A stretch of 64,000 nucleotides of DNA from an uncultured Actinomycetes bacterium (lineage in GTDB: Bacteria > Actinomycetota > Thermoleophilia > Gaiellales > Gaiellaceae), in assembly GCA_963742635.1 (NCBI GenBank), contig CAVUMW010000019.1, positions 270,479-334,478 on the forward strand, given 5' to 3'. The notes under the pieces were generated by a model that saw only the letters and a list, made by a program, of their open reading frames with translations, did no database searches and had not been told where the DNA came from. Numbering within the stretch: the first letter of the stretch is position 1; every line of letters begins with the position of its first letter. The position numbers and the translations under genes are program-made. Below, in pieces: positions 1 to 64,000 of the stretch.

Positions 1-1
1 G

Positions 2-649
2 GCCGTCAGCGGCGCCCGCTATGCGTGGGCGGCACCGGTGATCCTGCTCCTCGTCGGTGTTCAGCTGTTCATGGGCATGTCCGCCGAGGCGTTCGACCGA
101 CTGAAGGAGGCGCACTTCCTGCGGGATGTCGGCCTGCCGGCGGTTGGGAAACTCGATCCGGTCGTGTGGTTCGGGATCTTCTGGCTCGTCGGGCTGGTGC
201 TCGGTTTCGTCGCGACCAGTTGGCTGATCAAGCGCTTCGAGCGCGGCGGCCGTCGCGTCGTCACCAGCACGCTGTTCACGCTCACTGCGATGGAGATGGT
301 GGCAATGCTCGTGTTCGCGCTGACCGGCTCGACGTGGCTTGCGATCGCCGCATTGCTCGGTGTCTTCTTCGCCCGCGACCTGGCCGGGCCGCTGTACACG
401 ATCTGGCTGAACGAGCAGATCAGGGAGTCGAGCGTCCGCGCGACCGTCCTCTCGATCTCAGGCCAGGCGAACGCGATCGGCCAGGCGGGCGGCGGGCCCG
501 TGCTCGGTGCGATCGGGAACGTGTGGGGGATCCGGGCCGCGCTCGCGACCGGCAGCCTCGTCATCGCGCCCGCGCTGTGGCTGTACGGCCGGGCGATCGC
601 ACACGACGGCCGCGAGCCCGACCTCGAGGAGCTACCCGCCGAGGCGTGA
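2..649 (+). CDS. MFS-type transporter, C-terminal part (5' end outside window)
   Basis: Frame is open from nt 2 to the stop at 647-649. The tail is a run of TM helices (LFTLTAMEMVAMLVFALTG...GPVLGAIGNVWGIRAALATGSLVIAPALWLY) typical of MFS C-termini. Confidence 0.6.
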   Translation, partial: AVSGARYAWAAPVILLLVGVQLFMGMSAEAFDRLKEAHFLRDVGLPAVGKLDPVVWFGIFWLVGLVLGFVATSWLIKRFERGGRRVVTSTLFTLTAMEMVAMLVFALTGSTWLAIAALLGVFFARDLAGPLYTIWLNEQIRESSVRATVLSISGQANAIGQAGGGPVLGAIGNVWGIRAALATGSLVIAPALWLYGRAIAHDGREPDLEELPAEA

Positions 650-685
650 CCCTGCTACGCTCCCGCGACATGAGAGGCAACGGAG

Positions 686-720
686 CCTCGGGCGACTGCG
701 CCCGGGGCTTTTCGCGTTTT
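686..720 (+). terminator. Candidate intrinsic terminator after the transporter gene
   Basis: GC stem CCTCGGGCG / CGCCCGGGG with a 4-nt loop, followed by CTTTTCGCGTTTT, 37 nt after the stop codon. Confidence 0.5.
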
Positions 721-797
721 AGACGGCCGTACTGGCAAAGCCAGCACGGCCTCTATGGTCGGCGCCGCCGAGTCGGCGCCTTAGAGGAGGCTTTCGC

Positions 798-2165
798 ATG
801 GCGCAGCAGGTCGAGTCGAAGAACCGGGCCACCTCCACTGAGGAGGCCCGCAAGGACGCTCTGAAGCAGATCAAGGACGACGGAGTCGAGTTCCTGCTCC
901 TCTGGTTCACCGACCTCGAGGGGCACCTGAAGTCGTTCGCGGTCACGCCGAGCGAGATCGAGGGGGCCCTCGACGACGGCATGGGGTTCGACGGCTCGTC
1001 GATCACCGGCTTCAACGCGATCGAGGAGTCGGACATGATCGCGATCCCGGATCCCGGCACCTATCGGCTGATGCCGTGGAAGGAGGGCGAGACGAAGGTC
1101 GGCCGCATGATCTGCGACGTCGTCACGCCGGACGGGAACCCGTACGAGGGCGATCCGCGCCACGTGCTGCGCCGCGCGCTCGACCGCATGCAGTCGATGG
1201 GCTTCGACACGTTCAACGTCGGCCCCGAGCTCGAGTACTTCCTCTTCAAGGACGACCGCGGGACCGAGACGCTCGACGAGGGCGGCTACTTCGCGATGAC
1301 GACGATGGACGCGGCGAGCGAGCTCCGACAGGAGACCGTGCGCGCGCTCGAGCACATGGGCATCCCGGTCGAGTACGTGCACCACGAGGTGGGCCCGTCG
1401 CAGCACGAGATCGACATGCGCTACGCACCGGCGCTCGAGATGGCGGACCACACGCTCACGTACCGGCTGATCGTGAAGGAGATCGCGAAGAAGGCCGGCT
1501 ACCACGCAACGTTCATGCCAAAGCCGATCTTCGGCGAGAACGGCTCGGGGATGCACACGCACCAGTCGCTGTTCACCGACGGGCGCAACAGCTTCTTCGA
1601 GGAGGGCGACAAGTGGAACCTGTCCGACGCCGGCAAGGCGTTCATCGCCGGGCAGCTACGCCACGCGCGTGAGATCTCAGCGGTCTTCGCGCAGTGGGTG
1701 AACTCGTACAAGCGGCTCGTCCCCGGCTACGAGGCGCCGGTCTACGTCGCGTGGTCGCGGCGGAACCGCTCGGCGCTGATCAGGATCCCGCTCTACAAGC
1801 CCGGGAACGAGCAGGCGACGCGCGCCGAGATCCGCTGTCCCGATCCGGCCTGCAACCCGTACCTGACGTTCGCGGCGCTGCTCCACGCGGGGCTTGAGGG
1901 GATCGAGCAGGGCTACGAGCTGCCCGAGCCGATGGAGACGAACCTGTACCACCTGACCTCGGAGCAGCGGAAGGAGCGCGGGATCGTGTCGCTCCCCGAG
2001 ACGCTCGGGGAGGCGATCGACGCGCTGGCCGACTCGGAGCTGGCGAAGAAGGCTCTGGGCGCCCACATCTTCGATCGCTACGTCGAGCTCAAGCGCAAGG
2101 AGTGGGACGACTACCGCGTCCAGCTCACCGACTGGGAGCAGGACCGGTATTTGAGCGTCCTCTAG
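798..2165 (+). CDS. glnA: Glutamine synthetase, type I
   Basis: 455-aa ORF with GAGGAGG upstream of the ATG. GS-I motifs are present: FTDLEGHLKSF, GPELEYFLF, GSGMHTHQS, CNPYL. Confidence 0.9.
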   Translation: MAQQVESKNRATSTEEARKDALKQIKDDGVEFLLLWFTDLEGHLKSFAVTPSEIEGALDDGMGFDGSSITGFNAIEESDMIAIPDPGTYRLMPWKEGETKVGRMICDVVTPDGNPYEGDPRHVLRRALDRMQSMGFDTFNVGPELEYFLFKDDRGTETLDEGGYFAMTTMDAASELRQETVRALEHMGIPVEYVHHEVGPSQHEIDMRYAPALEMADHTLTYRLIVKEIAKKAGYHATFMPKPIFGENGSGMHTHQSLFTDGRNSFFEEGDKWNLSDAGKAFIAGQLRHAREISAVFAQWVNSYKRLVPGYEAPVYVAWSRRNRSALIRIPLYKPGNEQATRAEIRCPDPACNPYLTFAALLHAGLEGIEQGYELPEPMETNLYHLTSEQRKERGIVSLPETLGEAIDALADSELAKKALGAHIFDRYVELKRKEWDDYRVQLTDWEQDRYLSVL

Positions 2166-2207
2166 TTTGTCGAAGTCGCTCGAAAGTAGGACAATCGAGA
2201 TCTCACC

Positions 2208-2239
2208 GGTCCTTGCCGCTTTGGCGGGTGGCAAGGACC
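2208..2239. terminator. Hairpin between convergent glnA and the PRC-barrel gene (possible bidirectional terminator)
   Basis: GGTCCTTGCC-12 nt-GGCAAGGACC, a perfect 10-bp stem in the 121-nt convergent intergenic region. There is no clear U-tract. Confidence 0.4.
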
Positions 2240-2286
2240 GCTGACGGCCGACCGCGAGCTGCTTTCACGAGCGGCTCGTGGTCGTT

Positions 2287-2541
2287 CTAGAGAAAACTGA
2301 GGACTGCGTCGCGGTCGACGCTGAGGCCGATCACGCCGCTGCGGCTGTCGATCTCGGAGATCGCGTCGGCCGGGACGAGGCTCCGGCGGCGCGACAGAAA
2401 GCCCGAGCGGACCGAGATCGCGTCCGGCACATCGGGGGCGCTCCCGTACATGGGGGCCTCCACGGTGCCGACGATCTTGCCCTTCGCGTCGGCGACGAGA
2501 AAGCCGATCGTGCGGAGCAACTCTGGGCGCGCGACGCTCAT
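2287..2541 (-). CDS. PRC-barrel domain protein (small)
   Basis: 84-aa ORF. The pattern GFLVADAKGKIVGTVE...LVPADAISEID resembles PRC-barrel proteins. The other ORFs overlapping here look like GC shadows. Confidence 0.5.
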   Translation of the reverse strand: MSVARPELLRTIGFLVADAKGKIVGTVEAPMYGSAPDVPDAISVRSGFLSRRRSLVPADAISEIDSRSGVIGLSVDRDAVLSFL

Positions 2542-2617
2542 GTCGTTGACGTTATCCGCGGCGTATGACGGAAAACCACGCCCGTCGTAAGGGTTTTGTT
2601 AAGGCAGAATCGGGGCC

Positions 2618-4021
2618 GTGGACGTCTCCGCGCGCCACTTGCGACTGCTGACCGAGACGAGCGCGGCGGTCAACTCGACGCTCGACCTCGAGGAAGTGCT
2701 TGCGCTGGTCGCGAGCAAGGTCGCAGACGCGCTCGAGGCCGATGCCTGCTTCGTCTACCTCTACGACGAGCACGCCGACGAGCTGATCCTGCGCGCGACG
2801 CACGGCACGCGCGTCGAGGAGATGACCAGGACGCCGCGGATGAAGCCGGGCGAGGGCATCACGGGCACCGCCGCCGCCGAGCGCTCGCCGATCATGATCG
2901 CGGGCCAGGCGCATCTCGACGAGCGCTTCAAGGCGTTCACGAACCTGCCCGAGGACGAGTACGAGTCGATCCTGGCCGTACCGATCCTGGCCCGCGAGAA
3001 GCTTGCCGGCGCGCTCAACGTGCGCACGATCGAGCCGCACGAGTTCTCCGAGGCCGAGATCGATCTCCTCGTGGCGATCGCGGCCCAGGTGGCGCAGACG
3101 ATCGAGCACGCGAAGCTGTACGCGGATGCGCAGGCCCGCGTGTCCGAGCTCGAGGCGCTGGCCAAGATCTCCGAGGCGGTGTCGGAGTCGCTCTACCTCG
3201 AGGAGTCGGTCGAGGCGATCGTGAAGACGACGATGGAGGCCGTCGGCGCGACCGGCGCTGCGCTCGTTCTCGAGGACGGGAACATCGCGTGGCCCGAGGG
3301 TCGTGCGGGCAAGCATGCGATCCGCCTTCCGCTGCGCTGGAAGCGGCGCGCCATCGGCGAGCTCGTCTGCGATCGCGACACGCCGTTCACGGAGCAGGAG
3401 CGCGCGCTGCTCGCGTCGATCGCCCACCACGCCGCGGTCGCCCTCGAGCACGGACGCGCCGTCATGCGTGGCGTCCTCGCCCAGGAGATCCACCACCGCG
3501 TCAAGAACAACCTGCAGACCGTCGCCTCGCTCCTGCGGCTCCAGTCCCGCTCCGAAGACGTCGACCCGCGCAAGGCGCTCGAGGACTCGGTGAACCGCAT
3601 CCTCGCGATCGCCGCCGTGCACGAAGTGCTGACCGAGCGGCGCGACGAGGAAGTCGACCTGGACGAGCTGCTCGACCGGCTGCGCGCGATGCTCGTCCAG
3701 GGGCTGGGCCAGGAAAAGCACGTGGAGGCTCGCCTGGCGCACGTCTCGCTCGCCGGCGGCCGCGCGACGGCGCTCGCGCTGGTCTTCAGCGAGCTGCTCC
3801 AGAACGCGCTCGAACATGGAGGCGACTCCGTTCGGGTCGAGCTCGCGCAGCGCGACGGCGAGGTCGTGCTCGCGATCGCCGACGACGGACGCGGGATCGA
3901 CGAGGATGCGACCGGCACCGGCCTCTCGATCGTGCGCGCGCTGGTGCGCGACGAGCTGCGAGGAACGCTCGACCTGCACTCGAACGGCGGCCTGCGGGCG
4001 GAGGTCGTCTTCCCGGCCTGA
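2618..4021 (+). CDS. pdtaS: GAF-domain sensor histidine kinase (PdtaS-like, HisKA_2 type)
   Basis: 467 aa. N-terminal GAF-like repeats, H-box EIHHRVKNNLQTVASLLRLQ, and an ATPase region (LLQNALEHG, DDGRGI, GTGLSIVRALV). No TM segments, so cytoplasmic. Confidence 0.8.
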   Translation: MDVSARHLRLLTETSAAVNSTLDLEEVLALVASKVADALEADACFVYLYDEHADELILRATHGTRVEEMTRTPRMKPGEGITGTAAAERSPIMIAGQAHLDERFKAFTNLPEDEYESILAVPILAREKLAGALNVRTIEPHEFSEAEIDLLVAIAAQVAQTIEHAKLYADAQARVSELEALAKISEAVSESLYLEESVEAIVKTTMEAVGATGAALVLEDGNIAWPEGRAGKHAIRLPLRWKRRAIGELVCDRDTPFTEQERALLASIAHHAAVALEHGRAVMRGVLAQEIHHRVKNNLQTVASLLRLQSRSEDVDPRKALEDSVNRILAIAAVHEVLTERRDEEVDLDELLDRLRAMLVQGLGQEKHVEARLAHVSLAGGRATALALVFSELLQNALEHGGDSVRVELAQRDGEVVLAIADDGRGIDEDATGTGLSIVRALVRDELRGTLDLHSNGGLRAEVVFPA

Positions 4022-4356
4022 TGGAGCTCGACGGCTACAGCTTCGTCCTCCTCAAGCGCGGGCCGCGGGCGCTCGAGTACTCGGACGAGGAGCTCGGCCG
4101 GCTCCAGGAGCAGCACCTCGCCCATCTCGCCGAGATGCGGGAGCAGGGGCACCTGCTGCTCGCCGGGCCCTTCTCGGAGCAGCCGGACGAGACCTTGCGC
4201 GGGTTCTGTCTGTACAGGACGAGCGTCGAGGAGACGCGCCGACTGGCCGAGTCGGACCCGTCGGTTCGGGCCGGGCGGATGGCCGTCGACGTCATGGGCT
4301 GGTGGACGGCACGCGGCGCACTCGCGGAGCTAGCTGGCCAGCTTGCCGACGAGTGA
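4021..4356 (+). CDS. YciI-like family protein
   Basis: ATG overlaps the kinase stop (TGATG). The 111-aa product MELDGYSFVLLKRGP...HLAHLAEMREQGHLLLAGPF...DPSVRAGRM fits the YCII fold pattern. Confidence 0.65.
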   Translation: MELDGYSFVLLKRGPRALEYSDEELGRLQEQHLAHLAEMREQGHLLLAGPFSEQPDETLRGFCLYRTSVEETRRLAESDPSVRAGRMAVDVMGWWTARGALAELAGQLADE

Positions 4357-4868
4357 CGCGATCGGCCGGGCATCGGCGGCAAGTCGGTAGCTGGTCGCCG
4401 GCGGGTAGTCGTCCGTGACGCGCCGCTCGACGACGCCTGCGGCCTCGAGGTCCTTGAGCGCGAGAGTGAGCGCGCGCGGGCGAGATGCCCTCGAGCCGCC
4501 TCGCGAAGCTCGGAGAAGCGAAGTCGGCCTCGCCAGAGGGCGTACACGACCGGCATCGACCACTTCTTGAGCGCCGACTTCCTCGAGGCCGCGCGCGCGG
4601 AGCCGCTCGACGAGCGGCGCACCACGCGCGGCGACCCGTTCGCCCGCGGGTGGTCAGCACGTACTCCGGTCGCAGAGGGTGTCCGTAGCCGGGGTTGCGG
4701 CCGACGAGCCCGCTCGTCGATCAGGGCCGTCAGCGTCCGGCGTAGCGACTCGCGGCTCATCCCGAGTGTGCGCGCAAGCGTCACGAAGCGGCTGCCGCGC
4801 TGGCGGCGCAGCTCGGCGAGAATCGGGACCGACCAGCGGTTGTGGAAGAGGGTGACGAGGGTTGACAT
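4330..4868 (-). pseudogene. HxlR-family wHTH regulator (apparently tandem-duplicated), broken by several frameshifts
   Basis: HxlR-like pieces lie in three frames: LFHNRWSVPILAEL...SRESLRRTLTALIDE, then GLVGRNPGYGHPLRPEYVLTTRG, then KKWSMPVVYALWRGRLRFSELRE, then RALTLALKDLEAAGVVERRVTDDYPPATSYRL. Confidence 0.5.
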
Positions 4869-4954
4869 GGAAGTATTCGTAGTATAAAAACAGGACAGGA
4901 TAGGACAAGGAAACGAGAGGAGAAGGCGATGACCCAGGAGACCCAGGTCGCCTG

Positions 4955-5347
4955 GTGGCGACCGACACCCCGTTCGACTACAGCCAGAACCTGACCATCT
5001 CGGTCGGCGTCTCCGACATGGAGAAGGCGATCGAGTGGTACGGCGACGTGCTCGGCCTCGAGCTCGTCTACAAGCTCGAGCAGTTCGGCTGGTGCGAGAT
5101 GGCGACCGCCACGAAGCACGTCACGATCGGCCTCGGCCAGACCGAAGACGTGAAGCCGGGCAGCACGACCCCGACCTTCGGCGTCGTCGACATCGACGCG
5201 TCTCGCAAGCACCTCGAGTCGAAGGACGTGCGCTTCGACGGCGACACGTACGAGATCGAGGGCATGGTCAAGCTCTGCATGTTCTACGACCCCGACGGCA
5301 ACTCGTACATGCTCGCGCAGAGCCTCACCTCGGAGATCCCCTCGTAG
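4955..5347 (+). CDS. VOC (glyoxalase/bleomycin-resistance/dioxygenase) family protein
   Basis: 130 aa, divergent from the HxlR gene. Typical VOC pattern: AIEWYGDVLGLELV...FYDPDGNSYML. Confidence 0.75.
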   Translation: MATDTPFDYSQNLTISVGVSDMEKAIEWYGDVLGLELVYKLEQFGWCEMATATKHVTIGLGQTEDVKPGSTTPTFGVVDIDASRKHLESKDVRFDGDTYEIEGMVKLCMFYDPDGNSYMLAQSLTSEIPS

Positions 5348-5357
5348 ACTCTCCCGC

Positions 5358-5930
5358 GTGAGAGTCCTCATCGCCGAGGACGAGACGATCATCAGGCTCG
5401 ACCTGCGAACCCTGCTCGAGCGTGCGGGGTTCGAGGTCTGCGCGGAGGCCCGCGACGGCGAAGAGGCCGTGGCCCTGGCCCGCGAGACCGAGCCCGAGGT
5501 GGCCGTGCTCGACGTGAAGATGCCCCGGCTGGACGGGATCGAGGCGGCGCGGCGCATCCTCGACGAGCGGCCGATCCCGATCGTGATGCTGACGGCCTAC
5601 GGGCAGGACGAGCTGGTCTCGCGGGCCGTCGAGGCCGGGGTCTTCGGGTATCTCGTGAAGCCGTTCCGCGAGCAGGATCTCCTGCCGGCGATCCACGCGG
5701 CGAGGGCGCGGCACGAGGAGCTCGCGGCGCTCCGCGAGGAGGCGGAGTCGCTCTCGGAGGCGCTCGCGGCGCGCAAGGTGATCGAGCGCGCGAAGGGCCT
5801 CTTGATGTCGAAGGAGAACCTCTCCGAGGACGAGGCGTTCGCCCGGTTGCGCAAGGCGAGCCAGGTTTCGGGCCGGCCGCTGCGGGTCGTGGCCGAAGCC
5901 GTGCTCGCAACGTTCGGTTCCCAGCCTTGA
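5358..5930 (+). CDS. pdtaR: ANTAR-domain response regulator (PdtaR-like)
   Basis: 190 aa. REC domain (LIAEDE...VLDVKMPRLDG...GYLVKPF) followed by ANTAR (VIERAKGLLMSKENLSEDEAFARLRKASQ). Confidence 0.85.
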   Translation: MRVLIAEDETIIRLDLRTLLERAGFEVCAEARDGEEAVALARETEPEVAVLDVKMPRLDGIEAARRILDERPIPIVMLTAYGQDELVSRAVEAGVFGYLVKPFREQDLLPAIHAARARHEELAALREEAESLSEALAARKVIERAKGLLMSKENLSEDEAFARLRKASQVSGRPLRVVAEAVLATFGSQP

Positions 5931-6245
5931 ACTGACCGCCACTGCCGCAGTGGTCAAGGACCGAGCTGGGCGGTGGTCGGTCAACCACTGGATGCCCGAG
6001 CGCTTCCACGGACCTCCGGCCAAGGCGACGCAGATCAAAACCGCCAAGAAAACCCCGCGCGCCAACGCCAACAAGTCGACGTCGCAGAAGACCGCTGCAC
6101 CGGCTTCTGACGCGGGGCAGCCGCCTCACACGCGCGGGTTCTGGCCCTCGTGCCGCTCGGGGTCCTGTCGCTGACCATCCTCGCGCCGTTGATGCTCCTG
6201 GTCGTGGGGTGGCTTCGCAGCCGCCGAGCCGCCGCCCGCGAGTCG

Positions 6246-8135
6246 CTAGGCGCCTGAGCGTTCGAAGAGCTGCTCCCAGCGAGTGAGCAGCGTCTGCAGA
6301 TCGTCTCGAGCGCGACGATGCGCGGCGACGACGTCGACGTTCGACCAGTCGTCGGCAAGCTGCCGCTCGAGGCCTGCGATCTCGGCCTCGCGGTCGGCGA
6401 TGTCGGATTCCAGGCGTTCGAGCTCGCTCGATCGCGGCTTCGCCGCCGGCCGCGGCTTCGCCCTGACCTGCTTCGGCTTCTCGGGCGGAGGCGCCTCCGG
6501 CTTCGCGCGCGCGTCTCTCGCCGCGACGTAGTCGGCCCAGCCGCCGTCGTAGGAACGGATCGTGCCGTCCTCGAGGGCGAGCGTTCGGTCCGCGATCGCG
6601 TCCAGCAGGGCACGGTCGTGGGAAACGAGGAGCACGGTTCCCGGGAAGGCGTCGAGCGCCGCCTCGAGGGCCTCGCGGCTCTCCAGGTCGAGGTGGTTCG
6701 TCGGCTCGTCGAGCAGCAGGAGGTTCGCGCCCGAGGCGACGACGAGCGCCAGCGCGAGCCTGCGCCGCTCTCCGCCCGAGAGCGCCGACACGGACCGCTC
6801 GTGCATGTCCCAGCCCGTGAAGAGGAACCGTCCGAGCAGGTTCTGCGCCTGCGGCCGCTGCAGGCCCGTCTCGTGCTGGGTCAGTGAGAGCACGGTCCGG
6901 CTCTCGTCGAGCTCGACCTCGTGCTGGGAGAAGTACGCGGGCTCGACGCCGTGTCCCAGCCGGAGCTTCCCTCTCTTCGGCTCTCGGCGGCCGAGCAGGG
7001 TCTCGAGCAGGGTCGTCTTGCCGGCTCCGTTCGGGCCGACGAGCGCCACGTGCTCTCCGCGCTCGATCGCGAAGTTCACACCCGACAGCAGTTCCTTGTC
7101 GCCCGCGGCGAGCTCGACTCCTTCCGCCTCGGCGACGGTCCGGCCGCTGCGCTTCGGCTGCAGGAACTCGAAGCCGAGGCTCTTGGCGCGCCTGGTCAGG
7201 AGGTCGATCTCGCCTCGCAGCTCGGAGCGCTCCTGCTGGAGCCGGCCGATGTGGGTCAGCTTGGCCTGCGCGCGCTTCGCGAGGTTCTTCTTGTAGCGGA
7301 AGCGCTCCACGAAGCGCTCGAGCCTGGCGATGTCGACGTCGATGCGGCCGGCCGCGGTCGTGGCTGCGGCGAGGCGTGCCGCTTTTTCACGGCGCCAGTT
7401 GTGCCAGGGGCCGGCGAAGTAGGTCGAACGGCCGGCTTCGAGCTCGAGGACTGCGTTCGTGACCGCTTCGAGGAACCAGCGGTCGTGCGCGACGAGGAGG
7501 ACCGCTGCGTCGATCGACTGCAGCTCGCGCTCGAGCCATTCGAGGCTCGCCACGTCGAGGTGGTTCGTGGGCTCGTCGAGGAGCAGGAGGTCCGGGTCGC
7601 CGCCGAGTGCGCGGGCGAGCGAGGCGCGGGTCAGCTCGCCGCCCGAGAAGCTGTACAGCGGCCGGTCGAGGTCGTTCGTCGTGAAGCCGAGGTTCCGCGT
7701 GACGGAGTCGAGCCGCTCGCGCCAGGCGTACCCGCCCGCGTGCTCGAGGCGCGCCTGGGTCTCGGCGTAGCTGCGGAGCGTTGCCGGCTCGTGGTCGCCG
7801 GCGGCCATGGCGTCTTCGAGTCGGCGCAGCTCGCGTTCGGCTGCGGTCAGGTCGGCGGCGCCGGAGAGGACGTAGTCGCGCAGGGCGGCCGCGCTCTCGG
7901 CGGGCGGGCGTTGGTCGTGGAGCGCGATGCGCGTGCCCTTGGCCATCGAGATCGTGCCGCCGTGAAGCTCGGTTTCGCCGTTGAGGAGCCGGAGCAGCGT
8001 CGTCTTGCCGGCGCCGTTGGGGCCGGAGAGGGAGACGCGGTCGCGGCGCTCGACCTTGAACGAGACGCCGTCGAAGAGCGGCTCGCCGGAGAGCTCCTTG
8101 CGCAGGTTGGTTGCCGTGACGACGGCCATGGGCAC
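6246..8135 (-). CDS. ABC-F family ATPase (Uup/YbiT-like; no TM domain)
   Basis: 629 aa with two ABC cassettes (GPNGAGKTTLL twice, LSGGE signatures, LLLDEPTNHLD twice) and a C-terminal charged coiled-coil. Confidence 0.9.
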   Translation of the reverse strand: MPMAVVTATNLRKELSGEPLFDGVSFKVERRDRVSLSGPNGAGKTTLLRLLNGETELHGGTISMAKGTRIALHDQRPPAESAAALRDYVLSGAADLTAAERELRRLEDAMAAGDHEPATLRSYAETQARLEHAGGYAWRERLDSVTRNLGFTTNDLDRPLYSFSGGELTRASLARALGGDPDLLLLDEPTNHLDVASLEWLERELQSIDAAVLLVAHDRWFLEAVTNAVLELEAGRSTYFAGPWHNWRREKAARLAAATTAAGRIDVDIARLERFVERFRYKKNLAKRAQAKLTHIGRLQQERSELRGEIDLLTRRAKSLGFEFLQPKRSGRTVAEAEGVELAAGDKELLSGVNFAIERGEHVALVGPNGAGKTTLLETLLGRREPKRGKLRLGHGVEPAYFSQHEVELDESRTVLSLTQHETGLQRPQAQNLLGRFLFTGWDMHERSVSALSGGERRRLALALVVASGANLLLLDEPTNHLDLESREALEAALDAFPGTVLLVSHDRALLDAIADRTLALEDGTIRSYDGGWADYVAARDARAKPEAPPPEKPKQVRAKPRPAAKPRSSELERLESDIADREAEIAGLERQLADDWSNVDVVAAHRRARDDLQTLLTRWEQLFERSGA

Positions 8136-8237
8136 AGCGTAGAGGTCGCCGCAGGCTCGAATTCGGCGCGCTTTCGGCTCAGACGCGTTCGCGTTGGGCG
8201 GTTACGCTCGTCGCGGGTGGCGGGTGGAACTCTTCCT

Positions 8238-8253
8238 CCCCACCCGGGTGGGG
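8238..8253 (-). terminator. Palindrome downstream of tkt (possible terminator stem)
   Basis: Perfect 16-nt palindrome CCCCACCCGGGTGGGG, 26 nt past the tkt stop. No U-tract. Confidence 0.3.
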
Positions 8254-8278
8254 ATGTACTGGGATCTGGCCCGCTCGG

Positions 8279-10135
8279 TCAGCTCGTGGCGCCGACCGTG
8301 CTCGCGACGAGCTCGCGCGCCGCAGCGGCGATGTGCTCGGCGTCGATCCCCGCCGCCGCGAGCAGCTCGGCCGGAGTCCCCGAGCCGGGCAGCTCGCGAA
8401 CCGCCAGCTGAACGACCCTGGGCCGCTCGTCGGAATCGGCGAACGCCGACAGAACCGCCTCCGCCAGGCCGCCCTCCGGCCAGTGATCCTCGGCGACCAC
8501 GAACCGGCCGCCGGTCGCCTCGGCCGCGGCGCGAAGCGTGTCCACGTCGACCGGCTTGACCGAATAGAGGTCGATCACGCGCGCAGCGACGCCCTCTTCG
8601 GCGAGCGCGTCCGCGGCCTTGAGCGCCTCGTGCAACGTGATCCCCGCGCCGATCAGCGCAACCTCGTCACCGTCCGAGGCCCGAACGACCCTGCTGCCGC
8701 CGACGTGGAACTCGTCGTCGGCCCCGTACAGGACTGTCGTGTTCGCGCGCGTCGTGCGCATGAAGACGATCCCCTCCAGGTCGGCCATGATCTCGACGAG
8801 CTTCGCGGTCTGGTTCGCGTCGCTCGGATAGAGCACCGTCGAGCCGTGCACCGCCCGGAAGGCCGCCAGATCCTCGAGCGCCATCTGGGACGGGCCGTCC
8901 TCGCCGATCGAGACACCCGCGTGCGAGCCGACCAGCTTCAGGTTCGCGCGGCTGATCGCCGCCATGCGGACGAAGTCGTACGCCCGGGTCAGGAACGCCG
9001 CGAACGTCGAGGCGAACGGCTTCCAGCCGCGCACCTGGATCCCGACCGCCGCCGCGACCATCTGCTGCTCGGCGATGTACATCTCGAAGTAGCGGTCCGG
9101 GTGCGCGTCGCGAAAGATCTCCGCGTAGGTCGAGTTCGAGACCTCCCCGTCGAGCGCGACCACGTCTCCGCGCGCGTCGCCGAGCGCCTTGAGCGCATCG
9201 CCGTACGCCTTGCGCGTCGCGACGTCGTCACCGACCTCGTACGACGGAAGCTCGAGCGTGCCGTGCTCGAAGCGATGCGGCTCGCCGTCGAACTCGGGCT
9301 TCGCGACGTCGATCGTGATGTTGCGGATCCCGCCCAGCTCCGCGATCGCGGCCTCAGGATCGTCCAGCGCCTTGCCGTGGAACCCGTCCTTGTTCTCGAC
9401 CGCCTTCACGCCCTTGCCCTTGATCGTCTTGGCCACGATCACGGTCGGCACGCCTGTCGTCCCGAGAGCCTCGGCGTAGGCGGCGTCGATCGCCTCCACG
9501 TCGTGACCGTCGATCTCGATCGCCTGCCAGCCGAAAGCCTGGGCCCGCTTCGCGTACGAGTCGAGATCCCAGCCGTGCATCGTCTCGCCGCGCTGGCCGA
9601 GCCGGTTCACGTCGATGATCGCGATCAGGTTGTCGAGCTTCTCGTGCCAGGCGTGCTCGAACGCCTCCCACATCGAGCCCTCGGCCATCTCGCTGTCGCC
9701 GCAGAGCACCCAGATCCGGTACGGGAGCCTGTCGAGCCGCTTGCCCGCGAGCGCAATGCCGACGCCGTACGGCAGCCCCTGGCCCAGCGAGCCGGTCGCC
9801 ACGTCCACCCACGGCAGCACCGGAGTCGGGTGCCCCTCGAGCCGGCTTCCGAACTTGCGGAACGTGAGCAGCTCCTCGTCCGTGATCGCCCCCGCGGCCT
9901 TGTACATCGAGTACAGGAGCGGCGAGGCGTGCCCCTTGGAGAAGACGAGATGGTCGTTCCGCGGGTCGTCGGGCGCATCGAAGTCGTACCGGAGGTGCTT
10001 CGCCAGCAGCACGGCCATGAGGTCGGCCGCGGACATCGACGAGGTTGGATGGCCCGACTTCGGGACCGCCGCCGCGCGGATGGAGTCGACGCGCAGCTGC
10101 TGACCGAGCTCACGCCACAGTTCGGGGCCTTCCAT
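8279..10135 (-). CDS. tkt: Transketolase
   Basis: 618 aa. Motifs GHPTSSMSAADL, CGDSEMAEGSMWEA and EDGPSQMALEDL. Confidence 0.92.
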   Translation of the reverse strand: MEGPELWRELGQQLRVDSIRAAAVPKSGHPTSSMSAADLMAVLLAKHLRYDFDAPDDPRNDHLVFSKGHASPLLYSMYKAAGAITDEELLTFRKFGSRLEGHPTPVLPWVDVATGSLGQGLPYGVGIALAGKRLDRLPYRIWVLCGDSEMAEGSMWEAFEHAWHEKLDNLIAIIDVNRLGQRGETMHGWDLDSYAKRAQAFGWQAIEIDGHDVEAIDAAYAEALGTTGVPTVIVAKTIKGKGVKAVENKDGFHGKALDDPEAAIAELGGIRNITIDVAKPEFDGEPHRFEHGTLELPSYEVGDDVATRKAYGDALKALGDARGDVVALDGEVSNSTYAEIFRDAHPDRYFEMYIAEQQMVAAAVGIQVRGWKPFASTFAAFLTRAYDFVRMAAISRANLKLVGSHAGVSIGEDGPSQMALEDLAAFRAVHGSTVLYPSDANQTAKLVEIMADLEGIVFMRTTRANTTVLYGADDEFHVGGSRVVRASDGDEVALIGAGITLHEALKAADALAEEGVAARVIDLYSVKPVDVDTLRAAAEATGGRFVVAEDHWPEGGLAEAVLSAFADSDERPRVVQLAVRELPGSGTPAELLAAAGIDAEHIAAAARELVASTVGATS

Positions 10136-10155
10136 CCAGGTAACGTAACCGCTCG

Positions 10156-10608
10156 ATGCGGGTCGCGGTCGCCTTCGACCATCGCGGCGTCAAGCTCCGC
10201 GAGCGCGTGCTCGAGGAGGTCGTGCGCGCCGGGCACGAGCCGGTCGATCTCGGGACCGACGCGCCGGAGCCGCGGATCGACTATCCGGACAAGGCGCGCG
10301 AGGTCGGCGACGCGATCCGGAACGGCGAGGCTGAGCGGGGAATCCTGGTGTGCGGGTCGGGCGTCGGCGCGTCGATCGCCGCCAGCAAGCTCGCGGGTAT
10401 CCGCGCCGCGATCTGCCACGACACGTACTCCGCCCATCAGGGCGTCGAGCACGACGACATGAACGTGCTCAGCCTCGGCTCGGAAGTGATCGGCGCAGAG
10501 CTGGCCGGAGAGGTGATTCGCACCTTCCTTGGTGCGAAATTCGACGGCGGGGAACGCTACGTACGTAGGCTGGAGAAGATCGAGGAGATGGAGAAGACGC
10601 ATGGCTAA
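10156..10608 (+). CDS. rpiB: Ribose-5-phosphate isomerase B
   Basis: 150 aa. RpiB/LacAB motif ILVCGSGVGASIAASK and HDTYSAHQGVEHDDMNVL. Confidence 0.9.
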   Translation: MRVAVAFDHRGVKLRERVLEEVVRAGHEPVDLGTDAPEPRIDYPDKAREVGDAIRNGEAERGILVCGSGVGASIAASKLAGIRAAICHDTYSAHQGVEHDDMNVLSLGSEVIGAELAGEVIRTFLGAKFDGGERYVRRLEKIEEMEKTHG

Positions 10609-11706
10609 GTCAAGGCTTCACGGGCTCGCTGAGCTTGGGCAATCGGTGTGGATCGACTCGCTGTCGCGCGGCTGGCTCAAGTCGGGCGACCTCGCACGCT
10701 GGATGGACGAGGACGCGCTCACCGGGGTCACGTCCAACCCGACGATCTTTCAGAAGGCGATGTCCGAAGGCGACTGGTACGACGATCAGCTTCGAGAGGT
10801 GCTCGACCGACGGAAGACGACCTGAAGGAGATCTTCCTGCAGCTCGCGATCGCCGACATCGAGGAGGCTTGCGACCTCTTCCGCTCGGTGTGGGACGGGG
10901 GCGACGGCAAGGACGGGTACATCTCGATGGAGGTCGATCCCAACCTCGCCTACGACACGTCGGCGACGATCGAGGAGGCCGCGCGCTTCCACGACTGGGT
11001 CGAGCGACCGAACCTCTACGTGAAGATCCCGGCGACCGCGCCCGGGCTGCCGGCGATCGAGGAGATGATCGCCCGGGGCCGGAACATCAACGTGACGCTG
11101 ATCTTCTCGCTCGAGCGGCACAAAGAGGTCGCCGAGGCGTACATCCGCGGCCTCGAGCGGCTCGCCGAGTCAGGCGGCGACCTGTCGACGGTCGGCTCCG
11201 TCGCCAGCTACTTCGTTTCCCGCGTCGACACCGAGGCCGACCGGCGGCTCGACGAGGCCGGGCATCCCGAGCTGAAGGGGAAGCTCGCCGTCGCGAACGC
11301 GAAGCTCGCGTACCAGAACTACAAGGAGATCTTCTCGGGCGAGCGCTGGGACGCGCTCGTCGAGAAGGGCGCGACGCCGCAGTGGTGCCTCTGGGCGTCG
11401 ACCTCGACGAAGAACCCCGAGTACCGCGACGTCCTCTACGTCGAGGAGCTGATCGGCGCAGGGACCGTGAACACGATGCCGCGCGAGACGATCGAGGCCT
11501 TCCAGGACCACGGCGAGGTCGCGCTCACGCTCGAGGACGGAATCGACGAGGCGAGGCAGGTCTTCGAGCAGGTCGCCGCGGCCGGCGTCGACTACGACGA
11601 CGTCACCGACACGCTCGAGCGCGAAGGCGTCCAGAAGTTCATCGACTCGTTCACAGAGCTCCTCGACGGCATCGCCGCCAAGCGCGGCCAGCTCGCAGCC
11701 GCGTGA
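10601..11706 (+). pseudogene. tal: Transaldolase, interrupted by one frameshift near 10,795-10,812
   Basis: The N-terminus (MAKSRLHGLAELGQSVWIDSLSR...TSNPTIFQKA) is in the frame starting at 10,601 and stops at 10,825. The rest (EDDLKEIFLQLAI...ISMEVDP...YVKIPAT...) continues in another frame to 11,706. The ATG overlaps the rpiB stop by 8 nt. Confidence 0.85.
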
Positions 11707-12479
11707 CCGATCTGTACGTGGAGCAGGCCGGTCAGGGGTCGCCGGTCGTGCTGCTCCACGAGGGGATCGCGGACAGCCGGATGTGGGAGCCTCAGTGGGC
11801 TGCGTACGCCGAGCGCTATCGAGTCGTCCGCTTCGACATGCGCGGTTTCGGCCAGTCGCCGCCCGCGGTCGGGACGTTCTCGCTGGCCGGCGACCTGGTC
11901 GAGCTCCTCGAGGGTCTCGAGCTGGGGCCGGCCACGCTCGTCGGCGTCTCGCTCGGCGGATCGGTGGCGATGGAGACGGCCATCGCACGCCCGGACCTCG
12001 TCTCGCGCCTCGTGCTCGTCGCTCCGGGTCTCAAGGGCTACGAGATGAGCGACGAGACGAAGGCGGGTTGGGCGGAGGAGGAGGCGGCGCTCGAGCGCGG
12101 CGACGTGGACGAGGCGGTCGAGGTCAACCTGCGCATGTGGGTCGACGGGCCGTCCCGTGCGCCGGACGAGGTCGATCCGGACGTGCGCCGACAGGTCGGG
12201 GAGATGCAGCGCCGCGCGATCGAGATCTGGCAGGAGGGCGGCGAGGAGGGCGAGCACCGGTCGTTGGCCGAGGACTGGGGCGAGCGGTTGAGCGAGATCG
12301 CAGTCCCCACGCTGATCCTCGTCGGCGACCTCGACCGGCCCGAGATGCTCGACATCGCGACCCGTCTCGAAGCCGAGATCCCGAACTCGCGGCGGGAGAC
12401 GATCGCCGGCACGGCGCACGTGCCGAGCATGGAGCGTGCCGAAGAATTCGACCGGCTCGTGCTGGAGTTCCTCGAGTGA
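11703..12479 (+). CDS. Alpha/beta-fold hydrolase embedded in the pentose-phosphate operon
   Basis: The GTG start overlaps the tal stop (GTGA). 258 aa with a nucleophile-elbow GVSLGG, HEGIADSRMW and a C-terminal TAHVPSMERAEEF. Confidence 0.8.
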   Translation: MTDLYVEQAGQGSPVVLLHEGIADSRMWEPQWAAYAERYRVVRFDMRGFGQSPPAVGTFSLAGDLVELLEGLELGPATLVGVSLGGSVAMETAIARPDLVSRLVLVAPGLKGYEMSDETKAGWAEEEAALERGDVDEAVEVNLRMWVDGPSRAPDEVDPDVRRQVGEMQRRAIEIWQEGGEEGEHRSLAEDWGERLSEIAVPTLILVGDLDRPEMLDIATRLEAEIPNSRRETIAGTAHVPSMERAEEFDRLVLEFLE

Positions 12480-13831
12480 GCTCGCTGGAGGCGATCGAGC
12501 TCGTCGACCGGATCTGGGCCCACGACTCGACGGTCTGGACGGGGACGGACGAGGGCCACTGGCTCGGCTGGCTCGACGAGCCCGCGCGGATGCTCGAGCG
12601 GATCGACGAGCTGGAGGCGCTCCCGCGCGATTTCGAGCAGGTCGTCCTGCTCGGGATGGGGGGCTCGAGCCTGGCGCCCGAGGTGATCCGCCGCACGTTC
12701 GCGGCGAACGGGCTGCACGTGCTCGACACGACGCACCCGAGCGCGATCCGGCGCCTGCAGGAGCAGCTCGACCTAGACCGCACGCTGTTCGTCGCCGCGT
12801 CGAAGTCGGGCACGACACTCGAGACGCGCTCTCAGCTCGACTACTTCCTCGACCAGGGCGGAGGCTCGTTCGCCGCCGTCACCGACCCGGGCTCCGAGCT
12901 CGAGCAGTTCGCCCGCGAGCGCGACTTCCTCTGGGTCGTCCACGGCGAGCCGACGATCGGCGGGCGCTACTCGGCGCTGTCCCCGTTCGGAATCGTGCCG
13001 GCCGTGCTGATCGACGTCGACGTCCAGGCGCTCCTCGAGCGGGCCGACGCGATGGCCGGATGGTGCCGCCTCGGGGAGGAGAATCCCGGTTTCCAGTTCG
13101 GGCTCGAGCTGGGGGAGAACTGGGTCGAGGGCCGCGACAAGGTCTGCATCGACGAGACGCCCGGCGGGTTCGGGCTCTGGGCGGAGCAGCTGCTCGCCGA
13201 GTCGACCGGCAAGGAGGGCAAGGGGCTCGTGCCCGCGCCCGGCGAGTCGCCCGAGGGCGGGTCGGACCGCCAGCACGGGCGCGTGCGCTTCGACGACCCG
13301 TACGACCTCGGCGCCGAGTTCGTCCGCTGGGAGTTCGCGACGGCCGTGGCTGGCTCGATCCTCGGCATCAATCCGTTCAACCAGCCGGACGTGCAGGCGG
13401 CGAAGGACAAGACCGCCGAGATTCTCTCTTCGGGCCATGCCCGGGACCAGGTCCCCGGACGGGTCCGGAAGGGTCACTCGACGAGTTGCTCGCCGAGGCC
13501 GAGCCTCCGCAGTACATCGCGATCCAGGCGTTCATCGACCCGGACCGCGAGGGCGACCTCGACCCGCTCGTCACCCGCGCCCGCGAGACCGGCTGCGTCG
13601 TGACGAAGAGGTCTCGGGCCGCGGTATCTGCACTCGACCGGACAGCTGCACAAGGGCGGTCCGAACAGCGTGCTCGCGATCCAGGTCGTGGACGACCTCG
13701 GCGAGGAGCTGCCGATTCCGGGCAAGGACTTCGGCTTCCGTCAGCTGATCGCGGCGCAGGCGGTTGGCGACCTCGAATCGTTGAAGGAGCGCGGACGGAA
13801 GGTCTGTCGTGTGAGACTGGAGGACCTATGA
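12476..13831 (+). pseudogene. pgi: Glucose-6-phosphate isomerase, two frameshifts (~13,430-13,470 and ~13,606-13,611)
   Basis: LGMGGSSLAPEV, VAASKSGTTLET and GGRYSALS lie in frame 1. GSLDELLAEAEPPQYIAIQAF...ETGCVVT lies in frame 2. GLGPRYLHSTGQLHKGGPNS...RVRLEDL lies in frame 3, ending at 13,831. The GTG start overlaps the hydrolase stop. Confidence 0.8.
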
Positions 13832-14700
13832 AGCTCGGCATGGTCGGCCTCGGACGAATGGGCTCCGGGATGACGGAGCGGTTGCGCGGCGACGGGCACG
13901 AGGTGATGACGTACGACCCGCAGGTGGAGTCGACGGCCTCGTCCCTGGAGGAGCTCGCACAGCAGCTGGAGCCGCCGCGGGTCGTGTGGATGATGATCCC
14001 GGCGGGCGAGATCACGGAGAAGACGACGCAGGAGCTGGTCGGGATCCTCGATCGGGACGACGTGCTCGTCGACGGCGGGAACTCGAACTTCCACGACTCG
14101 CAGCGGCGCAACGCTGAGGCGGCCGAGCAGGGTGTTCACTTCCTCGACGTCGGCGTCTCGGGCGGGATCTGGGGCTTGAAGGAGGGCTTCTGCCTGATGG
14201 CCGGCGGGCCCGACGAGGCGATCGCGATCGTCCGGCCCGCGCTCGAGACGCTTGCGCCGAAGGACGGCTGGGCTCACGTCGGGCCGTCCGGAGCGGGGCA
14301 CTTCGTGAAGATGGTGCACAACGGCATCGAGTACGGCCTCATGCAGGCCTACGCGGAGGGGTTCGAGGTGCTGAACGCGTCCGAGTTCGGGCTCGACCTG
14401 GAGGAGATCGCGGGCATCTGGCGCTACGGCTCGGTCGTGCGCTCGTGGCTGCTCGAGCTCTTGCACGACGCCTTCGATCAGCACGGCAGCGACCTGAAGG
14501 ACATCGCCGGCTACGTCGACGACTCGGGGGAGGGCCGCTGGACGATCTTCGAGGCGATCAACGAGGACGTGCCCGTCCCCGTGATCTCGGCCGCACTCTA
14601 CGCGCGCTTCGCCTCGCGTCAGGACGAGTCGTTCGCAGCCAAGATCGACGCAGCTCTCCGCCAGCAGTTCGGCGGCCACGCCGTCAAGTCGGAGTCATGA
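13828..14700 (+). CDS. gnd: 6-phosphogluconate dehydrogenase, short (YqeC/Gnd-like) form
   Basis: The ATG overlaps the pgi stop (ATGA). 290 aa with [11 protein letters not shown] Rossmann motif, GGNSNF and [14 protein letters not shown]. Confidence 0.85.
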
Positions 14701-14846
14701 CCCGGGCCATGTCCAGCGTCAAAGCCCGGACCTGGCCGCACGTGGCCACGGTGCGATCGAGCACTTCGGCTTCGTTGCGCGGTTCGATCCGAAGGCGACG
14801 TGTCTCTTCCGGACGCGTCCGGGGTCAGACGCCGGACAGGGCTGGA

Positions 14847-16361
14847 ATGACCGAGGCTCCGGTCGCCGAGAACCCGCTGCTGGAGGGGCTCGGGCATCGA
14901 CGCGCGCCGGAGCCTTGCGTGCTCGTCGTCTTCGGCGCCTCAGGCGACCTGACGCACCGCAAGATCTTCCCCGCGCTCTACTCGCTCGCCCGCCGCAAGC
15001 TGCTGCCGGAGAAGTTCGCGATCGTCGGCGCCGCCCGCTCGGACTGGACGGACGACGAGTTCCGCGACCAGATGGAGCACGCCGTCCGCGAGTTCGGCCG
15101 CGACGACTTCGACCAGGACGTCTGGGACTGGCTGGCCGAGGCGTCGCGGTACATCTCGCTCGACTTCGCCGACGAGAGCCGTGAGAACAACCTCGCCGGG
15201 CTCCTGGACGAGATCGACGAGCAGCGCGGCACGCGCGGAAACCGCGTCTACTACCTCGCCGTCCCGCCGCAGGCGATGCCGACGATCGTCGGAGAGCTCG
15301 GTGAGCGCCGCAAATCCGGAGGCTGGATGCGCCTGATCGTCGAGAAGCCGTTCGGCCACGACCTCGCCTCCGCACGCGAGCTGACCTCCCTGATCAGCGA
15401 GCACTTCACCGAGGAAGAGGTCTTCCGGATCGACCACTACCTCGGCAAGGAAACGGTCCAGAACATGCTCGCGCTGCGGTTCGCGAACGGCATCTTCGAG
15501 CCGATCTGGAACCGCCAGTTCGTCGACCACGTCCAGATCACGGTCGCCGAGACCCTCGGCGTCGAGGGCCGCGCCGCCTACTACGAGCACGCGGGGGCGA
15601 TCCGGGACATCTTCCAGAACCACGCCCTCCAGCTCGTCGCGCTGACCGCGATGGAGCCGCCGATCGACTTCACCGCGGAGTCGGTGCGGAACGAGAAGGT
15701 CAAGGTGTTGAAGGCGGTCCGCACGCCGGCCCCGAGGCACGTCCTCCGCGGGCAGTACGGCCCGGGCTACATCGAGGGCAAGGAGGTGCCCGGCTACCGG
15801 GAGGAAGAAGGGGTCGACCCAGGCTCCATGACGGAGACCTTCGTCGCCGCAAAGCTCTGCATCGACAACTGGCGCTGGGCCGACACGCCGTTCTACCTGC
15901 GCATCGGCAAGCGCATGGCGCGGCGCGAGACGACGATCGGCATCCAGTTCAAGCGTGCTCCGCATCCGCCGTTCGAGGACGGGACGACCGAGGAGCTGCA
16001 GCCGAACCTGCTGCTCGTCCACGTCCAGCCCGACGAGGGCGTGTCCCTCGCGATCGGCGCCAAGGTGCCGGGGCAGGGCATGCAGATCCGCACCGTGCAC
16101 ATGGACTTCCTCTACGGCGGAGCCTTCCGCACGGAGCTGCCCGATGCCTACGAGCGGCTGCTCCTCGACGCGATGCTCGGCGACCAGACGCTGTTCACGC
16201 GCTCGGACGAGGTCGAGGAGCAATGGTCGCTCGTCGACTCGATCGTCGCCGGCTGGGCTCGGGATCGGCCCGCTTTCCCGAACTACGCCGCCGGCACGTG
16301 GGGCCCCGCGGGCTCCGAGGAGCTGATGAGCCACGACGGCAGGGAGTGGCTGCGACATTGA
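14847..16361 (+). CDS. zwf: Glucose-6-phosphate 1-dehydrogenase
   Basis: 504 aa. [16 protein letters not shown], the signature RIDHYLGKE and [13 protein letters not shown]. Confidence 0.92.
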
Positions 16362-17236
16362 GCACGGCCGTCAATGCCGTCGAGTGGTCGGGCGAGGACG
16401 TCGAGGTCGCGGACGTCGTCCAGGCGCTCTGCCGCCTGCGCGAGGAATCGGCCGACGAGACGGCCGGCCCCGATCTCCGGACCAGCGTGATGACCCACCT
16501 CGCCTGGGTGCCGCGCGAGTGGGAGGAGGTGGCCGTCGAGACCCTGGCCGGGCTCGCCGAGCGTCATCCGTCGCGCGGGATCCTGCTCTTCCCCGACCGC
16601 GCGGCCGCGGACGGGATCGACGCGAAGGTCTCCATGCTCTCGTTTCCGCTCCGTGAGCAGCGCCGCCACATCGCGGTCGAGGTGATCGAGCTGCGACTGC
16701 GCGGGCTGAGCAGCCGGGCCGCGGCGAGCATCGTCAACCCGCTGCTCGTGCCAGGGTTGCCCGTCTTCCTGCGCTGGCGGGGACGGCCCCCGTTCGGGGA
16801 GCCCGAGGCCGACGAGCTGATCGACGTCTGCGATCGGCTGATCTACGACTCGAAGGAGTGGCCGGACACGCCGCAGGCCTATGCGGAGCTTCCGTTCGAG
16901 CGGACTGCGTGCTCGGACATCGCCTGGCGGCGGACCGAGCAGTGGCGCGGCGTGCTCGCGGGCCTCTGGCCGGGAGTCGGCGACGTGCGCAGCCTGTACG
17001 TGCGCGGGCCCGTCGCCGAGGCGTCGCTCCTCGCAGGCTGGCTCCGTTCGCGTCTCGACCGGGACGTCGAGCTCCTGCGGGACGAGGCCGACGAGCTGAC
17101 TGCAATCGCCGTCGACGGCGAGCCGTGCGCGCCGCCGCACGAACGTGTGACAGGCAGCGAGCTCCTCTCCGCCGAGCTCGACGAGTTCGGCCGCGATCCG
17201 GTCTACGAGGCCGCGGCCAGCCGTGCGGTCGGCTGA
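16358..17236 (+). CDS. opcA: OpcA-like glucose-6-phosphate dehydrogenase assembly protein
   Basis: The TTG start overlaps the zwf stop. The position directly after zwf and sequence such as [12 protein letters not shown]...[13 protein letters not shown] match actinobacterial OpcA. Confidence 0.75.
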
Positions 17237-17252
17237 CGTCGTTACCGCGCTG

Positions 17253-18380
17253 CTAGCCGCGAAGGAGCGACTCGACCAGCTTCCCCGCGGCCAGGACGAG
17301 CGCGTCCGAGCCCGGCCGGCCTGCGATCTGCAGTGACGCGGGCAACCCGTCCTCGGCCGGGCCGCACGGAAGCGCCAGCGCCGGCCACCCGAGCGAGTTG
17401 AACGGGATCGTGAGCCGGATCGTGTCCGCGCGGATCTCGAGGTCGTCCACGGGAAGCTTCGGCGCGACGGAGCCGAGCGTCGGCGCGAGCACGAGGTCGA
17501 GGCCGTCCAGCGCCTGCTCTGCCCGCTCCGCGATCTCCTCCCTGGCGCGCACCGCGGCCTCGTACTCGCCGTCGGTCACGGTCAGGCAGCGCTCGATCTT
17601 CGTCCGCACGTTGTCGCCGTAGGAGTCGGCGAACTCGGCGAAGAGGTCGCGGTGGACGTCGGCGGCCTCGCGCATGAACACCGGCCCGATCCGCTCCGCG
17701 AGCGGGAAGTCGATCTCACGCCGCCTCGGGAACAGCGCCGCGGCCTCGCTCACACGCGCGCGGACGAGCGGGTCCGCATGGTCGAGCCAGGCCACTCCGA
17801 CCTCGAGCTCGTCGAGCGAGTCGAGGGCCATCGGCTCGAAGCCGTCGACCAGGACGCCGAGCATGTCCTCGCAGGCGCCGACCGAGCCCGCCATCGGCCC
17901 CGCGTGATCGAAGCTGGGCGCGAGCGGAAAGACACCGTCCAGCGAGACGAGCCCGTAGCCCGGCTTGAAGCCGACGATCCCGCAGCACGCGGCGGGGATC
18001 CGGATCGAGCCGCCCGAGTCGGTGCCGAGCGCGTACTCGGCCAGCCCCGCGGCGATCGCCGCGGCCGAGCCTCCGCTCGACCCTCCGGCCATGCGTCCGG
18101 GATAGGCCGGATTGGGCACCGTCCCGAAGTGCGGGTTGACCGACGTGATCCCGTACGCGAACTCGTGCAGGTTCGTCTTGCCGACGTTCACATAGCCCGC
18201 CGCCTCGAGTCGCGTCACCGCCTCCGCGCTGCGCTCGGGCACGTGATCCGCGTAGATGATCGACCCGTAGGTCGTCGTCAGACCGGCCGTGTCGAAGAGG
18301 TCTTTCACGGCCAGCCGCTTGCCCTCGACAGGCTCCTCGGGCCGGGCGAGGAAGATGCCGTTAGGCTGCGGCCCGGCCAT
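17253..18380 (-). CDS. Amidase-signature family amidase
   Basis: 375 aa. AS motif [12 protein letters not shown] and [16 protein letters not shown]. Confidence 0.85.
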
Positions 18381-18467
18381 GACCCCCGAGGATACGACGC
18401 TTCGCTGAATCCGAAAGGCGCGGAGCTCGCGTAAGAACCTGAATCCCCTACCTCAAGGAGGGCAACG

Positions 18468-18764
18468 ATGAACCTGTACGTGATCCTGCGCAGAAGCGGC
18501 TGGCGTTCGGCCGAAGAGCTGCAGGAAGCCGCGGGCCGGTCGGCGAAGGTCGGCGACGAGGAGATGTCCGAGGACGTTCGCTGGATCCGCTCCTACGTGC
18601 TCGACGAGGGCGGCGGCTCCGTCGGCACCGTCTGCATCTACCAGGCGACGAGCCCGGAGGCGATCCGCGAGCACGCGTCCCGCGCGATCCTTCCGGTCGA
18701 CGAGATCATCCCGGTCGCGGACACGGTTCTCGTGCGGCCCGATCCCGAGCCCGCGGAGGTCTGA
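18468..18764 (+). CDS. DUF4242-like small protein
   Basis: 98 aa. MNLYVILRRSGW...VRWIRSYV...GTVCIYQA.SPEAIREHA matches the pattern of that family. Confidence 0.55.
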   Translation: MNLYVILRRSGWRSAEELQEAAGRSAKVGDEEMSEDVRWIRSYVLDEGGGSVGTVCIYQATSPEAIREHASRAILPVDEIIPVADTVLVRPDPEPAEV

Positions 18765-18776
18765 GCCGGCCGGCTC

Positions 18777-19466
18777 GTGCGCGTCCAGGACTGCAACTGG
18801 ATGCAGCTGGAGGAGTACCTCCGGCGCGATGACCGGATCGTCCTGCCGCTCGGCTCGACCGAGCAGCACGCGTACCTGTCGCTGGCGACCGACAACATCC
18901 TCGCCGAGCGCGTCTCCGTCGAAGCGGCGGAGCCGCTCGGCGTGCCGGTTCTCCCGGTGCTGCCGTACGGGATCACACCGCGCTTCGCCGCGTACCCGGG
19001 CAGCCCCACGCTGCGCGTGGAGACCTTCCTCACGGTCGTCACCGACCTGCTCGACTCGCTCGCCGGCCAGGGCTTCCGCAGGATCCTGATCGTGAACGGC
19101 CACGGCGGGAACACGCCCGCCCGGGCTGCGGCGTCGCAGTGGGGCGCGAAGCATCCCGAGGCTCGCGTCCGTTACCACGACTGGTGGAACAGCCCGCGCG
19201 TGCTGGACGTCGTCCGCTCGGTCGACCCGGTCGGCTCGCACGCGTCCTGGATGGAGAACTTCCCCTGGACGCGGCTCCCGGGCGTCGAGCTTCCGGCCGG
19301 GAGCAAGCCGCCGGCCGATCCGCCGGTGCACGACCCGGCCGAGTTCCGGAGGCTCATGGGCGACGGCTCGTTCGGCGGCGTCTACGAGCATTCCGACGAG
19401 GACATGCTCCGGGTCTGGCAGGCCGGCGTCGAAGAGGTGCGCGCGCTGCTCGAAGACGGCTGGTAG
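18777..19466 (+). CDS. Creatininase (creatinine amidohydrolase) family protein
   Basis: 229 aa. LPLGSTEQHA, LPYGITP and RILIVNGHGGN motifs. Confidence 0.8.
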   Translation: MRVQDCNWMQLEEYLRRDDRIVLPLGSTEQHAYLSLATDNILAERVSVEAAEPLGVPVLPVLPYGITPRFAAYPGSPTLRVETFLTVVTDLLDSLAGQGFRRILIVNGHGGNTPARAAASQWGAKHPEARVRYHDWWNSPRVLDVVRSVDPVGSHASWMENFPWTRLPGVELPAGSKPPADPPVHDPAEFRRLMGDGSFGGVYEHSDEDMLRVWQAGVEEVRALLEDGW

Positions 19467-19469
19467 CCG

Positions 19470-19629
19470 GCTAGTCGAGCGCCAGGTACACGAAGGCGAG
19501 CCCGATCACCGCGCCGAACAGCAGGAGCGCGATGCCGAACAGGGCGAGCCCGAACAGCGTGTTGCTCGCGGCCTCTTCCATCGTCGGCTCGCGGGGCGGG
19601 AAGGACGCCTCGGGCGCACGGTCGCTCAT
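19470..19629 (-). pseudogene. Small membrane peptide translationally coupled to ctaB, probable 1-nt frameshift
   Basis: The ATG overlaps the ctaB stop (ATGA). It reads MSDRAPEASFPPREPTMEEAASNTLFGLALFGIALLLFGAVIG. Removing one C from the CCCC run at 19,500-19,503 would give ...LAFVYLALD with a stop at 19,470-19,472. Too short for the ORF track. Confidence 0.35.
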
Positions 19630-20834
19630 GCGATCACCGTATCGAGCGCCATCGCGACGAAGAGCAGCGCGAGGTACGCGAGCGAGTAGTGGAAGAGCAG
19701 CGCGGCCCGGGCGGGCGTTCGCTCACGCCGCAGGTTCCACGCGAGGCCGAGGAAGCCGGCGCCGAGCGCGGCCGCGGCAACGAGGTAGACCAGCCCGAAC
19801 TGGCCCCACAGCGCCGGCGCGAGCGTGAACGCGACGAGGGCGGCCGTGTACAGGAGGATCTCCTTGACCGTCTCGCGCTCCCCGCGCACGACCGGCAGCA
19901 TCGGCACGCCCGCATTCGCGTAGTCGCGCTTGATCAGGAGCGCGAGCGCCCAGAAGTGCGGCGGCGTCCAGAGGAAGACGACTGCGAAGAGGACGAGCGC
20001 AGGAAGCGTCAGGTCTCCGGTCGCGGCCGCCCAGCCGACGAGCGGCGGGATCGCGCCGGCCGCGCCGCCGATGACGATGTTCTGCGGGGTCGACCGCTTC
20101 AGCAGCTTCGTGTAGACGAGGACGTAGAAGAGGATCCCGGACAGCGCGAGCACCGCCGTCAGCACGTTCACGATCCCGGCGAGCAGCACGAACGAGAGCG
20201 CCGAGAGCGCGAGCCCGAACTCGAGCGCGTACGACGCCGAGATGCGTCCCGCGGCGACGGGCCGCGACCGTGTGCGCTTGCCCATCAGGCGGTCGATGTC
20301 GGCGTCGAGCACGTGGTTCAGAGCGCTCGCTCCACCGCACGCGAGCGCGAGCCCGAGCATCGTCGTCGCCACGAGCCAGAGCGGAGGCAGTTCCCCGGCG
20401 CCGACGATCATCCCGCAGAGCCCCGTGAGCAGGAGCAGCGACATGATCCGCGGCTTCGTCAGCGTCACGTAGTCGCGAACAGTCCCCCCAAACGACTTAG
20501 TAACACTGTGTTGCAAAGTCGGTTCGGTGGCGCGCCAGGACTGGGCGACGACGACGAGCGTGGCCGCGAAGGACAGGGCTGCGAGGGCCAGGTGGATTCC
20601 GGGCGCCGTCACCGCGGCGGCCAGGCCGAACAGGGCGAGTGCCGCGACCGACGGATAGAGGAGCCGCCGGTACGAGACCCACGACGCCGCGACGACGGCC
20701 GCGAGCGGCGGGAGCGCGAGCGCGGCGAGCAGGCGATGCGCGGTTCCGAGCCCGGCCGTGCCGGAGACGACCGCCACGAGCGTCCCCGCTGCACCGAGCA
20801 GCGCTGTCAGCCGGAACCAGATGCTCGGCCTCAT
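19626..20834 (-). CDS. ctaB: Protoheme IX farnesyltransferase (heme O synthase) with ~110-aa N-terminal TM extension
   Basis: UbiA motifs NHVLDADIDRLMGKRTRSRP and PPHFWALA. The ATG (MRPSIWF...) overlaps the ctaD stop (ATGA). The rest of the 933-aa ORF in the track is an out-of-frame shadow of ctaD. Confidence 0.85.
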   Translation of the reverse strand: MRPSIWFRLTALLGAAGTLVAVVSGTAGLGTAHRLLAALALPPLAAVVAASWVSYRRLLYPSVAALALFGLAAAVTAPGIHLALAALSFAATLVVVAQSWRATEPTLQHSVTKSFGGTVRDYVTLTKPRIMSLLLLTGLCGMIVGAGELPPLWLVATTMLGLALACGGASALNHVLDADIDRLMGKRTRSRPVAAGRISASYALEFGLALSALSFVLLAGIVNVLTAVLALSGILFYVLVYTKLLKRSTPQNIVIGGAAGAIPPLVGWAAATGDLTLPALVLFAVVFLWTPPHFWALALLIKRDYANAGVPMLPVVRGERETVKEILLYTAALVAFTLAPALWGQFGLVYLVAAAALGAGFLGLAWNLRRERTPARAALLFHYSLAYLALLFVAMALDTVIA

Positions 20835-22462
20835 GCGCCCCTCGTCTCGAGCCGCTTGCGCAGGTCCCGCAGCGGCCGCGCGCTCGTCACGTACGGAACC
20901 TTCTCGAAGTTGTGCGGCGGAGGCGGCGAGGTCGTGTACCACTCGAGCGTGTCGCCGAGCCATGGATCGTTCCCGGCCCGCACGCCCGCGCGACGCCTCG
21001 TCCAGACGACGTTCACGACGAAGACGAGGATCGCGGCGGTCATCACGTAGGAGCCGATCGTCGAGATCATGTTGTCCGTCTCCCACGACCCGCGGTTGTA
21101 CGTGTAGATCCGGCGCGGCATGCCCGCCAGCCCGAGCAGGTGCTGCGGGAAGAACGTCAGGTTGAAGCCGATGAAGAGCAGCCAGAAGTGCCACTTCCCG
21201 AGCGTCTCGTCGAGCTTGCGGCCGAACATCTTCGGCCACCAGTAGTAGAGCCCGGCGAAGATCCCGAACATCGAGCCGCCGAAGAGCACGTAGTGCAGGT
21301 GCGCGACGACGAAGTACGAGTCCTGCGCCTGCCAGTCGACCGGGAACGTGGCCAGGAAGATCCCGGACAGCCCTCCGATCGTGAACAGCGCGATGAACCC
21401 GAGCGCGAACAGCATCGGCGTCTCGAAGATGAGGTTTCCGCGCCAGGTAGTCGCGAGCCAGTTGAGGATCTTGATCCCCGTCGGCACCGCGATGATCATC
21501 GACGAGATCATGAAGAAGCCGAGGAGCGGGGTCGCGAGGCCGACCGTGAACATGTGGTGGGCCCAGACGAGCAGCGAGTAGAACCCGATCGCGACCGTCG
21601 AGAAGACGATCGCCGTGTAGCCGAAGATCGGCTTGCGCGAGAAGACGGGGATGATCTCCGAGATGATCCCCATCACGGGCAGGATCATCACGTAGACCTC
21701 GGGGTGCCCGAAGAACCAGAACACGTGCTGGAAGAGCAGCGCGTTGCCGCCCTCGTTCGGCTGGAAGAAGTGCGTCCCCGCCTGCCGGTCGAGCAGGAGC
21801 AGCGTCAGCCCGGCCGAGAGCGCGGGCAGGACGATGACGAGGATCCACGCGTAGACGTCGATCGACCAGACGAAGAGCGGAACGCGCATCCACGTCATCC
21901 CGGGCGCGCGCAGCCGGTGGATCGTGACGATGAAGTTGATCGCGCCGATCAGCGAGGAGACCGAGAGGATGTGGAGCGAGAGGATGGCCAGGTCGACCCC
22001 GTTGCCGGCGTACTGCTCGGAGAGCGGCGGATAGAGGGTCCAGCCCGTCTGAGCGGCGCCCCCGGTGGCGAAGAAGCTCGCGTAGAGCACGATCCCGCCG
22101 AACAGGAAGAGCCAGTACGAGAGGGCGTTCAGGCGCGGGAAGGCGACGTCCTTGGCGCCGATCATCAGCGGCACGAGGAAGTTGCCGAAGCCGGCCAGGA
22201 TCGGGACGATGACGAGGAAGACCATCGTCAGCCCGTGGACGGTCATCACTTCGTTGTAGTGCTCGGCCGAGAGGAACTTCTCGTTCGTGTGCGCGAGCTG
22301 CGTGCGCATCAGCACCGCGAGGATCCCGCCCGCGCCGAAGAAGACCAGGCACGTGATCAGGTAGAGGATCCCGATCCGCTTGTGGTCGACGGTGGTGATC
22401 CACGACGCGAAGCGGCCGCGGTACCACGGGACCGGGTAGACGGGCTCGGCCCTAACCGCCAC
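20831..22462 (-). CDS. ctaD: Cytochrome c oxidase subunit I
   Basis: 543 aa, 12 TM. WFFGHPEVYVMILP and HHMFTVG. Confidence 0.93.
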   Translation of the reverse strand: MAVRAEPVYPVPWYRGRFASWITTVDHKRIGILYLITCLVFFGAGGILAVLMRTQLAHTNEKFLSAEHYNEVMTVHGLTMVFLVIVPILAGFGNFLVPLMIGAKDVAFPRLNALSYWLFLFGGIVLYASFFATGGAAQTGWTLYPPLSEQYAGNGVDLAILSLHILSVSSLIGAINFIVTIHRLRAPGMTWMRVPLFVWSIDVYAWILVIVLPALSAGLTLLLLDRQAGTHFFQPNEGGNALLFQHVFWFFGHPEVYVMILPVMGIISEIIPVFSRKPIFGYTAIVFSTVAIGFYSLLVWAHHMFTVGLATPLLGFFMISSMIIAVPTGIKILNWLATTWRGNLIFETPMLFALGFIALFTIGGLSGIFLATFPVDWQAQDSYFVVAHLHYVLFGGSMFGIFAGLYYWWPKMFGRKLDETLGKWHFWLLFIGFNLTFFPQHLLGLAGMPRRIYTYNRGSWETDNMISTIGSYVMTAAILVFVVNVVWTRRRAGVRAGNDPWLGDTLEWYTTSPPPPHNFEKVPYVTSARPLRDLRKRLETRGA

Positions 22463-23435
22463 CGACGAACTCCTTCCGCAGGTAGGCGACGAGCGATGCG
22501 ATCTCCTGCGGGGTCCAGCCCTTGCCGACGGGCGGCATCTTGCGCTTCCCGTTCTCGAGCAGCGTGCGGAGCTGCTGCGGGTTGGCGAGCGTCGCGTTCC
22601 CCTTCAGTGCGGGACCGATCACGCCCTGGCCCTGCAAGCCGTGACAGGGAGCGCATGCGCCCTCGAAGGTCATCCGCCCGATGTTCTGGCTCACGTGGAG
22701 CTGCGTCGCAACCCACCTCTCGTATTCGCTGTTCGAGACGGCGCGCACCTGCGTGAGCATCATCGCGTGCTCGATCCCGCAGAACTCGGCGCACTGCCCC
22801 TGGTAGATCCCCTCGTGCTGCGCCTCGAACCAGGTGTGGTTCGTCTTGCCGGGGATCGCGTCCATCTTGCCGGCGAGCTGGGGAACCCACCAGCTGTGGA
22901 TCACGTCGAAGTCCGGTGCCGTGACCACGAGGTAGATCGGGCGTTGGGCCGGGACGACGAGCTGGTTGATCGAGACCGCGCCGTTCGGATACTCGTAGCG
23001 CCAGTAGAACTGTCGCCCTTCGACGTGGACGGTCATCCTCGGGCCGGCCGCGCCCGCCGCGGGCACGTCCTGGATTCCGCCCAGCTTGTAGAAGACGACG
23101 CTGATGATCGCCACGAGGATCAGCACCGGGATCACCGTCCAGATCAGCTCGAGGCGCGTGTGACCTCGGATCTGCGGGCCTTCCGCTGTCCGCGCCCGGC
23201 CGCGGTTGCGGAAGCGGACGACGAACAGGATCAGCGCGCCTTCGACGAGGACGAAGATCACCCCGGTCACGGCCAGGACGACCAGGTAGAGGTCTCGAAT
23301 GCCACCGGCGTTGGGGGAGTCGGCTGGCGGGAAGGCTCTGCCGGCATCGGCGAGCGCCGTCCCGGTGAGGACGAGCGCCAGTGCCACGATGCTCAGACAG
23401 GCGAGGATGAGCTTCCGGCGCACGGGCGCTGGCAT
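22452..23435 (-). CDS. ctaC: Cytochrome c oxidase subunit II fused to a cytochrome c domain (caa3 type)
   Basis: Starts MPAPVRRKL. Two TM helices, CuA site HSWWVPQLAGK...CAEFCGIEHAMM, and a C-terminal CAPCHG heme-c motif. Confidence 0.88.
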   Translation of the reverse strand: MPAPVRRKLILACLSIVALALVLTGTALADAGRAFPPADSPNAGGIRDLYLVVLAVTGVIFVLVEGALILFVVRFRNRGRARTAEGPQIRGHTRLELIWTVIPVLILVAIISVVFYKLGGIQDVPAAGAAGPRMTVHVEGRQFYWRYEYPNGAVSINQLVVPAQRPIYLVVTAPDFDVIHSWWVPQLAGKMDAIPGKTNHTWFEAQHEGIYQGQCAEFCGIEHAMMLTQVRAVSNSEYERWVATQLHVSQNIGRMTFEGACAPCHGLQGQGVIGPALKGNATLANPQQLRTLLENGKRKMPPVGKGWTPQEIASLVAYLRKEFVGGG

Positions 23436-23480
23436 TCTAAGAAGGTGGGCTCCGGGAAGCGACATTGAGTCTGATGTCTC

Positions 23481-23780
23481 ATGTCTGAGCGCTCCGTCGT
23501 GGAGCTCCCGCCGGAGGTCGGCGAGCCGTTCGAGGTGTTCCTGAACGGCGTCCCTCAGCGGGCCGGCCGCGACTTTCGCGTCGAGGGCCGGCAGCTCGTG
23601 TTCGAGCGGAGCCTCGCCCGGGAGGGGCGGCTGGGATTCTGGCGCTGGCTGTCGCTCTTTCTCGGCATCGCGGGCACGTACCGGCAGAACGACAGCGTCG
23701 ACGTCGTCCACGACATTGCCGGAACGCGCACCGTCACGAGCCTGGCGATCGAGCCGCGGTCGACGGGCCCGTCCGGCTGA
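23481..23780 (+). CDS. Hypothetical protein (one predicted TM segment)
   Basis: 99-aa ORF with protein-like composition and a WRWLSLFLGIAG segment. I recognise no family. Confidence 0.35.
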   Translation: MSERSVVELPPEVGEPFEVFLNGVPQRAGRDFRVEGRQLVFERSLAREGRLGFWRWLSLFLGIAGTYRQNDSVDVVHDIAGTRTVTSLAIEPRSTGPSG

Positions 23781-23965
23781 CCGAGAGGAAGAGCCGGGCG
23801 ACTCGACCGAAACAGGCGGCGGCAAGGCCGCAACTTGCTCGAGCCCGCACGCAGGCCGGGCCGCCCGGCTCGCCCAGATTGATGCCGCGGCTGCGTCTTT
23901 CTTGCGCTCAGCCTCGGCGTCGTGCGCGAGACTCCCGGCGTGGCGACGCAGAAGGAGGCACTCGA

Positions 23966-25352
23966 GTGAACCACTACGACCTGATCGTGCTCGGCTCCGG
24001 CTCCGCGGCCCGCGACGCGGCGGCGAAGGCCGTCCAGCAGTGCGGCGCGAGCGTCGCGGTCGTCGAGAGCACCCGTTGGGGCGGCAGCTGTCCAAACGTG
24101 GCCTGCAAGCCGACGAAGGCCTATCTCGTCGTGGCCGAGCTCTTCCACGACGTGAATCACCTCGCCGGGAAGCTCGGCATCGACGTTGGGCCCGCGCGGC
24201 TCGACCTCGCGCGGGTCAAGGCGCGCAAGGACACGCTGAAGAAGGGCGACGCGAAGTGGATGGCGGGCCTCCAGGAAGCCGGGTTCGACACGTACGACGG
24301 CGAGGCCGAGTTGCTCGGGCCGGGCTCGGTCGGGATCGGCGGCGAGGAGCTGCGCGCCGAGCGGATCCTGATCGCAACTGGTTCGCGGACCGCGGTGCCG
24401 CCGATCGAGGGCATCGACGAGATCGACTGGATCGACCACGTCTCGGCGCTCGAGCTGACCGAGCTCCCGGAGTCGCTGCTCGTCGTCGGCGGTGGGCCGG
24501 TCGGGCTCGAGTTCGCTCAGATCTTCGCGCGCTTCGGCTCCCGGGTGACGATCGTCCAGGGCGCGGATCGAATCTCGCCGCGTTCCGACGAGGAGGCCTC
24601 CACGGTGCTGCACGCGGCGCTCGAGGAGGACGACGGAGTCGAGATCGTGCTGTCGTCGACCGTGTCGAGCGTCCGGCCCGAAGGCGACGGGATCGTGGCC
24701 GCCGTCGGTTCGAGGGAGATCCGTGTCGCGAAGCTCCTGCTCGCCTCGGGCCGCGCACCGAACGTCGAGGCGCTGCACCTCGACGAGCTCGGGATCGAGC
24801 ACGACCGCGCGGGCATCCTCGTCGACGAGCTGATGCGCACTTCCGTGGACGGGATCTGGGCCGCCGGGGACGTGACCGGCCGCTACCAGTTCACGCCGAT
24901 CGCCCAGTACCAGGCGCGGATCGCGATCGACGACATGTTCGGACGAGACCCGGCCCCGGCGGACTATTCGGTGCTGCCGACCGCGATCTTCACCGAGCCG
25001 GAGCTGGCCGCGGTCGGCCTCACGGAGCAGGAGGCGCGCGACGCGGGGAATCGAGCACGAGGCCGTCGTGCACGACATCAAGTACGTCCAGCGCTCGTCG
25101 TACAAGGAGCAGACGCGCGGCCTGTACAAGATCGTCTACGAGACGGGAACGAGACGCGTCGTCGGGCTCCACGTCGTCGCGCCGAACGGGGGCGACATCG
25201 TCCACGGCCTCTCGCTCGCGCTCCGGCTCGGGGGAACGGTCGACGACCTGGCCGCGATGCACCACGTGTTCCCGACCTTCGCCGAGGGCGTGAAGGCCGC
25301 CGCCGAGCAGGCGATGCCGCAGCCCGTCGAGATGGCCACGATCTGTAACTAA
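23966..25352 (+). pseudogene. FAD-dependent pyridine nucleotide-disulfide oxidoreductase (dihydrolipoamide dehydrogenase/mercuric reductase-like), one frameshift at ~25,049
   Basis: GAAGGAGG RBS then GTG. DLIVLGSGSAA, redox-active CPNVAC, VVGGGPVGLEF and AAGDVTG lie in frame 1. The dimerisation domain (IEHEAVVHDIKYVQRS...HHVFPTFAEG) lies in the next frame, after GGGGAATCG. Confidence 0.8.
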
Positions 25353-25492
25353 AAAGGCCCTACATGTGCCAAGTCCCGCCGACCCGAAGGCCTGCAGGAC
25401 TTGACGAGCACACCTTCTCATACGTTCCCCGATTCGTCAAGGGGCAACTTGCGGCCGGGAACTTTTCGTCCTGAGCTACGTTTGAACTAGCG

Positions 25493-25885
25493 ATGACCAA
25501 GATCAAGAAAACAGAGCAGGAATGGCGTTCCGAGCTCACACCGGAGCAGTACCGTGTGCTCCGCGAGAAGGGCACGGAGCGCCCGTTCACAGGTGAGTAC
25601 GACCACGTCTTCGAGCCGGGCACCTACCACTGTGCCGGCTGCGGAGCCGAGCTCTTCGCGTCGGACGCGAAGTACGACTCGGGCTGCGGCTGGCCGGCGT
25701 TCTACGCGCCGGCGACCGGAGACGCGGTCGAGGAGGAGACGGACACGAGCCACTGGATGACCCGCACCGAGGTGCTGTGCGCCAACTGCGGGGGCCATCT
25801 CGGGCACGTGTTCCCGGACGGGCCGCACCCCACGGGGCAGCGGTACTGCATCAACTCTGCGGCACTGAAACTGGAGGAGGAGTAG
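25493..25885 (+). CDS. msrB: Peptide-methionine (R)-S-oxide reductase
   Basis: 130 aa. Two CxxC pairs ([17 protein letters not shown]) and RYCINS. Confidence 0.9.
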
Positions 25886-26373
25886 TGGAGAGGAAGGCAA
25901 CGTTCGGAGCGGGCTGCTTCTGGGGCGTCGAGGCGGCGTTCAGGCAGCTCGACGGAGTCACGAAGACCCGCGTCGGCTACACGGGCGGGCACACCGAGAA
26001 CCCGACCTACGAGGACGTGTGCTCGCACACGACTGGCCACGCCGAGGTGGTCGAGGTCACCTACGACGACGAAAGGCTGTCGTACGACGACCTGCTCCAG
26101 GTCTTCTGGGGCAAGCACAACCCGACCCAGCTCAACCGCCAGGGTTGGGACATCGGCGACCAGTACCGCTCGGTGATCTTCTTCCACGACGAGGAGCAGC
26201 GCGAGGCCGCGACGCGGTCGAAGGCAGAGGAGCAGACGCGGCACCGCAAGACCGTCGTCACGCTGATCGAGCCCGCGCAGACCTTCTTCGAGGCCGAGGA
26301 CTACCACCAGCAGTACCTCGAGAAGCGCGGCCGCTCGACCTGCACGCCCGCGCTGCGCACGGCAGTCGGCTAG
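25885..26373 (+). CDS. msrA: Peptide-methionine (S)-S-oxide reductase
   Basis: The GTG shares one nt with the msr[13 protein letters not shown] active-site motif, and [11 protein letters not shown]. Confidence 0.9.
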
Positions 26374-26939
26374 ACCAGCTCGTCGACCCCGACGAACTCC
26401 GCTCCACGCTCCCGTAGGTCGGCGATCACGCGCCCGAGACCATCGGCCGTGACCGCCGGCCAGCCGTGGAGCAGGACGATCCCCGGCCCGACGCCCGCGA
26501 CCAGCTCGTCCACCGTGCGGCCCTCTTCCCAGTCGAAGGGATCCTCGTCCCAACCCACGTGCCGGTAGCCGAGCTCCTCGATCGCGGCCAGGACTCGCGG
26601 GTCGTCCATCCCGGAGCCGAACGGGCACCGGAACCAGGGCTTCGGGTCGACCCCGGTCGTCTCGGTGATCGTGGCCTCGGCCTTCGCGATGTCGCGGCGA
26701 AGCCACTCGTCCGAGAGCGCGTCCATCGGCGCGTGGTAGTTCGAATGGTTCCCGATCAGGTGGCCCGCGTCCGCGATCCGCCTCGACACGTCCGGATTGG
26801 CCCGCACCCAGCGGCCCTGGAGGAAGAAGGTCGCGCGGATTCCGGCCGAGGCGAGCGTCTCGAGGATCCGGTCCTCGCCTCCGGCGCGGGTCGGGCGACC
26901 GGGGTGCTCCGTGTCGAAGGTGAGCGCGACCTGCATCAC
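26370..26939 (-). CDS. Polysaccharide deacetylase (CE4/NodB-like) family protein
   Basis: 189 aa. [15 protein letters not shown] and IGNHSNYH. Last gene of the sugar operon. Confidence 0.7.
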
Positions 26940-27988
26940 TGGGCCAGTGTGACCTTGGTCAGGCCGGTCGGATGATCGGAGTCGAGACCCTTGGCCGAGG
27001 CGAGCGCGCCCGCGAAGAGCTGGCCGGGGACGACGGAGAGGAGCGGTGAGAGGAGCGGTGAGGGCGCTTCGGGCACGGGGAGACGGTACGCCGCGCCGGC
27101 GATCTCCGAGTGCGCGTTGCCGCTGGCGACGAGCGTCGCGCCGGCGTCGCGCGCTCTCCGGGCGGCTTCGACGATCGTCGGCAGCGCCTCGTCCTTGGAG
27201 GCGATCGTCCAGACGGGGAACAGCGGATCGAGCGCAGCGATCGGGCCGTGCGCGAGGTCGGTCGAGGTCAGCGGCTCGGCCGCGACGCGGCAGGTCTCGG
27301 TCAGCTTGAGCGCGATCTCCCGGGCGGTCGCGAACTCGATCCCGCGGCCGATCACGTACATGCGGCCGACGTACGCGAACGCGCCCGCGACGGAGGCGAC
27401 GGCCTCCTCGAAGCGGGGGAGCGCCTCGGCCATCGACTCGGCGGCGCGGCCGATCTGGTCGACGAGCTCGCTCGTCCGGCCGGCGATCGCACCGGCCAGC
27501 AGCACGAGTGCCGCGAGCTGGTTCACGTACGTCTTCGAGGCGGCGACCGCGCGCTCGGGCCCGGCGGCCAGTGGCAGCGTCAGATCGGCTGCGCGCGCGA
27601 GCTCGGAGTCGGTCTCGTTCGTGACCGCGATCGTCAGTGCTCCTCGTTCGCGGGCCCGCTCGACGTAGGCGACGACATCCGGCGTGCGGCCGGACTGGGA
27701 GAGCGCGACGACGATCGATCGCTCGAGGTCGAGCTTCGCCCCGTAGTACACGGAGAGGGAGATCGAGTCGCGTAGCGCGGTCCAGCCTGGCTCGAGCCCG
27801 AACGCGTACACGCCGTACGACGCGGCGTTGTCGGACGAGCCGTGGCCGACGAGCCGGACGATGTGCGGGCCGCGTTCGATCGCCGCGCGTGCTGCCTCGT
27901 CGTAAACGGGCGCCTGCTCGATCAGGCGCAGCAGCGCCTGGGGCTGCTCGCGGATCTCCGCGAGGAAGGTCTCGCCGCCGGCGGTCAT
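26936..27988 (-). CDS. SIS-domain sugar-phosphate isomerase/deaminase (GlmS C-terminal/NagB-II/FrlB-like)
   Basis: 350 aa, two SIS repeats (VGHGSSDNAASY...ALSQSGRTPD). The ATG overlaps the ATPase stop. Confidence 0.8.
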   Translation of the reverse strand: MTAGGETFLAEIREQPQALLRLIEQAPVYDEAARAAIERGPHIVRLVGHGSSDNAASYGVYAFGLEPGWTALRDSISLSVYYGAKLDLERSIVVALSQSGRTPDVVAYVERARERGALTIAVTNETDSELARAADLTLPLAAGPERAVAASKTYVNQLAALVLLAGAIAGRTSELVDQIGRAAESMAEALPRFEEAVASVAGAFAYVGRMYVIGRGIEFATAREIALKLTETCRVAAEPLTSTDLAHGPIAALDPLFPVWTIASKDEALPTIVEAARRARDAGATLVASGNAHSEIAGAAYRLPVPEAPSPLLSPLLSVVPGQLFAGALASAKGLDSDHPTGLTKVTLAQ

Positions 27989-29076
27989 TTCGCCTCCAGC
28001 CGTTCGCCGGTGGCCGAGTCGAAGAGGTGCGCCTCGTTCGGCCGCGGGTTGAGCGCGACCCGGTCTCCGCGCCGGGGCACGTCCCGCGCCTTCGTCCGCG
28101 CGACGAGCTTCAGCTCCTCGCCGTCGATCTCGGCGACGCAGAACACGAATGCGTCGGCGCCCAGCTCCTCGACGATCTCGACGCGGGCGGGCACGCCGTC
28201 CTGCCCGACCTCGAGCGATTCCGGACGCAGCCCGAGGACGAGGTCGCCGCGCCCGTTCGAGCGCGCGGCTCCGGCGAGCGCGTCGTCGATCGCGACCCTG
28301 GCCGCGCCGAGTGCGATCGCGCCGTTCGTCCCCAGCTGCACCGGGCAGAGGTTCATCGTCGGGGAGCCGATGAAGCCGGCGACGAAGGTGTTGGTCGGCC
28401 GGTCGTACAGCTCGCGCGGCGGCCCGCACTGCTGCAACTTCCCGTCGCGGAGCACGGCGACCCGGTGCCCGAGCGTCATCGCTTCCGCCTGGTCGTGCGT
28501 GACATAGACGGTCGTCACGCCGAACTCGAGCTGCAGCGCTGCGACGTCGGCGCGCATCTGGACACGCAGCTGCGCGTCGAGGTTCGAGAGCGGCTCGTCC
28601 ATCAGGAACACGCTCGGCACGCGGACGATCGCGCGGCCCATCGCGACGCGCTGGCGCTCGCCGCCGGACAGCTGGCCGGGCTTCCGCTCGAGGTACTGCT
28701 CGAGCCCGAGCATCCGCGCCACCTCACGCACGCGCTCCTCGCGCACGTCTTTCCTGACCTTGGCGATCTTGAGCGGGAACCCGATGTTCTGCGCCACGGT
28801 CATGTACGGGTAGAGCGCGTAGTTCTGGAAGACCATCGAGACGTCACGGTTCTTCGGCGGGACGTACGTGACGTCACGCTCGCCGATGTACACCGCTCCG
28901 GAGTCGACCTCCTCGAGCCCGGCGAGCATGCGGAGTGCGGTCGTCTTGCCCGAGCCCGAGGGGCCGACGAGGACCATGAACTCGCCGTCCTCGACGTGGA
29001 GGTCGAGCGCGTCGACCGCGGGCGTGTCGGTGCCCGTGTACATCTTCGTCGCCTGGAGGAAGCGGACGTCAGCCAT
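27985..29076 (-). CDS. Sugar ABC transporter ATP-binding protein (MalK/UgpC/MsiK type)
   Basis: 363 aa. GPSGSGKTT, LSGGERQRVAMGRA, FLMDEPLSNLD, and a C-terminal TOBE-like regulatory domain. Confidence 0.9.
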   Translation of the reverse strand: MADVRFLQATKMYTGTDTPAVDALDLHVEDGEFMVLVGPSGSGKTTALRMLAGLEEVDSGAVYIGERDVTYVPPKNRDVSMVFQNYALYPYMTVAQNIGFPLKIAKVRKDVREERVREVARMLGLEQYLERKPGQLSGGERQRVAMGRAIVRVPSVFLMDEPLSNLDAQLRVQMRADVAALQLEFGVTTVYVTHDQAEAMTLGHRVAVLRDGKLQQCGPPRELYDRPTNTFVAGFIGSPTMNLCPVQLGTNGAIALGAARVAIDDALAGAARSNGRGDLVLGLRPESLEVGQDGVPARVEIVEELGADAFVFCVAEIDGEELKLVARTKARDVPRRGDRVALNPRPNEAHLFDSATGERLEAK

Positions 29077-30088
29077 CGGCCGGCCTCTCGGGCTCGAGCG
29101 CCGCGACCGCGTCGTCGAGCTCGCGCCTGACGCGCTCCTGCGCCTCGGCGCCGGCTCCGAGCTCGTCCAGGCCGAGGAGGGCGGCCCCCACGATCGGCGG
29201 CGACTCGGTGTTGCGAACGGTGATCGAGTCTCCGACCTCGCGCAGCCCCGTCTCGATGGCGGCCTCGAGCGTCCCGTTCCCGGGCCTGAGCAGGCCGCCG
29301 CCGAGCAGGATCTCGACGGGGTCGTGCGTGAGGTCGAGCCGCTCGAGCGCGACGCGGGCCAATGCGACGACCTCGTCGGCGAGGCGCTGAACGATCTCGG
29401 CTGCCACCCCGTCCCGCGCCGCGTCCGCGAACACCACGGGCGGCAGCTCTCCGAGCCGCTTCTGGGGAATCCGGCCGTGGTGGATCGCCTCGGCCAGCTC
29501 GCTCGGGGTCACGAGCCCGAAGTGGGCCGGAACCGATTGCTCGAGCGTCGTCCGCTCGCCGCGCCCGTCTTCGCTGCGGGCGGCCGCGGAGACCGCCGCG
29601 AGGCCGACGTCGTAGCCGCCGCCCCAGTCGCCGGTGATCGCGCCGAGTGCCGGGAAGCGCGCATGGCGTCCGTCTGGCGCGATGCCGACGCAGTTGATCC
29701 CGGTCCCGCAGACGACGGCGACGCCCCAGCCCTGCTCCGTGCCGGCGCGCAGGATCGCGAAGGTGTCGTTGTCGACGATCGTCCTGGTCGACCAACCGCG
29801 TGCGCCGACCGCATCGTGGAAGTCCCGCACCTCCGAGGGAAGATCGAGCCCGGCGATCAGCAGCTGGCCGAGGTCGGTCACGGGCCCGTCGTCGGTCGGC
29901 ACTTCGGCGCTGCCCGCCGCGCGGTCGAGTAGCCCTGCGAGCACGTCCAACGAGCCCTCGAGCCCGAGATAGTGCGGTGAGCTCAGCGGCCCGCGTTCGA
30001 GTGCGAGCAGCGTTCCGTCGGCGGCGACGAGCGCGAGGTCGGTCTTCGTCGCGCCGCCGTCCACGGCCAACAGTGCGGCGCTGCTCAT
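29069..30088 (-). CDS. BadF/BadG/BcrA/BcrD-type ATPase, N-acetylglucosamine-kinase-like sugar kinase
   Basis: 339 aa. LAVDGGATKTDLALV and VCGTGINCVG, the ASKHA-fold kinase pattern. Confidence 0.75.
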   Translation of the reverse strand: MSSAALLAVDGGATKTDLALVAADGTLLALERGPLSSPHYLGLEGSLDVLAGLLDRAAGSAEVPTDDGPVTDLGQLLIAGLDLPSEVRDFHDAVGARGWSTRTIVDNDTFAILRAGTEQGWGVAVVCGTGINCVGIAPDGRHARFPALGAITGDWGGGYDVGLAAVSAAARSEDGRGERTTLEQSVPAHFGLVTPSELAEAIHHGRIPQKRLGELPPVVFADAARDGVAAEIVQRLADEVVALARVALERLDLTHDPVEILLGGGLLRPGNGTLEAAIETGLREVGDSITVRNTESPPIVGAALLGLDELGAGAEAQERVRRELDDAVAALEPERPADG

Positions 30089-31332
30089 ACGGGAGCCTCG
30101 CTGGCTGCCCTCTGGAGCTCGATCAGTTCGCTCGCGACGTCCCACTGTCCGATCAGCGGATGCGCGAGCAGCGCCTTGCGCGCGTCTGCGGGCTCGCCCG
30201 AAAGAGCCGCTCGCACCGCGAGTCGCTCGTACGCCGCAACGTGCTGGACGAGGCCGAGCAGCTCGGGTGCGAGCGGCTTCTGGGGGAGGGGCTCGATGAG
30301 ATCGGGAGAGACGCGCGCCGGCACCTCGACGACGTCGTCGGCGGCGAGCCCTTGCAGCGTGCCCTCGTTCCGGACGTCGACCTCGTGCACCTCGCCGTTC
30401 CCGGCTACGAGCGATGCGATCAGCCCGACGGCCGCCTCGCTGTAGTAGGCGCCGCCGCGCTGCTCGAGGAGCGCCGGCTTCTCGGCCAGCGCGGGGTCGC
30501 GGTACAGCTCGAGGAGCCCGCGCTCGATCTCCGCGACCTCCGCCGCGCGCGGCACGCCCCGACGCTGCTCGGCGAGCACCGCGTCGTGGGCGTAGAAGTA
30601 GCGCAGGTAGTAGGAGGGCACCGCGCCGAGCTCCTCGAGCGCCTCGCGCGGCAGGTGCGACGAGCCGGCGAGCTCTTCGCCGTGGTTCGCGATCAACTCT
30701 GGGAGGACGTCGGCGCCGTCGAGGAGGACGGCCCGCACCCAGGTCAGGTGGTTGAGCCCGACCTGGTCGATCACGAGGCGCGCCGGCTCGACGCCGAGCA
30801 TGCGCGCGGCCATGCGCTGGAACCCGATCGCGACGTTGCAGAGCCCGACCGCCCGGTGGCCCGCATCGAGGAGCGCCCGCGTGACGATCCCGACGGGGTT
30901 CGTGAAATCGACGATCCAGGCGCCGTCGGCGGCGAGCTCGCGCGTCCGGTCGGCGATCGAGAGCACGACGGGAACCGTGCGCAGCGCCTTCGCCAGGCCG
31001 CCTGCGCCCGTCGTCTCCTGGCCGACACAGCCGCACGCGAGCGGGATCGTCTCGTCGGAGAGCCGCGCCTGCTGGCCGCCGACCCGGATCTGGACGAGAA
31101 CGAAGTCGGCGCCGTCGAGCGCCCGGTCGAGGTCGCCCGTGAGGGTCAGGTCGCCCGAGAACCCGCCCCGCGCGAGCATCCGCCCGGCGAGGCCGCCGAC
31201 GATCTCGAGCCGCTCGGGGTCGATGTCCTGCAGCACGAGCTCCGTCACGTCGAGCCGGTCGCGCTCACCGGCGAGCCCGGAAACGAGCTCCGGCGTGTAG
31301 GTCGAGCCGCCGCCGACGACCGCGATCTTCAT
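30085..31332 (-). CDS. Glycoside hydrolase family 4 enzyme (6-phospho-beta-glucosidase-like)
   Basis: 415 aa. MKIAVVGGGSTYTPELV NAD-binding N-terminus, GLCNVAIG and NHLTW. Confidence 0.85.
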   Translation of the reverse strand: MKIAVVGGGSTYTPELVSGLAGERDRLDVTELVLQDIDPERLEIVGGLAGRMLARGGFSGDLTLTGDLDRALDGADFVLVQIRVGGQQARLSDETIPLACGCVGQETTGAGGLAKALRTVPVVLSIADRTRELAADGAWIVDFTNPVGIVTRALLDAGHRAVGLCNVAIGFQRMAARMLGVEPARLVIDQVGLNHLTWVRAVLLDGADVLPELIANHGEELAGSSHLPREALEELGAVPSYYLRYFYAHDAVLAEQRRGVPRAAEVAEIERGLLELYRDPALAEKPALLEQRGGAYYSEAAVGLIASLVAGNGEVHEVDVRNEGTLQGLAADDVVEVPARVSPDLIEPLPQKPLAPELLGLVQHVAAYERLAVRAALSGEPADARKALLAHPLIGQWDVASELIELQRAASEAPV

Positions 31333-32210
31333 CCCTTTACCCCGGTCAAGGTCACGCCCTCGACGAACGCCCGCTGGGCGAGGAAGAAGACGATGATCAC
31401 CGGCGCCATGAAGAGCAGCGTCGCGGCCATCGTCAGGTTCCACTGCACCTGGTAGATCGTGCGGAACTGTGCCAGGCCGAGCGACAGCGTCCAGTGCTGC
31501 GGGCTCTCGCTCGTGTACAGGAGCGGCCCGAAGAAGTCGTTGAAGCAGAAGAGGAACTCGAAGAGCGCGACGGCCGCGATCGCCGGCTTCGCGAGCCGCA
31601 GGAAGACCGAGACGAGGATCCGAAGCTCGCCGCATCCGTCGACCCGAGCCGCGTCCGAGTACTCCTCGGGAATGGTCAGGAAGAACTGGCGCAGGAGGAA
31701 GATCGAGAACGCGTCGCCCAGGAAGTTCGGGATGATCAGCGGCCAGAGCGAGCCGATCAGGTGGAGCTTCGAGAAGAGGACGTAGACCGGGATGACCGTG
31801 ATCTGGACAGGCAGCATCATTGCGATCAGCACGAGGATGAAGGCGACGTCTCGGCCCTTCCAGCGCAGCCGCGAGAGGGCATAGGCGACCGGGATGCTCG
31901 AGACGAGCACGCCGACGGTCGCCAGCACCGCGTAGATCGTCGTGTTCAGCGCGTAGCGCCAGATCGGCGCCGTGTGGAACACGTCCGTGAAGTTGGCCCA
32001 TCGGAACGGGCTCGGCCAGAGCCTGGGCGAGAGCGCCTGCTCGTTCGTCATCAGCGACGTGAGCACGATGAAGGCGAACGGCGCGAGGAACATGATCGAC
32101 ACGGCGATCAGCAAGGAGTGATCGGCGACCGAGATCAGGAGCCGCTTGCGGCGCACGGCCGCCGGCGGCTTGCGCCGCTCGAGCGCCACGGCCGGTGCGG
32201 CCGTGCTCAT
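31329..32210 (-). CDS. Carbohydrate ABC transporter permease (MalG-like); in-frame with the upstream permease
   Basis: Starts MSTAAPAV. 6 TM and an EAA-like loop (EEYSDAARVDGCGELRIL). No stop separates it from the preceding permease within the 625-aa ORF 31,329-33,206. Confidence 0.85.
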   Translation of the reverse strand: MSTAAPAVALERRKPPAAVRRKRLLISVADHSLLIAVSIMFLAPFAFIVLTSLMTNEQALSPRLWPSPFRWANFTDVFHTAPIWRYALNTTIYAVLATVGVLVSSIPVAYALSRLRWKGRDVAFILVLIAMMLPVQITVIPVYVLFSKLHLIGSLWPLIIPNFLGDAFSIFLLRQFFLTIPEEYSDAARVDGCGELRILVSVFLRLAKPAIAAVALFEFLFCFNDFFGPLLYTSESPQHWTLSLGLAQFRTIYQVQWNLTMAATLLFMAPVIIVFFLAQRAFVEGVTLTGVKG

Positions 32211-33206
32211 CGTCCGCCCTGCTCCCTGGTAGAAGACCCAGAGCCGGGAGCTGCGCAGGATCAGGAGCGTGACCGCGAGCGCGACGACGAGCAGGAGCAT
32301 CGCCATCGCCGACGCGTAGCCCATGTTGAAGTAGCGGAATCCCTGCTGGTAGAGGAGCACGGGGTAGAAGAGCGTCGAGTCCTCCGGATAGCCGAGGTTC
32401 GTGGCGCTCTCGGACGCCGCCGCGCCCTGCGCGACGCCGGCGGCGACGTACGCCTGCGTGAAGTACTGCATGCTGTCGATCACCCCGATCACGACCGCGA
32501 ACAGGATCACCGGGCTGATCGACGGGAGCGTCACGTAGCGGATGCGCTGGAGCGGGCCCGCGCCGTCGAGCTGCGACGACTCGTAGAGGTGGCGGGGCAC
32601 GTCGATCACCGCGGCCAGGAAGATGATCATCAGGTTCCCGACCCCCCAGAGCCCGAGCAGGGTCAGCGACGGCTTCGACCACGACGGCGAGTTGAACCAG
32701 AGCGGGCCCTGGATGCCGAGGTGGCCGAGGGCGATGTTCACGGGGCCCGTCGCCGGGTTCAGCAGGTAGACGAACGCGAGCGTCGCCGCGACCACCGGGG
32801 CGAGCGCGGGGAGATAGAAGACCGTGCGGAAGAACCCGATCCCGCGTCGCGCGCGCGAGAGCATGAGCGCGACTCCGAACGCGAAGATGACCTGGAGCGG
32901 GACGAAGAAGACCATCAGCCAGAGCGTGTTCTTGACCGCCGGCCACACCTGCTGGTCCTGCTGGAACAGGAACTTGTAGTTCGCGAGCCCGACCCAGCGC
33001 GGCGACGAGAGCAGGTCGTAGTGCGTGAACGAGAGGAACAGGCTCGAGACGAGCGGGTAGCCGAAGAACGCCGTGAAGCCCACGAGCCAGGGGCTCATCA
33101 GGAGCAGCACGAGCCCTCGGCGCCGCCAGGCGGCCCGCTTCTTTGCCTTCAGGCGCGCGACCGCCGCCGGCCCGGTGAGGGCGAAGACACCCTCAGCCGA
33201 GCTCAC
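32211..33206 (-). CDS. Carbohydrate ABC transporter permease (MalF-like); reads through into the next permease
   Basis: Starts MSSAEGVF. 6 TM and an EAA loop (LYESSQLDGAGPLQRIRYVTLP). It ends ...SRLWVFYQGAGRT directly before the ATG of the next permease. Confidence 0.8.
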
Positions 33207-34537
33207 GGCACGTTGCTTCCGGCCTGCTCGAGCGCTGCGTTGATCTGCTTGTCCACGTTCGCGATCCCGTCATGGAGATCTTCGTCCTTCACGTGCCCCG
33301 CCTGCCACTTCTCCAGGAACGACGCGAAGAGCGTCTGGTTCTGCGCGCCGATCGAGAGCACCGGCTGGGTGCTCGACTTCGGGTTGGCGAAGACGTTCAG
33401 GAACGTCTTGAACCTGGGGTCGAGCTTGAGCTCCGGCGACTTCAGCGACGCGAGCGTGGACGGGATGTTCTGCAGCCCGTTCGCCATCTGGGCGAGCGTC
33501 GTCGGGTCGGTCGAGAAGTACTTCAGGAAGAGCCACGCCGGGTCCGGGTGCTTCGCGCCCTTCGGCAGGCCCATGATCGTCCCGATCACGAAGCCCGTGC
33601 CGTAGAGGTCCGGCTTCGAGACGGGCAGCGGCGCGGTCCCGAAGTCGAGCTTCGGCGCCTCGGCCTTGATGAAGCCGATTCGGTACTCGCCGTCGAGGTT
33701 CATCGCGACCTTGCCGGTCTCGAAGGCGTTCGAGGCCGAGAACTCGTCACCCGAGCTCGCCTGCCAGCGGACGAGGTTGTCGTACCCGTACCAGTCGACG
33801 AGCTTCTTCTGCCAGCGGGCCATCTCTTCCCAGCCGGGACTGTCGGCGAGGCCCGACTTGTCGCCGTTCATCCAGGTCGCGCCCCACATCGGCCCCCAGT
33901 GGACCGGCGCGTTCTCGTACCAGCCCATCAGCGGATCGAAGCCGACGACCTTCAGCGAGCCGTCCGGATTGCGGACCGTGAGCTTCTTCGCGTCCGCGGC
34001 CAGCTCGTCGACGGTCTTCGGCGGGCCGGCGATGCCCGCATCGGCGAGCATCTTCTTGTTGTAGTAGAGGCCGTACGAGTCGGCCAGGAAGGGAAGCGCG
34101 CACCGCTTGTCCTTGTACGCGGTGTAGTCGCGGATCGTCTTCGGGAACTGGTTCATGTCGAACTTGTCCGCGTCGATGTAGCGGTTCAGGTCCTGCCAGG
34201 CTCCCGAGTTGCAGAACGCGCCGAGGTTGTCGGTCTCGAACATCGAGGCCACGTCCGGCGGGTTGCCGGCGTGGATCGCGGCGGTCAGCTTGTCGGCCGT
34301 GATCGCGCCGACGCTCTTGACCGTGATCCACGGGTACCTCTTGTGGAACTTCGCGAGCCCCGCGTTCATGACCTTGAGCTCGCGCGCGGTGAAGGGGCTC
34401 CAGAACGTGAGCGTGACCGGGGTCTTGTCCGTCGCCGCGGTGTCCTTCGACGACGAGTTCTTCGAGCCGCCGCCTCCGCAGCCGGCCAGAGCCAGCGCAC
34501 CCAGGACGACGGACAGTGCAGCGATGACGCGGATCAT
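33203..34537 (-). CDS. ABC transporter extracellular sugar-binding lipoprotein (family 1 SBP)
   Basis: I prefer the ATG (MIRVIAALSVVLGALALAGCGGG lipobox) because GAGGAGG lies 6 nt upstream. The ORF track starts 15 nt further up at a GTG (34,552). Confidence 0.85.
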   Translation of the reverse strand: MIRVIAALSVVLGALALAGCGGGGSKNSSSKDTAATDKTPVTLTFWSPFTARELKVMNAGLAKFHKRYPWITVKSVGAITADKLTAAIHAGNPPDVASMFETDNLGAFCNSGAWQDLNRYIDADKFDMNQFPKTIRDYTAYKDKRCALPFLADSYGLYYNKKMLADAGIAGPPKTVDELAADAKKLTVRNPDGSLKVVGFDPLMGWYENAPVHWGPMWGATWMNGDKSGLADSPGWEEMARWQKKLVDWYGYDNLVRWQASSGDEFSASNAFETGKVAMNLDGEYRIGFIKAEAPKLDFGTAPLPVSKPDLYGTGFVIGTIMGLPKGAKHPDPAWLFLKYFSTDPTTLAQMANGLQNIPSTLASLKSPELKLDPRFKTFLNVFANPKSSTQPVLSIGAQNQTLFASFLEKWQAGHVKDEDLHDGIANVDKQINAALEQAGSNVP

Positions 34538-34571
34538 CGAGAGCCTCCTCACCCAGGATTTCTCGTTAAGT

Positions 34572-34585
34572 ACCTTTACAAAGGT
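34572..34585. promoter_or_regulatory. Candidate operator in the divergent SBP/ROK promoter region
   Basis: Inverted repeat ACCTTT-AC-AAAGGT in the only AT-rich stretch (34,553-34,657) between the operon and its ROK regulator. Confidence 0.3.
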
Positions 34586-34657
34586 GATAGATAACGCACG
34601 CGGAGTCCGGAGTCAACTCGCATCTGTCCACGAGATTTGGTAAGGCTTCTTGACGAG

Positions 34658-35830
34658 ATGGCCGAAACGACTCCTCGGACGTCGGCGGCGCCGCCGCTCC
34701 TCAAGCGCCTCAACGAGCAGACGGTCCTCGAGCTCGTGCGCGACCTCGCTCCGGTCTCGCGGGCGGAGATATCGCGGCGGGCCGGGATCTCGAAGCCGAC
34801 CGTCTCGCTCGCGCTCCGCTCGCTGGTCGAGGCCGGGCTCGTGCGCGAGAGCGCCGAGGCTCCGAGCGGGCCGAGCTACGGCGCCGTCTACTTCGAGCCG
34901 GTCCCCGAGGCGGCGCTCGTCCTCGGGCTCGACCTCGGTGCACGGTTCCTGCGCGGTGCGATCTGCGACCTCAGCGGCACGATCCGCGCGCGTCAGGACG
35001 TCGAGCTCCAGGGCGCCGACGCGGAGCGGGCACTCGCGGCCGTGGCCGAGCTGCGCGACGCGCTCGTCGCGGCGGCGGACCTGCCCGGCGACCTGATCGA
35101 CGGAGTCGTCGTCGGCGTGCCGGGCGTCACCGGGGCCGCAGACGGAACGCTCCAGCTGGCCGCGAACGTGCCCGGGCTCGAGGGCCGGCCCTTCGAGGCC
35201 GAGCTCGAGGCGCGCCTCGGCCTGCCGATCACGCTCGAGAACGACATCAACCTTGCGGCGCTCGGCGAGCGCTGGCTTGGGGTTGCGCGCGGCGTCGACG
35301 ACTTCGTCTTCCTTTCCGTCGGGACCGGCATGGGGGCCGGGATCGTGCTCCGCGGCGAGCTCCACACCGGGCGGCACGGCTTCGCCGGGGAGATCGACTT
35401 CGCCCTCGACGCACTCGACGAGGACGTCGACCCGTCCGCTCCCCAGATCGCCGAGCTCGCGGCCGGGGTCGCAGAGCGGCACGAAGAGACGAGCCTGCGG
35501 GCGCCCTTCGAGGCGCGTTCGGTGTTCGACGCCGCCCGCCAGGGCGACGAGGCGGCGCAGCTCGTCGTGGCCGAGGTCGGCCGGCGGATCGCGCTGCATC
35601 TCGCGCCGGTCGCCGCGGTCGTCGACGTCGAGCTCGTCGTCCTCGGAGGCGGGATCGGCTCGAACGGCGATCTCCTGCTCGAGCCGGTCCGGCAGCTCCT
35701 CGCCTCGTGGCTGCCCTACCCGCCGCAGGTCGAGGTGTCGACCGTCGGCGAGGCCGCGGTGCTCGCGGGGGCCCTCGCGGTGGGCGTTCGGGCCGCGCTC
35801 GAGAACGTCGCGCGCACGCAGGTGGCTTGA
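34658..35830 (+). CDS. ROK-family transcriptional repressor (NagC/Mlc-like)
   Basis: N-terminal wHTH (LNEQTVLELVRDLAPVSRAEISRRAGISKPTVSLALRSL) plus ROK sugar-kinase-like domain (LENDINLAALGE, GTGMGAGIV). A TTG at 34,637 is an alternative start. Confidence 0.85.
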   Translation: MAETTPRTSAAPPLLKRLNEQTVLELVRDLAPVSRAEISRRAGISKPTVSLALRSLVEAGLVRESAEAPSGPSYGAVYFEPVPEAALVLGLDLGARFLRGAICDLSGTIRARQDVELQGADAERALAAVAELRDALVAAADLPGDLIDGVVVGVPGVTGAADGTLQLAANVPGLEGRPFEAELEARLGLPITLENDINLAALGERWLGVARGVDDFVFLSVGTGMGAGIVLRGELHTGRHGFAGEIDFALDALDEDVDPSAPQIAELAAGVAERHEETSLRAPFEARSVFDAARQGDEAAQLVVAEVGRRIALHLAPVAAVVDVELVVLGGGIGSNGDLLLEPVRQLLASWLPYPPQVEVSTVGEAAVLAGALAVGVRAALENVARTQVA

Positions 35831-35881
35831 GCGCGACGGTTCCCGCTTGGCGCGCGGGCGGAATCGAGTTAGAACCTACGC

Positions 35882-37405
35882 GTGCGGTGGGGGAAGGGCG
35901 CCATCCGGCTGGCGTGCGTGGGGGCAGGACTGCTCGTCCTGCAGGCTGCAGGAGCAGGCCCTGGCTCGACGACGCGCGTCAGCACGGCGACCGGCGGCGG
36001 GCAGGGGGACGGCAGCAGCTTCGTGCCGGCGATCAGCGCCGACGGCCGGTTCGTCGCGTTCTACTCCGACGCGTCGAACCTCGTCCAGGGGGACACGAAC
36101 GGTGCGCGCGACGTCTTCGTCCGCGACCTGCAGACGGGCGAGACGACGCGCGTCAGCGTCAGCAGCTCCGGCGCCGAGGCGAACGGCGACAGCTTTGCCC
36201 CGGCACTGAGCGCCGACGGGCGGTACGTCGCGTTCTCGTCGGCGGCCACGAACCTCGTCGACGGCGACACGAACGACGCGAACGACATCTTCATCCGCGA
36301 TCGCCAGGCGAACACGACCACGCGGGTCAGCGTCGGCTTCGACGGCAGCCAGTCGAACGGCGGCAGCGACCAGCCGTCCCTGAGCGGCGACGGGCGCATG
36401 GTCGCGTTCACATCCACGGCCTCGAACATCGTCAACGGAGACGCCAACAACCAGCGCGATGCCTTCGTATACGACCGCCAGACGGGCACCGCGGTCGACG
36501 TGAGCGTTGACTCGAACGGCGTGCAGGGGGATCTGGAGAGCTCCTCGCCCGTCCTCAGCGCGGACGGCAAGTTCGTCGCCTACTCGTCCTTCGCGGACAA
36601 CCTGATCCCGGACGACCAGAACGAGGGCGGCGACATCTTCGTCCGCGACCTGCAGGCGAACACGACCGAGCGCGTCAGCGAGTACACCGGCCACTTCGAG
36701 GCCGAGGGCGACAGCCAGCGTCCGTCGATCAGCGCGGACGGCCGCTACGTCGCCTTCGACTCGGACGACTGGGATCTCGTCTGGGGCGATACGAACGACT
36801 CCTTCGACGTGTTCGTCAACGACCGCGCGACGACGGTCACGACCCGCGTGAGCGTGGACGACTCGGGCACTCAGTCGAACAGCGACAGCTTCCGGCCGTC
36901 GCTCAGCGCCGACGGGCGCTACGTCGCCTTCTACTCGGAGGCGTCGAACCTCGTTCCCGGCGACTCGAACGGCGCGACCGACGTGTTCGTCTACGACCGT
37001 CGAAGCGGTGCGACGAAGCGCGTGAGCGTCGCTGCCGGTGGACAGGAGTCGAACGGCGACAGCGTCCGACCGGCCATCGGCGGTAACGGGCACCTCGCCG
37101 TCTTCGAGTCGGACGCCTCGAACCTCGTTCCCGGGGACTCGAATGGCTTCACGGACGTCTTCGTTCGCGACCCGCTCGGAGTCCCGCCGCCCGCGCCGCC
37201 GGTCAAGTGCGTGGTCCCGCGTGTGCTCGGGATGCGCCTCGCGGTCGCGCGCAAGAAGATCGGCCGCGCCAATTGCACGACCGGCAGCGTGCGCCGGGCG
37301 CGTTCGGCGAAGACCCGGGTCGGGAAGGTGCTCTTGCAGAGCCCGAAGGCCGGTGCGGTGCGCAAGCGCGGGACGAAGGTCAACCTCGTCGTCGGCCGGG
37401 GCTGA
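35882..37405 (+). CDS. Secreted 8-repeat PD40/TolB-like beta-propeller protein with C-terminal PASTA domain
   Basis: Signal peptide. Eight ~48-aa repeats of the form S(A/G)DGR.VAF.S.A.NLV.GDTN...D(V/I)FV.D...G.T.RVSV. The C-terminus VVPRVLGMRLAVARKKIGRANCTTGSV...GTKVNLVVG is PASTA-like. Confidence 0.75.
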   Translation: MRWGKGAIRLACVGAGLLVLQAAGAGPGSTTRVSTATGGGQGDGSSFVPAISADGRFVAFYSDASNLVQGDTNGARDVFVRDLQTGETTRVSVSSSGAEANGDSFAPALSADGRYVAFSSAATNLVDGDTNDANDIFIRDRQANTTTRVSVGFDGSQSNGGSDQPSLSGDGRMVAFTSTASNIVNGDANNQRDAFVYDRQTGTAVDVSVDSNGVQGDLESSSPVLSADGKFVAYSSFADNLIPDDQNEGGDIFVRDLQANTTERVSEYTGHFEAEGDSQRPSISADGRYVAFDSDDWDLVWGDTNDSFDVFVNDRATTVTTRVSVDDSGTQSNSDSFRPSLSADGRYVAFYSEASNLVPGDSNGATDVFVYDRRSGATKRVSVAAGGQESNGDSVRPAIGGNGHLAVFESDASNLVPGDSNGFTDVFVRDPLGVPPPAPPVKCVVPRVLGMRLAVARKKIGRANCTTGSVRRARSAKTRVGKVLLQSPKAGAVRKRGTKVNLVVGRG

Positions 37406-37408
37406 GCG

Positions 37409-38099
37409 CTACTTGCCCGGGATCGTGCCGGGTGCGTTCGCGTAGCAGCTCTGCGCGAGCCCGCGCGGGTGTCCTGCGGCGGCGGCCGCGTAGTTCGCCC
37501 TGATCGAGTCGAGGCCGCCGTCGTGAGCGAAGACCACGTACGGCACCTTGGGCGGATTCGGCGGCGTGTAGTTCTCGGAGGCACCGGCCGGCGCCTCGAG
37601 GATGTTGTGCGCGAGCAATGCGCTCAGTGCGGCGTGAGCCCGTCCCTGGGCGGCGGTGTCGCCGGTCCGGATCGCCCGCACCCAGTAGCACTCCCACGCG
37701 TTCTGCGCGTTCAGGACTGCGATTCCACCGCCGGCGCCTCGACCGGTGACGCTGTTCGCGGGGCCGAGGTGGTAGCGGGGCCAGGTCGCCCCCGGCGGCA
37801 GCTCGAGCCGGCTCTGCGCGGCGAGGTACTCGGCGCTCGTCACGTCCGGGCCGACGACGTCGGTGCCGACGAGCCGCGAGATCGCGAACGCCGTCGAGGC
37901 GAGGAGGGCGGCGACCGCGAAGGCGATGGCGAGCGCCAGCCCGCGCCGGCGGAAGAGCGGCTTGCGCTTGCGCTGCCGTCAGCCTCGGATCGCCGGGGCT
38001 CGCCGTGATCTCCTTGAAGAGGTCGAAGGAGTCGGTCAGCACGACCAGCGGCTCCGGGTTAGCGGCTTGCAGGCGGGTGAGAAGCGCGTCGCTCTTCAT
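37409..38099 (-). pseudogene. Putative anti-sigma factor/membrane protein, one frameshift near 37,965-37,985
   Basis: The ATG overlaps the ECF sigma stop (ATGA). The N-terminus MKSDALLTRLQAANPEP... is in one frame. The TM segment RKRKPLFRRRGLALAIAFAVAALLASTAFAI and the extracytoplasmic domain (TSAEYLAAQ...) are in another. Confidence 0.45.
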
Positions 38100-38617
38100 G
38101 TCCTCTCCATGGTCAGCTTGGTGTCGGGTGCGGTCGCGATTTCGGCGAGCTTCGCCTCGACTCGACGGCGGGCTCGTAGCAGGCGCACGCGGAACGCCGT
38201 CGGCTTGATGCCGAGCGCGCGTGCGGCCTCCGCCGGGGTCAGCTCCTCCCAGGCGGTCAGGAGGAGGGCCTCGCGGTCGAGCGGCGAGAGCTCGCTCAGG
38301 GCTGAGGCGAGCTGTGGATCGAGCTCGAAGACCTCGGGCGAGGCGATTTGCTCGACGAGCTCGTGCTCGTGGCGCCGTGCCGTCGCGACCTTGCGCGACT
38401 CGGCGAGCAGGAGGTTGCGCGCGGTCGCGTAGAGCCAGGGCCGCGGATCGTCCTCGGGCACGTCGGCGAGGCGTCGCCAGGCGATGGTCATCACCTCGGC
38501 CGCGAGCGCGTCCGCGTCGAGACTCCCGCGTCGGCGAGCGTAGGCCCTGATCGCGCCGAGGTGGGAGAACACGGGGCGGAACCGCGCTTCGGGAGTCCCA
38601 GTCGATTGCACGGCCAT
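38096..38617 (-). CDS. ECF-type RNA polymerase sigma-70 family factor
   Basis: 173 aa. Region 2 (EVMTIAWRRL...PWLYATARN) and region 4 HTH (LSPLDREALLLTAWEELTPAEAARALGIKPTAFRVRLLRARRRV). Confidence 0.8.
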   Translation of the reverse strand: MAVQSTGTPEARFRPVFSHLGAIRAYARRRGSLDADALAAEVMTIAWRRLADVPEDDPRPWLYATARNLLLAESRKVATARRHEHELVEQIASPEVFELDPQLASALSELSPLDREALLLTAWEELTPAEAARALGIKPTAFRVRLLRARRRVEAKLAEIATAPDTKLTMERT

Positions 38618-38665
38618 ACCTCTATCTGTCCCGAGGCGCCTCTTGCGTTACACCTCGGCCGGTAG

Positions 38666-40343
38666 TCACGCGGCGCGGGGCAGGCTCCTGCGACCGAGGT
38701 GCTCCCCGATCCGTTCGGGATCGAGCGGGAGCACGGCCAGCTCGGGCGGAGGACGTCGAATGAAGCCGTGCAGGAGCATGAGGTCCTCGGCCTCGCCCGC
38801 GGTCAGCGGGTCGTCCGGCTCGGCGGCGGATCGGCAGAGCGCGATGCCGGCTTCGATCTCGAGTCGCGCGCCCGCGCCGGGTGGCAGCGGGCGGACCGCA
38901 CGGACCGCGCCTCCGGAGACGAAGAACGCCTTCTGCCACCCCGGCTCCACGGCCGGCGCGATCAGGCACAGCTCGAGCCGCCGGAGCCGGTCCAGGCGGC
39001 GCAGGCGCTCGACGACCTTCTCCAGCGCGTCGATCCGGTCGCGCAACCGCGCCGCCTCCTCGTAGCGCTGGCTCTCGGACAGGTGGTCGAGCCGCGCGCG
39101 CAGGCGCGGCAGCGGACCGTCCTGGAGCAGGCCGTCGAGCTCCTCGTCCGTGCAGGAAGCGAGCGCACGCGCGGCGAGCGCAGCTTGCCGCCGCGAGCCG
39201 ATCGGCCCAAGCGGGCCCGGCTTCTTGGAGACGACGAACTCGTCGCCACGGCGCCGCAGGTAGACGCCCTGCTCTTTCCTACGCCCGCGCGAGTTGGCCG
39301 GCGGCTCCAACTCCCGGATCAGTCGCAACTCCTCCAGCGCCGCCTCGAGCTCGGAGCCGAGCACGCGCCACTCGATCCGGGCCAGAGCGAGCAGTGCCGC
39401 CTCGACCGACGGCCGCTGGCGGTCGCTCCGGAAGTACGAGCGGAGCCGGGCGCGCAGGTCACGGGCGCGGCCGACGTAGAGCACCTGGTCGTGCCCGTCG
39501 CGGAACAGGTACACGCCCGGCTCTGCTCGGAGCGCCGCGGGCCAGGTGCCGCTTCCCGTGCACTCTGCGCGTGCGGGGCGCGGCCAGGCCGCGCAGCTCC
39601 GACAGCGTCCTCGCGCCGCGTTCCTGGGCGAGCCCGATCAGGTGCACGAGCACCTGGGCCGTCGCCTCGGCGTCGGGCAGCGCGCGGTGACAGGGCTGCG
39701 TCGGAACGCCGAAGAAGTGCGCGAGCGAGGCCAGCCCCACGCGGCGGAGCCGTCCTTCGAGCAGGCGGCGCGCGAGCGCGGCCGTGCAGAGCGGGGGCTC
39801 GGACAGTCGCCGGTCGCCCAGCTGCTGTTCGAGGAAGCGCTGGTCGAACCGCGCGTTGTGCGCCACGAGCAGGTCGTCGCCCGCGAACGCGAGGAAGCGG
39901 CGCAGCACGCTCGAGATCGACGGCGCGCCTCGAAGCTCCTGCTCGCGCAGGCCCGTGAGCCGCGCGATCGGCTCCGGGAGCGCGACCCGCGGATTGACGA
40001 GCGACTGGAACGAGCCCACGAGCTCGAGCCCCCGCACGCGCACCGCGCCGATCTCGCAGATCTGGTCGCGCCCGGCCGCGAGCCCGGTCGTCTCGAGGTC
40101 GAAGACGACGAGCTCGGCTTCCTCGAGCAGCGGGTCCGGGAGGCCGCCGACGAGCGAGACCGTGGTGCCCGTGCAGACGACGCGGCTGTCGCCGGCGGTG
40201 ACCTCTTCGAGCAGCGATCGGGCCAGGCCGTCGGGGATCGAGGACGTGGCGAAGAGGGCGCGAGCCGCCTCGACGACGGACAGCGTCCCCCGCTCCTCGA
40301 GCGTGTCCACGAGCCGGTCGAGTGCGTCGAGGGCCAACTGCAC
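38666..40343 (-). pseudogene. DEDD (DnaQ-like) exonuclease fused to GIY-YIG (UvrC/Cho-like) nuclease, one frameshift at ~39,520-39,530
   Basis: The N-terminal ORF (39,459-40,343) has ExoI VVFDLETTG, ExoII LVAHNARFD and ExoIII HRALPDAEAT. The downstream ORF (38,666-39,514) has (E)PGVYLFRDGHDQVLYVGRARDLRARLRSYF. The two join if one nt is removed near AGCAGAGCC. Confidence 0.8.
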
Positions 40344-40357
40344 CTCTCAGATGAAAG

Positions 40358-40371
40358 CGAACATACGTTCG
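40358..40371. promoter_or_regulatory. LexA (SOS/Cheo-type) box upstream of the exonuclease-GIY-YIG gene
   Basis: Perfect palindrome CGAAC-ATAC-GTTCG, 15 nt upstream of the GTG start. It matches the Gram-positive/actinobacterial GAAC-N4-GTTC consensus. Confidence 0.7.
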
Positions 40372-40387
40372 TCTTGCAACCCTCGGA

Positions 40388-41575
40388 TCAGTCCGGGAGC
40401 AGCGGAATCGTCAGCCCCTGGCGCCGTCCGAGCAACGCGGCCCGGGTGATCGCGGCCGATCCGAACCGGAGGCGAACCTCGTCGAGCGCGGCGTCGAGCG
40501 TGTCGCTCCACGACCCGTCGAGCGGCAGCCGGAGCTGGCCGAGATCGTCGTCGAGGTTGCTGATCGACACGCCCACGAGCGTGATTCCCTGGCGCTCGAT
40601 CAGCGGCAGGGCGACCTCGAGCAGCTCCCGGGCCGCGACGAGGACTGTCCGCGTGTTCGCCGTCGCGTACGGCAGCGTCTGCGAGCGGGTGGCGCGTGAC
40701 GAGTCGTCGAACCGGAGGCGGAGGACGACGGTGCGGCCGAGCCGGTCCGCGGCGCGCATCCGGCGCGTGACCCGCTCGACGAGCCCGATCAGCGACGTGT
40801 CGACCTCGGCGAGCGACGTCGGTCTCCAGCCGAGCGCGCGCTGCGCTCCCATCGAGCGGCGCCGCCTGCGAGCCTGCACGGGTCTCGGGTCGCGGTTGTG
40901 GGCGAGCGCATGCAGGTGGCGCCCGGCCGCGCGGCCGAGCATCGTGACGAGGGCGTTCTCGGGGAGCTCGGCGACCTGGCGGACGGTCGTGATCCCGGCG
41001 TCGTTGAGCCTCCTCGCGGTGACGCGGCCGACGCCCCAGAGCCGCTCGACGGGAAGCGGGTGCAGGAACTCGAGCTCGCCGTCCGGCGGCACGAGCAGCA
41101 GGCCGTCCGGCTTCGCCACGCCGCTCGCGACCTTGGCCAGGAACTTCGTCCGGGCGATCCCGACGGTGATCGGCAGCCCGACGCGCTCGCGCACGGCCTG
41201 GCGGAGCCGCTTCGCGATTTCGAGCGGAGAGCCCGACAGCCGGCGCAGCCCGCGGACGTCGAGGAACGCCTCGTCGATCGAGAGCCCCTCGACGAGCGGC
41301 GTCGTGTCGTCGAAGACCCCGTACACGGCCTTGCTCGCCTCGGAGTAGGCCGCCATGCGCGGCGGGACGACGATCGCCCCGGGGCAGAGCCGAAGGGCGC
41401 GGCGGACGCCCATCGCGGTCTGGACGCCCCGTGCCTTCGCCTCGTAGCTCGGGCAGAGCACGACCCCCGCGCCGACGATCACGGGCCGCCCGCGGAGCTC
41501 AGGCCGGTCGCGCTGCTCGACGGCAGCGAAGAACGCGTCCACGTCTGCGTGGAGGATCGTCGCGTCCGCCCGCAC
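40388..41575 (-). CDS. dinB: DNA polymerase IV (Y-family)
   Basis: GTG start giving VRADATILHADVDAFFAAVEQ. Also SIDEAFLDV and GIARTKFLAKVAS. The upstream 90 aa of the 485-aa ORF look like non-coding read-through. Confidence 0.88.
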   Translation of the reverse strand: MRADATILHADVDAFFAAVEQRDRPELRGRPVIVGAGVVLCPSYEAKARGVQTAMGVRRALRLCPGAIVVPPRMAAYSEASKAVYGVFDDTTPLVEGLSIDEAFLDVRGLRRLSGSPLEIAKRLRQAVRERVGLPITVGIARTKFLAKVASGVAKPDGLLLVPPDGELEFLHPLPVERLWGVGRVTARRLNDAGITTVRQVAELPENALVTMLGRAAGRHLHALAHNRDPRPVQARRRRRSMGAQRALGWRPTSLAEVDTSLIGLVERVTRRMRAADRLGRTVVLRLRFDDSSRATRSQTLPYATANTRTVLVAARELLEVALPLIERQGITLVGVSISNLDDDLGQLRLPLDGSWSDTLDAALDEVRLRFGSAAITRAALLGRRQGLTIPLLPD

Positions 41576-41588
41576 GAACGTATGTTCG
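41575..41588. promoter_or_regulatory. LexA (SOS) box abutting the dinB start
   Basis: Perfect palindrome CGAAC-GTAT-GTTCG in the 26-nt gap between dinB and the upstream gene. Confidence 0.7.
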
Positions 41589-41601
41589 CACAGATCGTCT
41601 T

Positions 41602-42006
41602 CTACGTCAGCTGAGCGATTACGACGACGAGCAGGACCACGATCAGGATCCCGAGCGCCGCGAAGCCTCCGAGGACGAGCTTGACCTTCCGCAGCACGAC
41701 CGCCCAGGCGACCCAGGACAGCAGCTCGGACGCGAGTCGCACGCGCTGGAACCAGATGCTCGAGATCCCGAGCCGGGCGAGCAGCCGGCCGATCGGGCTC
41801 GACTCGAAGCGCGCCAGCTCGGCGGCTCGGACGCGCTCCTGCCACCGCATCGCCATCTCCTTCGCCTCGCGCCTGGCCGCGCGCTGGTACAGCGGGAGGC
41901 TCTTGCGCCGGGTCTGCCAGTACGCGAGCGAGTCGCGTGCGTCGTCGAGCGGTGGCGGCGCGAGCATCCTCTCGATCAACAGCAGGTCCGGGTCTCGCAC
42001 GCTCAT
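41602..42006 (-). CDS. Hypothetical membrane protein
   Basis: 134-aa ORF. Charged N-terminal half, then two hydrophobic segments (LLSWVAWAVVL, GGFAALGILIVVLLVVVIAQL). Confidence 0.45.
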   Translation of the reverse strand: MSVRDPDLLLIERMLAPPPLDDARDSLAYWQTRRKSLPLYQRAARREAKEMAMRWQERVRAAELARFESSPIGRLLARLGISSIWFQRVRLASELLSWVAWAVVLRKVKLVLGGFAALGILIVVLLVVVIAQLT

Positions 42007-42057
42007 CGGCGAGGCCAGTCTAGCCTCGCGAGAGAACCGCCGAACCTTTGCGCAGCG

Positions 42058-42945
42058 TCAGCTAGCCCGTCGGAGCTGCTCTTCGACCTGGCGGTAGGCG
42101 GACGACTCCGGCGGAAGCTTGCCGAGGGCTGCGGTGAGGAGGCTGTCGGCGTCTTCGTCGCGGCCCTGGCGGCGGCGGACAGAGGCGAGGTTTGCGATCA
42201 CCTGGCCCTCGTGTTCCTCGTCGCCGAGCTCCCTGAGGAGGACGAGCGCCTCCTCGAACTGCTGAACCGCCACTGCGACGCCGCCGGTATGAACGAGAGC
42301 AAGAGCCAGGTTGTTGCGCGTCAGCGCCTCGGCCCGCCGGTCACCGAGCTCATGCAGGATCTCGAGCGCGGCCAGATGCTGCTCGGCTGCCTGCTCGCGG
42401 TTGCCCTCGCGTCGAAGCTGCGCCCCGAGCTCGTTGAGCCGGCGCGCCTCGCGGTGCCGGTCGGCCGCGGTTGGTTCCCTCCGGCGAGCCTCGACGACGG
42501 TCCGGGCCCGATGGGCCGCGATGTTCGAGATCCGGCGCCGGTGCTGGTCGAGGTCGAGCTCACCGATCCGCGCCTCGACCGCGCGTGAAGCCCTCTGCAT
42601 CGACACGAGGGAAGCTCGCAGTCGTTCTCCCAGTCCGTAGCGGCGAACGAGCCAGCGCCCCGCCGCCAGGAGACCTCCGACGAGCACGAGGGCAAGGGAC
42701 GCGACCAGGACGGTCGTGAACCCGAGAGCCGCCAGCATTCCGGCCAGCAGGAACCAGATTCCGGTGAACGCGAGCACGCGCCTGCGCAGCTGCTCGGGGT
42801 CGGCTGACCGCTCGAACGGTCGAGGCCAGGACACTGGATACCTACGGGCTGATGGGCTCATCGAGGGGTCCTCCTTCCGAGCCGCGACTGTTCGCCGCCG
42901 CCATGGAGGTTCCTCCCAGACGACCGTCGCAAACACGGTGCTCAC
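42058..42945 (-). CDS. Membrane-anchored TPR-repeat protein
   Basis: Two TM helices (FTGIWFLLAGMLAALGFTTVLVASLALVLVGGLLAAG) followed by TPR-like repeats (AEQHLAALEILHELGDRRAEALTRNNLALAL...). An internal ATG (MSPSARRY) is an alternative start. Confidence 0.6.
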   Translation of the reverse strand: MSTVFATVVWEEPPWRRRTVAARKEDPSMSPSARRYPVSWPRPFERSADPEQLRRRVLAFTGIWFLLAGMLAALGFTTVLVASLALVLVGGLLAAGRWLVRRYGLGERLRASLVSMQRASRAVEARIGELDLDQHRRRISNIAAHRARTVVEARRREPTAADRHREARRLNELGAQLRREGNREQAAEQHLAALEILHELGDRRAEALTRNNLALALVHTGGVAVAVQQFEEALVLLRELGDEEHEGQVIANLASVRRRQGRDEDADSLLTAALGKLPPESSAYRQVEEQLRRAS

Positions 42946-42972
42946 CCGGCAGACGCGCGGGCGAAGAGCCTC

Positions 42973-45900
42973 TTACTTGAACCGGAAGTTGGCGCGCTTC
43001 TCGGCGCCGTCTTTCAGGCGCACGACGAGCTGGCGGCATCCCCGCCAGGTGCCGTCGGTCTTCCAGACGTACTTGTACTGGTCGAGCAGCGGGTCGTACG
43101 TGAACCCGTCAGGGCCGAGTATCGTCGGGACGAGCGGCCCGGTCACAGGGCCCCCGCAGGTCATTGCCTGGCTGGCCGGATAGCCCGGCGCAAAGATGTT
43201 GAGACCCCGGAAACCGGAGAGGCTGAACTTGATCGGAACAGCGCTGCCCGCGTTGGCGTCGTTGACCGCCGGCAGGTTGTTGATCGGGGAGAAGAAGCCG
43301 GTGAAGGAGTACGCCGTCACGCGGTAGGTCAGGGGGCCGTCGAACACGTGGCCGGCTCTATCCACGGCGTGCGCGTGGATCGTCTTCGTCCCGGCCGAGC
43401 TCGTATCGAGGGGATCCGGGACGGTGCAGGAGTCGATCCCGGAGCCCGAGTCCGCGCAGTTCGCGTGCGCGACCGATCCGAAGCCGTACGTCGTGTTCAC
43501 CGTCACCGTCGGGTTGGACTCGTCGATCGGAATGGTCAGCGATCCATGAGAGCCGTCACTGCCCTGGAAATCCAGCGAGTGGACGCCGGTTCCGTCGACG
43601 GAGAGCGAGGTGCCGGGCGTGAAGGCCGCGCCGTCGAGGCTGTAGCTGATGCCCGGCGCGCCGCTGATCGTCACCGAGACAGCGCCCGTGAACCACCCGT
43701 TCGCCTGCGGGCCGGTCGCATGCGCTTGGATGTCGCCGGTCGGCGGTGGCGTGACGACCGACTTGAGGAACGCCTTGTTGCTGGTGACTGCGACGTTCCC
43801 GGAGCCGTCGACGGCCTGGATGATCCATTCGACGTCGTTACCGGACAGCGGCCCTGCGCCACTCCAGCGGGGCGAGCTGTGCGACATCTCGATCGACTTC
43901 CAGACCCCGCTCGCGTCCTTGTAGAGCGCGAGCACTCGCTTGACACCGTTCGCGCCGCCGACGTCGTCCGTCACGTCGACGGCGAACGCGACCGTCGTGT
44001 CCGCCTTCGTGACCTCGACGGGCCCGAAGCTCGACGGCGTGAAGTCGGTGACGCTCGGGGCCGTGTAGAAGACGTTGCCCGAAAGCGCCGTGAAGCGCCG
44101 CTGGATGCCGACTCCCTGCGGCTCGAACGTGCTGTCGCTTCGGAACTGCCCGCTGAAGAGCACGAGCCGCTGGCGCGTGCCGTTCGGAGTCGCGAGCGAG
44201 GCGATCGACTGCAGCTTCGTCGGGTAGCTGACGTCACCGACCAACTCCGGCGTGAACGCCGAGAAGTCGTCGATGACGCGGCTGAAGGCTGCGTCGAAGT
44301 TGGCCTCGTCGGTCGAGGTGAGGGCGGTGAGCAGCGCGCCGTGCGCCACGAGACCCGGCTCTGTGACGTCGAGCTTCGTCGTCGGCTCGATCGGACGGCG
44401 ATTCTCGGCGAACGCGTCGTCCGAGACGTAGTAGCTGCCGATGGCGGTGTCGACCCTGGTGAAGCTCGGCGAGACGTTGAAGGGCGCGGTCGGCAAGCCG
44501 GTGGCCGAGTCCGTCGTCGTCACCGCCGGAGTGGGTGGCGCAGGCGTGGCCCCGGTGCCGACCCTGTACATCGGCAGGCCCATCAGGTTGGCCTCGTCGA
44601 TCACCTTGAGGTGGTATCCGCTCTGGGTCGGAGTCGCCGCGTACTCCTGCTTCGCGAAGGCGAGCGCCTGGCCGACGGTCATCGAGCCGTCGAGCCGGTC
44701 GGCGAACAGGACGTTCAGCTTCTCCGTGTAGAGCACAGCCGCGGTGTCGCCGAGCCCGTAGCCCGTGTTGCCCATGAAGTCGACTGCCCCGCTCTGGGCG
44801 TATGACTGTGCCCAGTCCGCGCTGAGCGAGTTGCCGAAGACGAGGTCCGACACCGGCAGAGCCGAATGACATCCCATCGTGAAGATGACCCGCCCACTCG
44901 TCGAGCGGCCCGCGAGATCGGCGGTCGTGTAGAGGATCGTCTCGCGCTGCGCGGCGTTCTCGTCGGCCGGCAGGGCGCGGCCATGGTCGTAGTGCGCGTT
45001 GATCGAGTCGAGAATCGGCGGGTTCGACGTAGGGAACATCGCCGCCAGCAGGTCGTTCTTCGACCAGGAGTTGTTGATCAGCTCCTGGGCGTTGTTCGTC
45101 CCCAGCCTGGCCTTGAAGTCCGCCGAGACCCGCGACGCGCCGTCCGAGAGGAAGTCGTAGCCGGTTGTCAACGCCCTCGTCGGGTTGATCGCGCCGTTCC
45201 GGTTGATGTACTGGGTGATCTGGTCGCGGATCTGGTTCGGCGTCTCGACCAGCCGCCCGACCGCGAGCTCGGGGACATATGGCCCCTGGCCCGAGTAGTT
45301 GACGTCGCCTAGCGGATCGTCGGTCGGCAAGAAGCCGAGCCCGTACGTGCTCAGGTACTGGTTGTTCGTGGCGCCGAAGAACGTGCTCGCGTACCCGCGC
45401 TCGTTCGCGTACGCGGAGTTGTCGAGCACGCGCCCGAACGGAACGCCGGCGGCGTCGTCGCCCACGACGACGATGTACTTGACCGACGGCCGGACGATCA
45501 GCGGGTTGTCGAGCAGGTTGCCGACGGCCCGCACGACGTCGTTGGCCTTCGCCGGCGAGCAGGAGTCCGTGGCGCGCGCGTTGAGGGCGTTCAGGACGGC
45601 GGTGTTCGCGTCGACCGGGATCACCGCGCCGCCTGCCGCGTCCGATCGCGCCGCAAGTGTCTGCAGCCGGCTGAGGACGTCGTTCTCGGCCTGGAGCCCG
45701 TAGAGGTCGCCGAAGCGCTTCGAGGCGAAGAGATAGAGGGTGCTTGCGGTCGTGGGCACGGCCGGCATCGGCTTGGTGACGCCGGTGCCGGGGCCCTGTG
45801 GGTTGGTGCACGTCGGCGGCAGGGCGATCGAAGGCGATCGCTCGATCCGCAGCACCCACGGATCGTTGCTGTAGCCCCCGTCGAAGCTCGCGACCTGGAT

Positions 45901-48900
45901 CGTGTACGTCCCGCCCTCGGGTGAGACCGCTGACACTTCCTCGTCGGCGAGGCCGCGGTTGTCCGACACGTCGAGCGCGGCCTGTCCGTTGACCGCGTCC
46001 TGCGGAACGTCGGTGAGCGCCTCGGGCGTGATCGACTGCGTGCGCTGGCCGAGCTCGAACGGGACGTCGCCCGCGGAGGGCGACTCGGCGCCGGGGTGCG
46101 GCGTCCGGAGCGGTGCGATGCCCGGCCCGTAGATGACGAGATCGTCGTCCACCTTCAGGTGGCTGAGGTGGATCGTCAGCTGCTCGCCCGGATTGGCATG
46201 GACCTGGAAGTAGTCGCGGTCGGAGCCGCTCGACGTGTACCCGAGGTAGAGCGTGTCGGGCTGCGCGGGCTGCGCGGTGTCGGGCTGCCCGTTCGCGGGC
46301 TCACCAGGCTCGGTGATCTGCGTGCTCGCGGCCTCCGGGCGCCTGGACGGTGCCGTTGAGGCCGGTCGCCGCGATCTTCGCGGTCGCCGACTCGGTTCCC
46401 AGGCTGAGGCCGGGCTTCGCGTGGAAGGTGAGCTGGTAGCTCGTGCCGAGCTCCACGTTGGTGAGGTGCCAGTTGAGCTCGTTCTCGGGTGACCTCAGCG
46501 TCGGCTCGTCGACCGTGCCCGGCCCGCCCGAGAGCTGCGTCGAGCCCGACACGTATCGGGCATCCGCCCCGACGTGAACGGCGACCGAGCCGTCGACCGG
46601 CGGCCCCGCTCCGTTGAGCTGGAACGAGACCGTGTACGTCGCCGTCCCTCCGTCCGTTGAGAAGTCCTGGAGCGGGAACCCGGGTAGCGGGAGCTGCTCC
46701 CAGTCGTACGCGGTCTTCAGGAGGACGGTGGCGAGCAGATCCTCGCTGCGTCGAGCGGCGGCAGTCCCGCACGAGAGTCCTTGAGCGCTGATGTCCTGCC
46801 CGCTCGCGTCCTTGAGTAGCGGATGCTGGTCCTGGAGTTCGCGGTCTCCTTTATCGCGCCAGCGGCCTTGGCCTGAGCGAGCGTGTCCGTGTCCGCGCAC
46901 AGGAAGTTGCCGGTCGGCTCGAAGCGACTGCGGGATCAGGCCGAGCGTGATGCCGCCGAGCGGGGACGCGTTCGGCTTGTCGTCACCGCCAGCGGAATGC
47001 CGCCGAGCGGAGTGCCCACGAGATCGATGCCGGCCCAGAGGAATGCCGCCGAGCGGCGTGCCGACGCGGATGCCGCCGAGCGACGCCCCGAGCGGGATGC
47101 CTCCGAGCGGGATGCCCCCGAGGGGAATGCCGACCAGACGCCCTGCAAGGCGAGCCCGAGCATCGTCTGTTGGCCGAGGCTCTGGCCGTTCGGCGCGGAC
47201 CCCGGCTGCTGGTTCACGCACCGGCACCAGTCGGTGAGGTTCTGATCCGGCGGCGTGCCCGCGATGCCGCCGAGCGGAATGCCTCCCAGCGGCAGCCCCG
47301 GCGAGCGGAATGCCGCCGAGTGGGCTCGACGCGAGATTGAGCTTGTCGAGCGTGATCCCGGCGACGACCTGCGTCCCAAGCACCTGCGCGAGCGTCACGT
47401 TCTGAGGCGGAGTGCCCTTGCAATGCTGCGGCTCGACGCCGAGGTGCGCCTCCCACGTGTCCGGCAGCACGAGCGGGACGTCGACGACAGCGAACCCCGC
47501 CGGAAGGCGGTTCTGGCTCAGGTTCTCCGCCGGCAGCCGATCCCGCCCACGGAATGCCGCCGAGCGGGATGCCGCCCACAGGAATTCCTCCGAGCGGAAT
47601 GCCGCCCAGTGGGATGCCGCCGAGGCGCGCCGCCGTCGTCTGCGACTGGCCGCGGATCGCGTCGAGCGGGATGTCGTCGATTGGAGCAGAGGCGGCGCCC
47701 GGGTCCGAGCTCTCAGGCCCCGCAATCGAGATCGACGCGGTCAGGCTCGAGGGGGTCGGCCCCCAGTCGGGGAACGAGTTCCGTCCGCCGATGCCCGTCG
47801 TCAGGTTGACCTGGCCCGAGCCGTCCGCCAGCGCGGTCCAGACGTTGAAGTTCTGTCCATGCGTCGCGGACGAACGCGATGCGCGCGCCGTCCGGAGACG
47901 AGCTCGGGTCGGCGTCGAAGATGTCGCGTTCGGCCAGGTCGACCTGATCGGAGCCGCCGCCTGGTCAGCGTCCACACCGATCCGAACGGTCCCGCGCGGT
48001 CGCTGAAGAACGCGATTCTGCCCATCGGGCGACCAGTCCGGATCGGAGTCGCGCGCGGCGTGTCAGCTGTCGCGACCCTGTTCCATCCGAATTCTGCCGG
48101 TAGATCTCTTCGTTCCCGTCGTGCTCGACATGAGGCCGAGCTGCGTGCCGTCCGGAGACCAGGAAGGGCTGGCCTCGTTCGCCGCCGTGTTGGTCACGTC
48201 CACGGGAGTGCCTCCGGTCGCGTCACGATGAAGATGTCGTACTGTCGATGACGCTGCCCTGGAAGGCGATCTTCGTCCCGTTCCGGCGACCAGGCCGGCT
48301 GCTGCTCAGGCCGGGGATCGGTGGGGCCAGCTGCGTGAGGCCCTGCTGCTTCATCACCCAAGCATGTTGGAGGTTCCGCCCCTGGTCGCTTGAGAAGGCG
48401 ACCTTCCTCCCGTCGGGCGAGATCGAGGACAGGTTGTCGGTCAGCTCGTTGGCGCAGACCCGTCCGCGTTCTCGAGTAGATCTCGAGGTTGCCGTCGCGG
48501 TTCGACTCGAAGACGATCCGCCGGCCCTGCCAGGAGCCGCCGAGAGCGTCAGTATCCGCCCAGTCGCTGGGGGCGAATACGGCCCCCGGGTACATGAAGC
48601 CTGTTCCGCCGAGGACGTACATGAGGTCGAGGCCGACCGTGTCGCCGGAGCGAGGCAGAAGTCGTGCGCCGGTGCTCGTCGCAGGAGAGCATGCTGACAA
48701 CGTCACCTCTGAGCCGAGGACCGGCTCCCACGTCGTCGGTGCCGTCGCCGGCCGGGTCTCGTTCCGTCGTTGGTGTCCGCGTACGTGGCTCCTGGCAGCT
48801 GGTGTTGCTGTAGTAGAGTCGGCGCCGAACTGCGTAGAAGGGCGACGCGGAGCCTCCTCGCCCGGGTCCTGGTCCGTTGTGGTTCGCTCGTTGAAGAAGG

Positions 48901-49183
48901 CGCCCATCTCCTTCGAGCCGCCCGAGAGGTCCGTCACCGTCATGGCGACGTAGAGGAACCCGGCGTTCGCGCTGAACCTCGCCGAGCCCGTCGAACGTGA
49001 CGTCGTAGTGGGCGGCGTCTGTTCATTGCTGTCGCCGATCACCGTCGATGGTGGGCGTGGTGGCCGCGGGCGGCGACCGCCTGGAAGTCGATTGGCGGGA
49101 CGTGCGGCGCGCTTGCGCAACCCCTGGAGCGCCAGTGCCAGTGCCCCGATGACGCCAACGACGAGCCGCAGCTGATTCCTCAT
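42973..49183 (-). pseudogene. Left-arm copy of the giant secreted PD40 / GGIPL-repeat / PPC / C25-like peptidase protein; N-terminal ~2.4 kb heavily frameshifted
   Basis: ATG at 49,181-49,183 (MRNQLRLVVGVIGALALA). Between ~46,745 and 49,183, recognisable pieces (AGFLYVAMTVTDLSGGSKEMGAFF, RIVFESNRDGNLEIYS, EQQPAWSP) alternate between frames every 20-100 codons. There is one further frameshift at ~46,320. The last 1,059 codons (42,973-46,152) form one intact ORF. Confidence 0.75.
46936..47625 (-). repeat. Degraded blocks of 15-bp (P-L-G-G-I) tandem repeats inside the left-arm giant gene
   Basis: Three blocks (~46,936-47,131; 47,262-47,320; 47,537-47,625) of GATGCCGCCGAGCGG-like units on the + strand. 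Confidence 0.7.
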
Positions 49184-49275
49184 GAGGAACAACCCCCAGG
49201 ACGTTAGTAAGTTCGGCTCGCTTTTCAAAGCCCGGGCGTCCTTTCGATCGGCGGCGCGAAGGCGTACCCTCGGCC

Positions 49276-52200
49276 ATGGACGCGCAGGGCGATGCACCCT
49301 TCGAGCCGTACCTCCCCCGGCTGCTCCAGCCGGCGGCACGAGCGCCGGACGTGCGCTGGCGAGAGAGAACGACGGCTCACTCGTCTCGGTCGACCTCTCC
49401 CGATCACCGCGCTTGCGGCTTCAGGCAAGGGGCCGGGGCGGGTGCAGAGGAGCTCGTCCTGGCGATCAGCGGCGTGTTCGAAGGCCGTCCGGATCGCGAA
49501 CCGTCGGCGGGCGACACCCTCAAGTTCCGGGGGAGGCGCTCCTGATTCTTCTCCGGCGACGCGCACGCCGAGCGAGCCTGCCGCGCGGCCTCTTGAGATG
49601 AGTGGTTCATCGAGCGTACGGAGACGATGAGCTCCGTCGGCGAGGTGAACCTCCGGATGTCCACCGGCATTACTCGGGGACCTGTCACTTCTTCCTGGTG
49701 GAATCGAGCCACCGCGAGTGCTCGCGGGGCCCCGCCGCGACTGCCACGATCCAGCTCGAGGACGAGTCCGCTGGCGAGGTTCTCTCGCTCAGCCCCGGCG
49801 CCCAGCGGCTGCCGCGGGTTGGTCCCGATTGGCTTGCCTTGCCGAGCGGCGCTGCTCGCGCTCGACCGCGAGCCGGACGCCGCGGCCCCGCCGGTCGTCG
49901 AGGACGACGGCCGGCGTCGTGGTCCTCGAGCTCGAGCCGTTCGTCCCGATCGCGCTTCGCTCCTACCTGCGGCTCGAGGTGGCCGAGGCGGAGCACCGGC
50001 AGGTCACCGCCTGCTTTCGCGGAAGTTCAGCGGCGAGGCGGTGCTGCTCCGGACAGCCAGGACCAGCCGCATGCTCCTGCAGGCTCTCACATCGTGGGCC
50101 GTGTGTCCGGAGTCGGGCTGACCTGGCTGCAGTTGCATGTTGCACGGGCAGCTTCACCTGGCCGCCGGCCGTTCCCCTCGACTGACTGGGGCCGATGAGG
50201 AGCAACCGCTGCGGATGCGTGATCTCGACGAGGTATCCGCCCTGACGTCCGCGGCGGGCGTCCACCGTGCACGCCTTCGCCGGTGACATCGGCGCCAGCG
50301 CTCGCCGTACCCACGCCGTCATGGGCGACACCGTCAATCTCGCCGCACGCGGCCGCGCGGGCGAGCCGGGGGAGATCCTCGCTACCGCCGAGGTGCTCGA
50401 GCGCTCGCCGACCCGCTTCAGTACTGCACCGCAGCCGTTCCTGGTCAAGGGCAAGGAGCGAGCGATCACCGCGTACAGCGTCGGCGCCTGCTCACCGGTG
50501 TCGCGGAGGGGACGAGCCTCAGGAGCTGCCGATCATCGGTCGCGAACAGAGCTGGCGGAGCTCCAGCGCGCTCGCCGGCGTTCGCGGTTGCGCCAGGGCC
50601 AGGTGGCCGAGCTCGTCGGCAAGTCGCGTCGTCGAGGAGCTGAAGACGATGACCGTCGGCTTCACGCAGCTCGTCGCGCGCTGTGACCAGTACGGACGTC
50701 CGTCTCCGCTCGCTGCTCCGCCCGCTCGCCGGAATCACCGATGCGGAAGCCCCCGCCGGACGCGGTTCTGAAGCCCTGGATCGAGGCGGTCATGCCCCAA
50801 GTGGCTGCCGCTGTCTTGCGATTCCGTCGCACGCGGAAGTGCGCATGACGCCGGAGACCGAGGAGATCGAGTGGCGTTCCGTCGCGAGCGTGCTTCCAAG
50901 ACGGTCGAGGAGTTCCTGCTCCGCGTGCTGGCGGCGGCCCACGCTCATCGTCTTCTATAGAGCGCACTGGATCGACGACGCCTCGCACAGCGTCCTCCTC
51001 CATCTCGTGCGCAGCAGCGCCCCGCGGCCCTGGCTCGTGGCGATCACGCGCCTGCCGCAGGGCTTCGTTCGACGAGCCCGGAGACGGCAGCAGGTGCCTG
51101 GACGTCGCGGCGCTCCCCGGCGCAGGAGGTCGCGCTCGCGGCCGCCGGAGAGGTCGCCCTTTCCGAGGAGTGTCGGGCGAGGTGTCCGAGCGCTCGGGCG
51201 GCAACCCGCTCTTCGCGCCGAGCTCGTCGTGCTTCCGGGCCGACGGTGGCGTTGCCGCGCTGCCGGAGACGGTGGAAACGCTGATCACGACGCGGATCGA
51301 CACGCTCGAGCCGGGCGATCGTTTTCCTCCCAACGCCTCGGTCCTCGGGCCCATTCGCAGCTCGACCTACTCGCCGACGTGCTGGCGGACGAGCTCGCGG
51401 ACGAAGCGGCATCCTGCAAGTGCCGGCGCCCACTCGGGGAGTTCGCGGCCTGGGAGGGGACGAACGAGCTGGCCGGTTCCGGCAGATCCACCCCCTTCCG
51501 GACGGTCGCGTACGAGGTAGTTTCTTTTCCGTACTTCTACGGCGTCGGCACCGTGCTGGAATCCCCGCGCCGGTCAGCAGGCTCCGTCGAGCTCGCACCT
51601 CTCCGCTCCAGGTCACCGTGAGGACTACCAGCGGGCCTGGCGCTACTCCGTCGCCGTCGGCCAGCTGGCGCAGCACCGGCTTCGAACGTCGATGCCGCCG
51701 AACTTCCAGCGGGTGCTCGCCGCCCGCCTGCAGCACCTCCGCCGCTCGAGGTGGCGCATGTTGCCGAGGCGCTCGGGGACGTCTGCCAGCTCGCGGCGCG
51801 GTACGAGGAGGCCGGGGATGCGTATCGCCTCGCCCGCGAGCGGGCAGCGGACGGGCTCGTGCAGTCGCGCCTCATGCGCAAGGAGGGGATCTGCGATAGT
51901 GTCGGCAGCTATCCCGAGGCGCTCGAGTGGTATGGCTGTGGGGCTGCAGGCGCTGAGCCCCAGGCCCACAACGGGCTGCAGGGCCGTGTCCAGCTCGAAG
52001 GTATTCGATTGCAGGCGGCAGAGCACGCCGAGCTGGCCGGCGGATCGCGCCGCGCTGGACACGCCTACTCCCACCGCGCGTCAATCACATCTCGCTGGGC
52101 GAAAAGGATGAACCGCCGAGCACGCTCGTCTTGCGCTCCCGATGCTCGAGGAAGCGGAGACCTCGTTCTCCAGTCCAACGTCGTCAATATCGAATCGAGG

Positions 52201-52835
52201 CGTATTACGCCGGGCGCTGGGACGAGGCGTCCGAGCTGTATCGGAAGAGCGGCGAGCTGAGCGAGCGAGTGGGCGACGTGGTCAATGTGGCCCGCGCGCA
52301 CAGGTGAGATCGTCGTGGGCAAGCTCGACGAAGCCGAGGCGCTGTTCTGAAGCTCGGCACGGTGTGGCGCGCGGCTCGGTACCCGGGTGGGCATCGCGCT
52401 CGCGACCTCGAACCTCGGCCGGGTCGCCGCGCGGTCGCTTCGACGAGTGCTCGTGGGGCGCTGACGTCCAGGGGCTCGGCTCGGATGCCCTCGGCCAGGA
52501 GACCCGGGCCCGGCGCGCCGAGTGCTTCGCTGGCGGGGCGCTTCCAGGAGGCCCTGGACCTCGCGCTGACCGTGCTCGAGGCGGCCGGGGAGAACCGGCT
52601 CCTCTACCCCTTCCTCGAACGGCTCTACGGTTATGCCCTCGTCCAGGCGCGGCGGCCGGGGATGAGGCGCGCCCGCGCTTCGAGCGGAGCCTCGACCTGG
52701 CCGCGAGCTCGAGGCCGACTATGAAGTTGGGCTGACGTCTGAGGATGCCGAGGCGACCCTGACGTCGAGGTGGAGAGCAACGCGATCCTCGAGCGCCTCG
52801 GCGTCGTCTCGACGCCACGTGTGCCGCTGCCCTGA
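49276..52835 (+). pseudogene. Left-arm copy of adenylate/guanylate-cyclase-AAA(STAND)-TPR protein, extensively frameshifted
   Basis: Starts MDAQGDAPFEPYLPRL and ends ...ILERLGVVSTPRVPLP with a TGA at 52,833-52,835. In between, only short in-frame islands match the right-arm copy. Confidence 0.7.
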
Positions 52836-52839
52836 CGCA

Positions 52840-52904
52840 TTGCCCCGGCATGAATCGGCACGCGGTTTAGGAAACCGCCGCTCTATGCACTGAGCTACAG
52901 GGTC
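52840..52904 (-). pseudogene. Mirror copy of the tRNA-Arg(CCT)-like element with a T-arm deletion
   Basis: Reverse complement of the 56,510-56,581 element, but GCATGTTCGATTCATGC is reduced to GCCGATTCATGC. Confidence 0.45.
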
Positions 52905-53006
52905 TTACACGGCCACGACAGCCGAGCTTGTTCACCGTTGCCGGGTCCACCGCGTGTTTTCAGATCGCTCACGAATCCCTTGCACCGGATCGCTACGGTC
53001 GGCGTT

Positions 53007-54680
53007 GTGCGACGGCTTCTCCTCGTCGCTGTTTCCGCTGCCGCGGCGGCTGACCGGCGATGCGGCGCCGCGATTGCCCGGGGCGCATCGTCTTCGCGAG
53101 CGAGCGCGGTTCGACGCTCGAGAACACCGGCATCTACTCAGTTCGCACGGACGGCTCCTCCCACCCCGGACACTCGTACGCAATCCGGGTGGCGGTGCGG
53201 CGGCGCGGACGTGGTCACCGGGGATGGCAAGCTCCTCGCCTTCTGGAGCGAGGGACCCCCCCCAGCCGAGGCGGCCACGGCGCGCGGCCACGTGCTTCGC
53301 CGCCTCACTCCGCGCGGGCTTGTCGCCAGCCGCCGACCGACCCGCCGAGCTGGTCACTCGGCGGTCGAAGCGTCGCCTTCTCCGGCGAGCGCGGATCACA
53401 ACGTGGCATCTGGGCCGTTGCTAGGGACGGAACACATCTCCGGTTTCTCTCGCCCTGGGGCTTGCGCCCGTGTGGCCACCCACGGGAGGCGTGATCGCGT
53501 TCGGCTCGGGCCACATCTTCGTCATTTCGGCCAGAGGAGGGAGGGCCCGGCGTATCACGACTGGACCCTTCGACTCGAGCCCCGCCTGGGTCGCCGGACG
53601 GCAGGACGATCGCGTTCGTCCGCTCCGACTCGAACGGCGTGGTTCAATCGATCGATCTCGTTTCCGCCTCCGGCGGCATCACCACCGCCGTCTCTTCCGT
53701 GGGCGGGACGTGGACATCGGTCGGACTCCCCAGTGGTCGCCCTTGGGCGGCTGGTCGCGTTTGAGGCGAGGTCGAGCGTCTACGTCGTGCGCGTGCGAGA
53801 TAAAGCGCTGAGCAGGCTGCGACGCAACGGCCTATTTAGGCCCGACGGCAGGCATATCGCGTTCACCTCCTGGGTCCGGCGTGTACGTGATGAATGCGGA
53901 CGGCTCCCGTGTCCGACGCGTGATGACGAGCGGGGGTTCGAATTTCAGCGATGGACCGGCGTGGTCCCGACGGCCGCACGCTCGTCTATTCCCTGACACT
54001 GCTCCAGAGCGACTTCGAGATCTTCACGGTCGGGCCGACGGCTCCGGGCTCCGACAGCTGACTGAAATCGGCGAGGACTGGATGCCCGCGCGGTCTGAAG
54101 CCGACGGACGATCGCCTTCGTCCGGCGCGGAGTGATCTGACGATGGCCGCGACGGGATGCGGCCAGCGCCGGCGGTTCTTCCAAGGCATGCAGCCTTCGT
54201 GGTCCCGAACGGCATCAACGACGGTTCGGGCGTGAGCATCCGCTCGGTGAACGGTGGCCCCGGCGCCGCGGAGCGATCGGTTTCAGCCCGGGGTACTTCG
54301 CCTGGCGGGTGGCGAGATCGCGATCGTGCGCGAGCGGCCCGCTTCGCGGTAAAGTCGCGACCGGAGTCGAGCGGACGATCGCCGACGCTTCGACGATCTG
54401 CCCGCCGGGGAACGAAACGTCGATCGCGGTTCCGGGGGACTGGCTGCGACGCCGAGCAAGCTCGTATTCGCCGTCGTGTGCGGCATGACGGTCGGTTCGC
54501 CCTCGACCTCGGCGGAGATCGTGTTGGCCGACGGAACTGGCCTCAGGGCGCTCCCAATCGATGGGCTCGACACCGGCTGGTCGCCCGACGGTACGCGAGT
54601 CGCCTTCGTCGCGGAAAGCGAGCGCCTGCGCATCGGGACGAGCAGGCTCGACGGCACCGGCCGAACGGCTGTCGTCAGAG
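53007..54680 (+). pseudogene. Left-arm copy of the PD40 (TolB-like) repeat protein, frameshifted and cut at the palindrome centre
   Basis: A GTG start gives VRRLLLV.... It aligns to the reverse complement of 54,682-56,404, with clustered indels (for example a 6-nt deletion at the signal peptide, extra G and CC, and a ~20-nt deletion). Confidence 0.7.
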
Positions 54681-54681
54681 T

Positions 54682-56404
54682 CTCTGACGACAGCCGTTCG
54701 GCCGGTGCCGTCGAGCCTGCTCGTCCCGATGCGCAGGCGCTCGCTTTCCGCGACGAAGGCGACTCGCGTACCGTCGGGCGACCACGCAAGTCGGGCCGTG
54801 TCGAGCCCATCGATTGGGAGCGCCCTGAGGCCGGTTCCGTCGGCCGACACGATCTCCGCCGAGGTCGAGGCGAACCGACCGTCGTCGCACACGACGGCGA
54901 ACACGAGCTTGCTCGCGTCGGACGACCAGTCCGGAACCGCGATCGACGTTTCGTTCCCCGGCGGGCAGATCGTCGAAGCGTCGGCGATCGTCCGCTCGAC
55001 TCCCGTCGCGAGACTGACCGCGAACAGGCTCGCTCCGCGCACGAACGCGATCTCGCCACCCGCCGGCGACCAGGCCGGGCTGAAACCGGCCGCGACCCGG
55101 CGCGCGGGGCCACGGTTCACCGAGCGGATGCTCACTCCCGAACCGTCGTCGAAGGCCAGCTGTATGCCGTTCGGGGACCACGAAGGCTGCGTGCCTTGGA
55201 AGAGCCGGCGCTGGCCGCTCCCGTCGGCGGCCATCATCCAGATCACTCCGCGCCGGACGAAGGCGATCTTCCGTCGGCTTGCAGACCACGCCGGCATCCA
55301 GTCCTGCACCGAGTTTCGAGTCAGCTGTCGGAGCCCGGAGCCGTCAGCCCCGACCGTGAAGATCTCGAAGTCGCTCTGGAGCAGCGTCAGGGAATAGACG
55401 AGCGTGCGGCCGTCGGGGGACCACGCCGGTCCATCACTGAACTCGAACCCCCGCTCGGTCCTCACGCGTCGGACACGGGAGCCGTCCGCATTCATCACGT
55501 ACACGCCGGACCCAGATGTGAACGCGATGTGCCTGCCGTCGGGTGACCACGTGGGCCAGTCGCCGGTGCGTCGCAGCCTGCTCAGCGCTTCATCTCGCAC
55601 GCGCACGACGTAGACGCTCGACCTCGCCTCGAACGCAATCAGCCGCCCCGAGGGCGACCACTGGGGAGTCCGACCGATGTCCACGTCCCGCCCACGGAAG
55701 AGACGGCGGTGGTGTCCGCCGGCGGCGGAAACGAGATCGATCGATTGAACCACGCCGTTCGAGTCGGAGCGGACGAACGCGATCGTCCTGCCGTCCGGCG
55801 ACCAGGCGGGGCTCGAGTCGAAGGGTCCAGTCGTGATACGCCGGGCCCTCCCTCCTCTGGCCGAAATGACGAAGATGCGGCCCGAGCCGAACGCGATCAC
55901 GCCTCCCGTGGGTGACCACACGGGCGCGAATCCGTCGCGGGCGAGAAACCGGAGATGTGTTCCGTCCCTAGCAACGGCCCAGATGCCACGTTGTGATCCG
56001 CGCTCGCCGGAGAAGGCGATGCTTCGACCGCCCGGTGACCAGCTCGGCGGGTCGGAGTCGCGGCTGGCGACAAGCCCGCGCGGAGTCAGGCGGCGAAGCA
56101 CGTGGCCGCGCGCCGTCATCAGAAAGAGGCCTCGGCTGGTGTCGCCGGGGGCGGAGTGCTCGCTCCAGAAGGCGAGGAGCTTGCCGTCCGGTGACCACGT
56201 CGCGCCGCCCGCACCGCCGCCCGGATTGCGGACGAGTGTCCGGTGGGAAGAGCCGTCGGTGCGAACTGAGTAGATGCCGGTGTTCTCGAGCGTCGAACCG
56301 CGCTCGCTCGCGAAGACGATGCGCCCGGGCAATCGCGGCGCCGCATCGCCGGTCGTCGCCGCGGCAGCGGAAACGGCGAGCAGGACGAGGAGAAGCCGTC
56401 GCAC
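54682..56404 (-). CDS. PD40 (TolB-like) beta-propeller repeat protein, 3' end replaced by the palindrome
   Basis: GTG start (VRRLLLVLLAVSAAAATTG signal). 574 uninterrupted codons with more than 10 'WSPDG..IAF' PD40 repeats. Past nt 54,681 the 795-aa track ORF reads antisense of its own mirror copy. Its annotated N-terminus (to 56,602) overlaps the tRNA-like element. Confidence 0.7.
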
Positions 56405-56509
56405 GACGCCGACCGTAGCGATCCGGTGCAAGGGATTCGTGAGCGATCTGAAAACACGCGGTGTGGACCCGGCAACGGTGAACAAGCTCGGCTGTCGTGG
56501 CCGGTGTAA

Positions 56510-56581
56510 GACCCTGTAGCTCAGTGCATAGAGCGGCGGTTTCCTAAACCGCGTGCGCATGTTCGATTCATGCCGGGGCAA
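56510..56581 (+). tRNA. tRNA-Arg (anticodon CCT)-like element, imperfect
   Basis: Manual fold: D arm GCTC-AGTGCATA-GAGC. Anticodon arm GCGGT-TTCCTAA-ACCGC. Variable GTGC. T arm GCATG-TTCGATT-CATGC. Acceptor GACCCTG/CGGGGCA pairs at only 5 of 7 positions, and the D-loop GG is GC. Confidence 0.5.
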
Positions 56582-56585
56582 TGCG

Positions 56586-59500
56586 TCAGGGCAGCGGCAC
56601 ACGTGGCGTCGAGACGACGCCGAGCCGCTCGAGGATCGCCTTGCTCTCGGCCTCGGTGTCCGGGCCGCCGAGGCGTGTTCGGCCGAGTGCCTCGAGCGTC
56701 AGCGCCACTTCGTAGTCGGCCTCGAGCTCGCGGGCCAGCTCGAGGCTCCGCTCGAAGCGCGGGCGCGCCTCGTCCGGCCTGCCGCGCCTGGACGAGGGCA
56801 TAGCCGTAGAGCCGTTCGAGGAAGGGGTAGAGGAGCCGGTTCTCCCCGGCCGCCTCGAGCACGGTCGGCGCGAGGTCCAGGGCCTCCTGGAAGCGCCCCG
56901 CCAGCACGAAGCACTCGGCGCGCCGGGCCCGGGTCTCCTGGCCGAGGCGCATCCGAGCCGAGCGCCTCGAACGCCGTCAGCGCCCCGGCGAGCAGCTCGA
57001 GCGCCTCGTCGAAGCGACCCGCACGCGCGGCGACCCGGCCGAGGTTCGAGGTCGCCAGCGCGATGCCGACGCGGGTACCGAGCGGCGCGCCAGACACGTC
57101 GAGCTTCGGAGAACAGCGCCTCGGCCTCGTCGAGCTGTCCCTGATCGGAGACGATCTCGCCCTCGTTGTTCTGCGCGCGGGCCACGTTGACCACGTCGCC
57201 CACGCGCTCGCTCAGCTCGCCGCTCTGCCGGTACAACTCGAACGCCTCGTCCCAGCGCCCGTCGTAATACGCCTCGATGCCGAGGTTGTTGACGACGTTC
57301 GACTGGCGGACGAGGTCGCCGGCTTCCTCGAGCATCGGCGAGCGCAAGGCGGGCGTGCTCGTCGTCCTTCTCGCCCAGCGAGATGTGGTTGACGTGCAGC
57401 AGGAAGTAGGCGTGTGCGAGCGCGGCGCGATCGTCGGCCAGCTCGGCGTGCTCTGCCGCCTGCGAGCTCCAGTGGATGCCCTCCGTCGAACTGGCCCTGG
57501 CGGTACTTGACGCCGGCGGTCGCAAGCTCGAGCTGGACACGGCCCTGCAGCCCGTTGCCGGCTGCGGCCGAGTCGTCCAGCGCCTGGAGCCCCGGCCGTA
57601 CCATCGAGCGCCTCGGAATAGCGGCCGAGACGCTCGCGCAGAATCCCCTCCTTGCGCATCAGGCGCGACTGCTCGAGCCCGTCCGCAGCCAGCTCACGGG
57701 CGAGGCGATACGCATCTCCGGCCTCCTCGTACCGCGCCGCGAGCTCGCACACGTCACCGAGCGCCTCGGCGACGTGCGCCACCTCGAGCGGCGGCAGCTC
57801 GAGGTGCTCGGCGGCGGCGAGCGCGCGCTCGAACAGCTCGGCGGCGTCGATGTTCGCGAACCGGTGCTGCGCCAGCTGGCCGACGGCGACGGAGTAGCGC
57901 CACGCCCGCTCGTGGTCCTCCGCGTGCAGAAAGTGGAGCGAGAGCAGGGCCGCGACCTCGTCGGAGCCCTGACCGGCGCGCGATCCTCGAGCGCCGTGCC
58001 GACGCGCCCGTGGATCTCGCGCCGGCGGCGGAACGACAGCCCCTCGTACGCGATCGCGCGGAAGAGGTCGTGCCGGAACGCGCAGCGTCGCCGTCCCCTC
58101 CCAGGCCGACGAACTCGCCGAGCCGGTCCCAGCGCTCCAGGTCGCCGACGTCCGTCGAGCTCGTCCGCGAGCACCTCGGCGAGCAGGTCGAGCTCGAACC
58201 GGGCACCGAGGACGGAGGCGTAGCGCAGCAGCATCCGGTCGCCCGGCTCGAGCGTGTCGATCCGCGTCGTGATCAGCGTCTCGACCGACTCCGGCAGCGC
58301 GTCGACGCCGCCGTCGCGCCCGGGAGGCCGCGACGAGCTCGCGCACGAAGAGCGGGTTGCCGCCGGAGCGCTCGGACGAGCGTCGCCCAGCAGGTCCTGC
58401 GCGAGAGGGCGACGTCTCCGGCGGCCGCGAGCGCGAGCCGGGCGGTCGCCTCGCCGGGGAGCGGCCGCGAGCTCGAGCACCCGCTGCCCGTCTCCGGGCT
58501 CGTCGACGAAGGGCACGGCCCTGCGGCCGGCGCGTGACGCACACGAGCCACGGCCGCGGGGCGCGTGCTGCGCACGAGATGGAGGAGGACGCGTGCGACG
58601 CGTCGTCGATCCAGTGCGCGTCCTCGATGACGATGAGCGTCGGCATCATCAGCACGCGCGAGCAGGAACGCCTCGACCGTCTTGCAGACGCGCTCGCGAC
58701 GGAACTGCCGGCTCGATCTCCTCGGTCTCCGGCGTCATCGGCACTTCCGCGTCGAACGGGATCGCGAGCAGCGGCAGCCACGGCGCGAGGTCGGGCATGA
58801 CCGCCTCGATCCAGGGCTTGAGCTGCGCGCCGGCCTCCGCGGGCTCTCCGCATCGGCGTGATCCCGGCGAGCGGGCGGAGGAGCGTCGCGGAACGGCGAA
58901 GTAGGGCGACGGACATCCCGTACTGGTCGCAGCGCGCGACGAGCTGCTTGAAGCCGACGGTCATGCGTCTTCAGCTCCTCGACGAGGCGCGACTTGCCGA
59001 TCCCCGGCTCGCCGACGAGCTCGACCACCTGGCGCTGGCGCATCCGCGCCGCCGTCGACCGCCGCGTGGAGCTCCGCCAGCTCCGCGTCGCGGCCGACGA
59101 TCGGCAGCTCCTGAGCTCGTCTCTGCCTCCGCGACGCCGGTGACGGCGCCGACGCGGTACGCGGTGATCGCTCGCTCCTTGCCCTTGACGAGGAACGGCT
59201 GCGGCTCGGTCTCGAAGCGCGTCGGCGAGCGGTCGAGCACGTCGGCGGTCGCGAGGATCCCGCCCGGCTCGGCGCGCGCGGCCAGCCGCGCGGCGAGGTT
59301 GACGGTGTCGCCCATGACGGCGTACGTGCGGCGAGCGCTGGCGCCGATGTCGCCGGCGAAGACGGGGCCGCGGTTGACGCCCGCGCGGAGCGTCAGGGCG
59401 GAGCCCTCGTCGAGGATCGCGCGCAGCGCCCGCAGCATTCGCTCCTCGTCGGCCCCGGTGGTCGACGGCGCGCCGGCGGTCAGGTAGAGCTTGCCCGCCG

Positions 59501-60414
59501 TCGACGTCGATGTCCGACTCGAGCCAGGTCAGCCCGAGCTCCGACGGTCACACGGCCCACGATCGCGGCGAGCGCGTCGAGAGCCTCGGCGACCGCGTCT
59601 GGTCCCTGCCGTGCGAGCAGCGCGTCGACGCCCGTGAACTTCACGAAGGCGACCGTGACCTGCCGGTGCTCGGCCTCGCCGGCCTCGAGCCGCAGGTGGG
59701 CGCGAAGCGCGATCGGGACGTACGGCTCGAGCTCGAGGTCCGCGGACGGTCGGCCGTCGTCCTCGACGACCGGCGGGGCCGCGGCGTCCGGCTCGCGGTC
59801 GAGCGCGAGCAGCGCCGCTCCGCCCCGCTCGCCGGCGAGCCAGTCGGGATCGACCGCGGCAGCGGTCGCGGCGCTGACGAGAATCTCGCCGGCGCCGGAC
59901 TCGTCCTCGAGCCGGATCGTCGCGGTCGCGGCGGGCCCCGCGACGATCAGCTCGCGGTGGCTCGACTCGACCAGGAAGAAGTGGCAGGTGCCGGAGTAGA
60001 CGCCGGTCGACATCCGGAGCGTTCACCGGCGCCGACGGAGCTCATCGTCTCCCCGGTGCGCTCGATGAACCACTGCATGTCGACGAGGCCGCGCGGCAGG
60101 CGCGCTCGGCGTGCGCGTCGCCGGAGAAGAGAATCAGCAGCGCGTCGCCGCGGAACTTGAGCACGTCGCCGCCGTGGCGGTTCGCGATCCCGATCAGGCC
60201 CTCGAAGACGCCGCTGATCGCGAGGACGAGCTCCTCCGCGCCCGCCCGGCCCCTCGCCTGCGAGCCGCTCGGAGAGCGCGGTGAAGCCGGAGAGGTCGAC
60301 CGAGACGAGTGAGCCGTCGAGCTCGCGCCAGCGCTCGTCCGGCGCACGTGCCGCCCAGTCGAGCACGAGCCGGGGGAGATACGGCTCGAAGGGTGCATCG
60401 CCCTGCGCGTCCAT
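56586..60414 (-). pseudogene. Right-arm copy of double-cyclase-AAA(STAND)-TPR protein, about 15 or more frameshifts
   Basis: In-frame islands of 20-170 aa follow one another in order. They run MDAQGD...VSVDLSGFTALSERLA, then GRAGAEELVLAISGVFE...DVLKFRGDALL, then a second cyclase domain GVNRGPVFAGDIGASARRTYAVMGDTVNLAARL. Next comes the P-loop LVGEPGIGKSRLVEEL, then TPRs, ending ...ILERLGVVSTPRVPLP. Confidence 0.75.
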
Positions 60415-62147
60415 CGCCGCCCGAGGGTACGCCTTCGGGCCGTCGATCGAAAGGACGCCCGGGCTATGAAAAGCGAGCCGAACTTACTAACGTCCTGGAG
60501 GGTTGTTCCTCATGAGGAATCAGCTGCGGCTCGTCGTTGGCGTCATCGGGGCACTCGCACTGGCATTGGTGCTCCCCGGGGTTGCGCAAGCGCACCACGT
60601 CCCGCCAATCGACTTCCAGGCAGCCACCGCGGCGACCACGCCCACCATCGACGGGGTCATCGGCGACGGCGAATGGACGGACGCAGCCAGCTACGACGTC
60701 ACGTTCAACGGGCTGCCGGGAACGGCGAGGTTCAAGCACGACGCCGGGTTCCTCTACGTCGCCATGACGGTGACGGACCTCTCGGGCGGCTCGAAGGAGA
60801 TGGGCGCCTTCTTCGACGACAACCACGACGGGATCAAGGACCCGGGCGAGGACGTGATGCTCGGGTTCGCGTCGCCCTTCTCGTTCGGCGCCGACTACTA
60901 CTACAGCAGCGCCGGCTCGTCAGGAGCCACGCATTACGCGGACACGAGCACCGACGGAACGAACCCGCCCGGCGACGGCACGGACGACATCGTGGGGGCC
61001 GGGCAGGTCGTCGGCTCAGAGGTGACGTTCGAGATGCGGCATCCACTCTGCTCCGACGACACCGCGCACGACTTCTGCCTCGCTCCCGGCGACACGGTCG
61101 GCGTCGACCTCATGTACGTCCTCAGCGGCACCGGCTTCATGTACCCGGGGGCGGATGCATTCGCCCCCAGCGACTGGGCGGATCTGACGCTCTCGGCGGC
61201 TCCGGCGCCGGCCGGGCGCATCGTCTTCGAGTCGAACCGCGACGGCAACCTCGAGATCTACTCGATGAACGCGGACGGGTCTGCGCCGACGAGGCTGACC
61301 AACGACCCGGCGACGGACGACCTCCCCTCGATCTCGCCCGACGGGAGGAAGGTCGCCTTCTCGAGCGACCGGGGCGGAACCTCCGACATCTGGGTGATGA
61401 ACATCGACGGCAGCGGCCTCACGCAGCTGACCTCCGATGCCGGCCTCGAGCAGCAGCCGGCCTGGTCGCCGGACGGGACGAAGATCGCCTTCCAGGGCAG
61501 CGTCATCGAGCAGTACGACATCTTCGTCGTCGATGCGACCGGAGGCACTCCCGTGGACGTGACCAACACGGCGGCGAACGAGGCCAGCCCTTCCTGGTCG
61601 CCGGACGGCACGCAGGTCGCCTTCATGTCGGACCGCGACGGGAACGAAGAGATCTACCGGCAGAATTCGGATGGAACGGGGTCAGCGACGCGGCTGACGA
61701 ACAACGCCGCGCGCGACTCCGATCCGGACTGGTCGCCCGACGGGCAGAAGATCGCGTTCTTCAGCGACCGCGCGGGGAGCCCGTTCGGATCGGTGTGGAC
61801 GCTGACCGCGGCAGACGGCTCCGATCAGGTCAACCTCACGAACGCGAGCATCTTCGACGCCGACCCGAGCTGGTCTCCGGACGGCACGCACATCGCGTTC
61901 GTCCGCGACGCGGGTGGACAGAACTTCAACGTCTGGACCGCGCTGGCGGACGGCTCGGGCCAGGTCAACCTGACGGGCATCGGCGGACGGAACTCGTTCC
62001 CCGACTGGGGGCCGACCCCCTCGAGCCTGACCGCGTCGATCTCGATTGCGGGGCCGGAGAGCTCGGACCCGGGCGCCGCCTCTGCTCCAATCGACGACAT
62101 CCCGCTCGACGCGATCCGCGGCCAGTCGCAGACGACGGCGGGCGCGC

Positions 62148-62237
62148 CACTCGGCGGCATCCCACTGGGCGGCATTCCGCTCGGAGGAATTCCTCTGGGC
62201 GGCATCCCGCTCGGCGGCATCCCGTTGGGCGGGATCG
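62148..62237 (+). repeat. 6 x 15-bp tandem repeat encoding (PLGGI)6
   Basis: CCACTCGGCGGCATC / CCACTGGGCGGCATT / CCGCTCGGAGGAATT / CCTCTGGGCGGCATC / CCGCTCGGCGGCATC / CCGTTGGGCGGGATC. The units differ only at synonymous positions. Confidence 0.9.
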
Positions 62238-62447
62238 GCTTCACGGCGGAGAACCTGAGCCAGAACGGCCTCGGCGGGGTTCCGCTGTCGTCGATCCCGC
62301 TCGTGCTGCCGGACACGTGGGAGGCGCACCTCGCGCTCGAGCCGGCGTTCAAGGGCACTCCGCCGTCAGAACGTGACGCTCGCGCAGGTGCTGGGGACGC
62401 AGGTCGTCGCCGGGATCACGCTCGACAAGCTCAATCTCGCGTCGAGC

Positions 62448-62522
62448 CCACTCGGCGGCATTCCGCTCGCCGGAATCGCCCTCGGCGGGCTGCCGCTGGG
62501 AGGCATTCCGCTCGGCGGCATC
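62448..62522 (+). repeat. 5 x 15-bp repeat encoding PLGGI-PLAGI-ALGGL-PLGGI-PLGGI
   Basis: Read in the frame entered after the 62,366 frameshift. Confidence 0.85.
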
Positions 62523-62650
62523 GCGGGCACGCCGCCGGATCAGAACCTCACCGACTGGTGCCAGTACGTGAACCAGCAGCCGGGGTTCACCTGCCCGAAC
62601 GGCCAGAGCCTCGGCCAACAGACGATGCTCGGGCTCGCCTTGCAGGGTGT

Positions 62651-62815
62651 GCCGCTGGGCGGCATTCCCCTCGGGGGCATCCCGCTCGGAGGCATCCCGC
62701 TCGGCGGCATCCCGCTCGGCGGCATCCCCGTCGGCACGCCGCTCGGCGGCATTCCTCTGGGCGGCATCAACCTCGTCGGGCACTCCGCTCGGCGGCATTC
62801 CGCTCGGCGGGATCG
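62651..62815 (+). repeat. ~11 x 15-bp repeat encoding (PLGGI)n with variants PVGT and NLVGT
   Basis: Units CCGCTGGGCGGCATT and similar. A 1-nt insertion at ~62,782 lies inside the array. Confidence 0.85.
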
Positions 62816-64000
62816 ACATGAGCCCGAACGCGTCTCCGCTCGGCGGCATCACGCTCGGCCTGATCCCGCAGTCCGCGAAGATCGCGATCTTCGACTGCCC
62901 GACCGGCAACTTCCTGTGCGCGGACACGGACACGCTCGCTCAGGCCAAGGCCGCCGGCGCGATCAAGCAGACCGCGAAGCTGCAGGACCTCGGCTACTAC
63001 AAGGACGCGAGCGGGCAGGACATCACGCTCAAGGACCTCGTGCGCGGACTGCCGCCCGACACGACGCTCGAGGATCTCCTCGCCACCGTCCTCCTGAAGA
63101 CCGCGTACGACTGGGAGCAGCTCCCGCTACCCGGGTTCCCGCTCCAGGACTTCTCAACGGACGGAGGGACGGCGACGTACACGGTCTCGTTCCAGCTCAA
63201 CGGCGCGGGGCCGCCGGTCGACGGCTCGGTCGCCGTTCACGTCGGGGCGGATGCCCGGTACGTGTCGGGCTCGACGACGCTCTCGGGCGGGCCGGGCACG
63301 TCGACGAGCCGACGCTGAGGTTACCCGAGAACGAGCTGAACTGGCACCTCACCAACGTGCAGCTCGGCACGAGCTACCAGCTCACCTTCCACGCGAAGCC
63401 CGGCCTCAGCCTGGGAACCGAGTCGGCGACGGCGAAGATCGCGGCGACCGGCCTCAACGGCACCGTCCAGGCACCCGAGGCCGCGAGCACGCAGATCACC
63501 GAGCCGGGTGAGCCCGCGAACGGACAGCCCGACACCGCGCAGCCGGCGCAGCCCGACACGCTCTACCTCGGCTACACGTCGAGCGGCTCCGACCGCGACT
63601 ACTTCCAGGTCCATGCGAATTCGGGCGAGCAGCTGACGATCCACCTCAGCCACCTGAAGGTGGACGACGATCTCGTCATCTACGGGCCGGGCATCGCGCC
63701 ACTGCGGACGCCGCACCCCGGCGCCGAGGCGCCCTCCGCGGGAGACGTGCCCTTCGATCTCGGCCAGCGCACGCAGTCGGATTCACACCCGAGGCGCTCA
63801 CCGACGTGCCTCAGGACGCCGTCAACGGCCAGACCGGCCTCGACGTCTCGGACAACCGCGGCCTCGCAGACGAGGAAGTGTCCGTCGTCTCACCAGAGGG
63901 TGGGACGTACACGATCCAGGTCGCGAGCTTCGACGGGGGCTACAGCAACGATCCGTGGGTGCTGCGGATCGAGAGATCGCCCTCGATCGCGCTGCCGCCC

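Follow-up and report, generated by a model that had tools for sequence, protein, structure and literature searches.

Does the inverted repeat that fills the right-hand part of the 64,000-nt stretch of DNA analyzed here (the window) exist in any genome, or did it arise between the molecule and the assembly? In bacteria, SbcCD cleavage and replication slippage make long perfect palindromes unstable, and a sequence-only reading of the window had left two explanations standing for this spacer-less structure, a fold-back assembly chimera and a genuine, recent inverted duplication. The best explanation is that a fold-back chimeric long read was built into a strain-mixed metagenome assembly, and the palindrome is very probably an artifact.

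Geometry and gene content of the inverted repeat

Direct comparison confirmed the proposed 103-nt exact core, in which positions 54,578–54,680 are the reverse complement of 54,682–54,784 at 100% identity and a lone unpaired T at 54,681 forms the turn-back point and center of symmetry. A repeat search of the window returned 47 collinear inverted segments, every one of them mirrored about 54,681, with the outermost pair at 45,815/63,999, and global alignment of 45,814–54,680 with the reverse complement of 54,682–64,000 gave 8,204 matches over 9,502 columns (86.3% identity), bearing out the homology that had been claimed from 45,814 to the right edge of the window. Over a length of at least 9.3 kb the arms mirror each other collinearly, meeting at one base, 54,681, and symmetry of this kind cannot have arisen by chance. 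The left limit of 45,814 reflects nothing but the end of the window at 64,000, and the arm length is therefore a lower bound. The perfect core itself is unexceptional, because exact arm-to-arm runs of 125, 85, and 80 nt are also found away from the center.

Gene order is mirrored between the arms, as the sequence-only reading had stated, and the order was checked against the intact exoprotein and cyclase-STAND orthologues on L003, a contig of 1.34 Mb that comes from a close relative and is independent of the window. The right arm begins at the center with a PD40 gene on the minus strand (a TolB-like beta-propeller; Pfam PD40, 3e-40), which occupies 54,682–56,404, amounts to ~575 of 586 codons, and is cut at the center. 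Next come a tRNA-Arg(CCT) on the plus strand at 56,510–56,581, called by ARAGORN and matched by Rfam RF00005 with 48.6 bits at 56,510–56,580, and a moderately frameshifted cyclase-STAND-TPR gene on the minus strand at 56,586–60,413, for which L003 carries the orthologue. The arm ends in a near-clean giant exoprotein gene on the plus strand (60,503–64,000, running off the window edge), with PD40 repeats (Pfam PD40, 4e-55) and GGIPL repeats followed by Peptidase_C25 past the window. On L003, the intact cyclase orthologue has 1,265 aa with the architecture Guanylate_cyc-AAA_16-TPR, and the intact exoprotein orthologue has 2,111 aa with PD40 and Peptidase_C25. In the right arm, the largest cyclase-STAND open-reading frame (56,586–58,964) contains only TPR domains by Pfam, and the exoprotein reading frame is terminated at 62,821 by one frameshift.

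Garbled copies of the same four features occupy the noisy part of the left arm, namely the N-terminal half of the exoprotein gene (minus strand, up to ~49,195), the cyclase-STAND gene (plus strand, ~49,280–52,830), a tRNA remnant (minus strand, 52,840–52,904), and the PD40 gene (plus strand, ~53,007–54,680). Each arm had been credited with a tRNA-like element; unlike the right-arm copy, the left-arm copy at 52,840–52,904 lacks 7 nt and is called as a tRNA by neither ARAGORN nor Rfam. Relative to the tRNA of another relative, L002, the acceptor stem is imperfect in the copies of both arms. A homologue search with the DinB gene placed the window's protein in a 211-member cluster.

The arms as two readings of one locus

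Comparison of the arms gave 480 substitutions and 377 indel events, 340 of which are not multiples of three, all within coding sequence, and bases are missing from both arms (635 nt from the left and 183 nt from the right). With L003 as an independent yardstick, the density of indel events is 0–9 per kb in the window at 33.0–46.2 kb, 26–55 per kb, mainly missing bases, in the left arm at 46.2–52.9 kb, and 0–21 per kb overall in the right arm, falling to 0–2 per kb at 60.5–64 kb, where the exoprotein gene is 95–99% identical to that of L003. The onset of noise at ~46,746, as seen arm against arm, is abrupt, with just 6 indel events in the 930 nt of 45,814–46,745 and ~5 per 100 nt from there to the center. 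The codon-phase GC signal, which lies at 0.85–0.96 across 1–45,813, goes down to 0.74–0.84 in the left arm. A moderately noisy stretch is also present in the right arm at ~57.5–59.6 kb (14–21 indel events per kb against L003, in 1-kb bins spanning 57,546–59,566), a feature of which the fold-back model gives no specific account.

The nature of these differences was resolved by a three-way comparison with L003. Substitutions unique to the interior of the left arm are distributed 130/142/197 over the three codon positions, a near-even spread that marks them as noise. Differences from L003 that are common to both arms fall at codon position 3 in 122 of 164 cases, and this bias marks them as real; the noisy left arm and the right arm share 171 variant sites relative to L003. 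The imperfection of the arms is sequencing noise and not evolutionary divergence. When the structure was described as an imperfect palindrome, the symmetry was correctly recognized; the notion of diverged copies does not hold, as frame-breaking indels are concentrated in one arm and the arms are two readings of one locus that differ in quality. Diverged paralogues, one of them pseudogenised, were considered and rejected in view of a substitution-to-indel ratio of ~1.3:1, indels of 1–2 nt at ~5 per 100 nt, and a sharp onset inside a single gene.

A change of strain in the outer left arm

Positions 1–45,813 make up the unique, clean chromosomal part of the window outside the palindrome, assigned to a strain that we call S1, and provided the baseline of quality on the strength of its codon-phase GC, its low indel content, and its full-length Pfam matches (GlnA, transketolase, COX1, and ABC transporters). 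The outer part of the left arm at 45,814–46,745 is likewise clean (6 indel events) and still belongs to S1, its differences from the right arm being mostly substitutions, and the noisy, unpolished, single-read-like part, delimited by indel density and the collapse of the codon-phase signal, extends over 46,746–54,680. At 45,808–46,239, third codon positions account for 22 of the 26 left-unique substitutions, and the right arm is near-identical to L003, indicating that the left flank comes from a strain or haplotype different from that of the right arm. In the clean overlap outside the noise, the left flank and the right arm differ by ~4% substitutions, and the onset of noise at ~46,746 sits ~500 nt inside the zone where the left side shows strain-type differences. 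The arms of a genuine inverted duplication would be expected to be continuous with flanks of the same haplotype, an expectation contradicted here by the ~4% flank difference and the abrupt switch at ~46,746. Because the flank haplotype differs and the switch to noise is abrupt, there is no continuous contig evidence for the palindrome in any one genome.

The turn interrupts a conserved gene

The center had been placed within the PD40 gene, and this was confirmed, the right-arm copy being cut at the center 36 nt short of its stop codon. Close homologues of the gene all encode 586 aa. The two copies were compared with four independent short-read metagenome contigs (L001, L016, L017, and L018), which represent other populations and not the sample of the window. 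Against these contigs, the right-arm PD40 gene is 89.6–94% identical with 0–2 gap openings, and the left-arm copy requires 11–50 gap openings (47–50 against L001 and L017). Each PD40 alignment stops at 54,680, in both arms. The four contigs read straight on at this point as ...CAGAG-ACGAGAGCGGCG...TGGTAG, where the window instead reads ...CAGAG-T-CTCTGACGAC; their native continuation, ...CAGAGACGAGAGCGG..., takes PD40 to its stop codon and from there into downstream sequence. In L001, the genes that follow PD40 are a 76-aa ORF, a GAF histidine kinase, and a response regulator.

All four contigs continue natively through the turn, and no inverted repeat comparable to that of the window is present in L001–L004. 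The native sequence of L001 at the junction, ...CAGAGACGAGAGC..., contains no hairpin, and microhomology there is just 1–2 nt. Priming of a snap-back by a pre-existing hairpin was accordingly rejected, as the native L001 sequence shows none, and no inverted repeat, IS element, or short palindrome that could have mediated the junction is present there.

Origin of the palindrome

The frame-breaking noise of one arm, its abrupt onset at ~46,746, the position of the turn inside a conserved gene, and the four native read-throughs support the fold-back assembly chimera, the first of the two explanations that had been offered. The second, a genuine recent inverted duplication, is made very unlikely by the one-arm noise, the truncated conserved gene, and the same read-throughs. 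The halves of the structure lie on opposite strands of one locus with breakpoints 1 nt apart, the differences between them are noise-like (340 of 377 indels frame-breaking; 130/142/197 by codon position), and the independent data for the locus, consisting of the four native contigs of other populations, give the breakpoint no support.

According to the proposed course of events, a fold-back read would have followed one strand, reversed direction at the present position 54,681, and returned along the complementary strand, and the assembler would have taken this read as a path. The right arm (54,682–64,000) would then have been polished by the normal reads of the locus and should be near the true sequence, and the left arm from the center back to ~46,746 would have been left at raw single-read quality, rich in deletions. 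At ~46,746, the noisy half would have been overlapped onto the well-covered contig of a related strain (1–46,745), producing the order of strain S1, unpolished return half, turn, and true locus in reverse orientation. We infer that a single chimeric read was the cause and that the platform was Nanopore with metaFlye, the closest genomes being MAGs of this type, although the window's own platform may differ. These closest genomes were produced with Nanopore, metaFlye, and Medaka (PMC12313526). An error level of ~12–15% is high for a modern R10.4.1 read and would call for a read half of exceptionally low quality or a draft segment that escaped polishing. Searches for ONT, PacBio, and Illumina adapters returned no matches beyond chance 8–12-mers and none near the center; a missed hairpin adapter had been suggested as one route to the fold-back, and a simple missed-adapter or 2D-hairpin read is ruled out by this lack of an adapter remnant at the center.

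A purely computational mis-join, with no chimeric molecule or read behind it, might also produce a head-to-head arrangement if a repeat graph collapsed two strain haplotypes, crossed into the reverse complement, and joined the contigs. Such a join would fit with three observations: strains are evidently mixed in the source metagenome, the clean overlap shows different haplotypes in the left flank and the right arm, and the palindrome need not be at a contig end, given the 340-kb length of the source contig. A mis-join would not alone yield 8 kb of deletion-rich, single-read-like sequence sharing the variants of the right arm (171 shared sites), however, and a base-perfect, spacer-less turn inside a gene has the look of a fold-back read, and we regard this account as improbable. 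We hold as more doubtful still that the chromosome of one strain carries a genuine, very recent spacer-less inverted duplication of at least 9 kb, imperfect only through sequencing noise, and we give the same low standing to its variant, in which a fresh palindrome of at least 9 kb formed by replication-fork turn-back inside the PD40 gene of one strain of a soil-type community (the strain concerned being a Gaiellales-like actinobacterium of 70% GC) and was assembled from very few reads. The symmetry is exact at the center without an adapter, noise alone cannot tell a real perfect palindrome from an artifactual one, and a real palindrome could in principle likewise receive unequally polished arms. 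Against a real duplication stand the left flank, which is of another haplotype than the arms and changes abruptly to noise, the apparent drawing of polishing reads to one arm only, and the absence of the structure from four independent populations and three related genomes. Moreover, a conserved gene of 586 aa is cut by the junction 36 nt short of its stop codon, with no IS element, repeat, or hairpin as mediator.

Precisely such a spacer-less fold-back would also result if long reads rounded the end of a linear replicon, at a covalently closed hairpin telomere or at the junction of its replicated dimer. The turn falls instead within the conserved PD40 coding sequence, which L001, L016, L017, and L018 continue to its stop and downstream, and the flank contains core chromosomal genes (glutamine synthetase, transketolase, and cytochrome oxidase I). 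On L003, the orthologous exoprotein-STAND block and its flanking region lie ~400 kb inside the 1.34-Mb contig, with no PD40 gene adjoining the block. The junction has no native palindromic resolution site, and no telomere resolvase was found among the 14 window ORFs scanned against Pfam. Because the flanking housekeeping genes are chromosomal and relatives read through the turn, the hairpin telomere was rejected, and we give it almost no credence.

Comparison with known artifacts and structures

Several known artifacts resemble the window in part. Inverted chimeras from MDA (phi29) likewise consist of inverted self-complementary joins, generated by strand displacement and template switching, but the segments that they join are usually displaced, leaving an offset or deletion where the window has base-perfect symmetry, and nothing points to amplification of the window's sample. 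PacBio missed-adapter subreads and ONT 2D or unsplit template-complement reads similarly carry template and then complement in one read, and they leave an adapter or hairpin at the turn, unlike the center of the window, which has neither. Genuine long bacterial palindromes, inverted duplications, and hairpin telomeres have the same head-to-head geometry; the window differs from them in a junction inside a conserved gene without a mediating repeat or resolution site, in a flank of another haplotype, and in the absence of the structure from all relatives examined.

The closest likeness is to the fold-back reads profiled with Breakinator (Heinz, Meyerson & Li, BMC Genomics 2026, PMC12870357) and to the inverted-repeat chimeras of ligation libraries (Xie et al., iScience 2026, PMC13141652), which also place one locus on opposite strands, with coinciding breakpoints (1 nt here, against a 200-bp criterion), no adapter or intervening sequence, and a turn at a gene-arbitrary position. 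Fold-back reads account for ~0.55–0.6% of ONT gDNA reads, are defined by Breakinator as two segments that map to one place on opposite strands with breakpoints no more than ~200 bp apart, and have their halves separated by >11 bp in fewer than half of the flagged artifact reads (PMC12870357); inverted-repeat chimeras make up 0.18–7.33% of reads in ligation libraries (PMC13141652). Unlike these, the case in the window is known after assembly and polishing and not from a raw read, and its halves are unequal in quality, one of them being grafted onto the contig of another strain.

Consequences for the contig and its gene calls

With a fold-back read as the origin, the value of this locus would be practical rather than biological, as the palindrome would not be a real feature. 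The genome would be misrepresented by ~46.7–64 kb of the window and perhaps by further parts of the 340-kb source contig outside it, and ~17 kb of the contig and the proteins predicted there should not be trusted. The right arm would be the true locus, in the wrong orientation and joined to the contig of another strain, and the native 3′ end of PD40 and everything downstream of it would be missing from the contig. Such a structure may be recognized without reads by four signs taken together, namely frame-breaking indels between the arms, collapse of codon-phase GC in one arm, a switch of haplotype where the noise begins, and a conserved gene cut short at the center.

Fragmented exoprotein and STAND gene calls from such a region would resemble pseudogenes or novel short ORFs. 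The error is already present in public protein collections as P0006, a 634-aa gene call made in the source record, an NCBI/ENA contig of 340,137 bp. It spans the center on the minus strand (54,215–56,119) and matches the window ORF exactly, from MTARGHVL... to ...SRPNRR. This fusion consists of ~480 real residues followed by 154 residues of antisense read-through.

Symmetry and gene content of the inverted repeat

A repeat search of the window returned 47 collinear inverted segments mirrored about nt 54,681 and reaching outward to 45,815 and 63,999, and nt 54,682-54,784 are the exact reverse complement of nt 54,578-54,680 with a single T at 54,681 between them. These results bear out the sequence-only reading of a palindrome centred on that unpaired T, with homology reaching the right window edge and ~45,814 on the left. 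When the left arm (45,814-54,680) was aligned globally to the reverse-complemented right arm (54,682-64,000), 8,204 of 9,502 columns matched (86.3% identity). Nothing but the end of the window defines the left limit, so the arms are at least 9.3 kb long. Nor is the 103-nt perfect core exceptional, since exact runs of 125, 85 and 80 nt are also present elsewhere in the arms.

With the C25 portion of the exoprotein as query, a scan of species-representative genomes yielded three close relatives (L002-L004), all of them Microflora Danica MAGs, a set assembled with metaFlye from Nanopore reads and passed once through Medaka (PMC12313526). The proposed mirrored gene order held when checked against intact orthologues in L003, which are an exoprotein of 2,111 aa that combines PD40 repeats with a Peptidase_C25 domain, and a STAND-type protein of 1,265 aa (Guanylate_cyc-AAA_16-TPR). 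The right arm carries the PD40 gene (56,404 to the centre, minus strand; Pfam), tRNA-Arg(CCT) (56,510-56,581, plus strand; ARAGORN and Rfam), the cyclase-STAND gene after it (minus strand) and the exoprotein gene (from 60,503, plus strand), and the left arm is its mirror image. Within the exoprotein, a short tandem peptide repeat, GGIPL, occurs in about six copies (~62,100-62,250, plus strand) between the PD40 propeller and the C25 peptidase part. A tRNA-like element had been proposed in both arms; the right copy is indeed a tRNA, and the left copy (52,840-52,904), 7 nt short, was called by neither ARAGORN nor Rfam. The acceptor stem is imperfect in both copies (5′ GACCCTG versus 3′ CGGGGCA), with two mismatches and one absent G relative to the L002 tRNA, and this shared defect is either a sequencing error common to both copies, stemming from one read or population, or the mark of a tRNA in decay.

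Nature of the differences between the arms

The global alignment contained 480 substitutions and 377 indel events. Although the arms are nearly all coding, 340 of these indels are not multiples of three; 635 nt of right-arm sequence have no counterpart in the left arm, and 183 nt of left-arm sequence have none in the right. Gene or pseudogene divergence was rejected on a substitution-to-indel ratio near 1 and one indel per 20-25 nt; this pattern is that of noisy long-read sequence. The genome is 70% GC with a very strong codon-phase GC signal, which was 0.85-0.96 over 1-46 kb and dropped to 0.74-0.84 over 46-54 kb, with values in between for the right arm.

Indel events per kb were counted along the window using L003 (97% amino acid identity, 1.34-Mb contig) as a yardstick. 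There were 0-9 in the unique part at 33.0-46.2 kb, 26-55 in the left arm at 46.2-52.9 kb, mostly missing bases, 14-21 in the right arm at about 57.5-59.6 kb, and 0-2 at 60.5-64 kb. Against one ENA (L001) and three JGI (L016, L017, L018) independent metagenome contigs, the PD40 gene showed 0-2 gap openings in the right arm versus 11-50 in the left; the right arm therefore nearly reproduces the true sequence, of which the left arm is a degraded reading. Within the very GC-rich cyclase-STAND gene, the right arm has a moderately noisy stretch of its own (57,000-60,500), mostly with extra bases relative to L003, and the gene is thus intact in neither arm.

Noise and real variation were told apart by aligning L003 with both arms. 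Sites common to both arms but unlike L003 fell at codon position 3 in 122 of 164 cases and represent real divergence, and the substitutions unique to the left-arm interior (130, 142 and 197 at codon positions 1, 2 and 3) are essentially noise. Between 45,814 and ~46,745 neither arm is noisy, with 6 indel events over 930 nt, yet the two are ~4% apart in substitutions; in the outermost 430 nt, 22 of the 26 left-unique substitutions lie at codon position 3, and here the right arm hardly differs from L003. The clean sequence continuing into the unique 1-45.8 kb therefore belongs to a different strain from the arms. Noise begins abruptly at ~46,746 and continues at ~5 indels per 100 nt to the centre. 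In the unique part, an RNase_T/GIY-YIG gene (38,666-40,343, minus strand), 561 aa in L001, is split into two overlapping ORFs (38,666-39,514 and 39,459-40,343), a sign that frameshift errors may occasionally occur even there.

The turn-back point and the origin of the palindrome

Every close homologue of the PD40 protein (86-91% identity) has 586 aa, and downstream of the intact gene in L001 lie an ORF of 76 aa, a GAF histidine kinase and a response regulator. Alignments of all four metagenome contigs to both arms end at 54,680, 36 nt short of the stop codon, placing the centre inside this gene as had been claimed. Where all four have ...CAGAG-ACGAGAGCGGCGCGGCGTACCTGGACCTCGACTGGTAG, the window has ...CAGAG-T-CTCTGACGAC. 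No hairpin is present in the native sequence at the turn-back point, microhomology is 1-2 nt, and adapter sequence was not found.

Of the two readings offered earlier, a fold-back assembly chimera and a genuine recent inverted duplication, the former is supported by several direct observations: noise that is asymmetric and sets in abruptly, strain-type differences where the arms overlap cleanly at their outer end, a truncated gene, and other contigs that carry the native continuation. The symmetry and the noise itself were likewise observed directly. The palindrome is very probably a fold-back artefact of long-read metagenome assembly and not a real biological feature. A chimeric long read would have followed one strand and then doubled back on its complement, and the assembler would have taken it as a path. 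Normal reads of the locus would then have polished the best-matching right arm and left the return half unpolished, and the far end of that half would have been overlapped onto a well-covered contig from a co-existing strain. We infer the single-read origin and the sequencing platform. Fold-back reads that lack a spacer are a documented artefact and amount to ~0.55-0.6% of genomic reads from ONT; a gap of >11 bp between halves was seen in under half of the reads flagged as artefacts, and many are missed by adapter-trimming tools (PMC12870357). In ligation libraries, inverted-repeat chimeras account for 0.18-7.33% of reads and are commoner among long reads (PMC13141652).

A purely graph-level mis-join of two haplotypes would account for the haplotype switch but is unlikely, leaving unexplained both the base-perfect turn and 8 kb of single-read-like sequence with the right arm's variants. 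It is very unlikely that one strain carries a real recent palindrome: the contig offers no continuous evidence that a single genome carries the structure, the junction interrupts a conserved gene at a point where nothing could mediate it, and bacteria do not stably maintain long perfect palindromes. No inverted repeat of comparable kind was found in L001-L004. Core chromosomal genes with full-length Pfam matches in the unique flank (glutamine synthetase, transketolase, cytochrome oxidase I, ABC transporters) argue against a linear plasmid or phage end, and a hairpin telomere is extremely improbable given this chromosomal context, a turn inside a conserved gene, and related contigs that read through the turn position.

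Consequences for the contig and its neighborhood

The public protein P0006 (634 aa; from the 340,137-bp NCBI/ENA contig) spans the centre (54,215-56,119, minus strand) and joins ~480 real PD40 residues to 154 residues of antisense read-through; an artefactual protein is therefore now in sequence databases. The contig from ~46.7 kb to the window end should be treated as structurally invalid, the right arm being usable as a reverse-orientation copy of the true locus, and the palindrome's value is as a quality-control flag.

Homology of the window with L002-L004 stops exactly at tRNA-Arg(CCT), which is intact in L002 (1458-1529). In L003, two direct copies of its 3′ segment (310-333 and 2928-2951, plus strand), 2.6 kb apart, flank a single cyclase-NB-ARC-TPR (STAND) gene, an arrangement that looks like integration at the tRNA. 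The neighborhood is structurally variable among close relatives: a 10-kb block (exoprotein, cyclase-STAND gene and tRNA; window 42,900-52,950) is missing from L001 (site 5527-5560), where the DinB/RNase_T block directly adjoins the PD40 gene, and L017 differs in having its DinB block downstream of PD40.

Follow-up and report, generated by a model that had tools for sequence, protein, structure and literature searches.

Fold-back chimeric long reads consist of two segments of the same locus, read from opposite strands, that meet at approximately the same coordinate (Heinz, Meyerson & Li 2026, PMC12870357; Pacasus preprint, 10.1101/173872). Such reads account for 0.55-0.6% of those obtained from genomic DNA on ONT; in more than half of them nothing separates the two segments, and assembly graphs can become tangled by them (PMC12870357). 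Palindromes produced by amplification have also been documented in long reads (10.1101/173872). Unpolished or zero-coverage stretches of consensus have a sharp onset, clusters of errors dominated by indels, a loss of all reading frames and normal flanks. Where no reads map, polishers leave the draft as it is. Hairpin telomeres, such as those of Borrelia, phage N15 and the linear chromosome of Agrobacterium, appear as adapter-free perfect palindromes at the end of a contig.

Here we describe a giant palindrome, centred on base 54681, in a 64,000-nt stretch of DNA (the window) taken from a 340,137-nt NCBI/ENA metagenome contig. As in fold-back chimeric reads, segments of opposite strands meet at one coordinate with no adapter and 1 nt between them, the junction is not reproduced in independent assemblies, and the contig turns back on itself. 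Unlike such reads, it is known only from its footprint in a finished public contig, and it adds unequal polishing of the arms and strain haplotypes in their outer parts. One arm has the sharp onset, the indel-dominated clusters, the lost frames and the normal flanks of unpolished consensus. An adapter-free perfect palindrome is shared with hairpin telomeres, which give it at a contig end, but in the window the fold point lies in a conserved gene that continues uninterrupted in relatives, the two arms are of very unequal quality, and no telomere context was found. The palindrome and its divergence regimes very probably arose when a long-read metagenome contig was mis-assembled as a fold-back and one arm was left unpolished, and they are best read as no real biological feature.

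Methods

The left arm (45814-54680) was globally aligned with the reverse complement of positions 54682-64000. Codon positions follow the reading frame of ORFs that are uninterrupted in the relative L001, and five independent relatives served as outgroups for polarising the differences between the arms. The cyclase gene was compared by nucleotide alignments. An exact 60-mer scan of genome contigs matched only L001, which is diverged by about 5% and lies in a Microflora Danica MAG; the Microflora Danica assembly was made using Flye --meta and one round of Medaka (PMC12313526). The close relatives are contigs of long-read MAGs or metagenomes.

Results

The arms meet with a spacer of 1 nt at the fold-back point 54681 and are perfect for 103 nt on each side (54578-54680 and 54682-54784), which gives an unstranded perfect central palindrome of 103 + 1 + 103 nt at 54578..54784. 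The right arm reaches the end of the window. The original prediction had singled out the perfect central 103 nt within an otherwise degraded copy. This run is indeed perfect and the longest of the inner arm, but it is no outlier, as 14 other perfect runs of 63-85 nt occur there; its special status was rejected, since runs of that length are common in the inner arm. The ONT ligation adapter was not found within 3 mismatches when the whole window was scanned. In the relative L002, whose sequence is uninterrupted here, the micro inverted repeat CGTC-AGA-GACG is located no more than 3 nt from the fold point.

The centre of the palindrome cuts a conserved 586-aa PD40 propeller gene at residue 575, 11 codons before its stop, and thus at an arbitrary position of the gene. 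The right-arm copy (54680..56404, minus strand) is intact for residues 1-575; a tblastn search with P0001 against this arm gave an alignment in one frame with 0 gaps and 91.5% identity, ending exactly at 54680. Where relatives read ...GTCGTCAGAG|ACGAGAGC...TGGTAG without interruption, the window reads ...GTCGTCAGAG-T-CTCTGACGAC. The public product P0006 (634 aa) follows its homologues as far as ...TAVVRD and then runs into its own antisense. Five related contigs, L002 (an ENA short-read contig) and L006-L009 (JGI contigs), are 89.6-94% identical to the window up to exactly 54680, and beyond this point they carry the end of the PD40 gene and then other sequence. The palindromic junction had 0 exact matches in JGI metagenome contigs, versus 4 for the uninterrupted junction. 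It is absent from the independent collinear sequences, the comparators being relatives at 89-94% identity, hence other strains. The palindrome centre is no natural boundary.

Beyond the window, a second copy was found only for window positions ~43.4-44.6 kb: P0197, encoded on a contig of equal length (340,137 nt), is a frameshifted second copy of ~43407-44604, 98% identical. A second, non-identical copy was not found for the genes at 41602-42006, 38666-39514, 38096-38617, 37409-37843, 27985-29076, 20831-22462 and 8279-10135, identical copies being invisible to this test. These results suggest that the right arm ends ~2.4-3.8 kb beyond the window and the mirror ~12-13 kb from its centre, possibly at the contig end.

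Two divergence regimes with a sharp switch at ~46,745 had been predicted for the left arm, and the alignment bears this out. In the outer part (45814-46742) there were 887 matches, 43 mismatches (4.6%, ranging from 2.4 to 8.6% per 250-nt bin) and 4 one-base indels (4.3 per kb). In the inner part (46743-54680) there were 7308 matches and 471 mismatches (6.1%), together with 246 deletion events (608 nt) and 111 insertion events (156 nt) in the left arm relative to the right, that is 357 indel events in 7.9 kb, or 45 per kb. The net deficit of the left arm is 452 nt, against the ~450 nt first estimated. The indel rate is ~10-fold higher inside than outside (binomial p = 9e-13), and the indel:substitution ratio, whose scoring along the arms had been proposed as a check together with codon bias, changes from 4:43 to 357:471 (Fisher p = 5e-7). 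The onset of the indels is sharp to ~10 nt: a perfect run of 125 nt (46611-46735) gives way to a substitution at 46736 and, from a 4-nt deletion at 46743 onwards, to dense errors.

Codon periodicity changes as well. Differences between the outer arms fall on first, second and third codon positions in the proportion 7:4:34 (76% third, p = 1e-8), in line with the predicted divergence of 3-8% lying nearly all at third positions. The left-private differences of the inner part are distributed 124:132:169 (40% third), and the left-private substitutions in 46746-49250 are distributed 51:46:56 (p = 0.6), as expected from the claim of dense, clustered indels and substitutions lacking codon periodicity. 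Variants relative to L001 that are common to both arms show 18:16:96. Substitution density gives no such step, since it is uneven in the outer part, declining from ~9% at 45814-46114 to 0 at 46611-46735. The predicted stepwise change at ~46743 is thus one of indels and codon periodicity, not of substitution density.

The inner left arm (46743..54577, no strand assigned) is a copy of the same locus of draft or raw-read quality, contains no intact gene, and carries errors private to it when compared with L001, L002, L004 and L005. In 46746-49250, private substitutions number 153 in the left arm and 2 in the right arm (relative-rate chi2 = 147), and wherever the right arm departs from L001 in 46500-49250 the left arm matches the right arm. 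With L001 as the reference, nearly all indels sit on the left arm. Near the centre, comparison with L002 gave 104 private substitutions and 91 gapped bases for the left arm, versus 14 and 0 for the right arm, and in a 5-way alignment of both arms with L001, L004 and L005 the noise was again mostly left-private. The errors are clustered, with an indel:substitution ratio of 0.76, a tail of deletions up to 20 nt and a median perfect run of 5 nt, and they break up both the PD40 gene and the cyclase gene across three frames. They are not of the classic homopolymer type: 29% of the 1-nt deletions adjoin an identical base, versus 39% expected. The inner left arm thus combines private, indel-rich and frame-blind errors, as does an unpolished segment.

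Raw-read-quality sequence joined to a real strain variant or paralogue had been proposed in preference to pseudogene decay, and this is supported by the finding that, relative to the outgroups, nearly all indels and non-periodic substitutions are confined to the left arm. The attribution of the inner divergence to left-arm noise holds for nearly all of it; the exception is at left ~49.4-52.5 kb, where part of the divergence is due to errors private to the right arm.

The quality of the right arm is indeed not uniform. A moderately noisy block (56946..60262, minus strand) lies over an adenylate-cyclase/AAA_16/TPR gene and contains ~130 substitutions and ~27 1-nt insertions that are private relative to three agreeing references. 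In the same comparison no right-arm-private error was found from 60263 to 62365, and the private errors of the whole outer right arm (60263..64000, plus strand) amount to just 4 substitutions and 3 insertion events (62366, 62778 and 63781-2). The cyclase gene is uninterrupted over 1265 aa in L004 and L005, has an open frame of 1076 codons in L001 and is broken in the window. The right arm had been considered as the true sequence throughout; this was rejected after the 5-way alignment, owing to the noise in 56946-60262. The right arm is clean at 54.7-56.9 kb, becomes noisy over 56.9-60.3 kb and is clean again further out, a pattern unlike that of a single raw read, and an added assumption is needed, for instance that reads of paralogues or of other strains mis-polished the cyclase gene.

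The outer left arm (45814..46742, minus strand) is a clean consensus of one strain haplotype of a giant PD40/PLGGI-repeat/C25-peptidase-like gene, with 43 differences from the right arm in 930 positions, 76% of them at third positions. The gene runs on leftward to its stop at 42973, and a single frame from 46338 to 44560 corresponds to residues 995-1587 of L001 with 95.6% identity and 0 gaps; two 1-nt insertions private to the left arm occur at 46335 and 46513. The outer right arm is a well-polished consensus of another haplotype of the N-terminal part of this gene and continues beyond the window. It is nearly identical to L001, but what is a single ORF in L001 is split here into 5 frame pieces (96-99% aa identity) by about four sparse frameshifts; apart from these four, a frameshift is present at ~39520. 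Because their differences are biased towards third positions and the right one is almost identical to L001, the outer arms look like real haplotypes. They had been interpreted as two real gene copies under purifying selection. The third-position bias argues for real sequence, as claimed; two strain haplotypes of one locus are preferred over two paralogues in one genome, since the palindrome in its entirety is an artefact. In the three-way comparison the site patterns are mosaic, and three haplotype patterns meet in the region.

The contig L003 (ERZ25039575 contig_20759) ends at the equivalent of window position 46764, ~20 nt from the onset of the noise. This fits a node of the assembly graph or a recurrent break point; it could instead mark a real site in the giant gene that is variable or hard to assemble. 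The context of the palindrome is of draft quality and of mixed strains.

Discussion

According to the most probable explanation, a chimeric fold-back long read, containing one strand and then directly its complement, would have been accepted into the assembly path. The contig would follow the real locus to a point 11 codons short of the PD40 gene's end and then return in reverse complement. During polishing, ordinary reads of this one locus could be placed on either arm and may have gone mainly to the right one; the left arm would have kept its unpolished draft over ~8 kb (46743-54680), with errors that are clustered, frame-blind and biased towards deletions. Elsewhere both arms would have been polished, each with reads from a different strain of the one species present in the sample, giving real, mostly synonymous haplotype differences. 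The sharp switch at ~46743 would then be a boundary of assembly-graph segments or coverage domains and not a biological one. We infer that one fold-back read was involved, as well as its platform and a winner-takes-all mode of polishing; nanopore data are shown for relatives, and the same platform is presumed for the window contig. The error level of the left arm, ~11%, is above that of typical modern nanopore raw reads and counts against this explanation, as do the alternation of clean and noisy stretches in the right arm and the possibility that L003 ends at a real variable or hard-to-assemble site.

A real large inverted duplication, whose left copy would be decaying as pseudogenes after an abrupt loss of selection inside ~46745, would account for a palindrome and a step that are truly present in the deposited sequence and for outer copies resembling selected genes. 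Such a duplicate should accumulate changes at comparable rates in both copies, with substitutions far outnumbering indels. Here the left arm shares all derived variants of the right arm and yet has 153 private substitutions versus 2, although synonymous sites should diverge symmetrically, and 357 indel events accompany 471 substitutions, a near equality at 45 per kb that is unlike natural pseudogene decay. Evolution of duplicate genes cannot yield the 153:2 asymmetry, and the abrupt change in selective regime offered as an alternative in the original prediction is therefore ruled out. Together with a centre that truncates a conserved gene with a 1-nt spacer, a junction present in no relative or metagenome contig compared, and frame-breaking private errors in the right arm too, this makes a real duplication highly improbable. 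The palindrome might also be a real hairpin DNA molecule, either the covalently closed hairpin telomere of a linear replicon or an in-vivo fold-back inversion at a double-strand break, around which long reads would have passed, only the noisy arm and its polishing being technical. In favour of this are the 1-nt spacer with no adapter found, a mirror that seems to stop ~12-13 kb out from its centre, perhaps where the contig ends, and CGTC-AGA-GACG near the end of the PD40 gene, a possible site for a hairpin-capped break or palindromic duplication in vivo. A telomere would be read by many molecules and give two equally polished arms, whereas one arm is raw for 8 kb, and its dedicated end sequence should be conserved as an end at a replicon terminus, in a replicon expected to encode a ResT/TelK/TelA-type telomere resolvase. 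The fold point has no telomere-like non-coding sequence and lies inside a conserved ORF, 11 codons from the stop, through which five related contigs continue; we give a hairpin molecule hardly any credence.

Another technical origin would leave the same outcome in the sequence: a whole-genome-amplification chimera, a PacBio molecule lacking one adapter, or the joining, by an assembler or scaffolder, of two strain contigs in opposite orientation with a low-quality bridging read. The documented amplification palindromes and the three haplotype patterns that meet in the region speak for such an origin. The tests made do not separate these physical origins. PacBio CLR errors are insertion-biased; an excess of deletions, together with Flye-style relatives, is a better match to nanopore. 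Overall we consider such an origin unlikely.

Conclusions

If a fold-back mis-assembly is the correct explanation, its biological interest is low and its value lies in database hygiene. The public 340-kb NCBI/ENA MAG contig appears to carry a spurious mirror of ~12-13 kb and a raw-quality stretch of 8 kb, and chimeric or fragmentary proteins have already entered public protein collections, among them P0006 (634 aa, PD40 running on into the antisense of itself) and P0197 (a duplicate fragment with a frameshift). Even the "good" arm of a palindrome of this kind need not be a clean reference. The signature, consisting of a perfect centre with a 1-nt spacer, very unequal arm quality, noise private to one arm relative to outgroups, a gene cut in mid-ORF and frame-blind indels, can be recognised from sequence alone and could serve to screen long-read MAG catalogues.

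Sequence comparisons

The left arm (45814-54680) was compared with the reverse complement of the right arm (54682-64000) by global alignment. An exact 60-mer scan of species-representative genomes yielded a sole relative, L001, an 8-kb segment of contig CAWKLE010000003.1 (1.34 Mb) from the MAG 'uncultured Actinomycetes bacterium MFD08669.bin.1.20'. It is collinear with both arms and diverges by about 5% from each. L004 (ERZ25039568 contig_45371) and L005 (ERZ25039560 contig_27894) are each approximately 95% identical to the right arm. Near the centre, the outgroup was L002, an 11.6-kb ENA short-read contig assembled with megahit. Codon-position counts were made in the two uninterrupted reading frames that L001 carries across the region (1076 and 1587 codons, GC3 0.91 and 0.92).

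Results

The window has a G+C content of about 70% and, judging by its nearest relative, is actinobacterial. A very large inverted repeat has its centre at base 54681, and its arms are perfect over 103 nt on either side of this single base. The right arm runs to the window end at 64000, where its pairing partner is position 45814. The original prediction of two divergence regimes with a sharp switch, and of an inner left arm lacking some 450 nt, was confirmed by the alignment. In the outer arm (45814-46742), 887 positions match and 43 do not, and the only indels are 4 of one base. The inner arm (46743-54680) has 7308 matching and 471 mismatching positions; here the left arm shows 246 deletion events (608 nt in all) and 111 insertion events (156 nt), which leaves it a net 452 nt short. 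Indel events per kb thus number 4.3 outside the step and 45 inside it (p = 9e-13), and the indel:substitution ratio is 0.09 and 0.76, respectively (p = 5e-7). The onset is abrupt: the arms agree perfectly over 125 nt (46611-46735), then come a substitution at 46736 and a 4-nt deletion at 46743, and errors are dense from there on. These are biased to deletion, with a tail to 20 nt, and are strongly clustered, the median perfect run being 5 nt, yet with runs of 60-85 nt; no association of the left-arm indels with homopolymers was found.

The third-position bias predicted outside the step and the lack of codon periodicity inside it hold as well. Left-right differences fall 7:4:34 over the three codon positions in the outer arms (76% third, p = 1e-8), versus 124:132:169 (40% third) for the inner left-private substitutions. 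The latter do not depart from uniformity either at 46746-49250 (51:46:56) or near the centre (30:37:37). Variants that both inner arms share against L001 fall 18:16:96 (74% third) and are real evolutionary differences.

The outgroups place the noise on the left arm. In the three-way alignment with L001, nearly all inner gaps are either missing or extra bases in the left arm. At 46500-49250 there is essentially no site at which the right arm alone deviates from L001, all its deviations being matched by the left arm. Private substitutions at 46746-49250 number 153 in the left arm, 2 in the right arm and 69 in L001 (relative-rate chi2 = 147). Near the centre, comparison with L002 assigns 104 private substitutions and 91 gapped bases to the left arm, against 14 substitutions and no gapped base in the right arm. 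A five-way alignment including L004 and L005 left this assignment unchanged. On these alignments, the inner left arm is a copy of the right-arm sequence itself, burdened with a large private error load.

The right arm is not free of errors. Against three agreeing references it shows a private block at 56946-60262, with about 130 substitutions and about 27 one-base insertions, which ends sharply at 60262 and is followed by no private difference at 60263-62365. The block breaks an adenylate-cyclase/AAA_16/TPR gene, intact at 1265 aa in L004 and L005. We read the 36:29:60 split of its private substitutions over the codon positions as a sign of real differences mixed with noise. Further outward lies a secreted-looking giant gene (window 42973-~49400, minus strand, and 60491-64000, plus strand; L001:3238-7998), open over more than 1587 codons in L001 and probably about 2100 aa in total. 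It comprises PD40 propeller repeats, tandem PLGGI pentapeptides and a C25-peptidase-like region with a PPC domain; it is strain-variable, and its PLGGI repeats are encoded by 15-nt tandem units (62150-62236, 62451-62521 and 62652-62814). A single ORF in L001, it lies in five frame pieces on the right arm, with frameshifts at ~62366, ~62779, ~63295 and ~63782 and otherwise 96-99% amino-acid identity. The raised left-right divergence at left 49.4-52.5 kb is therefore due in part to the right arm.

The palindrome centre truncates a minus-strand gene of the right arm, which encodes a PD40 (WD40-like) beta-propeller protein. Its five homologues (P0001-P0005; 86-91% identity), found in assemblies of JGI, ENA and Logan, are 586 aa long in four cases and 595 aa in one. 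P0001 and P0004 end in ...TAVVRDESGAAYLDLDW. The right arm matches residues 1-575 of P0001 in a single frame without gaps, and the match stops exactly at 54680. The window product P0006 (634 aa; 54215-56602, minus strand) resembles the homologues through ...TAVVRD and then continues into the antisense of itself. L002 shares the sequence through ...GTCGTCAGAG and then reads ACGAGAGC...TGGTAG, followed by a 76-aa ORF and by genes for a GAF histidine kinase and a GerE response regulator. Of these three, only the regulator has a counterpart in the window, a distant one (37%) at 5364-5693. Among JGI metagenome contigs, the palindromic junction was found in none and the uninterrupted junction in four, all of which match at 91-94% to exactly 54680 and differ thereafter. 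No adapter sequence is present in the window. In the relatives, the uninterrupted sequence has a micro inverted repeat (CGTC-AGA-GACG) no more than 3 nt away from where the window folds back (window 54671-54681; L002:~7331-7341). This repeat could have aided snap-back formation of a hairpin molecule.

The window proteins that could be looked up all lie on one 340,137-nt contig of NCBI and ENA. P0197 (424 aa), on a contig of the same length, matches residues 517-916 of the window C25-peptidase-like ORF at 98% identity before a frameshift. As a duplicate fragment, it extends the mirror at least ~2.4 kb past the window end. No second, non-identical copy was found for seven genes at or left of 42006, so the right arm probably stops soon beyond the P0197 copy, possibly at the contig end. 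Public protein collections contain products of the artefact: P0006, a PD40 protein fused to its own antisense, and P0197, a frameshifted C25-like duplicate.

The gene content of the locus differs between relatives (window 52873/56541). A second NTPase/TPR gene takes the place of the 586-aa PD40 gene in L004:1-733 and L005:1-644; the giant and cyclase genes are absent between the TPR and PD40 genes in L002:5526-5561; and in another relative (L007:2610-2911) the PD40 gene lies upstream of a homologue of window 38.7-42.0 kb. In the otherwise clean contig body, an RNase_T/GIY-YIG gene, 561 aa in L002, is split between frames -3 and -1 at ~39516-39526, either by a consensus indel error or as a real pseudogene. 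The product called at 31329-33206 (minus strand) has 625 aa, while nearly all others in its 90% cluster are sugar ABC permeases of 326-332 aa; it probably represents a fusion or an ORF called too long.

Discussion

Decay of the left arm as a pseudogene was rejected. Synonymous sites diverge in both copies of a duplicated gene, so that 153 left-private against 2 right-private substitutions in 2.5 kb are not attainable by evolution, nor could one copy gain some 45 indel events per kb in this way. A real hairpin or fold-back DNA molecule behind the palindrome is very improbable. The suggestion that the inner left arm is of raw-read quality was supported and sharpened, the noise being private to that arm and devoid of codon periodicity.

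As described by Heinz, Meyerson & Li (2026, PMC12870357), fold-back reads are a long-read library artefact that accounts for 0.55-0.6% of ONT genomic reads; less than half of these reads contain sequence between the two segments. Adapter-based trimmers do not catch them, and they can tangle the assembly graph. For the Microflora Danica MAGs, including that of L001, assembly was by Flye --meta --nano-hq, followed by a single round of Medaka polishing (PMC12313526). The sequence itself shows the palindrome, the arm that carries the noise, the cut gene and the relatives that read through the centre; the single fold-back read, the platform and the polishing dynamics are inferred. Such a read would have been taken into the contig path, reads of the single real locus would then have mapped mainly to one arm, and the other would have stayed at draft quality wherever unique flanking sequence anchored no read, while the flanks would have been polished by reads of different strains. 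On the right arm, the clean-noisy-clean succession is unlike a single raw read and is only loosely explained. Mis-polishing of the cyclase gene by paralogue reads may have contributed, as L004 and L005 carry a second cyclase-type gene alongside.

The outer arms are best read as strain haplotypes. The right arm is almost the same as L001 at 45814-46260, a stretch in which the left arm deviates from both at sites spaced by multiples of three; from ~46264 inward both arms share their variants against L001, and left-private sites dwindle to none at 46611-46735. At least three haplotype patterns thus meet here, which fits a metagenome of several ~95%-identical strains. Another assembly contains L003 (ERZ25039575 contig_20759, 48,313 nt), an independent contig of a related strain that is 94% identical to the left flank; its first base corresponds to window position 46764, some 20 nt away from 46743, where the noise sets in. 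L005 ends at window-equivalent 42965, at the opposite end of the same giant gene. We take these contig ends as evidence that the step marks a boundary of the assembly graph or of coverage, in a gene which is hard for long-read metagenome assemblies. The ends suggest a break point that recurs between assemblies or a graph node in common; alternatively, both contigs could come from one assembly graph. The palindrome itself is an assembly artefact and not a feature of the biology of this bacterium.
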